Assembly: GCA_001661245.1 (NCBI GenBank)
Contig: KV454013.1
Coordinates: forward strand, 21,005-85,004
DNA: 64,000 nucleotides
Direction: 5' to 3'
Source of the DNA: Pachysolen tannophilus NRRL Y-2460
Taxonomy: Eukaryota
Shown here one piece after another: positions 1-64,000 of the stretch. The number at the start of each line of letters is the position of its first letter. Within the stretch, counting starts at the first letter, position 1. Below the pieces are notes generated by a model. It worked only from the letters and a program-made list of their open reading frames with translations. It ran no database searches and had not been told where the DNA came from. Position numbers and translations under genes: made by a program.

Positions 1-54
<54 letters not shown>

Positions 55-296
55 GTTTTGGTTTCAGCATGCACTACTTGTCCCTTGAAAAAAAAAAATT
101 TTTTTTGTTTTTTTTTGTTTCTTAATTATTGCCTTTTTGGGAAACTTTGTATTTTCACACACTATACCATGTTTTTCTGTTTTGGTACTAACTATTCCAT
201 ATAATTACTACCAGTAATACTCTACTAGTAATACTAGATGAGTATTTTATATTTGTTCTTTATTATTTATTCTCAGTTATTATAAAACTGCAGTCA

Positions 297-2297
297 ATGC
301 CCCGTGATCATGTCAGTGCGTTTGCTGCTTTCAATAGTGGTGATCAGGGTGTAGTAGGCCCAGAATGTGGCAATAGTTCTTCTAGTGAGGATGATGAGTT
401 ACCTCGGCTAGACCCAATACTGGAAATTCCTGTAAAGTCATCATCTACTACAAGAGATGTACCTTTACTGGCAACTACACTAGGAAGTACACTGACAAGT
501 ATTAAGCAAATTACGGTTTCAAAATTTCAGCAAGATGATGAAAATATGGTTTGTGGTAGTGATTATGTAATTATAGGTTTGAAAAATTTTGAATATTTAT
601 TAATTAAAGGACAATATAAATTGGTAGTTCAAAGAGGTTGTCTTAAAGTTAATAATGTATTGATTCATGCATCAAAGAGAAATTTTGAAATAGTTTCACC
701 TTCTTTATCTTCAGTTCCAGTACTTTATTCTTATCAAGTTACAGATAGATCTTTGGTTCAAGATGAAATCACTCTGGAAAATGAACATTTATTTTCTTCA
801 AAATATAAAACTGTAATAAAATTAATAAATTTATGGACAGGTTTAGAAAATATTGGATCATTATACCCATCTTTGAAAAATATTTTCCCTTTTAAAAATG
901 GAGAATTTGATTCAGAAAGTAAATTTGAACAGTATTCTTTTCAAATAATTTTAAAAGATGATAATTCTGCTTCAGGAATGATTTTAACTAAAAATTGGAA
1001 AACTATAATTAATGAAATATCAATAGAATGTAACGATAATAATATTAATAAAAATCTGAAAATTTTGATATTAGGTCCAAAAAATTCTGGTAAGACAACT
1101 TTTTTACAAAATTTATTAAATAATCTATTAGAAACTTCAAATTATTGTATTCCAGTAAATATAATGGATGTTGACCCGGGACAACCAGAATATTCTCCAC
1201 CAGATACACTCTCAATTTCACAACACATTTCACCAAAATTTGGATTCAATTTATCTTCAATATCACAACAACAAGAACTAGATGAAATAGATGATCAAGA
1301 TAGCTCAATATTATTTGAACAATATCTTGGTTCTTCTTCTCCAAATAGACAACCGGCACGATATCAAGAATTAATCAAAAATTTATACAATTATTATGAA
1401 AAATATTTACAAGAAAAAAATCAACCATTGTTAATAAATACACCCGGTTATGTAAAAGGTTTTGGTGTTGAATTGTTAAAAAATTTAATAAATGTAGTAA
1501 AACCAACACATTTAATATATTTGAGTAATAATGATTCAACAGAATCGGAATTACTTTCACAATTAACATCTGAGAAAATAATTAAGATAAATGGATATCT
1601 CAATAATATAAATAATTTAAAATATTCTTCAGCACAGTTAAGAAATTTCAAAATACTTTCTTATTTCCATTTCACTCAAAATCAACAAAACACTAAAGAA
1701 TTTCATAAAAAATTCGATTTCATGCCTTTAATACTCTCACATCCACCATATCAGATATCTTATACTGATAAAAATGATGACTCAGAATTACAATTTAAAG
1801 GAATATCAGCTGTTAATATTCTCGAGTATAATAATAATATCTTGCATAAAGATTTGATCACTTGTTTAGAACCTACAGTAGTAGGAATATATACCATGGA
1901 TTCTGAAATTTATCAAAACCTTTTATTGAAAAAACAAGTTGAGTCTTTAGAAAAATTTCCAAATTATATTAGACAATTGTCTGACAATATGACAAAATTT
2001 CAAGGATTGGGATTAATCCATTCTATAAATCCAGATAAAAAGGTAATCAATTTATATACACCAATAAATACTTCACGACTAATGAAAAGAATAAACGAAA
2101 ATGATGAAAAATTACTATTAATCAGAGGAAGAACCGAAATCCCAGTTGAAGAAATATCACCAAGAGAAATTTATAAAAAATATAAAACAAATAATAAAAT
2201 TAATTTGCCATATATTTCTTTTGAAAAAAATGTTGGTAAAGGTGGGAAAGTTTTGAAAATTAGGAGAAATATTATGAGAAGAAATCATTTTCAGTAA
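297..2297 (+). CDS. GRC3: Polynucleotide 5'-hydroxyl kinase Grc3/Nol9 (rRNA ITS2 processing)
   Basis: Walker A GPKNSGKTT, DVDPGQPEYSPP and INTPGYVKGFG motifs of the Clp1/Grc3 family; C-terminal KIRRNIMRR. Confidence 0.9.
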   Translation: MPRDHVSAFAAFNSGDQGVVGPECGNSSSSEDDELPRLDPILEIPVKSSSTTRDVPLLATTLGSTLTSIKQITVSKFQQDDENMVCGSDYVIIGLKNFEYLLIKGQYKLVVQRGCLKVNNVLIHASKRNFEIVSPSLSSVPVLYSYQVTDRSLVQDEITLENEHLFSSKYKTVIKLINLWTGLENIGSLYPSLKNIFPFKNGEFDSESKFEQYSFQIILKDDNSASGMILTKNWKTIINEISIECNDNNINKNLKILILGPKNSGKTTFLQNLLNNLLETSNYCIPVNIMDVDPGQPEYSPPDTLSISQHISPKFGFNLSSISQQQELDEIDDQDSSILFEQYLGSSSPNRQPARYQELIKNLYNYYEKYLQEKNQPLLINTPGYVKGFGVELLKNLINVVKPTHLIYLSNNDSTESELLSQLTSEKIIKINGYLNNINNLKYSSAQLRNFKILSYFHFTQNQQNTKEFHKKFDFMPLILSHPPYQISYTDKNDDSELQFKGISAVNILEYNNNILHKDLITCLEPTVVGIYTMDSEIYQNLLLKKQVESLEKFPNYIRQLSDNMTKFQGLGLIHSINPDKKVINLYTPINTSRLMKRINENDEKLLLIRGRTEIPVEEISPREIYKKYKTNNKINLPYISFEKNVGKGGKVLKIRRNIMRRNHFQ

Positions 2298-2370
2298 TAA
2301 CAATATTTATAGATAATGACTAAAAAACGTAAAGATTTAATATACATATGTATTTATTATTATTATAATT

Positions 2371-4941
2371 CTAAGCGACATCTTCCCCAGGCTTTTCGGT
2401 CTTCGACCATCCTAATCTTTTATTTAACCTTTCATATTTCAATCTATCTCTATCGCTAACACTCGGCTTTACACTATCTAAAGCTGCGTTGAAATCGCCC
2501 ATTGTCACAGAAATCTCATTTCCTGACTCATTACTAAATTTTGACTCACCGTTTTCATCTTCATACAACCCTTCAATATTTTCGTCACCTGTATGAATCC
2601 TAGTAAAAAATTTCCTTTTAAGTGCAAAAACACCAGCTTCTCTAACTACTGACGATATATCAGCACCAGAAAAATTATTACATCTTTCATCATTCGCAAT
2701 ATCATTCAAATTAACCATAGGATCTAACGGTGTTTTATTTGTGGTTATTACTGTTTTGAATATCTCAAGTCGTTCCTCTGGAGTTGGTAACTCTATATAC
2801 AAGGTCTTGTCCAATCTACCAGGTCTCAACATTGCTGGATCAATCATATCTGGTCTATTCGTAGCGCCAACAACAAAAATTTGTTGTCTTCCGTTCAAAC
2901 CATCCAACTCCGTTAATAACGTATTGACCACTCTAGAAGAAGACTCCGAAAGTGAAGAATCTCTTCTTGGTACCAACGCATCTAATTCATCAAAAAAGAT
3001 AATACAAGGTATCGATGCACTGGCTCTTTGAAATACTTGTCTAATCAGTTTTTCTGACTCACCAACGTATTTATTAAGTAACTCTGGTCCTTTTATAGAT
3101 ATAAAGTTAGCTTTAGATTCATTTGCTATTGCCTTTGCCAACAAAGTTTTACCGCAACCAGGAGGACCCCACATAAGTACTCCTGATGGTGCAGTAATAC
3201 CAACCTTTTCGTAAATTTCGGGATTTTTAATGGGCTGCACTATAGACATTTGCAACTCTGCCCTAATCTTCGTCAATGCACCAATGTGGGACCAGTCAAC
3301 ATCAGGTATAGTCGCAAAACCTTCTCTCTTAGCAGTTGGTTGAATATTAGGTAAAGCAGTTAAAAAATCCTCAAATTTAACTGCTAAAGGTTCCAATTGC
3401 TCTTTGGTTAATGGATTCGGATGTCTATATAGAAACTTCTTAATTGTAGACAAATTGTTGTAATCAGGGATCAAACCCGCCTCTTTTTTTTCTTGTGAAT
3501 GCTTTTGATTTAAATTGCTAGCGTTATCCATATCTATCTCCATATTATCATTTTCTAACAGTAAACCAATCAATTTATCTTCCTCTGATTCGTCGTCCAG
3601 TTCTGAAATTTCTTTAAAGATTCTTTTGATGGCAGCAATTCCAGCTGTGGTAGTTAATGCTTTCAAATCTGCACCAACATAACCCGGAGTTAGTTTTGCC
3701 AATTTCATTAACTTTAAATCACCGTCAATCTTCATTTTTGAAGTCATGGATTTAAGTATATTGAACCTTGTCTTTTCATCTGGGACTTTAACTGAAATTT
3801 CTCTTTCGAATCTTCCAGCCCTTCTCAAAGCCGGGTCTAACGAATCTGGTCTATTGGTTGCCGCCAATACCACAACCGGTTTACCATTTGTATTTTCAAA
3901 CGATAATTCATCTATAGAGGTTAATAATTGGGCAACAATTCTCCTTTCCATTTCTCTTTGAGCACCACCATCCCTCTTTGGAGTAATTGCATCGATTTCA
4001 TCAAAAAATATTAAACATGGTGCTAAAGATTTTGCCTCTTCAAATATTTCTCTTATTTTTTTTTCACTTTCTCCAGACATACCACTTACAACAGATGGCG
4101 CACTTAACGATATAAAGGGACATTGTAAAGTTCCAGCCAATGCGTTGGCAATTGTTGTCTTTCCACACCCCGGTGGTCCATTGAATAATATACCCCTTAT
4201 TGGCTGAATATTCAAAGATGAATATATTTCAGGGTGCTGCATTGGAAATATCACTGACTCGTATAATTCATCTTTTAATTCTTCCATACCTCCTAAATCG
4301 TCTAAAGTTATATTTGGAGTCACTGATCGATCTGATGAAGTTTTATGTCTTTTGGAAGATTTGTTATTCTCCTTTGATCTTTTCTTAGAATTCTTTTCAT
4401 CTGCTATAGAAGTTTCCACTGGACCATTAGTATCGTTATCATTAACATTAGTATTACTATTAACACTTTCTTGGTCTTCTTTCTTTTCTGCCATATTCCA
4501 AAGATTAACTATACTCTTATTCATTTTATTTTCATCTTTAACTTCTACAAGATCCTGTGTTGATTTCTCGTCATCTTTTGAACCATCTTCCCCCAAATTG
4601 TGTATATCAATACCTAACTCACTTAATTCATGTTCTTCTTTTGACTTAATTAATTTCCAAGTTTTATCAATAGCTTTCTCCAAGAGAACTTTTTTCTCTC
4701 TTTGTAATCTCATAACTTTTGACTGAGAATAAAATAAAATTTCACTATACTTCAAATCTTTGGCAAAAGCCGTAACTTTAGTTAATTCTGCTGGATCACT
4801 TTCATCTATATTAGGATTCTGCTCTTTTAAATACAGTGTCTTCTCTTCCAATAAACTACTTATCAAATCCGATATAGTCTTCTCCAAAGGTGTTAATGAC
4901 AAATAGGAGTTCTTTCTCCTTACCAGATGTGACTTTGCCAT
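2371..4941 (-). CDS. RIX7: Type II AAA-ATPase Rix7/NVL (60S biogenesis)
   Basis: Two AAA modules (GPPGCGKT twice), SVVSGMSGESE, AQREMERRIVAQLL, QPTAKREGF. Confidence 0.95.
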   Translation of the reverse strand: MAKSHLVRRKNSYLSLTPLEKTISDLISSLLEEKTLYLKEQNPNIDESDPAELTKVTAFAKDLKYSEILFYSQSKVMRLQREKKVLLEKAIDKTWKLIKSKEEHELSELGIDIHNLGEDGSKDDEKSTQDLVEVKDENKMNKSIVNLWNMAEKKEDQESVNSNTNVNDNDTNGPVETSIADEKNSKKRSKENNKSSKRHKTSSDRSVTPNITLDDLGGMEELKDELYESVIFPMQHPEIYSSLNIQPIRGILFNGPPGCGKTTIANALAGTLQCPFISLSAPSVVSGMSGESEKKIREIFEEAKSLAPCLIFFDEIDAITPKRDGGAQREMERRIVAQLLTSIDELSFENTNGKPVVVLAATNRPDSLDPALRRAGRFEREISVKVPDEKTRFNILKSMTSKMKIDGDLKLMKLAKLTPGYVGADLKALTTTAGIAAIKRIFKEISELDDESEEDKLIGLLLENDNMEIDMDNASNLNQKHSQEKKEAGLIPDYNNLSTIKKFLYRHPNPLTKEQLEPLAVKFEDFLTALPNIQPTAKREGFATIPDVDWSHIGALTKIRAELQMSIVQPIKNPEIYEKVGITAPSGVLMWGPPGCGKTLLAKAIANESKANFISIKGPELLNKYVGESEKLIRQVFQRASASIPCIIFFDELDALVPRRDSSLSESSSRVVNTLLTELDGLNGRQQIFVVGATNRPDMIDPAMLRPGRLDKTLYIELPTPEERLEIFKTVITTNKTPLDPMVNLNDIANDERCNNFSGADISSVVREAGVFALKRKFFTRIHTGDENIEGLYEDENGESKFSNESGNEISVTMGDFNAALDSVKPSVSDRDRLKYERLNKRLGWSKTEKPGEDVA

Positions 4942-5007
4942 CTCTCAAGACAGGTCAGCTCAGTCTTTTTCGATTAGACAAATTCAATATCAAAATCTTT
5001 TAAAAAC

Positions 5008-5018
5008 TGAAAAATTTT
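5008..5018. promoter_or_regulatory. RRPE element in the RIX7/VPS20 divergent promoter
   Basis: Exact TGAAAAATTTT about 70 nt upstream of the start codon of a ribosome-biogenesis gene. Confidence 0.6.
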
Positions 5019-5158
5019 TAAAAACTTTTTTTTTTTATTTTTAATTTTTATTTTTTTTTTTTTTTCAGCTGTACATAAGAGTGTAAAAATTATATATATA
5101 AATATATATATAATATATAGAAAGATAAGAGATATGTCCGAGATTATAGAACAATAGA

Positions 5159-5821
5159 ATGGGGAACACATCATCAGTTTCTTCACCTAGGGTGACTCCT
5201 CAGGATAAAGCAATACTACAAATGAAGCTTCAAAGGGATAAGTTAATCAAGACACAGACCCGATTATCGGTTATTATGAATAAGGAAAAACAAATTGCAA
5301 TAGAAGCGTTACAGCAAAATAATAAGCAAAGAGCGTTATTAGCATTGAAAAAGAAAAAATATCAAGAATCATCTATTAATAGGATCAATGATCAGTTAAT
5401 AAGTTTAGAGAATTTGATAAACTCAATTGAATTTAAATTAATAGAAAAAGATTTTTTGTATGGTTTAGAACAAGGTAATAAGATTCTTACACAGCTTAAT
5501 AAAGAAGTTTCTATAGAGAAAGTAGATAAATTGATGGATACTACACAAGAAGGTATACGGTATCAACAAGAGGTTGATGATATGCTAAGTCAGCGTTTAA
5601 ATAGAAGTGAAGAAATGGAAGTAGATGAGGAATTAAAAGAGTTGGAAAGACAAGAATTAGGCTTGCCAGAAGTAAAAAAGGAACCAAAAGAATTATCAGA
5701 ATTATCAGAATTACCAGAAGTACCAAAGACTGATATTGAAGAAGAGCCCGTTGAAGAACTTCCAGAGCAAAGTATACAAAAAAAAGAAAGGGAAAGAGAA
5801 GAGGAACTTTTAGCTTCTTAA
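5159..5821 (+). CDS. VPS20: ESCRT-III subunit Vps20
   Basis: N-myristoylation start MGNTSS, QDKAILQMKLQRDKL, Snf7 domain, acidic tail with LPEVP motifs. Confidence 0.92.
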   Translation: MGNTSSVSSPRVTPQDKAILQMKLQRDKLIKTQTRLSVIMNKEKQIAIEALQQNNKQRALLALKKKKYQESSINRINDQLISLENLINSIEFKLIEKDFLYGLEQGNKILTQLNKEVSIEKVDKLMDTTQEGIRYQQEVDDMLSQRLNRSEEMEVDEELKELERQELGLPEVKKEPKELSELSELPEVPKTDIEEEPVEELPEQSIQKKEREREEELLAS

Positions 5822-6023
5822 TTGTAGGAATTTTTTTTAATTTAATTATTGTTATTATGCATTCTTTTTTTTTATAGGTAGACATATAAATTTTTTGGTT
5901 ATTTAGGCTTGTGATAGAAAAAAACTAATTTCATAAAGTGATTAATTATATATGTTATATCTTACTTTTGAGACATTATCAATGTTATTAATTAAATTGG
6001 GAAACATACGAGCCATAACAAAT

Positions 6024-7058
<1,035 letters not shown>

Positions 7059-7291
7059 TCAATCTCTATCACAATATAATATATTTCAGTGTATTTTCTT
7101 CATATATATATATATATATATATTTGTCTGAATGAACAAAAGTACCACCAACCTTCCCGACTCATCGGTAATTTTTCACGGACATATATATTTATGGCAC
7201 AGCCATATCTGGTAATATGTTCCTAGTTACCGTAACTGGAAGTCCAAATTTGAAATGTCCATTTGTGGAAAAAACCCAAAATCTCAAATTA

Positions 7292-7300
7292 GTCACGTGA
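7292..7300. promoter_or_regulatory. Cbf1/bHLH site GTCACGTGA
   Basis: Exact RTCACGTG beside a poly(dT) tract in the HEM2/J-protein divergent promoter. Confidence 0.55.
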
Positions 7301-7528
7301 TTACTTTTTTTTTTTTTTTTTTTTGGTTTTTTTGGTTTTATTTGTTTTTCTTTTCACGACACAAATTTTGTGACACTTTTTTTTTTTCAATTTTTTTAAT
7401 TTTGACCACTTTAAAGGTGTCATCTATTTTTCGTGACGCGTCAGTCAGAGCTAATTTATATATGAAGATGCTAGAGATTTAATAATCATATTAATAATAA
7501 TAATAATAATAGATTCATTATAGCAGCT

Positions 7529-8302
7529 ATGACTGTTCCATTCCCTGATATCAATCCATATGATGTACTAAAAGTACTGGAAAATGTGACTCCTTCAGAG
7601 ATCAGGAAGGCTTATTTTAAGTTAAGTCTTAAATATCATCCTGATAAAAGACCAAGAGATTTAAAGGAAAAAGAAATAGCAGAATTTACTGTTACTTTCC
7701 AAAAAATTCAATTTGCTTATTCTATATTATCAGATATAAACAAACGTAAGAAATATGATCAGACTGGGCAGTTGGAAGATTTTGCCATGGATGAAGATGG
7801 TGAATTTAATTGGAAAGATTATTTTGATAGTACCAAGACTCAAGAAATTACACCAGAATTGATTGAAAAAGATAAAAAAAATTATCAAAATTCTAAAGAT
7901 GAAGAAAATGATATTTATGAAATGTATCAATATTATGAAGGAGATTTCTTATTATTATTTGAATCAATTCCTCATAGCGATATAGAAAAAGATGAAAAAA
8001 GATTTTTCAAAATTATACAAAATTTAATAACTGAAAAAAAACTTGTTAAAACAAAAAAATTTGAAAAATATATAAAGAAAAGAGATCAAGAAATTCAAAA
8101 ACAATTAAAGAAAAACCTGAAAGAAGCAAAAGAAGCAGAAATTTTACAAAAAGAATTAAATATAAAGAAAACTGATTTAAATGATTTGGCTGGTTTGATC
8201 CAAAAAAGGAACAATAAGAGAGCCGCGCAGGCTGACGATTTTTTCGCAAAATTAGAAGAGAAATACAGTTCAAAGAAAAAAAAGAAGACTACAAAGAAAT
8301 AA
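7529..8302 (+). CDS. J-domain protein, DNAJC9-like
   Basis: J domain with HPD; Y..S..E..D middle region; KEAKEAE and DDFFAKLEEKY C-terminal motifs typical of the DNAJC9 family. Confidence 0.8.
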   Translation: MTVPFPDINPYDVLKVLENVTPSEIRKAYFKLSLKYHPDKRPRDLKEKEIAEFTVTFQKIQFAYSILSDINKRKKYDQTGQLEDFAMDEDGEFNWKDYFDSTKTQEITPELIEKDKKNYQNSKDEENDIYEMYQYYEGDFLLLFESIPHSDIEKDEKRFFKIIQNLITEKKLVKTKKFEKYIKKRDQEIQKQLKKNLKEAKEAEILQKELNIKKTDLNDLAGLIQKRNNKRAAQADDFFAKLEEKYSSKKKKKTTKK

Positions 8303-8582
8303 ATAGATGATATATATATATCTATATATATATATATCTATATATGTCTTTATTAATTTGATAAACAAGAACTTGTTGTTTGTTTGGTACTACAACTTGT
8401 GATTATGAACCGCCCACCCGTGCTCAGCAACGTATTATGTAAACTTGCTCGTCTCGAAATATGTATGTATATAATCCCCCACATTTTATTTTTTTTTCTT
8501 AGAAATTTTTCATAGTTGTAATTTTTCAATTTTATAAAATTTTTGTTCATTTTACTCAGAGACATCTAGCAAGTTGATTATA

Positions 8583-9749
8583 ATGGCTCCAGCTAGAAAG
8601 TTAGTTATGCAACCAGGCCCAATCGAGTTTTCGGACTCGGTTTTGCAGGCTATGGCAACTCCATCTCAATCTCATATGTCGCCTGAGTTCGCACAGGTTT
8701 TCCAAGAAACTCTTATTAAGACAAGAAGTTTGTTCAAGTCTTCAAATGATTCAAAATCTCAACCAATTGTACTCGCAGGTTCAGGTACTCTTGGTTGGGA
8801 TTTGGTTGGCTCGAATTTAATTGACTCACCAGAGGAAAAAATCTTGGTGTTATCAACAGGATTCTTCAGTGATTCATTTGCACAATGTTTGCAATTGTAC
8901 TCCGATAATGTTGATATATTATCGGCAGAATTAGGTAATGTCATTGATTATTCCAAATTAGAATCGCATTTAAAATTGAAAAATTATTCTATTGTAACAG
9001 TTACTCATGTCGATACTTCAACTGGTGTACTTTCAGATATAGCTAAAATTGCTTCAGTTGTTAAAAAAATTTCCCCAAGTACATTGATTGTTGTTGATGC
9101 TGTATGCTCTGCAGCTGTGGAAGACATCGAGTTTGATAAATGGGAGTTGGATTTCGTACTATCTGCGTCGCAGAAGGCTATTGGTGTTCCTTCAGGTTTA
9201 TCTATTTCGATTGCCTCTAAGAAAGTTGTTGATAAAGTATTAGCAAGAAAATCTAGAGCCAAAAATTTTTTTGCTAATTTACAACGATGGATTCCTGTTT
9301 TGGTAGCTTATGAAAGTGGTAAGCCAGCTTATTTTGCAACTCCACCGGTTCAACTAGTTCACGCATTGAATGTTTCTTTGAATTCTATTCTTTCAGTCCC
9401 ATTAGATGAAAGATTTAAAGAGAACCTTAAAGTCTCCCAAGATTTCAAAGCAAAATTGGGTAAATTAGGATTGAAAGTTGTTCCACTGAGTGGTCTGGAA
9501 ACTTCTGCATTGACTGCAGCTTATTTTCCTGAAAACATAAATCCTGCAGAATTTTTATCAAAAGTTTCTTCAAAAGGTGTTGAATTAGCGTCAGGAATCC
9601 ATCAAGGCATTCACCCTAAATATTTTAGGGTTGGCCACATGGGTGTAAGTGCTTTAGATCATACAAACGGTAGAGACGATGTTCAAAAGACTTATGAAGC
9701 AATTAAAGAATCTCTAATTGAATTGGGTTACACAGTTCCTACTAAATAG
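8583..9749 (+). CDS. AGX1: Alanine:glyoxylate aminotransferase (class V PLP enzyme)
   Basis: PGPIEFSD, GSGTLGWD, THVDTSTGV, SASQKA (PLP lysine), YFATPPVQL; first ATG at 8583 rather than the TTG at 8574. Confidence 0.92.
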   Translation: MAPARKLVMQPGPIEFSDSVLQAMATPSQSHMSPEFAQVFQETLIKTRSLFKSSNDSKSQPIVLAGSGTLGWDLVGSNLIDSPEEKILVLSTGFFSDSFAQCLQLYSDNVDILSAELGNVIDYSKLESHLKLKNYSIVTVTHVDTSTGVLSDIAKIASVVKKISPSTLIVVDAVCSAAVEDIEFDKWELDFVLSASQKAIGVPSGLSISIASKKVVDKVLARKSRAKNFFANLQRWIPVLVAYESGKPAYFATPPVQLVHALNVSLNSILSVPLDERFKENLKVSQDFKAKLGKLGLKVVPLSGLETSALTAAYFPENINPAEFLSKVSSKGVELASGIHQGIHPKYFRVGHMGVSALDHTNGRDDVQKTYEAIKESLIELGYTVPTK

Positions 9750-9900
9750 TTTTTATAATATTACTCAAGATTTGTTTTTCTACAACTAAAAATTTTCATA
9801 GCAATATGTATATTTCAAAATTTCAAAAAGAAAACATTATTTTAAATCCATTTACTGTATTTATTTATTTTTTTTTAATTTTTTATTTTTTACCTTTTAT

Positions 9901-11310
9901 TTAAACAGGTAGAGGGAACAAATCAGCCCACTGTGAAATCTCTTTCTTCAAAGCAGTCAACTCTTCAGAACCTTCGGCTATCTTTGCCTTGAAATCCTTT
10001 AATCTATTAGCATCAGTTGGTAATTCCGATTGGACTCTCTTGGCAATTTGTACAGCTCTGTCAATGTAGTCAGCAATTTTAACAAAATCACCTTCACCTA
10101 AACCTCTTGTTGTCATTGCTGGTGCACCAATTCTAATACCACCTGGAACTAAAGCAGACTTATCACCTGGAATAGAATTCTTGTTCAAAGCAATGTTGAT
10201 GTTTTCACAAACTGTTTCAATTCTTGCACCATCAATACCTTTATCCCTTAATGAGACTAAAACCATATGGGAATCAGTTCCGTCAGAAACTAATTTGTAA
10301 CCTAATTTTTTGAATTCAACTTCCAAAGCTTTTGCATTTTTCAACACTTGTTGTTGATATTGAACAAATTCTGGAGTATTAGCTTGTTTCAAAGCTGTTG
10401 CTAAAGCAGAGATAGTATGATTGTGTGGACCACCTTGGTGACCTGGGAAAACAGAAAAGTTGATTGGATTTTCCAAATCGTAGTAAATTTCCTTACCGGT
10501 CTTAGGGTTAACTGATCTGACACCTTTTCTGAAGAAGATCATTGCACCTCTTGGACCTCTTAAAGATTTATGGGTAGTGGTGGTAACAATATCAGCATAA
10601 TGGAAAGGAGATGGAATAACAGAAGCTGCAATTAAACCTGAGATATGGGCCATATCAACAACCAAGTAAGCACCAACTTTATCAGCAATTTCTCTCATTC
10701 TCTTGTAGTCAATTAATCTACAATAAGCAGAAGTACCAGCAACAAGAACCTTTGGTCTAAATAAGATAGCTGTTTTTTCCAACATATCGTAATCAATGAT
10801 ACCAGTTTCTAAGTTAACTCTGTAAGGCATAGTTTCAAAATAAGTAGAAACAGCTGAAATTTTTCTGGTATCAGTTTGGTAACCATGGGATAAATGACCT
10901 CCATGAGGTAAATCAAGACCCATTAATCTATCGTGAGGTTTCATTATAGCTTGGTAAACTTGTAAATTGGCTGGAGAACCTGATAAAGTTTGGACATTAA
11001 CACCCCATTTATCAGCATCTAAATGGAAAGCAGCTAAAGCTCTCTGTTGACATAATAATTCCATTTTATCAATGTGTTCATTACCACCGTAGTATCTAGC
11101 ACCTGGGTAACCTTCTGAATATTTGTTACACATTGGGGTACCCAATGCATCAAAGACAGAAGTTGATGTAAAATTTTCAGAAGCAATCAAGACAATAGAA
11201 TGCTTTTGTCTATCAATCTCATCCTTGATGATTTGGGAGACCTCTGGATCAGTATCATTTAAATGACCCTCCATCATTTGTTTGTGAGCATCGGATAAAA
11301 CGTAAGTCAT
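9901..11310 (-). CDS. SHM2: Cytosolic serine hydroxymethyltransferase
   Basis: [35 protein letters not shown]; no mitochondrial presequence. Confidence 0.95.
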
Positions 11311-11370
11311 CTTGTCTATTTAGTGTTAGTTGATTATATAGAAACTGTTCAAGACAATATAGATATTAAA

Positions 11371-11407
<37 letters not shown>

Positions 11408-11489
11408 GGCATAAATATTTTGTATGGTTAAATTGGGGATGATATGAAAAATAGACAAAAAAAATTTTTCAATGTGAAATAATAATTTT

Positions 11490-11690
11490 TGACTCCGGAT
11501 TTTGAAAAAATGCGATGGATATTTGATAAGATATTTTGATACTGAATCTATAAGTATATTTTTGATCAAGGTATTTGCTTATTACGAGTCATAATTACAA
11601 AGAGGATTCTATTAAAGATGACACTGTGTAGAGAGTTTGTTTTGTATAATATAGTCAAAGCTTACCCCATACTTTTCGATGCTTTGACTC
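11490..11690. promoter_or_regulatory. Three TGACTC cores (Bas1/Gcn4 type) upstream of SHM2
   Basis: TGACTC 11490-11495, GAGTCA 11586-11591, TGACTC 11685-11690. Confidence 0.55.
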
Positions 11691-11916
11691 TGCTCTCTTT
11701 GAATACGTAGTTGCAATTTTTATGTTAAGTTAGTGGCACCGCTTTGGATGTTATTAATGACTATATTACAATCGAGTTCAAAATTAATAATTCTAATTAC
11801 AATAAATACATTATCTAAAGCAGGAAACCTAAATCTATAAATCAAAAAATCAATTTTATAAAATATTTTCAATAGTAAAACATAAAAAAAATACCCTATT
11901 TTCCCTCTGTAAAATT

Positions 11917-13944
11917 TTATAAAATTTTTTTGTTACTTTTATCATAATTTTGATCATTTCTAATATAACCATCTATTAACTTATCCCATAATTCTTTAAC
12001 TCCAATTCTTTTCTCAGAAGGTGGTAAATTAATTCTTTTAAATTTTTGGTAAATTTTTTCATATTCAATATTATTGATCAAATCACCTCCTAGAAACTTG
12101 GTGAAAATGAAGTCTTCAAAAATATTAACATTACTAGTATTTGAACTTATAATCAACTCAGAAAAATAATGGAAAAGTTTTTCTAATGAGATTGTTTTCG
12201 AAGTCATTTTTATTATTGTAGTTGTGTTATGATTGTCAATTATATCAAACGTTATTCCAGCAGGTAGTCTTTTGGAGTTTTTCAACTTTAATAACACCAA
12301 AAAAATCGGGAAATGATTAATAATAAGCATTGTACATTGTAACAAATCAACTAACAAAAAAATTGCTACTTTCAATGCAAAAAAAGAAACATAAAATGCA
12401 ACCACAGTCGGTAACAAATATATCAAGACAGTGAATATTATAATACCCAATAATAACTGATCAAAATCATAGTTATTTGAATCAATTCTATTCCTCAAAA
12501 TGTTATATTTCTTACCATAAAATAATTTGAATAACGATTTAATAATATTTAATTGCCAGTTATAAATTCTAGTGGACGAAAAATTGAATGAATAAATATG
12601 GAAACAGATAATATTGATAAAATCTAATAAAAATGATATCGTGAATGTCATCCCTCCAATTTTACCTAAATTAATAATGGTTGCAAAAAATAATCTCAAC
12701 ATTTTTAAATCAAATAATTTCAATATGAATTCTTGGTACCAAAATTGGATAGCCCATATATATAATCCACCAAGAAAATTTGATAATTCGTAATTTAATT
12801 TAAATCCAGCAGGATTATCCATCAACCATCGTAGTAACATCAAAATATCTTTATATAACAACGTATCAATGATTTGTTCTTTTAAAAAATTCGTAATTAT
12901 ATCTTTGAAATATATCAAATAAGGTCGTATTAAGACTGCTAGCAATATATCATTGAATACAAGCCATAATGAATTGTAAAATCTAATATACTCCAACGAA
13001 GAGTCGTATGATGGTAAGGATGGTTTTGAAACTAATGAGACCGTCTTCTGTTTAATGGCCATGAATTGAACTGGAAAGTTACAAATATATTGTAGTCTTA
13101 AATCTAATTGGAAACAAAAAGTCGATATTGTTACTAAATTTTTATTTTTTATGAATTCGTAATTTAAGATTTTCAAAAGAATCTCAAATACAATTTTCAA
13201 AGTAATTATAACAACCACTATGATTGGATTTATAGTATTTTGTGATATTTTTTGTAAAAAAAACAATGAATTTTCCATATATTTGTTGTTTAATATTCGA
13301 TTAACTAACTTATTTTTATTATGCTTCTTGATATTGTATGGTTTCACTTGTTCACCAATTTTCTTATAAATAACGTATCTTAGGTAATCAATTGAATTAA
13401 TTATATGTAATAGAAAATAAATATCTTGTTCTTGTCTTGATTCATGATATAATTTTCCATGGAACATTATCTTTTGCTTGTAATCATCTTTTTCCACATT
13501 ATCATCTTCCAGAGATGTCAAATCCAAAGCAAGTGCATGCATTGAGAAATATTCCATTTTCAAGGAATCTGGTGGTTCATAAACTAAAAAATTTACCAGA
13601 ATTCCATTATTTATTATTTCCGGGAATTTTAACTTTATGTTATATTTGAATTCTAGCAATTGTGGATCTAATTGGAAATTAATACTACCTAGAACAAACA
13701 ACTTGATAGTATTGGATTTAACTTGGTTATTTTGATCACTAATGTCAACATCTAATTCATAATCATGGGTTCCGTGCTTCAAAATATTGGACAATTCAAT
13801 TTTACTGACAAATGGGATCGTTGTTACAACAGCATAATTACCTTCTTTATCTGTGTAACCCAACACTATATATTTTTCATTATCTTGGTACAATGAACCA
13901 TCTAATAAATCTTGAGGATAATATATATTTAATACCATTGCCAT
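11917..13944 (-). CDS. GPI1: GPI-GlcNAc transferase subunit Gpi1 (PIG-Q)
   Basis: QLDLRLQYICNFP, YIRFYNSLWLVFND, WLMDNPAGFKLN, LFYGKKYNILRNRID, DQLLLG, LLPTV motifs. Confidence 0.93.
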   Translation of the reverse strand: MAMVLNIYYPQDLLDGSLYQDNEKYIVLGYTDKEGNYAVVTTIPFVSKIELSNILKHGTHDYELDVDISDQNNQVKSNTIKLFVLGSINFQLDPQLLEFKYNIKLKFPEIINNGILVNFLVYEPPDSLKMEYFSMHALALDLTSLEDDNVEKDDYKQKIMFHGKLYHESRQEQDIYFLLHIINSIDYLRYVIYKKIGEQVKPYNIKKHNKNKLVNRILNNKYMENSLFFLQKISQNTINPIIVVVIITLKIVFEILLKILNYEFIKNKNLVTISTFCFQLDLRLQYICNFPVQFMAIKQKTVSLVSKPSLPSYDSSLEYIRFYNSLWLVFNDILLAVLIRPYLIYFKDIITNFLKEQIIDTLLYKDILMLLRWLMDNPAGFKLNYELSNFLGGLYIWAIQFWYQEFILKLFDLKMLRLFFATIINLGKIGGMTFTISFLLDFINIICFHIYSFNFSSTRIYNWQLNIIKSLFKLFYGKKYNILRNRIDSNNYDFDQLLLGIIIFTVLIYLLPTVVAFYVSFFALKVAIFLLVDLLQCTMLIINHFPIFLVLLKLKNSKRLPAGITFDIIDNHNTTTIIKMTSKTISLEKLFHYFSELIISSNTSNVNIFEDFIFTKFLGGDLINNIEYEKIYQKFKRINLPPSEKRIGVKELWDKLIDGYIRNDQNYDKSNKKIL

Positions 13945-13950
13945 ACAAAT

Positions 13951-14319
13951 TCAGTAAAAGCTATCTCTCCTTCGGAGTTCTTCTGTGAAATTTATAGTAT
14001 TTGACGAATTTGGCTTAGTTAACTTATCATTAATGAACAATTTATTTATACTTATGAAAATGGACAAATATAGTAATGATAAAAAGAGTAAAACTTGAAT
14101 TACTCTGATTTCAGAATAAGTTTGATGATAATTTTTCAAGATAACATAAATTTGAGAACTCTCCCACAACACAAACTTGCAAAAAAAGCAAAAACAAGCA
14201 GAAAATAGAAAAACCTCTTTAAATTTAACAGAAAATCTTAATGATTTGAAATTATTGGATTTTGAAACTATATACGAAGTATGAGATTTCCTATCTTCGA
14301 TCTTGTTTAATATTATCAT
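13951..14319 (-). CDS. Putative 122-aa two-TM protein in frame with GPI1 (possibly a Gpi15/PIG-H N-terminal-like fragment)
   Basis: ATG-initiated 122-codon ORF in very AT-rich DNA with two hydrophobic segments; stop lies 6 nt before the GPI1 ATG in the same frame. Confidence 0.35.
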   Translation of the reverse strand: MIILNKIEDRKSHTSYIVSKSNNFKSLRFSVKFKEVFLFSACFCFFCKFVLWESSQIYVILKNYHQTYSEIRVIQVLLFLSLLYLSIFISINKLFINDKLTKPNSSNTINFTEELRRRDSFY

Positions 14320-14881
14320 AAACGGTTTCTTTGTTATTCTAGCCTTTTAATGAAAGAATGGAAAAGGTCTTGGAAATCAAACAAAACTTCCACTAATTAT
14401 AACTATTATTATTATTATTATTATTATTATAATTATACTAACCAAAGGTACATAACAAAACACGACAAGTCAATTATTAAAGATTATGGAAAAGTTGAAG
14501 TTACCTAATATCATTAACTAAATAGCAACCTGATCATTAGAATTCAATAATTGATTTCAACAATATGCTCTGCTCCATACTTAAGCGCTGTTAAAAACAA
14601 CTTCGCAATTGGTCACACGACTTTTGGTTTTTATTAGTTTTAGTCTTACAAGTTATTAAGAGTTAATCAAGTTTTATAATAGATGATGGATTAATAAAGG
14701 TATATAAATGTCCTATTGAAAGCTTTAAAACCACATAGATTATTTCCTTTTCATTTTTATTTGTTTAAATAAATCAAAACATTGGAAAATTAATTAACAT
14801 AAAATGGCAAACCAAGTAAAAGAGGAGGGATGGGAAAAAGAAAAAAAATTATATAACAAAGTTTATTCTATATTAACGTAA

Positions 14882-16062
14882 TTACCAAGCTTGAACTGTT
14901 TCGGCACCTGTTTCAGCCCAGTCAGCAGCTTCAGCTGGTTGGGTGCTCCAGTCAGCTTCAGCTGGTTCAGCTGTCCATTCTGCTTCTTCAGTGACAGCTT
15001 CGGTTTCTTCTTCAACACCTTCCTTATCTTCGGTAGTTGCTTCAACTTCTTCTGGGTCTCTGTAGAAATACAAATCTGGCATGATACTCCATGGTTCAGA
15101 TCTGTCTGGTAAAGAACCTCTTAATCTCAAGACTTCACGAGCCAATAAGTACCAGATTAAACCGATTGAGTGTTTACCTTTGTTATTACATGGGATAGCA
15201 ACATCAACAAATTCTGATGGAGAATCCATATCAGTCAAGGCAATGACTGGGATATTGACATATGATGACTCTTTGATAGCTTGGAAGTCAGTTCTTGGAT
15301 CAGTGACAATAACTAATCTTGGTTCTTTGAAAGAACGAGTGATATAGTTAGTAAATGAACCTGGAGTAAATCTACCAGCAATAGCAGTGGCACCAGTGTG
15401 GTTGGCGTATTTCAAAACAGCTCTTTGGCCAAATGTTCTTGAGGAAACAGCAACAACATCTTGGGAGTTTGGAATAGCAGCAATAATTCTAGCAGCTAAA
15501 ACAATTTTTTCCCAAGTTTTACCAATGTTGATAATATTAACACCGTCTGGTCTTGTCTTGTAGACATATGGTTCATTGTGGACCTAAATAAAAAAAAAAA
15601 AATGAAAAAAAAATTTTTGTTAGTAAAGTCTCACAATATGAAAAGATAAACACCAAAGCTTAGAATTTTTGAATTGGTTGATGAATTTTCAATAGCTGAA
15701 TAATAACTGTTCAACATTATTGTAATCATATCATGATATAGTTTTCAATCTTTTTTTTTCCACTTCAATAGCTTCATTTCAAGAGCTTTTTATTTGGTTT
15801 AAAATAGTACTCTTTATTCCAAATATAGCTTTGCTAGCTATACTTTTGGCTATTGCTTTCAATCAAACATTCAAACTATTTCTATTTCCCTCTTATTCTT
15901 CAACCGAAACAAAAAAAAAAAAAAAAAAATCTATGCAATGGTAATATTTGAATTATTTTTCATGGTACATACTTGAACGTTCTTAGCTCCCAAGTGAACG
16001 TTGGCAGCTAATAATAACTTAGCGTCTTCTGGAGTAAGATCAAATGAAGCAGGTAAGGACAT
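14882..16062 (-). CDS. RPS0: 40S ribosomal protein uS2 (S0), two exons
   Basis: Exon 1 16062-15973 ([30 protein letters not shown]); intron 15972-15584 (GTATGT, TACTAAC 15625-15619, TAG); exon 2 15583-14882 (VHNEPYVYK...RFTPGSFTN...); 263 aa. Confidence 0.97.
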
Positions 16063-16250
16063 TTTCTTTACTTCTATATTAATGATTTATAAATAATAAT
16101 CAATAAATATATTTGATTTCTGATAAATTTTTATTTGAAAAACTTTACCTTAGCGATACAGTTTCGAGCAGTTTAGCTACTTGTGAAAAGTTTAACGAAA
16201 TTTTTTTCCTATTTTTTTGAACTTTTGCACACGAATAAAAATGTTTTTAG

Positions 16251-16312
16251 CAGTCACAAACAAATCAAAACAAAAAAAAATTTACCATTGGGTTATTAGG
16301 GTACAGCCCTAA
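16251..16312. promoter_or_regulatory. Homol-D box and Tbf1-type palindrome in the RPS0 promoter
   Basis: CAGTCACA at 16251-16258; TTAGGG-TACAG-CCCTAA at 16296-16312. Confidence 0.7.
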
Positions 16313-17266
16313 TAAAACTTTAATCTAGAGGCAAGCCAACGCGCCCAAGGCCAAGAGAAAAACAAAACAAAATTGTAAAACAAAACACTACCGCAATCAC
16401 CCCTTTTTATAAGTAATACTCTTTTCTGTACACCCCTAAAAGAATAAATGATGGGGGAGGTATGATTATATTTTTATTCGGGAATCTACATCAGTAATTT
16501 TTTTTGGCAACTTGATCTCTAGAGGAGAAGTAAGTATGTGAGTATATAGTAGTATGGCTTTAATTAGATAGAAGCACAATTAGAAACTAAATATAATAAA
16601 AAAAAGCAATAATGTATCTACTTGAACAAACTGTTTTACTTTTTTTCAACATTTCTCTCCTTTGTGTCAATTCTTACAATACACAAATTAAAATTTTCCC
16701 TCAATCTAAGAAATGTTAAACTAGTGAGACCTCATATATTGTTTATTATTGAACTACACTGATCAGTTATCTTTTCAGATCACTTTAGTCAACTGTTTTC
16801 TTTTTCCTTTTTTTTAATTTTTTAATCCAGGTTAACACACTACACCATTGGCACCACCACCACTGCTATTTACACCACCATTTATACCACCTCCTGCACC
16901 ACTTCTTTCTCAACTTACCACAAGTCACATCCCACACCACTGGTAGCACATGTTTCGAGGCTTAATATAAAATTTAATAATAATTTAAACGCAGCGACAC
17001 TACTTTTTCCAATTTTTCGGTTATCGAGGCGCAATTGATCTATAGTTGATGGAATAGATAAAAATTCAAGGTGAAGAAGAAATCAGAACCGATTTTTTAG
17101 ATAACACAAATTAAAAACTTGTTTTAATTATTATTATTTATTATTTGTTTATTTCTATTTTATGTTTAGTTGTTGGTGTGGTATAGAGCATTAAATTAAT
17201 AAATGAAATAAGAGTGGCAATAATTTTTTTGATGAATTTAAATGAGAATATTGTTATTTATAGGTC

Positions 17267-19660
17267 ATGTATATCCCTCCAGAAGTTGTTGATAGTGATC
17301 AAGTGTCGCAAACCATAGATGATAATATTTGTTTGATTAAATCTTTTTTACAAAAATTTGTTTTCCATTTTAATGGTTCTAAAGATCCAGATTACTTGGC
17401 TTTGAAGCGTGCTTTATCTTTAAAATATGGTGCTTTAACACTTTTCGTCACTTTAATCGTTGTTTTGTTGTTACCAGTTTACAAATATTTAAATAATAAA
17501 GTATTATATAATCAATTTAGTAAAATCGCAAGAAGAATCAAAATTAACGCGTTAAGATATAATATCATCGTATTGAATTTATCAGTTATCAAGTTAATAA
17601 TATTTTGGACTTTGATCTTGGGGATATTAACGTTTGCTGAGTTACATCAAGATTTATTATTTTTAGCCAAAAGATTAGGAAGAGTTTCTACAGCATGTTT
17701 ACCAACAATATTATTTTTATCATTAAGACCATCCCCTTTACCAAATATGTTGTATTTAGCATTATTACCGATCCACAAATGGCTTAGTAGAATTATTGTA
17801 TTACAAGGTTTACTGCATACAATTATTTATTTATTATATTTTAATTTTAAAAACACATGGTCAAAAGCTTATAAAATAGAAAATATTTATGGAATTATTG
17901 CTTTACTAGGATTTTTGATAATTGCATTCACTTCATTGCCAATTGTAAGAAGATTAAATTATAAAGTTTTTTATATAAATCATTATATTTTCACATGGAT
18001 CATTGTGATATGCTTATTTTTCCATGCAAGACCAGGTATACCATATATTACAACATTAAATGTTGCAATTTTAATTTATCAAATTATTTATAGAATACGA
18101 AACACAAAGAAAACAAAAGTCGATGTGATTAATATTTCATCACATTTGACGTTGATCCTTATACCAAATAGTGCTATTTCACAAAAAAGTGGAGCTCCTG
18201 GATCTCATTTAAGAATAATCGATCATGATCCTTCCAAAAAATTTCAAAATATTATTAAAAATTATTTAATTCCAATGCAACATCCATATACAATAACTAC
18301 TTTACCTGTCGATAGTGTCCAAAAATTAATTGTTAGAAATTCAAATTTTAGATTTGATAAAAATAAAATATATTATGTAACTGGTGCATTTTTACCTCAT
18401 TTGGATTTCTTAACTCCAAGAAGAAAGGGAAATGCAAAATCTTTGTTATATAAAGTCAAATGTAAAAGATGTCTTATAGTTGTTGGTGGTTCTGCTATAT
18501 CATTTGCATTACCAATTTTGAGAGTTTTAAATTATAATGGATGCATTGTGAAAATTGTTTGGGTTGCAAGAGATATTGAAGATTTAAAAATTTTAAATTA
18601 TTTTGCAAATTCAATTATTGAAAATGATTGTTTAGATGTTTATGTAACTGGGAATTATGATGAAGAAACTAAAAATCTGTTTACTGCTGCTTTGATGAAA
18701 AAAAATAAATTGAAAAATACAAGAGATTTAAGAGGTGAATCAAAATTATTGTCTGGTGAGATTGATTTTAATAATGAATTTGATAATGGTAATCTGCCAT
18801 TATTGGAATCATCAAATCAAAATTATGGATCAACAAAGTTATCAGATAGTAGCATCAAGACTTTAACTCCAGGGAAAGGCAAAAAAAATGATTTAAATTT
18901 AAATTCAAATTCAAATTCAAAACATAAATGTTTTTCACCTTTACATAGAAAGAAATCTTTATGGTTTGGAAGAGATGAAGAAGAAGAATTAGAAAACATT
19001 GATGTTGATTTGAATAATGACTGTGATTATGATTTAAAAAAAAGTAGTACTAATAGTTCCACTGGTAATAATAGTGGGTCATCAAATACAATCCATAACA
19101 ACAACAGTAATAATAATAATAATAATATTACTGCTGGATTTGTTGATAATAATGAAATTGATTTTAATCAAGCTCAAAATATGGTATCAGATATAAGAAC
19201 AGATTCATCAAATAATCAAAATATGCTTTCATTATTACTGGATTTAGTACCAACAGTTAAAATTGATTTTGGAAGACCAAAATTAGGAAGTCATTATTAT
19301 AGTTGGTGTATTAATCAAACATGTATTGGACCACTTTTAGATTCTAGAAGTGGTGAAAATATTTGTTGTAAAGATATTCCATCACTTGTTACCAATGATA
19401 AGAAAAAAACAGGTTATAATAATAATAATAATACAAAGGATAAATTATTAAATTATAAAAAATCAAATGGAAAATTATTAGGTAATGATAAAAATGATGA
19501 ATTATACCTTAATGAGCATTTCATTAGAAATAAAAAAAAATATCAGATTAACGATGACGTTTGGGTTCTTGCAGCAGGTCCAACAGGTTTAGTAGATAAC
19601 GTTAAACTTTGGGCAAACGATTGTGGGTTTCATTTCCACGAAGAAAGATTTGGAGTTTAA
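17267..19660 (+). CDS. FRE8: Ferric reductase/NADPH oxidase family, Fre8/Aim14 type
   Basis: AKRLGR, LRPSPLP, HKWLSR heme-His region, HPYTI FAD motif, VVGGSAISF, C-terminal AAGP...FHEERF; divergent from RPS0 as recalled for FRE8-RPS0B in S. cerevisiae; FRE8 versus AIM14 is uncertain. Confidence 0.7.
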   Translation: MYIPPEVVDSDQVSQTIDDNICLIKSFLQKFVFHFNGSKDPDYLALKRALSLKYGALTLFVTLIVVLLLPVYKYLNNKVLYNQFSKIARRIKINALRYNIIVLNLSVIKLIIFWTLILGILTFAELHQDLLFLAKRLGRVSTACLPTILFLSLRPSPLPNMLYLALLPIHKWLSRIIVLQGLLHTIIYLLYFNFKNTWSKAYKIENIYGIIALLGFLIIAFTSLPIVRRLNYKVFYINHYIFTWIIVICLFFHARPGIPYITTLNVAILIYQIIYRIRNTKKTKVDVINISSHLTLILIPNSAISQKSGAPGSHLRIIDHDPSKKFQNIIKNYLIPMQHPYTITTLPVDSVQKLIVRNSNFRFDKNKIYYVTGAFLPHLDFLTPRRKGNAKSLLYKVKCKRCLIVVGGSAISFALPILRVLNYNGCIVKIVWVARDIEDLKILNYFANSIIENDCLDVYVTGNYDEETKNLFTAALMKKNKLKNTRDLRGESKLLSGEIDFNNEFDNGNLPLLESSNQNYGSTKLSDSSIKTLTPGKGKKNDLNLNSNSNSKHKCFSPLHRKKSLWFGRDEEEELENIDVDLNNDCDYDLKKSSTNSSTGNNSGSSNTIHNNNSNNNNNNITAGFVDNNEIDFNQAQNMVSDIRTDSSNNQNMLSLLLDLVPTVKIDFGRPKLGSHYYSWCINQTCIGPLLDSRSGENICCKDIPSLVTNDKKKTGYNNNNNTKDKLLNYKKSNGKLLGNDKNDELYLNEHFIRNKKKYQINDDVWVLAAGPTGLVDNVKLWANDCGFHFHEERFGV

Positions 19661-20974
19661 AAAAAAAAAGGGCAAAATGTAAAGTTATTTATTTAATATA
19701 TTATTATAATTTTAATACATCATCAAACCAGAAATATATTAAATATATGAAGTATATTTATTATAATTAGAATCTTATCTTAAAGAAGGAAAAAAAAAAT
19801 ATTGTTTTTCTAATAGTAATAAAATAAAATCTTGTTGCCTCATAACGGAACACTGATTTGGAATGAACCTAATAAAAAAATTAAAAATTATAAAAATTAT
19901 AAAAATAATAAAAAATTCAAAAGTTTCTTACACATCATTTCTGCAGATCAGATCCTTCTAGCTTAGGTCCTTTCGGGTTTAAGACTTTTAGTTAAATACC
20001 GTTGAACGGATAGAGAAACTCAAAAACAAAAAAAAAAAAAAATAGAAATAAAAAATTATGATTTGACAACTTTTTTCTTTTTTTGATTTTTGGACTTTTG
20101 GACTTTTGGACTCTCACTAAACTCAAAAAAATTAGAATAGTTCCGAAAACTATTTTATATTATTATTACTAAAGATCAATATTACCTTTGTGGCTCTTTA
20201 TACATCCTGACATTTCCTCCACCTTTCCCCCAAATGTTAAAAACAGAGACAACAACAAAATAATTATCAAATTATAAAATTCAACTACATACAAAACATA
20301 CATATATACATATACATAAATTTTTTTATTTATTTATCTCATAGCCAACAAATAATTATCAATTTATTTATTTATATTTTATATATACATTTCAATGAAG
20401 TTTTTAATTGATTCCTTTTAAATCTAATAATAAAGCTAACAAGTAGAAAAATGACTATGACTAATGTAGAGAACAAGCGCCCGCGATTATATTAGCGAGG
20501 CTCATCACGATATAATTTTCTAGTAATCTTAATAGTTAAATAAATAAATAAGTAAATAAATAAAAGAAAAACCTGCATTTACAATTGATGACATATACTA
20601 TAGAATTCATTGAATAGAATTAGAGATTGAACTCCCAATCATATCAAATAGTTGTTGTAGGATTTTTGTTAAGCGCGCATTAAGAACTTTTAGTTTTTTT
20701 TTGGTGGGCGGGCGTAACCATCTCTCACGGAAAAATAAAATTATAAAGGAAATAGCAGGAGAATAGTTTTTAAGTCATATTCACATAATTGGTATACATT
20801 TTTTTTTTTTTGTTTTTGATTTTTTAATTTTATAGATCATCAGTTAAGGTGTTGACAAGACGATAGAGTTTTGAATATAAAAATTATTTGATAAAGTTTT
20901 TACCATCTTTTCAAGTGTTTGTTGTGAGCAAATTTCTCATTAACAGGAAAATACCAGAAAAAGAAAAAATATAA

Positions 20975-21023
<49 letters not shown>

Positions 21024-21264
21024 TAAAAGAAGAAAAANAAAAAAAAAAAAAGAGAAAAAGTTTCTCTTAGTTTATATTAGCACAGGACGGTAGAAAGAGG
21101 CGGTTTATCTATCTATCTATATAGAGTAGAAATAAGGAATAGACATTAGATCCGTACTGGAGACTTTTTATTGTTGATGGTTATATTAATTCAAGTTTCC
21201 GATTAAGTCAGATCAAATTGATATTTTTTTTTATCAAGGTACTTTTTCCAAGACATAAAAAACA

Positions 21265-23973
21265 ATGCCACCGGCAAATAACCCATTGTCGCAAAATCCC
21301 ACATCATCATCGGAACAAGTGGAAGGTAAAGTGGAACTTGGCAAGATAAATACTGATGTAAAGAATTTAGAAGGACGAGAGCAAGTTGTTGTTGGTGATG
21401 ATGGAACAGAAAATGAAGTTGTGAAAGGGTCTTTAACGGGAGAAACTGGTGATAAATTATCAACTAATGTTACAAATAATAGATCTTCTGGAGGAACACA
21501 AACTGTTTTCATTCATAAATTGTATAATATGTTGGAAGATTCATCATTAAATCATCTTATTTGGTGGTTACCTTCAAATGATTCTTTTATGTTGGTTCCA
21601 AATGAAGAATTTTCAAAAGCTTTAAGTTCTTATTTTAAACATGCAAATGTTGCTTCTTTTGTTAGACAGTTAAACATGTACGGCTTCCATAAAATAAACG
21701 ATTCATTCCATAATGATAATAAAGATGAAAAATTAAAAAACAATAGTGATAATAATGAAAATAAAAATTCAACTAGTGGTAGGGATAATAATACAACACC
21801 AAATACTTGGGAATTTAAACATAGTTCTGGAAATTTTAAAAAAGGTGATTTCGAAGCATTGAAATCAATAAAGAGAAGATCAACTAAAAATACTTCTTCA
21901 AAAGAAACTTATAGCTTAACAGTTAATTCATCCGATAATACACCATTAAACTTACAAGCTATGGATCCTAATAATAAAAATAATGAAAAATCAATCCAAA
22001 ATTATACTCCAAGATCACCAAAATATTATACTGATTATGATAATAAAGAAACTCTGGAATCAAGATCAAATCCTTTACTGGATAGACCATCTATATTGGA
22101 TCATCGTAGAAGTCATCATAGTCATAGTCATATCCATCCTCAGCATCAACGCCTGCAATCAAGTAATGCTATTCCATTAGATTCAAACTTTATGAATGCT
22201 AAATTGAATGAGTTAAACTCTAATTTGATGACAATAAAACAAGATCATTTAAGATTGCAAAAAAAATACGATTTAGCAATTGAAGATTTGAAAAAAACAA
22301 ATTATGACATGGTTTACCTATTAGATATTATTAAAAGTTTAATTGAAGGGAATTTTATCAATAAAGATAATTCACAACTGGTTGATGATGCTACACAACA
22401 TAAAAGATGTACAAGTTCTCAGAATATTCCAATACAAGGTTCAAATAAGCCTCCTATTAATATTGATCCAAATAAATCAATACCTTCTGTTTCTAATATC
22501 TTAAAAGAAGAAACTAGTGATAATCAAAGCTCAGACATTCCTTCTAATCAGAAACAACAACCAAGTACATTACTTAGTGAAATAGACTCCAATTTACAAA
22601 AATTCAAATCAAGTATATTACAAAGGACAGCATCGAGGGAATATGATTTAATGCAAATGAATAGTGGGTTTGAACAGGATAGCAATCATAGTAATCACAA
22701 CAGTTTTTCGAGACGTCAATTTTCCTCGCTATCGGGAAATCAGAACGCTGCTATTGGATCAAGAGGGAACAGCTTTGCAACAAATGGATCTCTTTCCCCT
22801 ATTGGTCATGGAGGATTTTCCAATGCACAGAGCTCATCCCCTGTTCAACAGCAGCAATTCACTCCAACTTCTTTCCCACAGCCAGCCGATCAAGTTTTTT
22901 TACACAAGGATATCAGGTATTCAAGTACATCATCAGGTAAGAGACACGGGTCGGTCCTATGTGATCCTTTACAGCCAGACCCTTCACCTTCATTAATTTC
23001 TAATAACGTTAGCAGAGTTGGTAGTGAAAGTAATAACCCCCAACTTCATCATTCAAATTCCAGTGCTTCGATGAATTCTTATTATCCAAATGCAGAGTCT
23101 TTGCAATCGCTGCCAAATCTCAACTTGGGATATAGTCATCATTCATATGGGGGATATCCAGCTCCTACCATGCAGCAACAGCAAGGTTCTAGAAGTAATT
23201 CAGATGGATTTACACACCCAGGACAGCCACAATTCAAACAACCGAGCCCTGAATCAGTTTCTAATGGTCAAGTACTGGCTGTTCAACCCCCACAACAGCA
23301 TTTACAGCAACAACAACAACAACAGGGTTATGTTATGCCTTCACAACAACCGCATATCCAATCTGCTCAACCTCCCTTTCAACAACTTCCTAAATTAAAC
23401 CAACCGAATTCATCTGCTTCCGCTGGTTCATTACAAACTATGGATTCGTTACATTCCTCTTCATCGCTGACACCAATGACTACACCTTCTCAACATTTAA
23501 ACTCTAGGAAAAATTCTTTTGAGCCTGCACGTTCTTTACCGCAGCAGCAACAGCCGCAACAACAACCGCTGCAACAATTGAGACGGCCCGTTTTACAACA
23601 TCCTTCAATGCAATACTCACAACCTCAACAACTACCTTCACTTGTTCATAGTGATAATTTAAACGCGTCTCCAAATCTGCCGGGACCACCAGTTCATCAA
23701 TCTCAACGATCACAGCAATCACAGCAATCACAGCAATCACAGCAATCGCAGCAATCGCAGCAGCAGCTGAAGCCACTACAGCAGCAGTCACATCCATTAC
23801 GCCTGAATTCTGGAGTTTATTCTTTATTAAATCATGAACAAGATGACCATAGAAAACATGAAGGATCTCCAGATTTACAGCAGCAGCTGCAACAAGAAGA
23901 AAACAATTCTTTGAGAAGGGGTAGGAATGATAGCATATCAGATAGGGTTATATTTAAGAAAAGTAAGAACTAA
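21265..23973 (+). CDS. SFL1: HSF-type transcription factor Sfl1-like
   Basis: FIHKLYNMLED..LNHLIWW and YFKHANVASFVRQLNMYGFHK HSF domain, coiled coil, Q-rich tail, GVYSLLN motif. Confidence 0.75.
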   Translation: MPPANNPLSQNPTSSSEQVEGKVELGKINTDVKNLEGREQVVVGDDGTENEVVKGSLTGETGDKLSTNVTNNRSSGGTQTVFIHKLYNMLEDSSLNHLIWWLPSNDSFMLVPNEEFSKALSSYFKHANVASFVRQLNMYGFHKINDSFHNDNKDEKLKNNSDNNENKNSTSGRDNNTTPNTWEFKHSSGNFKKGDFEALKSIKRRSTKNTSSKETYSLTVNSSDNTPLNLQAMDPNNKNNEKSIQNYTPRSPKYYTDYDNKETLESRSNPLLDRPSILDHRRSHHSHSHIHPQHQRLQSSNAIPLDSNFMNAKLNELNSNLMTIKQDHLRLQKKYDLAIEDLKKTNYDMVYLLDIIKSLIEGNFINKDNSQLVDDATQHKRCTSSQNIPIQGSNKPPINIDPNKSIPSVSNILKEETSDNQSSDIPSNQKQQPSTLLSEIDSNLQKFKSSILQRTASREYDLMQMNSGFEQDSNHSNHNSFSRRQFSSLSGNQNAAIGSRGNSFATNGSLSPIGHGGFSNAQSSSPVQQQQFTPTSFPQPADQVFLHKDIRYSSTSSGKRHGSVLCDPLQPDPSPSLISNNVSRVGSESNNPQLHHSNSSASMNSYYPNAESLQSLPNLNLGYSHHSYGGYPAPTMQQQQGSRSNSDGFTHPGQPQFKQPSPESVSNGQVLAVQPPQQHLQQQQQQQGYVMPSQQPHIQSAQPPFQQLPKLNQPNSSASAGSLQTMDSLHSSSSLTPMTTPSQHLNSRKNSFEPARSLPQQQQPQQQPLQQLRRPVLQHPSMQYSQPQQLPSLVHSDNLNASPNLPGPPVHQSQRSQQSQQSQQSQQSQQSQQQLKPLQQQSHPLRLNSGVYSLLNHEQDDHRKHEGSPDLQQQLQQEENNSLRRGRNDSISDRVIFKKSKN

Positions 23974-24392
23974 ATTTCTCTGTTGTTTTCAGTATGATTT
24001 AGCTTTCTTTATTTTTCAATTTTCTTTAATTTTTCAATTTCACTATTCTTCCTGCTTTTATCATTGATGAAATACATAATGTTAGTTGTTTAGTTTCTTT
24101 TATTTACATATTTTTTTATTCTGCTTGCTTTTTTCATTGTATAAGAAATGATTTTAATGACTTGTATTTATAAAATAAATGTTATTTTTTAATTTTAAAT
24201 TCAGATAATTTTTATATTAATTTGCTAATTTGCAGTTCATTTTAAATTCTAATAAATTTTCCATTAAGAGCTATATACAAACAAAAATTAAGATAGATAG
24301 AAAAAAAAAAAAAAAAAGTAGCATTATCGAGCTATCTGAAATTATCTAACGAAATCATTGGAATTGAAAATAAAACAAAGAGAATTAAAATA

Positions 24393-24688
24393 CTATAGAA
24401 GAAAAATAAACATGTTAGTAAATTTTGATGCTTTTCAAAAGAATAAAGTGATCTTTCGATTCAATTCCGTCTTTTCAATCTTTAAAAAATTACATTTAAA
24501 AAAATAAATATTTCAGAAAAAAATTTTAAGGTAGCGTGGGTTTTTCCACATCAGCAAAAATTAAACCATAACGATTTAATTTGCCTCGAGCCAAATGCAC
24601 TCTAGTCATCATTTAAATTTATAAATCAAAAAAATTTTTCAAGATAAAACAAAAGAGATCAACAAATCATATAAATAAAAAAACATAC
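24393..24688 (-). other. Spliceosomal intron of a non-coding snoRNA host transcript
   Basis: GTATGT 24688-24683, TACTAAC 24420-24414, pyrimidine tract and TAG ending at 24393; flanking exons have no usable ORF. Confidence 0.8.
24510..24616 (-). ncRNA. SNR13: Box C/D snoRNA snR13 (U15 family)
   Basis: C box ATGATGA 24612-24606; guide GCATTTGGCT followed by D'-like CGAG; internal hairpin; TGTGGAAAAA; second antisense GCTACCTTAA; D box CTGA 24516-24513. Both antisense elements pair with 25S rRNA TTAAGGTAGCCAAATGC, and the layout matches S. cerevisiae snR13 as recalled. Confidence 0.9.
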
Positions 24689-25153
24689 TTTTTTTTTTTT
24701 CTTTTTTTTTTTTTTTCTAAGAATTATTCATTCAAGAAACTCTTTTAGTTTGAGATCATCATTGCAAAAGAAATATCTAATTAATAATGAAAATTCTTCT
24801 TTATAATTTGAAAAAAAAAAATAAAAAGTATTGTAAAATTAAAAGAAGAGAAGTTGAAAATTTTTTTGTAGCTTTCCTTCCAATGAACATGAAAATAAGG
24901 TTTTTACCCTATTTTTCAAAACATTTCCTTTTTAAGAAATAACGTATCGCAGTACACGACCACATATTTAGAGCTTATTCATAGTAAATTTTTGTTAAAA
25001 CCCATATTGACTTAAACCGTTAAAGATTGTTTGGAGTTGATCTAAAAATAAGAGTGAAGTAAAAGAAAGGTGAATTAAAAAGATTGAGTCTTCATTTCGA
25101 TAAAAAAGAAAAAAAAAAAAAGAGAAAAATAAAAAAAAAAAAAGGGGAAAAAT

Positions 25154-26053
25154 TTAGCTATCTTCACTTTTAGTGTATGTAACTTTATCGACTTTAACTT
25201 CACCCTCTATATGAGTATAGATGTATAAAGTGCATATATATCCTTGAACATCTAATAAACAGAAACTAGGAACAGGATCGACATATGGTTCAATGTTTGA
25301 GCAATTTATTTCATTCTGTACTTCCCCATCTTCAACAGATTTTTCTTCTTGTAATTGTTCTCCATTTTTTTCATTATCTAATTTTGGTTCTTCATTAATT
25401 TGAGATTCATCTTCTTGATCATTTGCATTTGATTCTTTTATTCCATCAGTTTCCTCGGTATTTTTTTCTTTATCTTCATCTTTTGGCTGTTGCTGTTGTT
25501 GTTGTTCTTCTTCTTCTGAATTTGTCTTTTTTGTATCGTCTTCAGGATTATCATTATTTATCTTTTCTTTTAATATGCTATCTATAATTTCAAGATCTTC
25601 TTTATCAGGTAAATTAGTACTAAAAGCACCTGTTGCACTTCCAGGGTTAATAAAAAATTTACCATCCAAAGTATATGCTTCAACTTTTGAAGTTCCACCC
25701 CATATAAGAATATCAATATCCATTAATCTAGCTTGTGATAATAAACTAATTGGATCATTTTGTGGTAGTACATTAAATCCATTTAATATTCCAATTTTTA
25801 AATCACCACTTTTCAAAATTAATGATAAGGGTAAATTTGTATCTTGATCACATTCACCTTTAACTAAATGAAAATCTGATGATATAGATTTTAAAAAATC
25901 TAATGATGATTGAGAAGTTGTAACATTACCTGTACACAAGACTTGTTGAATTTTATTTGTTGCTGAAGATCCAGTTAATAATTTTTTAAACTTATGAGGT
26001 AAATCAATTGCCCTTTCCGGGATATGCAAATCACCTATTGCTAGTAACAACAT
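25154..26053 (-). CDS. VPS29: Retromer subunit Vps29
   Basis: MLLLAIGDLHIP, FINPGSATGAF, PSFCLLDV, GEVKVDKV; acidic loop insertion. Confidence 0.95.
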   Translation of the reverse strand: MLLLAIGDLHIPERAIDLPHKFKKLLTGSSATNKIQQVLCTGNVTTSQSSLDFLKSISSDFHLVKGECDQDTNLPLSLILKSGDLKIGILNGFNVLPQNDPISLLSQARLMDIDILIWGGTSKVEAYTLDGKFFINPGSATGAFSTNLPDKEDLEIIDSILKEKINNDNPEDDTKKTNSEEEEQQQQQQPKDEDKEKNTEETDGIKESNANDQEDESQINEEPKLDNEKNGEQLQEEKSVEDGEVQNEINCSNIEPYVDPVPSFCLLDVQGYICTLYIYTHIEGEVKVDKVTYTKSEDS

Positions 26054-26443
26054 TCAAACCAAAATAAAAAAAGCAAAATATATATACCAATTACAAATAT
26101 TTTATAAACTTTTAATCTTTATTGAGATTACCATTAAATATACCAATAAGTTAATTTTAGTTTATTTAACTTTTTATTAAACTTATTAATGATTTTACTA
26201 TACGTTTCAGTTGATATGAAAAACACGACCGATTTTGGTTTATAATAATAGATTAGATAGATTTAAATTGAAATTATTTTTACAAATCTATACTTGATAA
26301 CTAGTATTGATCAGTTTTGATATCTGGTTCGAGTTAAAAAGTTTGAATGATGTTAAAAAAAGTTGAATGAAAAAAAAAAATGAAAAAAAAAAGATCATGA
26401 AAATAAAAAACTGTGTAATATTATATACCAATTTGACTTTAAA

Positions 26444-26906
26444 TTATTTTTCGTTCTCTTTGAGAAAATCACTATAAATAACAATTGATAATTATTTTTT
26501 TCATTAAAAGTTAGTAGAGTAAAGCTAGAAACCTGGTTGAGAAAAGAAAAAAAAAATAAACTTACTTGATAGCCTTTTCAACATCAATTTCTTCATTAGC
26601 TGCAGCTTGAGGAGCTTTGGTTTCAGCTGGAGCAGATGTAGGTGCCGACGATGGAATAAACTTTGGAACAGTGATTCCGCCGATAACTGTGGCAAGAGTA
26701 GCAATTGCTAACTATAAAAAAAATAAAAAATTGAACAGAATTGTATAAAAATTGTTAGTATCAAAAAATTTGTTATTTTTTTTAGTCTTCTCCCCTGCTC
26801 TGCTGCTAATCACAACTACCCCAATATTAAAAAAATTTATTTATATATAATTACATACCACATGTGGTTGAACTGTTTTACCAAAAATCTGATAGGCGAC
26901 AGTCAT
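26444..26906 (-). CDS. ATP19: Mitochondrial ATP synthase subunit k (73 aa, three exons)
   Basis: Exons 26906-26859, 26711-26566 and 26471-26444; introns GTATGT..TACTAAC..TAG and GTAAGT..TACTAAC..TAG; product MTVAYQIFGKTVQPHVLAIATLA...DVEKAINDFLKENEK matches the Atp19 pattern AY.I.GK...PH.LAI.TL. Confidence 0.92.
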
Positions 26907-27076
26907 ACTGGAGAATAATTGATTTCTATTAATTCAATTGATTAAAAAGTATATTTCTTTTTGAAAAAAAAAAAGAATCAATCTATGGTAACTAGTTGTT
27001 TTTAAGTGGTTGAGAATTCAATTCAATTCGCCTTTTTCTAACATTTTTTTACTTTTCGGTCATAATCAATTCTATC

Positions 27077-27085
27077 GTCACGTGA
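27077..27085. promoter_or_regulatory. Cbf1/bHLH site GTCACGTGA
   Basis: Exact RTCACGTG in the ATP19/HSP10 divergent promoter. Confidence 0.55.
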
Positions 27086-27476
27086 AAAACAAAAGAAAAA
27101 TCAAATCGGGAACTTTATTTTTTGAAACACTACTTTCTATAAACTTGATTTTCAATGAACGACTTTTGTGAAAAAAAAATTACTAATTGATAATATGCGC
27201 ACTACTATCTACCCAGTTTCCCAATTAAGATAATTGATTTTTGCAAACACTACTTTCTGTAATGAAAAATTAAAATTGTTGAAAAATTTCTTTCTAGTAA
27301 ATTCCGGTGGTATTTGGTTGTAATGGTGAAAAATATCTATTTAAACCTTCTCCATATATATATATATTTTATTATTGAATTTTATTTGATTATCCAAAAA
27401 CAATATTTTCTTTTTTTGTTATCTTCTCTTTAGATTGAATCTACTTAATATTATTCAACCAATTCCGTATTTAAAA

Positions 27477-27895
27477 ATGGTAAGTTTTATCTTTGATAAA
27501 TAAAGATTATTTTTTTTTATTAAAAATTGATTTTTGTATGGGTTAAATTTATTAATACTAACTTTTTAATTTTTCATTTATAGTCATCAGTTTTAAAATC
27601 AGTTAAAAGCATTGTCCCAATGTTGGACAGAGTTTTGGTTCAAAGAGTTAAGGCTGAAGCCAAGACAGCTTCTGGTTTATATATTCCAGAGAAAAACCAA
27701 GAAAAATTAAACATTGCTAATGTCTTGGCTGTTGGTCCAGGTTTTACAGATACTAATGGTAATAAAGTTGAACCACATGTTAAGGTTGGTGATAAAGTTT
27801 TAATCCCACAATTTGGAGGTTCATCAATTAAAGTTGGTCAAGATGAGGTTATCTTATTCAGAGATGCAGAAATCTTGGCAAAAGTTCAAGAATAG
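27477..27895 (+). CDS. HSP10: Mitochondrial co-chaperonin Hsp10, two exons
   Basis: Exon 1 is ATG only (27477-27479); intron 27480-27583 (GTAAGT, TACTAAC 27556-27562, TAG); product MSSVLKSVKSIVPMLDRVLVQR...KTASGLYIPE; 104 aa. Confidence 0.95.
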
Positions 27896-28061
27896 AATGT
27901 TTCAATGATTTATAATAATATACTAAAAAAAAAAGTATTATTATTCTAATTAGACTTGTAAATACTTTTATTTTTCTTTCTTGTCTCAAAAGCAAAAAAA
28001 TAAATAAATAAATAATTACTATTTTCTTTTTTATTTTTTTTTTTCCATATATTAATTACAC

Positions 28062-29741
28062 TTAATCATCATCATCATCAGTAATAGCTTCGGCAATTCT
28101 CCAATAAGTATCCAAATTAAATCTTGACAAGTAATTGATCAGGTCGGATTCTGTATCAATAGATGGAACTGACCATTTGTTGAAATGAAACTCTTTGATC
28201 TGTCCTTCCCATATTAAAGAACACTTATTTTTGGATAAATCTATATCTTCTTGTACCTGATCTTTATTTAATTGTTCAATTTGTTTAACTTTAGAAATAA
28301 CATTTTCTTTCCAATTAATCCTTCGTAACATTAACTTTTGATAATGTTCAACATTTTTTAAAGTACCTTCTATAATAACTAAAGCAAAATTTTCCCTTTC
28401 ACGCAATCTAATAATTACACCTTTAAGATTTAATTGAGCTGCATTAACATTCAATTTATAAAAATGTTTTGAATTAACCAAATGATCAATTTTAAAAATA
28501 TTTGAAAAAATACCAAATTTATTTAAATCATTTTCTTGTCTAATTTGTGTTTTATCTGTTGTACTTTTTTTCGATAATTTTCTTTCTAAATTATCCTTCT
28601 CATGTATTAATCTTCTTTGCTCAATTTCTGCTTTAACTTTTTGCTCAACAGCTGTTGGATCTTTTATTGCCTCATTTGTAAGAACACTCATTAAATTTTT
28701 CAACTTTACCTTTGGAGGTGGTGGAGGTAATAACCCTGCTCTTATTAATTCTTGTTCCCTTTTAAGTTTTGTTTGTCTATCAATTTTCCGCTTTTTTTTC
28801 AATTCTTTCTTTGTTAAATATATTTTTGGTTCAATTATCAGATTCATTTGACCTGAAGAAAGATTAATAGGTACTGGAAATTGAATATAATGTGTAATAG
28901 GATTATCTTCTGAAATTTCCATATAAGTTAACTTTGAAACATTTTCAATTTGATCATAACTATTTTCTTTTAATAAAGGTTTATCCCACCATTCCACATT
29001 AGGAGGTTGAACCAGTCGATATAAATTTTCACCAATTGAAATATCAGGTTCTAAACCCATTTTTCTAATCTCTTGAGATCGAAGCTCTTCTTCATGCAGT
29101 AATTTTTCAGCTTCTCTTAATTCTATTGCTTTATTGATATATTTACCCTTTTCATTAAATTTCAAATCTCTACGTGGCCTTGTGGGTACATTTTTAGAAA
29201 ACATATCTTCTTGACTTAAATATGGATTAACATCAAAACCTTTTCTATGTCTACGAGTCAGTAAAACTGGATTGACAATTGGCAGTTCAGGTGTAGCTGG
29301 TCTCGACAAGGTCTTCGACATCAATAAAGGATGAATAGCAATATCTTTTAGCCCTCCGCCACCTCTTTCTTCTGATGATTCTACTGTTCCTGCTGCTGTC
29401 TCAAAAGAAAGAGATGGCGATAACATACCCTTGGATGATTTTTCACTAGTAGTAGATGACGGTATCAGCGAAGTTACACTAGCAGATGTCGACCCCGCTG
29501 AAACACCAGCTTTCGCCCGAGCAGCTTGCATTCTAATTAACATATCGGGGGTGATATTCAACTTCTTCTTCTTTTGTTGCAGATAATGTCTATTATTCGT
29601 TAGCAAAATAGAAGATACCGAAGATGCAGAATCAGCATTCTCCCCATCTCCATTGCTGAATTTCAACCTTTTCACACCATTCTCACCATCATTTTCCCTC
29701 CCTATATCATCAATACTATTTTCTCTTTTCCTATTCGACAT
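28062..29741 (-). CDS. PRP3: U4/U6 snRNP protein Prp3
   Basis: PPNVEWWD, IYLTKKELKK, GLLPPPPPKVKLKNLMSVL, DPTAVE, KLMLRRINW, CSLIWEG. Confidence 0.93.
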   Translation of the reverse strand: MSNRKRENSIDDIGRENDGENGVKRLKFSNGDGENADSASSVSSILLTNNRHYLQQKKKKLNITPDMLIRMQAARAKAGVSAGSTSASVTSLIPSSTTSEKSSKGMLSPSLSFETAAGTVESSEERGGGGLKDIAIHPLLMSKTLSRPATPELPIVNPVLLTRRHRKGFDVNPYLSQEDMFSKNVPTRPRRDLKFNEKGKYINKAIELREAEKLLHEEELRSQEIRKMGLEPDISIGENLYRLVQPPNVEWWDKPLLKENSYDQIENVSKLTYMEISEDNPITHYIQFPVPINLSSGQMNLIIEPKIYLTKKELKKKRKIDRQTKLKREQELIRAGLLPPPPPKVKLKNLMSVLTNEAIKDPTAVEQKVKAEIEQRRLIHEKDNLERKLSKKSTTDKTQIRQENDLNKFGIFSNIFKIDHLVNSKHFYKLNVNAAQLNLKGVIIRLRERENFALVIIEGTLKNVEHYQKLMLRRINWKENVISKVKQIEQLNKDQVQEDIDLSKNKCSLIWEGQIKEFHFNKWSVPSIDTESDLINYLSRFNLDTYWRIAEAITDDDDD

Positions 29742-30106
29742 TGACCCTATTTATATCCAGAGAAAATATTACAAATAACAACTAACTTCAATTTCTATTT
29801 AACATTTAGATAGTTTGTGAAATAAAAAAAAAAATGTATATACGCTTCTTACAGCCCTAAATAACTAAAACTCATTTTTTATTTATACTTTATAAACTTC
29901 ATCATAAGTTACAAGTAAAATGGAATAAAAATCAAAATTAAAATCAAATTAAATCAATGACAAAAAACAGATATATCGAAATGGAAAATAGATGATGAAA
30001 CATGACAAATGAAGAAAAGAAAAAAAAAAAAAACAACAACAATATACAAAGGAATAATTTCAAAAAAATACAAATACAAGAGATTAAACTTATTTTGGAG
30101 ACAGAC

Positions 30107-33100
30107 TTATGCAAGACCAAAACCTTCACGTCCTTCAGTGATAGCTAAAAGTAACGAACCACGTAATGTCTCATATGACTCATATTCTGGCAAGTCGATT
30201 TGATTAAAGCATGTATGAGATGATGGTAAACGATCAGTAGAACCGTAATCCCTATGAATACTGAACTTTGAAACACCATCGACACCCGATAATTCTTTGA
30301 AACCATGTAATGGAACTTTACTAGTACCAGTAGCAAATTGTAATAATTTTGCTCTTTCTTCAGCATCAAAAGAGCGCACAGCACGCCAGAACCATTGAAT
30401 TTGAGGAGAAGAGGCAGAATAATTGTTATATGTAGTATTAGTTTTCCAGTCATCAATGTCAATATCAGGTAATCCGGATATTAAAAGTTCCAACTCCTGC
30501 TCATTGAAAATTGCAATAAGATCTTTTGGAATAATTTCATGGAATCCTTGCAAAAAATTATCCATTTGCTCGGCCACTGAACTTTGTAAACGATATTCAA
30601 CAATAAGACGAACATACTCTTGCTTATTTTCTTCAGATACAGCGATATTACGTCCATTAGGAATTAAATCAACTATTTTGTGTTCACCGTAGTCATCCGT
30701 TTCAACTGAAAACGTTTCTACAATGATATCAGTGATATCATTTTCTAACATCCAAACCAATGACTTATAATAATCCAAGTCTAAAGTTTCCATATCTTTC
30801 AACGATAATTGATCCCCAAGGATGCACTTATATACAGCTCTACTGAAATGGCAATCCAAATAACAATTATCACAGACAGCTTTACCAATAACACGACCAA
30901 TAAATTTGAAAAATGACAAATGCTCTGGATTAACCCACGATGTTCTATTTGGATGGAAAGTGGTCTTATCAGATGCAACAGGCGTAAACAAAGCATAATC
31001 AGGGTTGAACATTTGACGTGATAATACTTGGTACCATTCACGAGTAAGTCCGCCAGCATCGACACCAGCTTCTCCGCGGAACTTAATGTCAAGTTTAGCA
31101 TTACGGAACTCTTCGCTTGATTTGAAAAATAATGACCGATACGAATCCAAGAAAACCTGACTTCTACGTACATTAACAGTCAAAATCTGCCTTTCCGTGT
31201 TCTCAGAATGAAGCTTTCTATCAAAATAGTTCTTTTTGTTATCAAATTCTAGTACACGTGGATTTCTGACTAACATAGCAAATGGACCACTCATAAGTTT
31301 AGGATTAGTACGAACCATTTGATTCAAAATCTTCTTATGTTCATCGGTAAACGTGAAAAACAAACTCTCAATAGGTTCGTTGGTAAAATCAGCTTTTTTT
31401 GCCTCGTACCTGATAGCATCCTTGATCTTCAATTCTTTGACCTTACTATGCTTGCAAACAACCATGAGAGCTTCTATTAAAGGTAACAAGACTGTGACAA
31501 CAGGCGTCAAGTACGATTTATCTTGGAAGACCCGTAAAGCGTCACTTAATGCACCCCATAAAGGACCCAAAGCCAAGCTTTTATAAAGACTCGTTAATGC
31601 TTCAACTTCGGAGCTTTTCCTGTTGCCTTGTTTCTTTTGATCAAACAAATAATCAAGTGCAGTCAAAACTCTCAAAAGTTTAGCTTGATCTGAGCTGGCA
31701 GGAGTAAACTTAGGAAGAATATCGGGATCAATTTCTTGTCCTGGACCAACTTTTTCGATAGCAGAAACTAATAATTTAAGATCGGAAACTAATGATTGTC
31801 CAAGGCTTGAAGCCTTACGTGAAAGTTCTATTGGAAAAACCCTCTGAGCATTTTGAAGTATAGATAAATTTTGCATAGCACCTAAGGTTTGTTGAAACGT
31901 TTTACCAGAGCATTCATTTGCAACTAAAATATTGATTATAAGATCCAAGTTCAGATCCGGAACAAATGGAGGTTCTATATTCTTATGGTGCTCTTTATCA
32001 GATCTTTTATTATGCGCACCTTCACTTGCTATAGTTTGCTGTTCATAATTACTTTGATTTGGGTTTTCATTCAGTGGCAGCTGAGAATCAGATTGGCTTT
32101 TTTGTATTTCTTCAGATTTAGCTCTCTTCAATGACCCCAACGGGCGTGTGGCAATTTGTAAAGTACGTGATAAAATTTCCATTAAAGATGATTCATCTTT
32201 AACCAACTTCTTGTTAAGTAATGATAATAAAGAATTAATAGGATATTTTAGACTTTTAGTAATATCACCATTCAATTCAGCTTTCCGATTCAATTTTCTG
32301 GATGTAGACAAATTTTCATGTTCCGTTAAAAAATAATAACGCATATGCAAATCAGACTCCAATAGATACTGCAGCGCTTCAATAGCTTGTTTGGCAACAA
32401 TAAGAGGATTGGATCCTGTTGGAAATTCCTGTATTGATTCCTTGATTTGGACCTGAGTTAACGGCGTCTTAGGTGTATTGCCTTTAGGAACGTTTCCCAA
32501 TAGTTTAGCCCTTGCAGTAATCTGAACAAATGATCTTTCTAAAGAACGTTGATCGTGAAGTCCATCCTGAAGAAGAGAAAGTAAAAGACCCATAACTTCT
32601 GAACGAGTTTGCTTATTATAACACAAATACTCTAATGTTTGATGCAACGCCTCTCTTTGATTATATGGTTCTGGAATAAAAATTAAACGAAGCAATGAAG
32701 CAACTCCGGTTCTATCAACAAGTGGAGTGAAAAATAATTTTTGCTTAGTAGAATCTTTAGCTTCTACGTTGCTGCTACGCGCTTCAATATTCCTGTTATT
32801 ATTTGTGGTAACTGACTCTGAAGTTTCGTTACGGTTAGCCAAAGCTTCAAAATCAGCATAACGAGACGCCATTACTTCCTGATCAATAATCTCTTGACGT
32901 ATATTTTCAGGTAAAGCACTAAGGAATTCGGGATCAATCTCACGAGAACTGAAACCTGCAACATTAGCTTCAGCTCTACGTTCCCTTATATGTTGGGTGA
33001 AAACTTCTTCCCGCATGTCTTCTGGTAATGCTTCAAAAAACTCTGGATCAATATCTGTGCCACTAATATCGACTTCTCTATCACCAATATGAACATAAAT

Positions 33101-36100
33101 TGGTTCTCTGTCTTCTTGGTGATTACCAGCTTCTTCTCCATCCGCAGCGGATTCAGCAGCTCTGGTTTCTTCTTCTTCTTGTCTCTTACGTTCTTCTTCC
33201 TCAAGAGCTTTCTTTTCTTTCTCTTCTTTTTCTTTCTGTAATTTTTCCTTCTCTCTCTTTTCTCTGTTATATAATTCGACACTAGGATCATATATCAAGT
33301 TAATAATCCTAGGTATAACCCTGGATGCATCAGTAAGAGCTGATTTCCCATAAAACATGGTGACATAATCATTCCACCTCTGCTTAGTGGATTTAATATT
33401 TGTGTTCGTAAGGTTATCTTCAACCTTTGGCCTACGAGATTCGCCGCCTCTGAACATACGAAGTAATTGATTGACCTGGGGAACTCCATCCTCATTATAC
33501 CCAAAATCATTGAATCCAGCAGCGGAGTCGATGAGGCTATTTGCACCCGGTATCATATCAAAAATGGCCGACGAAATCTCATGAGGAATACGGCGCGAGC
33601 TGTGTGGTTGGGATATCATAGCAGAAGACGAAGAATTAGGCTGTAATAGAGGATTAACCAAAACAGGCTCAGCAGAATCATCTACCGGTCTTCCGCGTGA
33701 TTGTAATCTAAAAGCAGCAGATCCATCGGCACCAATACTAATATTAAACGTATTTATCTCATCGGCAGAATCTTCCTCCTCTTCATCTTCATCAGGCTCG
33801 TCACTTTCATCGTCCTCAGAAAGTATATTCGGAGGTGTTCTAGTTCCAAAATTACGGTTTTGAGCTCGAGTATTTTCTTCATCAATATTAATTTGACCAA
33901 CAAAATCATCATCAGCATCCCCATATTGTTCCTCAAAGTTTGCAGCCCATTCATCTAATAGACCATCATCACTGGTCGAGACATCTTCTTCTTCCTCTTC
34001 ATTTAATGAGATATCACTGTAATAATTTTCACTGTCTCCGTCATCTTCATCCTCATCTCCTGATCCAATATCTATTTCATCTTCATGCAAAAGAACTATA
34101 TCGTCATCATCTTCACTCCTATCATCGCTATCATCGGTAACAACACTTTCAATGTCTTCTTCATGAAGATGATTATCCGACATTTCTGAATCTGATGAAC
34201 CAATTAAATCCATATCAGAACCTTCTTCTCCTATATCTCTAAGTTCTTCATCAGACTCTCCGCCTTCTGAATAAACTATGTCAACTGGTCCCTCTTCATC
34301 ATATTCATACTCATATTCATCATCATAGTCATCGTCAAAATCTATATCATCTAGATCATACATGCCAAGAGTAGAATTTTTAAATAAATCTGGTGTATCT
34401 TCTCTACCTTCTGCTTCATCCGTTTCTACTTCTTCTTCTTCAGCATCCGTTTGACCTCCTTTATACAAATCTTGATATTCTTTTTTAGAATAGCCTAAGC
34501 TATTCAATGCTCTGATACAAACGTTCATAACACCAGAAGTATTTGGATAGTTCAAATCTAATGCAGATAAGATTGATGTGAGCTGCGTTTGAAAACCATT
34601 TTCCAACATTATTTTGGAAACATTAAATGAATCGTACTTCACGATTTCTTTATCAACAAGAGAACCAAATTGACTACGATTCCTTGAAATTAAAGTTCCA
34701 GATAGATCGACTAAATCATAAATTTTTCCGTATCTCTCATTAGCAGGCATAGACGATGAATTATTTAACTCTTTCAAAACCCTCAAAATAATATCAGCTG
34801 TGAACTTTCTGATGAAAGTCATATCAGGGTCAACTTTCTTAGGATCTGGCTTTTCATTCTCTTGTGAAATTGGCGTCGAAATAAAGCCAAAAATAGCAAT
34901 CTTAGCCAAATTCGAAATAAGATTTTTTCTCTCATGCTCGGGTCCTTCAGCTTTTATTAATCGTTCAGTAGGAATGAGTTGATGGATGAAGAAATTCAAA
35001 GCCGTGGATCGTGGCTTTAATGGGCCATCAAATAAAGGTTTCTTCAAGAAAGTTAAAAATTCTAACTTGCTTTGTTTATAAGATGAAAGTAACTCTGCAA
35101 TGACTTGTAAAAGAAAAGCGGCATAACCAAAATGTTGATTATCTAGTGGGTTGAACTTCCAAGAATCCTTACCCATACCACGGGTATCCTTCTTATTTTC
35201 CTTATCTTTTTTCTCAAAATGCTCTATCTCTTCCTTGGGACCTGATAAATAATCCTCTCTGCTAACTTGCATTAGTTCAGATAGCAATAAATGCATAATA
35301 CCAGTTGGCTTATCAACACGAGCCTCAAGCTCGACTTCATCAATTTTTTTACCGGAATCAGCATCGAGCATATCAATGTCCTCTTCCTCATCTGCGTGAT
35401 CTAAATCTCCATCTTCAGGATTTATATGACGGATAGATAAACTAACCAAGGGGATCTTGGTGTTCTCCAATCTGCTTCTTTTTGCTACAATTTCAGAAAA
35501 TACATCATCTGAACGTAAGACCAAAGACGCAGAGTCTTTTACTAGCGAAGATAGATCTCTGCCTTTAACACGAGAAAAGCTACGTTTCGAATGAAATGCA
35601 GATTCTAACTCATGAAAAATTATATCTTTAATGACATTTGTTGTCTCAAGACACCTTCTGATAAGGATAATGACTGCAGACTGATATGCAAAATTCTTTG
35701 GGGATTTCATGAAATTTTTGACATCCTGAACCAAACACTTCAAAATACCAGATTTTGTGATTTTACGAACGCGATTCGTGTCCTTGGAAAACAAGATAAA
35801 AATACGACATATTGCAAGAGCACTTTCAGAATTTTCAATAGTCTGAATAGTTAATAATTTCTCAAATAATTGTTCTTTGATTTTTGGTTCAATTTGATAA
35901 ACATCTGGAAATTTCGGTAAAGGAACGCTTGAAGCGTGATTTAGTTTTTCAACCACTGGTACCTCTGAATCCGCCAAAATGCGCTCAAAACATAACATCG
36001 CCTTAGGAAACCAATCTCTATTCACATACTTTGTCTCAACTGCATCTGACAAAAATTGTATGAATTGATCTAAGGACCCCTCTGCTTTATAAAATATAGA

Positions 36101-39100
36101 ATCTTCTTGAAGTAATAATCCAAATAAATGTAACATGCTTGCTAAACGAGATGTATTTTCCTCTGATTGTATGCTAAATGAGTCAATATACTCCAAAACC
36201 GTTACTAAAACTGTTGATTCAAAATTAACATCCATACCGTAAGTTGAACGCGAAAACACCTCAAGAAGCAAATCTGAGACCCGGAAGACTGATCCTGGAA
36301 AGTACTGAATCATTAATAACCACTGATCAAGAAAAGTTTGTTCATTTCCGTTTCTTAAAAATGTCAATTCATCATGAGTAGAGAAATTTGAGTATTGTGA
36401 TGAAACTGGAGATGGAAACTCGGTAGTATATGGATTATGTACCGCATTTTCATTAATCTTATTCCATTCGTCTTCTCCAATATCCAAAAAAGGAGGCAAA
36501 TAAGGGCGATAAACGGGGAATAAATCCCCATGAGTATCGTTTAAAAATGTTAGGGCCTCGCTTTCTGACATTCCTAAAGAAATCAAATACTCAACTCTTC
36601 TTTGTGTTGGTTTGACATTGTTCCAAATCAATGGGTATAATTTTCCACTTAAAACTCTGGCATGTTCTTCTCCAGCAGATGAATAAACAATTTTGCTTAT
36701 AGTTATTATTAATTCAATAATCGGCAAAGTATAATTATGAATATTGCGATCGTTGGATAACATACCATCGTCGGGATTTAACAAATCTGATAGTATACCA
36801 AAAGCAAATAGTCTTGTCTGAATTACAAATGAACTTGTGATTTCATGACAAATTTCACTGTTTCCTCGTTCATCACCTTCATATAAATAACTATAGTTAG
36901 GTATTGGCATTAATGTAGAATTATTAATAATTTTACTGACCAAAAGTAAAAACTGTTTAACCAAGTTGATTGTTACACACTCCTCAGTTAATTTAACATA
37001 CTTCAAGTCCTTGACCTCATTCACCTTCAGCGGATCAAACGTTCTGATCATTTTGAAGTACGGCAATACCATATCCCTTATCATTTTGAAACCATCTTTT
37101 TGTAAAACAATTAAAGCAAAAGTGGTTACAAGCTGTTCACTCGATTGTGACCTCGATTTTGTAACAATCAATGTATTAAGAAAATTGACGAGTAATAAAT
37201 AGTAAGTTGATCTTACATTCTCGTTTAATATATTGACTTTTTTGAATAAATCAAGAAAGCATTCTGCAAATGTGTCAGTAAGCCTAATGCTGCTTTTCGG
37301 AAATTCACTTTTGCTTGTATCTTGTCTTTTATGTACAGCAATACGTATCAAAGCAACAAAGATATAACCTAACCATGTCTGAATTCTATTAATGTGGAAT
37401 CTAATTTGTAAGGTATTTTTATATTTAGCACTGGTTCTATCGAATTTTTTGATTTTGCTTTCATTTGTTTCTCCGAGAATAAGTTGAATAGGAGAAAACT
37501 CAATGGTTTGGAAAACCGTAGTGTCCTTTACGGCTTGAGATGGCATTGTAAATTGTAAATTGATTTCTTCCAAAGTGAGCCTTTTGAAAATCAGCATTAA
37601 GTTCTTCATTAATTCAGAGCCCTCTTCAGTATTAAAAAACCTTGTCAATTGAGTCATTCTTATGGAAAATAAATTGTTTGGAGTGACATAAACATCTGTT
37701 AGTATAAAAAGCATCACATCAAGTTGATTAATTAATTTCAAATAGTCAGCTCCATATTTAGCGCCGTTTTCGACACCATCAAAATTCCTGAAAAATGAAG
37801 TATCATTATTTTCAAAATTCAAGAAAGGATTTAACTTCGATATAGTATCCTGAATTGTTTTCAATAAAGGAGTAATACCATAGGACCTATCTTCATCATC
37901 AAAGAATCTTAGTAAGCCAGCAATAGCAAATAAACCATTAGATAAAACATAATCGTAAGGGGCATTAGGTATTTTGAAAAACTCTAACCAATCTTCCATT
38001 TTCAAATCTTCCATTAAACATCTCCATCTAGTATGCGTTTCAACCAATGATCCCAAAAAAGTTGCAGCATTATCAATCAAGAATGCACCATCTGATGCAT
38101 CCCATGTCTCAATGGGCTTACAACCAACTTCGTCTTCCACTACCTCTTCATCTTGTGAATGATATAGGGAGCCATACTTTTGAGACTGATAAAATTCGGC
38201 TTCACTAAAATGCTTTTTTGCAATGTCAGGTGTCTCCTTGACTAGTTTAACGACATTTTCTATAATTATCGGTTTTAATTCAGGGTGATGTCTCGATAAC
38301 TCATCAAATCTGCTACCTAAAATTGATGAATTATCTTCAGTGATCAAAATATTAGCAAATTCCACGTTTTTAAAGATCTTGAAGTATTTAGTGATGACAT
38401 CCATTGATTTGACCTTTTTCAATCCGTCTTTATTCAAACAAATAGCTCCAATGACATCCGGTAATGCAAAGAATATACGTTCGGACCTTTTGAAGAACGA
38501 TTCAAAGTTGTTTAATATTAAATCAACTGTCTTAGCTTCATTCAATATACCAAAAGCTGTTGGCTCATTTTGTATAATCGATGTGACAATGTTAATTGCA
38601 TCAGCTACTAGTGTTGGTCCAAATTGATCAATGTTATTGATAACTTTATTAAGGGTGGTCAAGATGGATGAGTCAAATAAATTTCTCATTCTGTCACCTA
38701 GTTCTGAGCCCATCAGATCCATTATTAGAGCGAACAAGTTTCTAATAAATTTTGATTGAGTATAAGTTATTTTATATAAAACTTCACTGTCCTCTGGAGC
38801 TCCACCACAAAAGGTAGGATTTTCTAAGGCAAAGTCCACTTCATGTGCAACAACTCTGATTAAATGTTTGAATCCATCATTTTCAGCAAACAAATCCAAA
38901 GAATCAGCTAATACCTGATTCATTAAAAATAATAGATGCACTGCTGCTGAACAAATTTTTTTATAATTTGTTTTCAATGAAATCAACTCCATTAATAGTT
39001 GTATCAATCCTGCGTTCACTAAAATTTGAGAAACACCTTTAACTTCAGTTAAATTTTCTATTAAATTGAAAAAACGACAAATTGATTCTTCGTGAATATT

Positions 39101-40620
39101 TGGCTTATCTTCTTTAATATCTTTTATAATAGTTCTTATCTTATGATACATCAACCCATGACTTACATTTCCTCCTAATGCTCTAATTATGTCACTTCCC
39201 CAAGATCTATTCATGGAAATATTTTCTAAAGCATTAATTGCATGAATATGAACATCTCTTGGAACAAATTGTTCATTCTCTGGAGTCGTCAACTCTGTCA
39301 AGAAGCTAAGTAAATATGGTTCCTGTTCAACCAACTTTGGTAAGATAGAAGTCAAGTGATCAGTGCAAGCTAAAAATGCTACTGCAAGACACTTGATTGA
39401 AACCAATTGTTGTCTCAACTTGATACTTTCAGCAGATTCATTATTGAAAGCCTTGGATATTGAGCATTTTAAACCAAACTGAAAATAGTATTCTGGAGGA
39501 ATTAGATCATGAGATTTATCGTATATTTGTTGTAATGATAGTTTTCTAATGTTCTCTTCTGATATCACAAAATGTTGGATTCCTTCATTTGCAGCCTGTT
39601 GAATATTACTATGCTTTTGTTTAATATGTTTTTTATTTGTTGAGTCCGTTTCATGCTGATTTTGAGTTTGTTGCTGATCATGCAATTGTTGTGATTGGGT
39701 ATTTAATAATGATCTCTTTTGTTTTCTCTTAGTTGGAGTATCCTGAGGATTTTGATGCGCTTGTTGTTGTTGTTGCTGCTGCTGTTGTTGCTGCTGTTGT
39801 TGCTGTTGTTGTTGCAATTGCAGTTTACTTAGCTTTGTTACACTCGAATTATAATATTCAAAATCCAAATACCTCCACTTACTTGGATATTCAATTCCAG
39901 TTTTACAGCAATCTAATAAACTGAAATGATCATTGATTGATGAATTATTGTTCATAATAGTACTTGGAGGGAAAAATCTAGAAAGTTCCACAAGTTTGTT
40001 TCTAACTTCTGAAGTTACATAATAATTAAGGTTTCTCTTGCGATGTTTTTCAGCTATTCTAACACATACTTTAAGAGCAGATAATCTAACAGAAATTGAC
40101 TGTGTATTGATTAATTCACATAACCTATGAGTGGAATTATAAATGGACCGATTTGAACAATTATCCAACAACGTCAATGTAAATTCTAATATTGCAATTA
40201 ATAGTTTCTCATCTTCATGATCTAAAGTACGTGATTTGACAAATTTTTCATTTAATTTGTACAAATTTATTTTTTCTTCCAATATTTCATCAAATCTATT
40301 CAACAACTCAATCCAATGATATAAATCACCTCTCGGTCTATCCCAAGATGAAATATCACCTTTTGGTCTGTACCATTTCAAATTTCTATTCAAATTGTCC
40401 AGAAGATCACTTATGGGACAAGAAACCAACTCAGTAATTAAATTTTTAGGTGGTTTTGCCTAGTAAGAAAAAAAAGAAAAAGAAAAAGAAAAAAAATTGT
40501 TAGTACCCTGATACTTTTAACCACAAGTTAAAAAGAAAAATATGTAAAATTATTTTTTTTTTTTAAATCATCACTTACCAACTCAAATCTCACCTGGTGA
40601 TCTTTTTTGTTTATTATCAT
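30107..40620 (-). CDS. TOM1: HECT E3 ubiquitin ligase Tom1 (HUWE1 family), two coding exons
   Basis: Exon 1 40620-40579 (MIINKKDHQVRFEL); intron 40578-40460 (GTAAGT, TACTAAC 40505-40499, TAG); exon 2 from 40459 in frame; WDRPRGDLYHWI, IDPEFFEALP UBM repeats, HECT with LPSSHTCFNQ. Confidence 0.95.
39761..39814 (-). repeat. CAA/CAG repeat encoding Q18 in Tom1
   Basis: Mixed TTG/CTG triplets on the + strand. Confidence 0.9.
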
Positions 40621-41374
40621 CTTGTATAACCGATGTCTCTATCTTTCTAAATTATTATTATAAAACAAGTCAGTAATTGATTGATCTTATTAAAAAAAAA
40701 GAGGCGCCTAAATTTTCTTAAATCACACCAAACTAAAAAATATGACATACTTACTGATGATTTTCAAGTTTCGAGCAAATATTAAACCTTTCGTAATCAA
40801 TCAGTATTTCAAAGACCAACGTAAAGCCTTCCAATAAAAGTTCAAAGAAATTCAATTCTAAGAGATATATTTCTTATATAAATCTTATAACTTGTTCCCT
40901 TGGTTACTTTCTAATGATTGAACTGAAAAAAATTCAATAGAAAAAATGAAAGGCAAAAACAAAAAAAACCAAAAAGAAAAAAAAGAAAGAGAAACAAGAA
41001 ACAAGAAAGAAAAAAAAATTAATAAAAAGAAAAAAAAAAAAAAGTTCAACAAGGAAATAAATTAATATCAATTCCTTTATAGAATCTTTCTTTAACTCAA
41101 GATTGAATTAAAATTTCTAATAAATATCTCTTTCAAAGCAATTAATAATTTAATTATTAAAAAAAAATACTAGTTTACAATTTAGCGCTGTTACAAACAT
41201 TACATTTTAATTGCATCTCTTTTACTTTAAGGAAAAAAATGGAAAAAAAAAAAAAAAAAAAAAAAAAAGTTTTGATTTGCCTCTACACGACCTTTTTCTC
41301 TATAAATATTTTTTTTTCAGCCGTGGACCGAAGACGGCCCACGTAAGACTGCAGGCGGGTGGGTAGGTAGCCAA

Positions 41375-41392
41375 GCAGGCAGGCAGGCAGGC

Positions 41393-41426
<34 letters not shown>
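41375..41426. repeat. Compound tetranucleotide microsatellite (GCAG)5(ATAG)8
   Basis: Directly visible upstream of the amidase gene. Confidence 0.9.
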
Positions 41427-41427
<1 letters not shown>

Positions 41428-41563
41428 AGCATTTAGAGATGGGTGTTGAGATTTGGCCGACGAGAGATAAAAGATATATATAGGAACCAATTGCTCTTTG
41501 GATTAGTTTTTCTTTTTTAGGATTTGATTTGCTAATTGGAGCTATACTGATTAGTTTTTGGCT

Positions 41564-43237
41564 ATGTTGTGGGAAGAAGTAGCTCAATTAAAAAGAGATT
41601 CTAATCTTGGCAAGATTCGAAAAGAATGGTTATTGGATGAAATTCCATCTGTTGATGAAGTTGGTGATGTTTCTCAATATTTGGATCTATGTTTACCTTC
41701 TGAAGAGGTTGGGATCACTTCCAAAACTGCTGTGGAACTTGTTGATTGTATTTCGAAAGGAAAGTTGACTGCGTATAAGGTTACTGAAGTATTTTGTCAT
41801 AGAGCTGCATTAATTCATCAAATGACAAATTGTCTTTCTGAAATTTTCTTTGATAAAGCATTGGCTAGAGCAAAAGAGCTTGATGATTATTTCGAGAAAA
41901 GGGGTACCACAGTGGGTCCATTACACGGGTTGCCTATTTCTTTGAAAGATCAAGTCAATTTGAAAGGTGTTGAAACTTCAATAGGGTACGTTGCACCTTT
42001 TATCAATGATGAATACATGAAAGAAATCACTGGTAATTCAGCTGGAATTGATAAAGAGTCCTTGATTGCCAAGTTATTAGCTGATGCTGGTGCTGTCTTT
42101 TATGTAAAGACTACTGTACCAATGGCAATGTTGGGTTATGATACTAGTTCCAATCTTTTTGGTCAAACTTTAAATTCTCTCAATAGAAAGCTCTCATGTG
42201 GTGGTAGTTCTGGAGGTGAGGGTTCTTTGATAGGTGCATCTGGAAGTAAAGTCGGCCTTGGTACTGATATTGGTGGTTCAATAAGAACCCCTTCACTGTT
42301 TCAAGGCTTATTTGGTCTAAGACCTTCTTCTAATAGATTACCTTATCTTGGAGTTGCCAATTCAATGGCAGATCAACCTGTTATTTGCTCTGTTATTGGT
42401 CCAATGGCTCAGGATTTACAGGATTTAAAATTAATAACCAAATGTATAATCGATTCTAGACCTTGGGAAATTGATCCAAAAGTTCCACCTTTACCATGGA
42501 GAGAATTTAAGATTCAAGATTCTCCAAATCCTAAATTTATCTTTGGTATTATGGAATGGGATAGAGTTATATTTCCTCATCCACCTTTTATAAGAGCCCT
42601 CCAATTAATTAAACAAGCTTTATTATCTCAGGGTCATCAAGTCTTTAATTTTGAACCTCCAATGGATCATAATCTATTGCTTAACTTATTAACAAGTATA
42701 TTCACTGCAGATGCTTTACAAGAAATTAAAACTAATTGTGCAAAATCGGGTGAACCTTTAAATTCTTTAATTCAAAGATCTTTCGATGCCCCCTCGGAAC
42801 CAATATCTGTTATTGACCATTGGAAACAAGCAAAATTGAAATACGAATATCAACAAGTCTATGATAGAGCTTGGACTCAACCTTCCAAATCAGCCGATTT
42901 AGAAACTGAATTAGACTGCTTCATAGCACCAGCATGGTGTTCTACTTCATTCATTGCTGGAGAAAATTTGAGATCCCCATCTACATATACTCGTTTTCTA
43001 AACGTCTTGGACTACACTGTCATAGTAGTCCCAGTAACTAAAGTCGACAAGATTCTCGATAAACCTTTTGAACACTATTCTCCAATAAGTGAGAAAGATG
43101 AGATTAATTACAAAAACTACGACCCGGAGCTAATGCATGGTATGCCTGTTTGTATACAACTTGTATGTAAAAGATACCAGGAAGAAAAAGCCATTGCTTT
43201 AGCTGAGCTCCTAGTCGATGCTTTAGATAAATTATAG
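41564..43237 (+). CDS. Amidase-signature family enzyme (Amd2/acetamidase-like)
   Basis: GPLHGLPISLKD, CGGSSGGEG and GTDIGGSIR carry the Lys-cisSer-Ser triad; first ATG at 41564. Confidence 0.92.
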   Translation: MLWEEVAQLKRDSNLGKIRKEWLLDEIPSVDEVGDVSQYLDLCLPSEEVGITSKTAVELVDCISKGKLTAYKVTEVFCHRAALIHQMTNCLSEIFFDKALARAKELDDYFEKRGTTVGPLHGLPISLKDQVNLKGVETSIGYVAPFINDEYMKEITGNSAGIDKESLIAKLLADAGAVFYVKTTVPMAMLGYDTSSNLFGQTLNSLNRKLSCGGSSGGEGSLIGASGSKVGLGTDIGGSIRTPSLFQGLFGLRPSSNRLPYLGVANSMADQPVICSVIGPMAQDLQDLKLITKCIIDSRPWEIDPKVPPLPWREFKIQDSPNPKFIFGIMEWDRVIFPHPPFIRALQLIKQALLSQGHQVFNFEPPMDHNLLLNLLTSIFTADALQEIKTNCAKSGEPLNSLIQRSFDAPSEPISVIDHWKQAKLKYEYQQVYDRAWTQPSKSADLETELDCFIAPAWCSTSFIAGENLRSPSTYTRFLNVLDYTVIVVPVTKVDKILDKPFEHYSPISEKDEINYKNYDPELMHGMPVCIQLVCKRYQEEKAIALAELLVDALDKL

Positions 43238-43533
43238 AATATTTTATATATATATATATATATATACTAATCAAGTTTCATTACCAATCATAAAAGTTAG
43301 TTAATTAATTGTATAGTAGTGTACTAAATATCAGTCTATTTTCATTGTGATGCCTTCGTTCATTCGTAAAACCAGAAGAAAAGAGATGACCAAGAATGAG
43401 TAATATACCATATAATATAAGTAAAGTTGTGAATTTCCTTTTCTTATGAAGCCTTTTTTGTGAATTTGAAGATCAATTAAGCTGCAATTTCACAGTTTTT
43501 GTTCTCTTTTTTGAGGGTTTTTTTTTTTTTACA

Positions 43534-44970
43534 ATGATCAATACTCGTTTAAAAAAATTAGATAGATTGGTGGTACCAATATGGAAACGATATGGTAGTT
43601 TTCAAAAAAATGTAACGAGTACAAATGTTTTGAAAAGACCAAATTTTGATTATAAAGGTATTATTGAAGATCAAACAGATTATATAGAGAGTATTCTCAG
43701 AAGAGAACTAAATCCGCAATTAGTTGATGACTGTAGGGATATTAAATCGTTGTATGCCAAATTTGTAGATCAGGATGTTACATTGAGAAATTTGAAAAAT
43801 GAGAGAAATATTTTGAATGATGAAATTAAAAAAATCAAAAGTTTAAAAGATTTATCATCAAAGGATAGAGAAAAAGAGATTTTAAGTAAATTAGCAGAAT
43901 CGAAGAATATCGTTAAAATTTTAGAATCTGAAATTGATCTTGTAAGAGATGATCTCTTTTTAAAAGCTGAATCCTTACCTAATCTTTTAGATTCGTCTGT
44001 TGATGATAAAGAAGATATAATATCGTATATTAATCCAATTCAAGATGTGGAATTTTTTGATTTAAAAGAAAATTCTAAATTTGATCATAAAGAAATTGCA
44101 GAAAGATTAGGTATAGTTGATTTTAAAATTGCTTCTAAAGTTTGTGGTAATTCTTGGTATTATTTAATTGGTGACGGTGCTCTATTAGAACAAGCTTTAG
44201 TGCAGTATGCTTTAAAATTGGCTAGACATGAAGGTTTTAAAATGGTTATTCCACCATCAATTGTGAAAACAGAAATTACAAACTCTTGTGGTTTTAAGCC
44301 AAGAGACCAAAGTAATGAACAACAAGTTTATGAATTAACCAACGATGGATTATGTTTAACTGGAACAGCTGAAATCTCTCTTGCAGGACTACATATTAAC
44401 AAAGTTTTTGAAAATCCTGAAGCCTTACCTTCTAGATTGGTTGGAGTTAGTAGAAGTTATCGAGCTGAGGCTGGTGCAAGAGGTAAAGATACAAAAGGTT
44501 TATACCGTGTTCATGAGTTTACTAAAGTTGAACTTTTCAGTTTTACAAAAGCTAATATTAAACATTCTTTACTGGAATTGGAAAAATTATTAAATTTCCA
44601 AAAAAAATTTATTGAATCACTTGGTTTAACTGCTAAAATCATAAATATGCCTGCAAATGATTTAGGAGCACCTGCTTATAAAAAATATGATATCGAGTGT
44701 TTTATGCCCGGTAGAGGCAATTGGGGGGAATTATCCTCGGCATCAAATTGTACTGATTATCAATCAAGAAGATTAAATATAAAATACAGAGACACTTCAG
44801 ATGGAATGAAATTGAAATACGTCCATACTTTAAATGGTACTGCAGTAGCCGTTCCTAGAGTTATTGTTGCTATAATCGAGAACTTCTACGACCCTGAAAC
44901 AGAATCCATCATCATACCAAAAGTCTTGAGAGAATACATGGACGGTAAAGACAAAATTGTTAAACAATAG
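43534..44970 (+). CDS. DIA4: Mitochondrial seryl-tRNA synthetase
   Basis: Basic presequence, LTGTAE, YRAEAGARGKDTKGLYRVHEFTKVE, SNCTDYQSRRL, HTLNGTA. Confidence 0.92.
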   Translation: MINTRLKKLDRLVVPIWKRYGSFQKNVTSTNVLKRPNFDYKGIIEDQTDYIESILRRELNPQLVDDCRDIKSLYAKFVDQDVTLRNLKNERNILNDEIKKIKSLKDLSSKDREKEILSKLAESKNIVKILESEIDLVRDDLFLKAESLPNLLDSSVDDKEDIISYINPIQDVEFFDLKENSKFDHKEIAERLGIVDFKIASKVCGNSWYYLIGDGALLEQALVQYALKLARHEGFKMVIPPSIVKTEITNSCGFKPRDQSNEQQVYELTNDGLCLTGTAEISLAGLHINKVFENPEALPSRLVGVSRSYRAEAGARGKDTKGLYRVHEFTKVELFSFTKANIKHSLLELEKLLNFQKKFIESLGLTAKIINMPANDLGAPAYKKYDIECFMPGRGNWGELSSASNCTDYQSRRLNIKYRDTSDGMKLKYVHTLNGTAVAVPRVIVAIIENFYDPETESIIIPKVLREYMDGKDKIVKQ

Positions 44971-45780
44971 GAGGATTCCAAAATATATATATATATATAT
45001 AAAAATAAACTGTTTAGATGTAAATAGTTAATAGTAAATATAAGTAATAAGCGAGTTTATAGTACATGTATATATCAAGCTGTGAATTTCCTAATCATTC
45101 TTGTAAGTTTCCCTTTTCGTAACTGATTGCGGCCGCGATTTTAGGAAAGCTTACACATTGATAAGTACTGAAACAAAGAAAGAATATGTATGTTTCTGCA
45201 CGTTTGGATAATAGGCCCCAAAATAGTAATGTTTCGAATACTGATAGGACCTAAAGAACTTTCAGTTAAAGGTTAAAGAAGGCAACTATTTTACATTTTT
45301 ATTAAGTTGGTTAGTGGTTTTAGATCTCCGTTTTTATGGTTTAGTTTATTTATGCTTTTTTATGGTTTTTTGTTTCCGTTTTCCTCCATTGAAAAAGGAT
45401 AAAGAAACTCACAGCTGTAAATGTTTGTAAAATGAATACAACACTGTATTTACAATGGCAACTCACAAGACTTTTTCAGAGCAATTATGTTATCCAGGAT
45501 GTAATGGAGCAAAAAAAATGTATTCTCGGCAGGTTGAATCCTAAATTACTGGCAATTCGTTTGATCGATATGATAAGGCAACTGACTACTTTTTTTTTTT
45601 TTTTTTTTTTTTTTGTCTTTTTGTCCCAAGCATTGCTATTTACTATAAATATACCCCATCTCCTCTCTTCAAAAAAACTTAACTGTGCTGCTCAGAAGTT
45701 AATAAATAATACTTTGTGGAATTGTTTTTTTTTTTCGTTCTTAAATAACAAAATTTGAAGCTTAATTGAGTTGTAGTAGG

Positions 45781-46899
45781 ATGGCAACTGCAGAATTAAT
45801 CACTAATATCAAAGATGGTAATACTCGTAAGAGTATTTCTTATGATAAATATGTCGATAGTATTAAACCAATGTATCAAGAATTGGCAAATGTTGATATA
45901 ACGGAAAAATTTAATCCAAAGATTCATTTAAAATTCACTTCAAATGAAATTGAAACCACTTCTCGTTTAACCATGAGTGAATTAGGTATACATGATGAAA
46001 ATGCTATTAGTGAAATTGGTGTTTCAGATCCATTTGCTTTATTCACTGATACAGCTGTTGAAATTATGCGTGCAGAATTATTAAGAGAAGAAGTTTTCAC
46101 TAAATATTCAAGGGTTTCTCATTTATCAACTTCAGGTTTGGATTGTGTTGTTCGTGGTTATGCCAAAGATACTTGTCCATTTACTTATACTGCATGGACA
46201 CATCCACTGACAGTTGCTGCTGTTAGTGCAATGGCTGGTGTTGAATTAGAAGTTATAATGGATTATGAAATTGCTCATATTAACATTGGTATGCAAAGCG
46301 AAGAAATGGCTGAAAACCAATTACTCATGGCAAAGAGAAAGAAATCCATGACTGATAAGTTTGATGATGATATTCCAGCTATTGTAGGTTGGCATAAAGA
46401 TAGTTACCCATTTGTTTGTGTATTAATGCTCAGTGACACTGAAACTTCAATTGGAACTGAAACCTTATTGAAAAAGGGTAATGGTGAAATTATTGGTACT
46501 CCAAACCCTTCAAAGGGTAAAGCTGTGGTTTTACAAGGTGGTTTGATCAATCATCTTGCTCCAAAACCTTTAGGTTTCACAGAAAGAATCACTGCAGTTA
46601 CCTCCTACCGTGCTAAAAACCCAATGACAAAAGATTGCTCTGTCTTGAGATCAGTAAAACCAGAAGTCAACTTTGGTTCCAATTTCAACACTTTTTATCC
46701 AGATTGGGTCAATTACAGAATGAAATTAGTTGCAGAGAAATGTGAATTGATCAAAAACGAAATCGAAAAAGAGGCAAATGAGGGTAAAACTTTTAGAAAA
46801 GAAGACTGGATGCAATCTCTAAAAGATCTAGAAAACTATGTTGCTACAACCTGGAAGGAAATGGTGGTTACCAATGAAGAATATGCTCGTGCTCTTTAG
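45781..46899 (+). CDS. Fungal 2-oxoglutarate/Fe(II) oxygenase-like protein
   Basis: WHKDSYPFVCVLMLSD (HxD), VLQGGLINH, ERITAVTSYR; first ATG at 45781. Confidence 0.75.
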   Translation: MATAELITNIKDGNTRKSISYDKYVDSIKPMYQELANVDITEKFNPKIHLKFTSNEIETTSRLTMSELGIHDENAISEIGVSDPFALFTDTAVEIMRAELLREEVFTKYSRVSHLSTSGLDCVVRGYAKDTCPFTYTAWTHPLTVAAVSAMAGVELEVIMDYEIAHINIGMQSEEMAENQLLMAKRKKSMTDKFDDDIPAIVGWHKDSYPFVCVLMLSDTETSIGTETLLKKGNGEIIGTPNPSKGKAVVLQGGLINHLAPKPLGFTERITAVTSYRAKNPMTKDCSVLRSVKPEVNFGSNFNTFYPDWVNYRMKLVAEKCELIKNEIEKEANEGKTFRKEDWMQSLKDLENYVATTWKEMVVTNEEYARAL

Positions 46900-47346
46900 A
46901 GATAAAGTAATAATGATACTTTTAAAATAAATCTTTTTTTTTTCTTTCCTATTTTTTTTTTATTCTCTTGTGCTATCTTAGATCAACCAAAATCTGATAC
47001 TACTGATACCAAGATCCTCTAGTTAAATATTCTTGTTACTTATGAACCCAATTAAATGATATGATATATAAAATTATACTTCCCCATAGTAATTTCTGCC
47101 CATACTAATTCAGCGCAATAAAAACCAAAAATCAAAGTAGTGCTCAAAATATCAAATTTTGTGCTCACTGTTTTTTTTTGTTTACATTTTAATGTTTTTG
47201 TTTACCGCAATACAACTTTTAATAATTACATTTCTATAAAGTGATGTATCAGTATAAAATAGTAGTTGGTATTGGTTTGGTTGATAGGGAAGAATAGGTG
47301 AAGGGTAAAAATTTTTTTTTCTATTGTTGTTGTTGTTGTTGTTGTT

Positions 47347-48795
47347 ATGCTGGATGCTGGTTTGAAGATGTCTTTTAGTGAAAATCAGTCTTCTTCGGTT
47401 AAAAAATCCGGAGCTTTACATAATCTTAAAGCTTATAATGTTGATTCATCAATTGATACACCGGGTGCAAGTCCATCACAAGAGCAGTTTAGTCATAATG
47501 TGGATCATACGGCGTCGATATCGACACCTTCTCTTAGCTCACCGCCGGGGTTGAGGCAGTCGTCGATATCGCCTTCGAGAAACTTATCTGCTATTCCGCC
47601 GTTACCAATACCTGAGAGTATGGATGTTCAATTAAGATCCACAGTACAGAATCTGAAAAGAAAATTTGATGTGAATAAGTTTAATTTTGGTTCAGAGCTG
47701 AATTTAGAAAATATAGATGATATTAGGGCAAAGCTTGAGTATATTCAACTGAGTTTAAATAATATTGTTGATAGAAGTAAATCAAATAATTCTTATATTA
47801 AAAATTTTGGTATACAATTATCAGAATTTAATGAATGTTTTAAAAAAAGAGAAATTGAAGAAAATGATCTTTTAACAAATACTCTTTTCAAAGAATATTC
47901 AAATGAAAAATTTGAATCATTAATCATTGCTTTAAATGAGTTATCAATTAAGTTATTGGAACCAAAAAATCAAAATAATAATGTTGACCAATTTATTGAA
48001 TTAATTAAAGAATTTTTATCAAAAAATAATAATGAAAATATTTATCAACAATTAATAAATAAAATTGATATATTAAATACTTTTCAAAATGAAAAAGAAT
48101 TAAAATATAATGAAAAAATTTTAGAATTAGAGGAAAAAATTTTATTACAAAAAAATGAATTAGAATTATTAAAGATAAAACAAAATATTGAAAAAGAACC
48201 TATTTTAGAATCAAAATTAAAAGAATATGAATTAAAAGAAGAATTGAATTCTTCAATTGCAGAATTTACTCTGAAAAATACTGAATTACAAGTTAAACAT
48301 ATGGAATTGAAAACTCTTTTACAACATAAAGAGGAACAAGTGGATCAAGTATCCAAGATTTTATTATCAAAAGTTGAAGAACTTCAAAATTTAAAACTTA
48401 AATTTAAAAATTTGAAATCAGAAACAGAATATTACTTAATATCAAGACCTGATAGATCTAGTATAAATCATAACATGTTCGAATTAAAATCTTCTCATCA
48501 CCAATTATTAGATGGTACTGGAAGTTCAGGTTCAGGTTATTCATCTCAACCATCTTCAGCTTCCGGATATACTACAACCTTGGCTCATAGCTCAAAACGA
48601 AACTTTACCGCAAATGATACAATACTATTAAAAGCATCTCATAACTTATCGCCAATAGATATCAACACTCAAAGTTTTAGCTCGTCTGGTTTATCCGTTG
48701 AGAAAAATAAACCATTATCAAACATTAGTCCACAAAAGAAGAAAATACATAATGAAATCGATACGAATAAAGAAAATTATAACGAATTGACATAA
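47347..48795 (+). CDS. Uncharacterised coiled-coil protein with SP/TP-rich ends
   Basis: 482-codon ORF; heptad-rich E/K/L centre; disordered S/P-rich termini; C-terminal KEN. Confidence 0.75.
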   Translation: MLDAGLKMSFSENQSSSVKKSGALHNLKAYNVDSSIDTPGASPSQEQFSHNVDHTASISTPSLSSPPGLRQSSISPSRNLSAIPPLPIPESMDVQLRSTVQNLKRKFDVNKFNFGSELNLENIDDIRAKLEYIQLSLNNIVDRSKSNNSYIKNFGIQLSEFNECFKKREIEENDLLTNTLFKEYSNEKFESLIIALNELSIKLLEPKNQNNNVDQFIELIKEFLSKNNNENIYQQLINKIDILNTFQNEKELKYNEKILELEEKILLQKNELELLKIKQNIEKEPILESKLKEYELKEELNSSIAEFTLKNTELQVKHMELKTLLQHKEEQVDQVSKILLSKVEELQNLKLKFKNLKSETEYYLISRPDRSSINHNMFELKSSHHQLLDGTGSSGSGYSSQPSSASGYTTTLAHSSKRNFTANDTILLKASHNLSPIDINTQSFSSSGLSVEKNKPLSNISPQKKKIHNEIDTNKENYNELT

Positions 48796-49127
48796 AACCA
48801 GCCCCATCCTGAGAGCGCAAAGCTTTTGATAACCATTTAGCTAAGAGGATATAGTTTTTTATTTTTGTACAAGTCTCAATATATTAAATAACTACCGTTT
48901 AATTTGTATTGTATAATAAAAAAAAAAATTTCTTAAAAAAAAATAAAATAAAAAAACATAAAAAATATCATGAGCTACTTTAAATATAAACATAATTACA
49001 TGTAAATAAAACAGTTTAATTAATTGAAGGAACAAACATAGAGATAGTTTTTGATTCATCGATAAAGTAATCTTTGCTCATCTATTATTTAGGTCTTCGT
49101 TTATATGAAATAAGGAAATTAAACAGA

Positions 49128-50738
49128 ATGTCTAATAATAAGGATGTTAATTTGAGACCGTATTATAAACCTGTGGAATTTAATCATAATTTATATGAAG
49201 TAGGTTATAATGCCGCTGATGGAGTAATCGATCATAGAACTGGTAAGCCCATTTCAGCATCACTTCCAACTACTTTACAATTCAATAATAATAATGGTCA
49301 TCATCATGGGAACATTACTTCAATAGGTTTAGCAAACAGCAATGGTATTAGAACTTTAAATAAGGGTAAAATTAGTACGATACATGATGCTAACTCATCT
49401 TCAGTTTCAGACAAGAATATGTATTCAGATTTGGAGTTTCAAGAATATTTTGATTATAACAATTTGAGAGAATTAATAAAATCATTGATAAACTCATTTA
49501 TCAAAAATTATGTTAGAATATTAATAAGTCAGCCATTTGAAGTTTCTAAATTGCTTTTACAAGTTGGTTCTTTCAATACATCTATAGAACCTAAAAATGT
49601 TGGCTACCAAGAAAAGAAATACTTGGATAGTTTGAGTGATGTTGGAGATGATGAGGAAGATGATGAGAATGATGAAATTGATTTTTTCGTACTGGCCCCG
49701 GATGAACAAGATTATTCAATGTTAACTTCTAGTCCAAAAGATGATAGTAAGAAACAACATTCTAGACGTAAGTCCAATATCGAGAGATCTGTCCCAACCA
49801 TAAAAGTTGCAAAAGATAAATCCAAGGCATTAAAAAGACAAGGAAGACATCATATACAACCATTATCACTACATACAATTGATATTATGTCCTCATTATT
49901 ATCTAAAGAAGGTACAAAGGGTTTATGGAGATCTATAAACACTTCCTTTATCTATCAGACGTTGTCAAATACTATAGAAGCATGGCTTACAGGATTTTTA
50001 TCTCCATTATTAAATATTCCAGATCCATTTTTCATTGATATTATACATTCATCTAATCCTTTCAAGAGTTTATGTTTGAGTATAGTTGCTGGTGTCTTGA
50101 CAGGTTTGGTATTACAGCCAGTTGAATTGATCAAATTTAAATTCAGTGTTACTTCAACCAATTTAAATTTTGCAAAAAGATCATTTAGGAAGACAATAAC
50201 TTCTTTTGAACCTAAAAATTTCTTGATTCCTTACTCTTTAATTTTACCAGCATTTAATTATTTTTTGTCTGCAAATTTCATTAAAAAATATGTTCCTTAT
50301 TTGTTATTCACAAAATTCAACATAGATAATTATACGTCACCTGTGTTATATTCAGCTACCACGCTTTTAACATCGATATCAGAATTATTTATTAAATTAC
50401 CTTTAGAATTATTGTTAAGACGTGCTCAGTTTAATTACTTGTTAAATGATGAAACTTGTAACGAAGCATTAAAAATTGAAAAAGATGAATTGAGTGTAAA
50501 GTTTGGTGGCTACTATGGATATTTACCAACTTTATATTACGTTTATAAAGGTACAAGACCTCACTATATTGAAGAATCGGATGACAATTATGATGATTTT
50601 GACAAAGAAAATGAAAATAAAGGTTTCGAGGCAATATTTAGAGGTTGGAGAGTTGGTTTGCTAAATGTCTTGGGAAGCTGGGGTGCTGGTGTTTTAAAAA
50701 ATAATTTTGATGAGAACACAAAAGAGGAAAGATTTTGA
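49128..50738 (+). CDS. UGO1: Mitochondrial fusion protein Ugo1
   Basis: LRPYY N-terminal motif, SQPFEV..LLQVG, EGTKGLWR, KLPLE..LRRAQ, FRGWRVG; first ATG at 49128. Confidence 0.9.
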   Translation: MSNNKDVNLRPYYKPVEFNHNLYEVGYNAADGVIDHRTGKPISASLPTTLQFNNNNGHHHGNITSIGLANSNGIRTLNKGKISTIHDANSSSVSDKNMYSDLEFQEYFDYNNLRELIKSLINSFIKNYVRILISQPFEVSKLLLQVGSFNTSIEPKNVGYQEKKYLDSLSDVGDDEEDDENDEIDFFVLAPDEQDYSMLTSSPKDDSKKQHSRRKSNIERSVPTIKVAKDKSKALKRQGRHHIQPLSLHTIDIMSSLLSKEGTKGLWRSINTSFIYQTLSNTIEAWLTGFLSPLLNIPDPFFIDIIHSSNPFKSLCLSIVAGVLTGLVLQPVELIKFKFSVTSTNLNFAKRSFRKTITSFEPKNFLIPYSLILPAFNYFLSANFIKKYVPYLLFTKFNIDNYTSPVLYSATTLLTSISELFIKLPLELLLRRAQFNYLLNDETCNEALKIEKDELSVKFGGYYGYLPTLYYVYKGTRPHYIEESDDNYDDFDKENENKGFEAIFRGWRVGLLNVLGSWGAGVLKNNFDENTKEERF

Positions 50739-50979
50739 AAAGCTGTAGTTATTTTTTCTTATTTTCTGTTTATGTATATATTTTATTAGGATTGATAAAA
50801 ACTTTCCTATTCTCTTTTTTTTTATTTTTTTTTATTGCTTTATTTCTATGATGAGTATGATAGTGATTTATTATGAATGATTAATTAATTATTTAGTAAA
50901 GTAACTACAATGATTTGTGTCCAATATTGATTTCTTTGTTTCTTTTTTCTTTATTTCTTTTTTTTTTTCATTCTATATG

Positions 50980-51609
50980 TTAACTATCTTCCATTTTAAC
51001 GTTACCTTCTTCATCTTCTGCTTTAATTGCTTGATCTTGAGTTTGTTGATGATTTTCCTGTTTCTTCTTCAATTCTTCCTCTTCTTTGCCTTTAGTAATC
51101 AACCATTCTCCTAACCATTGCAACGGGTGTTCAGGTTTAACTCTTCCCAATTCTGCAAGTCCGTCTTTCAAATGAAGAGTAACATTCTCGTTGAAATATC
51201 GCCGTAACATAGAACCACCAACAATATCTGCCTTATTCAACCCTTTCGGTATTTCCAAAGTGGCTGCCTTAGCTGTAGGAGTGGAACCTCGATGTTGCTT
51301 AGTTGTATTATTATTAATATTATTATTAAAACTATGATTCCCTCCATTATTACTACCGGTATTACTTGTGACTTGATGCCTTTGTCCACCCAGAGAAATA
51401 GAATCAGGTTGTAAGCCAATCTCAATTGTTGATGTAGTCAATTGCTGTGGCACTGGTGTTGTACTAGCAGATTCCAATTGATCTACTGTTGTTGCACTGT
51501 TTACCTGTTGTGTCTCGACCGGTGGTGGTGAAACAGTCCTATCACCACCACTAGATTCACCAACATTATTATCCTCACTATTCTTACTGATCAAATTGGA
51601 CAATTCCAT
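50980..51609 (-). CDS. SDC1: COMPASS subunit Sdc1 (Dpy-30 domain)
   Basis: VGGSMLRRYFNENVTLHL..GL...KPEHPLQWLGEWL. Confidence 0.9.
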   Translation of the reverse strand: MELSNLISKNSEDNNVGESSGGDRTVSPPPVETQQVNSATTVDQLESASTTPVPQQLTTSTIEIGLQPDSISLGGQRHQVTSNTGSNNGGNHSFNNNINNNTTKQHRGSTPTAKAATLEIPKGLNKADIVGGSMLRRYFNENVTLHLKDGLAELGRVKPEHPLQWLGEWLITKGKEEEELKKKQENHQQTQDQAIKAEDEEGNVKMEDS

Positions 51610-52242
51610 TTTATTCTTACTTGCGAGAAACTCTGATCTCTTTGGTTTAAACTCTAAATAACAAATAGTAATATTTAAACGTTATTTTTGAATAAATGTG
51701 AATTATATTGAAATGTAAGCTCAACACTACTTTTAAACGGTTGAAAAAAAAAAATACGAAACCAGTTTTCAAAAAATAACTATTAATTGAACTTCTTGTA
51801 AATGGTATTTATTATTAATTTATTATAGATAGCTATTTATTAATTACTATATTTGCTATGATTAGGTGAAAACTTCCATAAAAAACCAAAAAAAAAAGAG
51901 AAAAATAAATAAAATCAAAATAAATGAAAACTATCAACAAGGAAAAGCAAAAACAATCATTAATTAAGTGTTGAAAGTTCCATTTACCGAAACAAAATTC
52001 AAAGAATTACCAAGAACTTGCGAAAAAAAGGGAAGAATAAAAAAAAAATGTATACAGCAAACACTCTCAACTAAAAAACAAAAAAGCATTTATTTTTATT
52101 TCCATTGACCAAACAACTCTGCTAAGTTAAGTTTCTTTTTTTTTTTTTTTTTTTTTTCGTTTTTTTTTATATAAATTATCATTTTATTATGGGTTTCTCC
52201 TTTTTTTTTTTCTTTTTTTTTGTTTTTGTTGGTCTATTTTCT

Positions 52243-53749
52243 TTAATCTGAGATATCACTGATAAAAGTCACCTCACAATAAGCGACTCCATCTTCCTCA
52301 ACAGTTTCCAATCCATCACCATGACTGCTTAAATGAAGTTTGTTACAAAATTGATAAATATAAGGTTTAGTGCCAACAACACCATTGACAAAATTTTTAA
52401 CAAAAGTTGGAATTTCTGCCATAACATCAACTCTTTCACTTAAATTACCTAAATCACCTTTAACAATAGTTTCAACTTTAGTAGCTTTACCATTTTCAAT
52501 ATCTTCTTCTAAAGTGTTTGTATTTAAGAAACCTTTCAAAATAAATTCAATTTTATGAGGTACTGGCCAACCAACACTATCAATTTTGGATTCTAAATGG
52601 TTGATCTTATTATCAATAGTACAACTTATAATATTTGATTCATCTGTAACAATACCAACAGAAACATTTGTTCTATCATAAGATTTTGGAGTTGTAAAAT
52701 CCATTACAACAACCGAATGTTTTGGAGAGATGAAATTCATAAAATTCCAAGAAGCAGCAGCATGATGTGGTTTCATACCTTGTAATGCCATAACAAACAT
52801 TGATATACCATTAATTGGACGAATAATTGGATCTTTTTTCTCAATTTTTTTTTCAATCTCAATTTGATCCTGTTGTTCAGATTTTTTATCACCATCAACA
52901 TCATCATCATTCTTGTTATTATCTTTTACTTCTTCTTCTTCTTCAAGTAAAATTTCTTTTTCTTCAAGTTTAATAACACCATTTACATTACATCTTGGCC
53001 AAAAAACATGTCTCATTAAACCCCATGGTTCATTAATATCATCACCATAATACGTCGTGCCGTCTTTCCCAAATTTCACGCCTTGTACTGTTTTATTAAT
53101 AGTTAAATCAATAGAAACCTCATCAGATGCGTTACTTTCAAAATGTAAAGAATTTCCATCTTCACTTAATTCAACTTTTAAATTTTTAGCATAAAAATTT
53201 GTACCTTCAATTCTAAAATCTTCTAATTTTGTTGATGTCCAAACATAATCATCTGGAGTATCTTTATGAAATATTTTAAAAGTTTGTTGAGCAGTAGTAT
53301 ACAATCCAATAACAGTTGAATGAATGATCTGTGCAAATCCCATATATCCGGTTTCAAAACATGTAAAATAAAAAGTTTGAGTTTCAACATTTGTAGTATC
53401 AGGATGTAACCATTTTAAATCATCAGCAGTTAATGTACTAAAAGTTTTCTTATTTTCTAAACCATCTGTAACCGGATGAATCGCCTCCCTACCATACAGC
53501 GGCTCAGCTAACCCAGTAACCGCTGAAATACTATTCATATAAATTGATATTGTCTTGTTAGCATTGTCACATATTCATAATAAACAGAATAATTTTTAAA
53601 ACCAAAAAAAAAGATAAACCACAAATTGCTTTGCCTTTTTTAAAATTTTTAAAAAATATAAAAGAAAGAAAAAAAAACAATAACAATTCAAAAAATAATT
53701 TAAGATAAAAATCAATTAAAACTTACCCAGACTGAACCCATCTAAGCAT
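52243..53749 (-). CDS. SVF1: Survival factor Svf1, two exons
   Basis: Exon 1 53749-53727 (MLRWVQSG); intron 53726-53531 (GTAAGT, variant branch TGCTAAC 53563-53557, TAG); TNVETQTFYF, MRHVFWPR, ALQGMKPHHAA..WNF. Confidence 0.93.
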
Positions 53750-54314
53750 CTTATAAATTCAATATATATTTATATATCAACCAATCAAGTCTAAAGATAA
53801 CCGCTGTTGAAATTAATTATTAATCTATTATATTTCCAACACTAAATCAAATATATATATTTATATATATATATATATATATAAGTATTATTATTACCGA
53901 GAAAAAATTTTTTTTTTTCTTTTTATTTTATTTTTCTTTGCTAAAAAGTTGAGATGCTATGAAACCGGCAAAACCCCCTACACCAGCAAGCAAACCAATT
54001 TTTAATTAATTAATTTATTAATTTATTAATTTGATTTTAATACTTATTTTATTTTATTTATTGAATAATAGTTACTTAGTGATATAAATGATAAAATGTT
54101 TAAAATGTAAAAATACTAATTAGTTAATAAATAATAGGCATTTCTTAAAACCAATCCTCTTCATTGAACAGTGTATGCTCTGAATAAAAAAAACACAAAA
54201 TGAAATAATGTAAAGATGATAACTTTCTTAAGATAAAAGTAAACGGAATATTTGTTGTCTTCTGGTTAACGGTGTTATTAGTTAATTTTTCTTTTTTTTA
54301 ATTTATTTTCTTTT

Positions 54315-54359
<45 letters not shown>

Positions 54360-54864
54360 NNNNNNNNNNNNNNNNNNNNNNNNNNNNNNNNNNNNNNNNN
54401 NNNNNNNNNNNNNNNNNNNNNNNNNNNNNNNNNNNNNNNNNNNNNNNNNNNNNNNNNNNNNNNNNNNNNNNNNNNNNNNNNNNNNNNNNNNNNNNNNNNN
54501 NNNNNNNNNNNNNNNNNNNNNNNNNNNNNNNNNNNNNNNNNNNNNNNNNNNNNNNNNNNNNNNNNNNNNNNNNNNNNNNNNNNNNNNNNNNNNNNNNNNN
54601 NNNNNNNNNNNNNNNNNNNNNNNNNNNNNNNNNNNNNNNNNNNNNNNNNNNNNNNNNNNNNNNNNNNNNNNNNNNNNNNNNNNNNNNNNNNNNNNNNNNN
54701 NNNNNNNNNNNNNNNNNNNNNNNNNNNNNNNNNNNNNNNNNNNNNNNNNNNNNNNNNNNNNNNNNNNNNNNNNNNNNNNNNNNNNNNNNNNNNNNNNNNN
54801 NNNNNNNNNNNNNNNNNNNNNNNNNNNNNNNNNNNNNNNNNNNNNNNNNNNNNNNNNNNNNNNN
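54360..54864. other. Assembly gap (505 N) flanked by long poly(T)
   Basis: Run of N between homopolymers. Confidence 0.99.
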
Positions 54865-54908
<44 letters not shown>

Positions 54909-55234
54909 TTGTTGTTGCTTCTTTTTCAATTTTTTTTTTCAATTTTTTAATTTTTGCCTTTTTGTGAGTTTTCAATTTTGGTTAAATTTAAAAACTGATG
55001 TTCTTTGATATATTGTCAATTTGTCATTACTCGCTGATGATATGTTTCAAATGGACGACTGTGTTCAAAATTATGATAAATACAAAAGAAAAAGGTAAAG
55101 CAACAACAGTATAAAAGAAAAGCTCAACCATTATTTTTCTAAAAAAACACAACAAGAAAAAAAGAGAAAAGAAAAATTAAAATTAGAGTTAAAAGATAAA
55201 GAAATAAAAATTACAGTCATGTGTTTCTTTATTC

Positions 55235-56836
55235 TTAGTTATCTTGTGTATAGACATTATCACCTTCTTCTTCTTCTTCTTCATCCTCCTCATCCTCGTC
55301 TTCGTCCTCGTCATCTTCTTCTTCTTCAGCAGCTGCTTCGGCTGAAGAAGAATATTCACTATCGTATATTAAACTAGCATCAAAATATAATGAAGGATCT
55401 AATGCACTGATATCACAACTCTGGGCCTTACCGTCCAATAATAATTCACTCATTAATAATCCTGTTGCTGGTGCATTATTTATCCCCCAACATGAATGAC
55501 CAGAAGCTAAGTATAAGTTTTTAACATTAGTTTCACCTATTAATGGACCTGATGAAGATGGAATATCTAATACTGGTAAATAACAAGCTTGCCTTTTCAA
55601 AATTTTACCCAACCCTAAATTAGTCGATACTCTGGAAACATATTTAAATAATTCATCACATTTCTCCGCAACAATTTCAACATCATCTGTTGTTTCTGGA
55701 ATAGGTACTGATGTATCACCTTCACCACATATATAAACTTCATCTTTTCTTGCATACATTTCAGGAGAAACAAATTTTGTCTTACTCATTTTTAATTCTG
55801 TAAAAATTGCATATGGTGAAACTTTTGTTGAATCTTGTGGAGCAACTGTAATTGAATGAGCTCTTAATCCAGAAATAGGACAATCTGGTAAAATTTTAGA
55901 TGTCCAAGGACCAATTGTTAGTACAATATGATCACCATGAAGTTCTAATTTTGATTGATCAATTTTATCATATGTTGCTTTAGTAGATGATGGATAATAA
56001 GAAACACCATTACATTCACTTGTTTCTTCATCAAATAAAATATCATCAACTTTACCAATTATTAATTCCACAGCACCAGTTTCAATACATTTTCTTAATA
56101 TAAAAGTTGTAAATTGATATGGATGAACTTGAGCTGTTGTAGATTCATTTCCTAAATGATTCCATTCTTTAATAATTCCAGGATTAATCCAATTTAAATC
56201 AGCAGGAAGTTGTGGAAATTGTTCAGATGCATTTTCAATTCTAATTGAATTTTTCTTTATAGTAGTTTTTGTTCTTTTATTATTTTTATGTTCATGATGA
56301 TGATCCAACAGTCCAGCAGTATCATTTGAAGAAGAAGTTTCTGAAACACTTGAAATATCAGAAGATAATTCTGGAACATCTTCTGTATCCACTTCTTGAT
56401 TCATCGGTATACTTTTAGGACTAGTTACTTCTTGTGTCAATAATTCTTTAGCTGTATTAGTAGAACTAATATCACCTTCTAATGAAATAGTAGTTAATCT
56501 TCTATAACCCCATTCTTTCTCTCCACCAAATTCATCACTCAAATCATTATGTAATTTAAAAGATAATGGAACTATTTGTTGTGGGAAAGCCCAAAGCGCC
56601 AATAATCCTCCTGCTTTACCACTAGCACCACCTGCAACTCTTTTACTCTCTATAATAGTTATATGATGTGTCTTTGGATCAAAATTTGGATGTCTTGTCA
56701 AATAAAAAGCAGTACACACACCAATAATACCTGCACCTACTATTATAATATGTTTTTTACCTTTATGTTTTCCCGAAGCAAATGAAGAATAAGCCTGATA
56801 TTCAGGTGTTGGTTGTTTCGCTGTTGTTTCCGGCAT
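55235..56836 (-). CDS. TDA3: FAD-dependent oxidoreductase Tda3/Btn3
   Basis: IVGAGIIGVCTAFYL, GGASGKAGGLLA, TTAQVHPY, GHSCWGINNAPATG. Confidence 0.9.
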   Translation of the reverse strand: MPETTAKQPTPEYQAYSSFASGKHKGKKHIIIVGAGIIGVCTAFYLTRHPNFDPKTHHITIIESKRVAGGASGKAGGLLALWAFPQQIVPLSFKLHNDLSDEFGGEKEWGYRRLTTISLEGDISSTNTAKELLTQEVTSPKSIPMNQEVDTEDVPELSSDISSVSETSSSNDTAGLLDHHHEHKNNKRTKTTIKKNSIRIENASEQFPQLPADLNWINPGIIKEWNHLGNESTTAQVHPYQFTTFILRKCIETGAVELIIGKVDDILFDEETSECNGVSYYPSSTKATYDKIDQSKLELHGDHIVLTIGPWTSKILPDCPISGLRAHSITVAPQDSTKVSPYAIFTELKMSKTKFVSPEMYARKDEVYICGEGDTSVPIPETTDDVEIVAEKCDELFKYVSRVSTNLGLGKILKRQACYLPVLDIPSSSGPLIGETNVKNLYLASGHSCWGINNAPATGLLMSELLLDGKAQSCDISALDPSLYFDASLIYDSEYSSSAEAAAEEEEDDEDEDEDEEDEEEEEEGDNVYTQDN

Positions 56837-57502
56837 ACTGGAAAAAGAAAAACAAAAAATTAATAATAATATTTTATCTATCTATCAATACAATCAATAT
56901 CAACTTTCTTTCCATCCACTATAATTTTTAATATAATTTCGAAATAAAAGAAAAGAAAAGAAATTAAAAAATAAATTTTTTTTTTTTAATTTTTTTAAAT
57001 GTTTCTTTTATTTCTCTCTTTTGTTTCTTTTTACCTGATTAATTTAAAAAGGGAGCGGATTAATTTAAATAAAGTTTTTAAGTTGAATTTTTAAATGTTC
57101 AATTTCAAAAGAAGAAAAAAAAAAAAAGACTTTGTTATAATATATAAAAAGCCCGATATAAATGAGAGTTTCCTTTTTATGTTATCTATGAACCAACCAA
57201 CTTCTGTCTTTTTTTTCCTTTAAAATGAAATAAATGAATTAATTGGAAAAATTGGAATAATTGAATTAATTGAATTAAATGAAATAATTGAAATAACTGA
57301 GTTTTTTTTTTCTTCTTTTTGCTTTTTTTTTGTCTCTCGTTTTTTTCTTACTTTTCTTTGAAAAAACTTTGTAATCTAGAATATAAATTAAGTTAATTAA
57401 GTTAAATTAAAAAATAAGATAAAATAAAATAAAAATGGCCTGTTTCTAATAAATATAAATACAGATAAATATATACATATACATTTAAATATATATATTT
57501 AT

Positions 57503-57534
<32 letters not shown>

Positions 57535-58284
57535 CTTTATATATATATATAATATATAACACAATTACAAGTATAAAAGTGTTACAGATCTACAATTTGA
57601 AAAAATAAAAAAAAAAAGATGTTATTAAAGACTCTTGTGCCCTACTTGCTTTCATACATTTTATTTTTTTTTCTCTTCTTTCTCTATATTATTTTCAATG
57701 GTATTGGTTTTCTATATATAAAAAGTGTGTATTATACAAAAATCAGTTGATTTTTAATTTAGTCCTCCTGCAGACAAACCTTGGCCATAGCAATTCAGAT
57801 ATTCCCGGTATTAACGTAAAGAATGAAAAAACCCGCTTAATGAGCCGTATAGTTACCATCTAGTATTAGTATTAGTATGTAAATAATTTTTTTATTTTTT
57901 ATTTTTTTTTCTGTTCTTTCCTTCATGTACTCTATTTTAAAATTGTTTCATAGTGTCTTAACCTTAGTTGCAAAAATAGTTTCAACATTTAAACGTTAAT
58001 TTAGTTAATCGAACGGATACTAAAATAAAAAATATAAAATGAAAACAAAAATGCAATTTATGACAGGTTTTACTTACAGGCATTAGATCATCTCCACCGC
58101 ATCTACTTACTAAAGATGATTTCTTTTTCTTTCTTTTTGTTTTTTTTTTTTTTTTTTGTTTCTGTCTGCTGGGCGGAGCAAATCGTTTAAAATGAGGAGG
58201 AGGAGGAGGAAAAAAAAAAAAAAAAAATTAAAAAAAAAATTATAAAGAAACTTCTCCGAGTAGGAAATATTTTTTAATAAATTT

Positions 58285-58989
58285 TTATAGCACAATTAAA
58301 ATTAATAGTAGTATAACAAGTGCCGCAACTAATAATACTATACAACAATCTGAAGCTTTATCTTTATTTTTAGCCAAGAAATAATCTACCCGTTTTAAAC
58401 CATTATGTAATTTTGTACCCATGGTATCCATTTCATTATCAAATTGTTGTAATATAACATGTTGATCTTCTAATTCATCACCCATTGTTGATGCTTGCAT
58501 ATGTAAATTTTGCATTGTTTGGTGTATGTTATCCAAATGGTAATCTTGTTCTCTGATTAGTTCTTGTTGCTGGAAATGCTGGTACTGCTGCCCAGCAGCA
58601 GTACCACCAGCATCAGCACTACTTTGATGATCTTCTTGGTCAAATTCTTGTGAAATTCTATTTGACATTGTAGTAACTTCTCTCTTACTCTTATTTAATT
58701 TCTCCAGCCATTTGGAATTCAATTGTGACAATTTGCGGCGCAAATCTTGTATACTTTCACTCCTTTTCTTTAACTCATTCGCATCAATACTTGAATATAA
58801 ATCAGGATTTTGATTTATAGTATCAACAGATTCTTTTAAATCATTTATTGTTTCTAATAATTCAGATTTATTGTTATTAAAATCTAAAACAATATCATTA
58901 CTGATATTATCAGATTGTCTATCTATAAAATCATTTAGCACATCCAATTGCTTATAAGCATCTTTTTCTACCTCATAAAATGGATCCAT
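58285..58989 (-). CDS. TLG1: Qc-SNARE Tlg1 (syntaxin-6 family)
   Basis: MDPFYEV N-terminus, SNARE motif EQD.HLDNIHQTMQNL, DCCI before a C-terminal TM anchor; first ATG at 58989. Confidence 0.88.
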   Translation of the reverse strand: MDPFYEVEKDAYKQLDVLNDFIDRQSDNISNDIVLDFNNNKSELLETINDLKESVDTINQNPDLYSSIDANELKKRSESIQDLRRKLSQLNSKWLEKLNKSKREVTTMSNRISQEFDQEDHQSSADAGGTAAGQQYQHFQQQELIREQDYHLDNIHQTMQNLHMQASTMGDELEDQHVILQQFDNEMDTMGTKLHNGLKRVDYFLAKNKDKASDCCIVLLVAALVILLLILIVL

Positions 58990-59147
58990 TGTTTTTCTTT
59001 TAAAATTAGCGGAAAACAAAACAAAAACTTATTACAACCTATATTAAAATAAATATAAACCTACTCTTTTAATTTTTTTTTATTATGGGTTTTGTTTGGT
59101 TTGAAGCGCACGACTGATTTAGAGCCCTCTTTTTTTTCTTTGTAAAC

Positions 59148-59227
59148 CACACCACCCACACCAGATCAAAAAAGATCCTACACCACATCTCACACCAGAT
59201 CCTACACCACTCACACCACTCACACCA
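59148..59227. repeat. Imperfect tandem array of (C/T)ACACCA units
   Basis: About 7 ACACCA copies, with GATCCTACACCAC duplicated. Confidence 0.75.
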
Positions 59228-59960
59228 TTTCTCTTTTTTTTTCTCTCTCTTTTTTCTTTTATTTCATCTTCATCATTAGCAAATTAAATATAGTAAATGA
59301 TAAGGCAGCAGATCTTTATTGCTTTTCATTACTCACAAATTGCACAATACGACCCATAAACTAGTCATATTCTAATCTCTCCAAAAAAAAATTTCTTTTT
59401 TTTTTCTTGTTTTTTTCTCGTACTTTTCCATAATTTTTCAACCTAACCTGATTTGTAACAATTATTTTCGCATCTTATCAAATGCAAGGTAAAAAAAAAA
59501 AAAAGATAAAAAAAATCAAACCAATTTTTTTCTCTTTTTCTCTTAATTTTTTTTTCAATTTTTTTTGGGTTTTTTTCTTACTCTTGATTCAAAAGTTATT
59601 CGTTAAAACTATATATCTATTTCTCATTTATGTTATTGACTATATATCTATTAGAATAGAATTAATTCCATTGGATAACTTCCTCACTTAAAAAGACAAG
59701 AGAGGAGTTAAAAACATCATAGTTTTATGTGTATTGAAATCTAAAAATTTCCGAGTGTTATTTTTAGCCTAATTAATTGGAAATTCATCCATAAAAGTTA
59801 TATTATTTTAAAAATTGAGATATTAATTATTTTTTTTATCCATCATTCAAAGACAAAGATAACTACAATAACTAACTTTTTTTTTTTTTTTTTTGAAAAA
59901 TAAAAAAAAAAAGTTGGATAGTGATAGTTTGGTAGGAGGAAATAGCATTATTATTTGCAA

Positions 59961-62381
59961 ATGCCTCCTCTAAATTCAGCATTATTTCCAAATTATAAGG
60001 ATGATGAGAGCAACCAAATCAATATTTTACTAAGGTTGAATAATGAAATTGTTCAAGAAATTAAAAAATATTACCTTGATGGAAGTATTAAACCTAAATT
60101 AATTGTGAAAAATGGAGAATTTTATTTTAAAATTAAAGATGATTTAATTTATAATGCTAAATCATTTCAAGAAAATTCTCGTGTTGAGCTATATTCAAAT
60201 TTAACTGCATCTAAGCCGATTTGCAACACTTCTGCAAGCAGAATTGAAAATACTGCAAATCTTAATATTCCCACTGAATATGTTACTGAATATGATAATG
60301 ATAATGGTAATGGTAATCATGGGGTTCATGATATTTTAGCGAATAGAAAAAAAAGAAAACAAATGCTTTCCCAATGCATCAATATGGGACGATTAAATAT
60401 GAAATTAAATGTCATTGATAATAGATTATTAAATAATAATCTTAAATTGAAAAATGAAAAATTACTCAAGGAGAAGAATAGGATGAATTTTATTGAAGAT
60501 CATGAAATAATTAAAAGACCACGTTCAGCAATGGCTGTAAATCATACATTAAATCCTTCATCTTCTTCATCAATTGTGTCGATCATTAATGGATCAAACT
60601 CAAATATTGATGGTATCAAATCTTTACCAGCATCTCCATATTTGAATGCTAATATTTATTCAAATCCCATAACACCTCTGGATGGTTATAGCGGGTTTAA
60701 CCTTGAAAAAAAATTGCATTTAAGAAAAAAATTGATTCATTTATTGTCATTAGGTCCTATTTCTCGTGATGACGTTTTCAACAAATTGAATCCAGATCAT
60801 GAAGATGAAGATTACTTGTCAAAACTGTTAGATGAAGTTGGAGTATTATATAACAAGGATATTGATGAATTGGATTATCCTTATCCTAATAAAGAAGCTA
60901 AAAATTGTTATGTTTTAAAATCTGAAAAATATAAAGAGTTAATCTTATCATGTTTTGATCATGGAATCTTAAACAAAATTGTTAAAAATTTCAGTTATAT
61001 TTTAGATAAAGATGGATATGCAGCTGATAGTATTATGAGAATTAAATTTTTACAAGATACAGAGGCCATTTTGAAAAAAATTTCAATCATTAAACTGAAT
61101 AAATTAGAACAACTAAAAGCTATTCGACATGAAAAACAAATAAAAGAAGAGGAGGAGCAAAAATTAAATCAACAAGAAGAACAAGAAAAGAAAGCTCCAT
61201 TTCCATCAGCAACAATGGTATCATCGAAGGCACCGGCTAAAAGGAAAAACAATCAAATGTCATCTTTAGACTCTCTGTTGGTTTTATCTGAATCCGAATC
61301 AGCTACCAACACTACCATTGAAAATAATAAAAACGAAATGGACGTTGCTAATGATAATGTTGCACCTTTAACAAGTATTCTGTTATCTTCTGAAGTTAAA
61401 AGAAGACGAACAATATCAAGCTCTTCTACATCTTCAAATAATTCAATAAAGCGAGATCAACGTAAAGACGTTTTAGCAATGAGGAAAGGAAGAGAAGGAG
61501 ATGGAGAGAGTTATGATGAAGAAGCGAACAGTAGTAACTCACCTACTTTGAACAGTAGCAGTGTTGATGGTGATATAGATGAGGAGTATTTATCTCTCAA
61601 TGAAGTTCACAGATTAAAGAAATTGAACGGCAATAATGCTACTGCTGCTCCATTGGTAACTTCCAAACCAATCAACAATGTTCAGCCTCTCATTTATGAT
61701 ACCAAAAACTATTCCAGGTCTTCAACAAGCTCTCCTGTTAAAACATTGACCACTACAAAAACTAATACTGCTTCTAATTTTATTAAAAAGCAAAAAACTT
61801 CGCCTCGTCTGTCAGAAGAATGGCCTACAGAACCATTACTTCAACTTGCTGTAAAGTTCAAGCAGAGCTATAAAGAGTACGAATTTTTATACAGAACCTT
61901 GGAAAAAAATAGAAGAGCTACAAATTTTAAGAATAAAGACGAAACTTTAAGAAAGTTTGTTAAACTTCACAATGAGTTATCCGTATGGAAAAAGAAACTA
62001 TGGGGTCAACCTATTACCAAAAGTCCTCAGAATAATATTAATAATAATAATAGTAATAATAATAATAATAATAATAACAATAATGAAGAAGTAATTTCTC
62101 AGTTATCCACTGAGAGAACAATACCTAGAAGTGTTGGAAGTGGTTCAGAAACCCGCAGTGGTAGTGGCAGGGTCAATTACACTGGGGTAAGGAGAAACGG
62201 AATTTACATTAATGAGAATAAAAAAAATGATTCTCTCAACACAATAAAAGACACATATTTTTTTTTTCTTTTCTATTTTAGCTATTTTTTTTTTTTTATT
62301 TTTATTTCATTTTTTGGAAAAGAAATCAGAGTATTGATTTTGTCTGATAATATTAATACAGTAGTGAGAAGTGGTTTATAA
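59961..62381 (+). CDS. ELL-like RNA polymerase II elongation factor (3' end uncertain)
   Basis: KKLIHLLSLGP winged-helix-like motif; occludin/ELL C-terminal domain (KFKQSYKEYEFLY...LHNELSVWKKKLW); first ATG at 59961. Confidence 0.7.
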   Translation: MPPLNSALFPNYKDDESNQINILLRLNNEIVQEIKKYYLDGSIKPKLIVKNGEFYFKIKDDLIYNAKSFQENSRVELYSNLTASKPICNTSASRIENTANLNIPTEYVTEYDNDNGNGNHGVHDILANRKKRKQMLSQCINMGRLNMKLNVIDNRLLNNNLKLKNEKLLKEKNRMNFIEDHEIIKRPRSAMAVNHTLNPSSSSSIVSIINGSNSNIDGIKSLPASPYLNANIYSNPITPLDGYSGFNLEKKLHLRKKLIHLLSLGPISRDDVFNKLNPDHEDEDYLSKLLDEVGVLYNKDIDELDYPYPNKEAKNCYVLKSEKYKELILSCFDHGILNKIVKNFSYILDKDGYAADSIMRIKFLQDTEAILKKISIIKLNKLEQLKAIRHEKQIKEEEEQKLNQQEEQEKKAPFPSATMVSSKAPAKRKNNQMSSLDSLLVLSESESATNTTIENNKNEMDVANDNVAPLTSILLSSEVKRRRTISSSSTSSNNSIKRDQRKDVLAMRKGREGDGESYDEEANSSNSPTLNSSSVDGDIDEEYLSLNEVHRLKKLNGNNATAAPLVTSKPINNVQPLIYDTKNYSRSSTSSPVKTLTTTKTNTASNFIKKQKTSPRLSEEWPTEPLLQLAVKFKQSYKEYEFLYRTLEKNRRATNFKNKDETLRKFVKLHNELSVWKKKLWGQPITKSPQNNINNNNSNNNNNNNNNNEEVISQLSTERTIPRSVGSGSETRSGSGRVNYTGVRRNGIYINENKKNDSLNTIKDTYFFFLFYFSYFFFFIFISFFGKEIRVLILSDNINTVVRSGL

Positions 62382-62890
62382 TAAAATAGCTTATATATAA
62401 TTTAGCACTTAAAGCTGGAAAAGAAAACGTAGCAATCCAATGTAGCCGCATATTGATTTGCTTCTCAAAAAAAAAAAAAAAAAAAAAAAAGAAATTAAAA
62501 AGTTTTGCGCTAATGTACTCTGATAGAAGGTGTAAGGTGTATGTGTCTTAGGACAGAGATTTCCGTTCAGCTTTGAACTAATTTAATTTTAGTTTTAGTC
62601 AATCATGCTAGATAAATGAACAGTTGAAAATCCTATATTACTAATGATTACAACATAATTATTAATATAGCAAGCATAAATCCAAATTTCTTACAAAGAT
62701 AATAATAAGATAACGATATATCTTGAATTTTTATACTTTATTATTTGTTTCAAAATAAGATAGAGATACAAACAATAGAACAGAAAGATCAGTACGATTT
62801 TTTCCCACGTGTAATTTTTTTTTTTCATGTCTTCATACCATTCATTTATTCATTATCTTTCAAAATCTTAAAACACCTTGAAACTAAAGC

Positions 62891-62921
62891 CTGGAAATCT
62901 GGAAATCTGGAAATCTGGAAA
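62891..62921. repeat. (CTGGAAAT) tandem repeat, nearly four copies
   Basis: Directly visible. Confidence 0.85.
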
Positions 62922-63369
62922 CTCAATGTTCGATTGGTAGTATTCCAACGTTTAAATGATTTCACATAATACCTTCTTATGTGCGGCTTATCAAAAAAAT
63001 CCTGTATGTTTTTTTTATCTTCTTCGGGACTTTATTATCACATTGTATGCATGCAGGCTGAAACCAAAGAAGAAAACCGTTTTATATTTGGTTGGATTAC
63101 ACACGACCCAATAATGGCACTTGAAGCCAGCCAAAAATACCAGTATTTTCCCATTTGTAAAATGGGTTCTTTTAGTTCTAGTTCATTGTTTTTAAAAGAA
63201 TCAGAATTATCTTCATCTAAATTGATTTAATATTCTGCCATGTGTATTATACAAAGATGGTATTTTCATTTGGGGCTATCTAAAAAATAAAAGTATAAAA
63301 TTGCAAAGAAAAAAAGAAAAAAAAAAAAAGGGCCAGAGATGAAAATATTTGAAAATATTTTGTAGAATC

Positions 63370-63999
63370 TTAAAGAAGTAGACGACCAATACCTATACCT
63401 AGAATTAAGTTGAGGATCAAGATTACATTGAGTTGGATTTTATCAAAGCTTAATAGTACATCTCTGCCGTCGATAAACAGGTCTCCTTTGAAGTTGTTTG
63501 TGAAAAAGTGAATATTTGGAATAAAAATAATTTTGGAAATATTACGTCCAACCATTGAAAATAATTCTTTACAATATGTCCAGAATGAATTTTGGTCTGA
63601 ATTGGGTAATGAAAATTCAATTTTGTAATCAGGAGCATGTGAGTCTTTTGTGTTGTTCAAGGTTGCTTCTGGAATTTGATTTATAGCTTTATCCGTATCA
63701 TTCAGATCAAGATCACTCACCGGTTTTACTTCAGATGGGGTCAGGGTTATTTCTTCTAAAGAAACCGGCTGCTTTAAAATTTGATCATTAGCTAACATGT
63801 CTTTAACTTTTGCTTCAAATGAATTTACTAACCTTCTTCTCTTCCAAGGCTCAAATACTAACTGAACAATGATGAACAAAAACAAATTTACACCCATTAT
63901 TAATAAAGTGCCCCATGTTGAGAATCGCCTTATTTTATCAGACCAAACTTGCTCCTCATGGTACCTTGTTAATATGACTGTCATCAAACTGCTTTGGTT
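63370..63999 (-). CDS. SHE9: Mitochondrial inner-membrane protein She9/Mdm33 (3' part; 5' end outside the window)
   Basis: [22 protein letters not shown]...GVN...EPWKRRRLV. Confidence 0.92.
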
Positions 64000-64000
64000 T

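Follow-up and report, generated by a model that had tools for sequence, protein, structure and literature searches.

Twenty-six large open reading frames (ORFs) were found in the window, by which is meant the whole stretch of 64,000 nucleotides that was analysed. In-frame CTG codons numbered 71 and were spread over 20 of these ORFs (15,045 codons). The six ORFs free of CTG were Vps20, Hem2, Shm2, Rps0, Vps29 and Hsp10, and the statement of an earlier note on this DNA that a changed meaning of CTG alters every translation was therefore too strong. Gene names other than those obtained from Pfam, PDB or database matches are provisional labels. All ten CTG codons named earlier were found in frame, at the position and in the sequence context quoted. 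The features considered were as follows.

297..63984, both strands: the 26 large ORFs; their CTG codons are almost certainly read as Ala
3046..3048, minus strand: Rix7 residue 632, conserved Ala column (Ala 109, Ser 10 of 119 orthologues)
7577..7579, plus strand: J protein residue 17, variable polar Asp/Thr/Glu column without Leu (Asp 26, Thr 18, Glu 15, Ser 7, Ala 4 of 82)
8117..8119, plus strand: the same DNAJC9-type J protein, residue 197, conserved Ala column (Ala in 71 of 82 homologues)
9486..9497, plus strand: aminotransferase Agx1, two CTG codons (9486 and 9495) in an unconserved loop, judged from PDB chains and Pfam
17813..17815, plus strand: ferric reductase (Fre8-like) residue 183, hydrophobic position, Leu slightly favoured by Pfam
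21265..23973, plus strand: Hsf-type ORF with 12 CTG codons, several within Gln-rich low-complexity runs
28140..28142, minus strand: Prp3 residue 534, conserved Ala column, new to this follow-up (Ala 96, Ser 2, Leu 4 of 137)
32372..32374, minus strand: Tom1 residue 2696, aliphatic column (Ile 40, Val 39, Leu 38, Met 2, Ala 1 of 120)
38714..38716, minus strand: Tom1 residue 582, conserved Leu column (Leu 107, Ile 10 of 120; Ala and Ser absent)
42296..42298, plus strand: CTG of the amidase signature (GGSIRTPS-x-F), pairing with the Ala of PSAF in FAAH
44572..44574, plus strand: mitochondrial seryl-tRNA synthetase (SerRS, Dia4-like) residue 347, unconserved, Gln or Glu in PDB homologues
46207..46209, plus strand: in-frame CTG of an ORF earlier labelled an oxygenase, no Pfam match
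53497..53499, minus strand: in-frame CTG at Svf1 residue 14, outside both Pfam domains
G000:C6:217831-217902, minus strand, outside the window: tRNA-CAG gene, found with the third sequence pattern

CTG had been proposed to occupy small-residue positions. This was the case for Rix7, for residue 197 of the J protein and for the amidase. The sites at residue 17 of the J protein and in Dia4 and Agx1 are unconserved and carry no weight. The Rix7 coding sequence (2371-4941) holds five CTG codons, all five of which are Ala in the public protein copy (P0001). At residue 534 of Prp3, Ala was present in 45 of the 60 closest homologues. The amidase was compared with five FAAH chains, all near-identical, and its Pfam score was 288.1, 292.5 or 292.2 bits when CTG was read as Leu, Ser or Ala. 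The corresponding scores were 73.5, 75.6 and 75.6 bits for Agx1, whose residue 302 is unconserved across four PDB chains, 100.1, 103.2 and 101.6 bits for the Dia4-like protein, which was compared with five mitochondrial SerRS chains, and 88.7, 86.9 and 88.1 bits for the Fre8-like protein. No relatives of Svf1 were found in a metagenome scan. Tom1, whose residues were counted from the open frame, behaved differently. The earlier suspicion that its residue 2696 could be Leu agreed with the column, in which 117 of 120 residues are Ile, Val or Leu, and residue 582 is the strongest counter-example to an Ala reading. Homologues taken from raw assemblies may have been translated with the standard code, which would place false Leu residues in such columns. 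The Leu column at residue 582 is nevertheless real, since five named orthologues (Ogataea, Wickerhamomyces, C. arabinofermentans, Komagataella and Kuraishia) also carry Leu.

The tally of residues at CTG columns that had been suggested was carried out on the orthologue alignments of four genes. Over 15 CTG columns Ala was the best of the 20 residues with +8.8 bits, compared to -14.5 bits for Leu and -15.2 bits for Ser, and the same test recovered the standard residue for 12 of 12 control codons. When columns with at least 50% occupancy were counted, 3 of 16 CTG codons lay in columns with at least 60% Ala, compared with 1 of 496 for the remaining Leu codons (Fisher p=1e-4) and with 9 of 361 Ser codons (p=0.011). 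Columns with at least 60% Leu accounted for one of the 16 CTG codons and for 252 of the 496 other Leu codons (p=4e-4), and columns with at least 60% Ser for none of the 16 and for 86 of the 361 Ser codons (p=0.028). CTG is thus unlike the other Leu codons in these alignments, and the expectation of the standard code fails. Two results weigh against Ala: at least 30% Leu was seen in 3 of 16 CTG columns versus 4 of 228 GCN columns (p=0.007), and the mean Ala frequency in CTG columns (0.22) was half of that for GCG and GCC (0.42 and 0.50).

Pfam scoring gave weak support for Ala when taken alone. In the window, 17 domains gave +12.8 bits for Ala and +12.5 bits for Ser; the best residue was Ser in six domains, Ala in two and Leu in three, with six ties. 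Scoring of whole proteins under tables 1, 12 and 26 did not separate Ala from Ser, and three ORFs had no match. Outside the window, 193 CTG sites in 170 kb were reduced by a filter to 51 and then to 45 scored fragments, 16 of which lacked a Pfam match. The remaining 29 favoured Ala over Leu by 17.9 bits (20 up, 4 down, p=0.0015) and over Ser by 8.0 bits (15 up, 5 down, p=0.04), although the fragments were chosen by hydrophobicity, a criterion that may put Ser at a disadvantage to Ala and Leu. Pooled over 46 Pfam comparisons, the sign test of Ala against Ser was not significant (p=0.2), and Leu was best in seven.

A tRNA-CAG gene with a G3:U70 pair, which the earlier note had proposed to look for, was found and is of the Ala type. 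It is 72 nt long, with A73, G37 and a short variable loop. The acceptor stem keeps the Ala-type G1-G2-G3-C4, and the first 12 bases are those of tRNA-Ala. Among 15 tRNAs of the same genome, identity was highest to tRNA-Ala(AGC) (73%) and tRNA-Ala(UGC) (70%), while it was 55-65% to three tRNA-Leu and 54% to two tRNA-Ser. The gene was unchanged in the contigs of four of four sequencing runs, which represent at most two samples, one possibly being the source. Owing to differences in its D loop and T stem it escaped two sequence patterns, and the third found it among the matches listed (100 of 126). A general A-box plus CAG pattern gave 35 matches (30 fetched, the other five duplicating fetched sequences), with this as the single CAG tRNA. 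No Leu- or Ser-type (class II) tRNA-CAG was found by the pattern searches and by ARAGORN on the fetched loci of this gapped assembly. The window itself contains no tRNA genes. An Rfam tRNA search of the genome, in which 63 of 1003 candidates were scored, showed no CAG tRNA among the 50 loci read. Both tRNA-Leu(AAG) and tRNA-Leu(UAG) are present in the nucleus. An ORF containing VLPHPPLS (L076, 2684-3973, minus strand) adjoins the tRNA-CAG gene at a distance of 0.86 kb. The legend of Suppl. Fig. 5d in PMC5951914 names a 'vlphppls' gene as the marker of the tA(CAG) locus of the Ala clade, and it is on this named neighbour that the likeness of the two loci is based.

Taken together, the tRNA-CAG type and the column test support the earlier reading that CUG is reassigned to Ala, and it appears nearly certain that this nuclear genome follows NCBI table 26 and belongs to the order Alaninales, with Pachysolen tannophilus as the very probable species. 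The tRNA gene would derive from the tRNA-Ala family, having acquired a CAG anticodon and kept the Ala acceptor stem. By the identity rules that PMC4937558 describes, the anticodon does not matter to alanyl-tRNA synthetase, which would charge this tRNA with Ala, and the lack of a long variable arm would keep leucyl-tRNA synthetase (LeuRS) and SerRS away from it. With no Leu- or Ser-type CAG tRNA found, CUG would be read as Ala, and the remaining CUN codons would stay Leu through tRNA-Leu(AAG) and tRNA-Leu(UAG).

CTG is one base away from TTG and the CTN codons, CAG, CCG, GTG and ATG, and two bases from any GCN codon. Where CTG falls in a Leu, Gln, Pro, Val or Met column, it probably represents a tolerated Ala substitution, being reached by one change from those codons instead of two from GCN. 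A small number could be former Leu codons left over from before the switch. Public NCBI and UniRef copies of the proteins already show Ala at CTG. Table-26 translations were found in NCBI, UniRef or nr for three of four proteins looked up, table-1 translations for none of five and a table-12 translation for none of one, although public annotation reflects the choice of a curator and not a measurement. Neither translation of the putative oxygenase ORF was found in protein databases, perhaps because another start codon is used.

The code is not new, as the earlier note had remarked; the CUG-Ala code of Pachysolen tannophilus (table 26) was published in 2016 (Muhlhausen et al. 2016, PMC4937558). 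The tRNA-CAG described there has the same G1GGC4, G3:U70, A73, G37 and unextended variable loop, a likeness that rests on the description in that paper and not on a base-for-base alignment. Nuclear tRNA-Leu(AAG) and (UAG) are likewise described, about 80% of genes bear CUG compared to 20 of 26 (77%) here, and no differences were found among the features compared with that paper. Codon-box fractions were 0.022 off those published for P. tannophilus and 0.128 off those of Peterozyma xylosa (33 codons). CUG as Ala is given as diagnostic of the Alaninales (Pachysolen, Nakazawaea and Peterozyma), an order placed beside the Pichiales (PMC5951914, PMC11182611), and the genome shares with this order the adjacency of tA(CAG) and the 'vlphppls' gene. 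In a quick tree of Rix7, a single gene with 31 of 120 rows and neither a named Alaninales nor an Ascoideales row, the window and one relative fell within a group with Komagataella and Pichiales (SH-aLRT 95), away from the Ser1 clade.

An explanation for the excess of Leu columns could be mixed decoding, in which CUG is chiefly Ala but a genuine share of Leu, supplied by wobble of tRNA-Leu(UAG) or by LeuRS mischarging at G37, is used at sites like Tom1 582. This is very unlikely, though the Leu-like G37 and CAG of the tRNA and the presence of tRNA-Leu(UAG) are consistent with it. For P. tannophilus, Suppl. Table 1 of PMC5951914 gives 243 Ala of 256, and the 3 in its second column would be Leu/Ile if the order matches that of Suppl. 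Data 1. However, Leu occurs in none and Ala in 158 of the 160 de novo CTG matches in published mass spectrometry of this species, and PMC4937558 reports Ala at 97.2% of 907 CTG positions and CUG to be as unambiguous as AUG. The published genome-wide BLAST profile at CTG (Ala 167.5, Leu 87.3, Pro 53.1, Gln 40.1, Ser 23.8 of 554) has the same Leu tail and raises Pro and Gln too. Mass spectrometry gives Ala in spite of that tail, and mutation in single steps accounts for the profile with no need of ambiguity. CTG is also enriched in Gln runs, at least two Gln codons within three positions being found for 7 of 71 CTG and 18 of 691 GCN codons (p=0.006). There is a slim chance that a small, possibly condition-dependent Leu fraction survives, on which Leu-site CTG codons in poorly expressed proteins (Tom1 residue 582) would depend. 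Such leakage would be the Ala/Leu counterpart of the ambiguity in Candida.

CUG is read as Ser in the Serinales (CUG-Ser1, table 12) and in the Ascoideales (CUG-Ser2), which include the stochastic Ser/Leu decoder Ascoidea asiatica. These codes share with the Ala reading the codon and the route, in which a tRNA acquires a new anticodon that its synthetase does not inspect, but they use a long-arm tRNA-Ser(CAG), some keeping a tRNA-Leu(CAG), whereas the CAG tRNA found here is short-armed. A Ser reading gains from the nearly equal Pfam sums in the window, from the DnaJ, SerRS and AAA-lid domains, where Ser scored highest, and from the Ser residues at Rix7 632. The earlier note had considered Ala the best fit with Ser possible at some sites; the Ala part stands, and the Ser option is removed by the Ala-type tRNA-CAG with its A73 end, the failure to find a Ser- or Leu-type CAG tRNA in the searches above, and the column test. 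The position of Rix7 outside the Serinales, in a tree without an Ascoideales row, also speaks against Ser, which is extremely improbable. Least credible of all is the standard code with mere Ala-to-Leu substitutions at the Ala columns, which could draw on Tom1 582 and 2696, Fre8 183, the seven Pfam comparisons best with Leu and wobble by tRNA-Leu(UAG), but is opposed by the near absence of Ala columns among other Leu codons and by an Ala-type tRNA-CAG at the Ala-clade locus.

With CUG read as Ala, table 26 is needed for this genome, as otherwise every one of the CTG-encoded residues counted in the window would be wrong, and CTG has to be removed from heterologous genes intended for this yeast. 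For tallies made site by site, a lone CTG in a Leu column is no proof of Leu decoding. As a separate observation, CUU is Leu in the mitochondrion through a tRNA with an AAG anticodon, contrary to a published listing.

The window is yeast DNA of 29.7% GC with 26 large ORFs, and its place in the host genome assembly (G000) is as follows:
G000:C3:21005-85004, window

The ten CTG sites singled out in the earlier note were all found in frame and in the contexts quoted. Of the 15,045 codons, 71 are CTG, spread over 20 of the 26 large ORFs. The remaining six, which we take to be Vps20, Hem2, Shm2, Rps0, Vps29 and Hsp10, contain no CTG, so the claim that the reassignment changes every translation in the window went too far. 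A Gln-rich context was more frequent for CTG (7/71) than for GCN codons (18/691, p=0.006). CTG was also seen inside poly-Gln runs, in the Hsf-type ORF at 21265-23973 (+), which alone holds 12 CTG, and at 39821; these are probably CAG-to-CTG changes.

CTG columns were examined in homologue alignments of Rix7 (n=119), Tom1 (n=120), the J protein (n=82) and Prp3 (n=149 in pairwise BLAST, of which the best 60 were aligned with MAFFT). Fifteen of the 24 CTG sites in these genes had at least half weighted occupancy and were scored. Ala was the best of 20 residues, with a summed log-odds of +8.8 bits against -14.2 for Glu, -14.5 for Leu and -15.2 for Ser. The same procedure recovered the standard residue for all 12 control codons, including CTA, CTC and CTT. 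Three of the scored columns were conserved as Ala, namely Rix7 632 (A109, S10 in 119 homologues), Prp3 534 (A96, S2, L4 of 137) and J protein 197 (A71/82). Tom1 582 (window 38714-38716, -) stood in a conserved Leu column (L107, I10 of 120) and Tom1 2696 in an aliphatic one (I40, V39, L38, A1 in 120 homologues); the rest were variable. Residues flanking Tom1 582 likewise depart from the family. The amidase CTG aligned to an Ala of FAAH, and the Dia4 and Agx1 sites fell at unconserved positions.

Pfam scores were compared for translations with tables 1 (standard, CTG as Leu), 12 (Ser) and 26 (Ala). For 17 domains in the window, Ala gained 12.8 bits and Ser 12.5 bits over Leu, leaving Ala and Ser unseparated. 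In 29 fragments picked by a composition rule from 170 kb beyond the window, Ala gained 17.9 bits over Leu (20 up, 4 down) and 8.0 bits over Ser (15 up, 5 down, p=0.04). The Ala-Ser sign test was not significant over the pooled 46 comparisons. Broad profiles therefore indicate that CTG is not Leu and leave Ala versus Ser unsettled.

A CAG tRNA was located by pattern search:
G000:C6:217831-217902 (-), tRNA gene, anticodon CAG

The gene is 72 nt long, begins with GGGCGTG and has the G3:U70 pair of tRNA-Ala, A73, G37 and a short variable loop. Bases 1-12 are identical to those of host tRNA-Ala genes. Within its own genome its identity was 73% to tRNA-Ala(AGC) and 70% to tRNA-Ala(UGC), falling to 55-65% for three tRNA-Leu and 54% for two tRNA-Ser. 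Together with the column log-odds, this Ala-type tRNA supports the Ala reading favoured in the earlier note. Of 35 matches to a general A-box plus CAG pattern, 30 were fetched, and among these ARAGORN called a CAG tRNA at the C6 locus only. Sixteen class II matches, ten read directly, comprised Leu AAG, UAG and UAA and Ser AGA, UGA, CGA and GCU. Apart from these, a Leu CAA gene was identified. No Leu- or Ser-type competitor with CAG was detected in these two pattern searches. The tRNA was unchanged in contigs of 4/4 public runs, which stem from no more than two samples, of which one may be the source. Just downstream, at positions 4777 and 4801 of assembly stretch L076, all four run contigs have one A more than the assembly, likely homopolymer errors outside the tRNA. 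An ORF with VLPHPPLS stands 0.86 kb from the tRNA; in PMC5951914 a gene called 'vlphppls' is listed, in the legend of Suppl. Fig. 5d, as part of the synteny around tA(CAG) in the four Ala-clade species.

The code of the window is the known CUG-Ala code. The public Rix7 protein has Ala at 5/5 CTG sites, and the public Prp3 protein at the 4/4 it covers. For the amidase, J protein and Agx1, the table-26 translation has an exact counterpart in NCBI, UniRef and nr, where table-1 versions (0/5) and a table-12 version (0/1) were not found. A quick one-gene tree with 31 rows placed Rix7 next to Pichiales. The order Alaninales is diagnosed by CUG-Ala in PMC11182611. Of the two species compared, codon-box fractions differed on average by 0.022 from published P. 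tannophilus and by 0.128 from Peterozyma xylosa, so the former is the likely species.

Under the AlaRS identity rules, as given in PMC4937558, G3:U70 and A73 would suffice for Ala charging of the CAG tRNA, with the anticodon unread, and the missing long arm would prevent Leu or Ser charging. Columns with at least 30% Leu were more frequent for CTG (3/16) than for GCN (4/228, p=0.007). CTG is one base from TTG/CTN (Leu), CAG (Gln), CCG (Pro), GTG (Val) and ATG (Met) and two from GCN, so newly arisen CTG Ala codons would tend toward such sites; a few ancestral Leu CTGs may also have been kept in Leu columns. The genome-wide BLAST row published for P. tannophilus CTG (A 167.5, L 87.3, P 53.1, Q 40.1, S 23.8 of 554) has the same shape as the window's tally. 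That a residual fraction is decoded as Leu at Leu-conserved CTG sites is very improbable; published de novo peptides of P. tannophilus gave, at CTG, Ala in 158/160 and Leu in 0. A possible wobble competitor is the nuclear tRNA-Leu(UAG) at G000:C8:422116-422249, whose gene has an intron of some 50 nt; a modified U34 is presumed in PMC4937558 to stop it reading CUG.

The mitochondrial contig C10 (28,450 b, stretches L078-L080) carries another tRNA of the CUN box, for which the usual mitochondrial anticodon is UAG:
G000:C10:25987-26059, mitochondrial CUN-box tRNA, anticodon AAG, 73 nt, short variable loop

It is the sole CUN-box tRNA among 24 mitochondrial tRNAs, and no description of it was found among the literature matches listed. 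Twelve ORFs use 22 CTT, 3 CTA, 0 CTC and 0 CTG. CTT aligned to Leu in Cox1 (6/6, best PDB match) and Atp9 (2/2), and ATA was frequent, mainly at Ile-type sites. These codon data fit table 4, whereas P. tannophilus mitochondria are put under table 3 in PMC9154068.

In Tom1 (window 30107-40459, -) and Rps0 (14882-15583, -) the frame stays open upstream of the first ATG, a sign of possible 5' introns or upstream exons. The public Prp3 model begins at aa180 of the 559 aa ORF. The window contains 506 N; two further features are:
window 54278-55008, assembly gap, long poly-T runs on both sides
window 63370-63999 (-), last ORF, reaches window end

Dispersed identical 33-base matches, presumably 5S rRNA, were found at G000:C1:821828, C1:829257, C5:82470 and C8:430744 and on the small contigs C81, C117 and C147.
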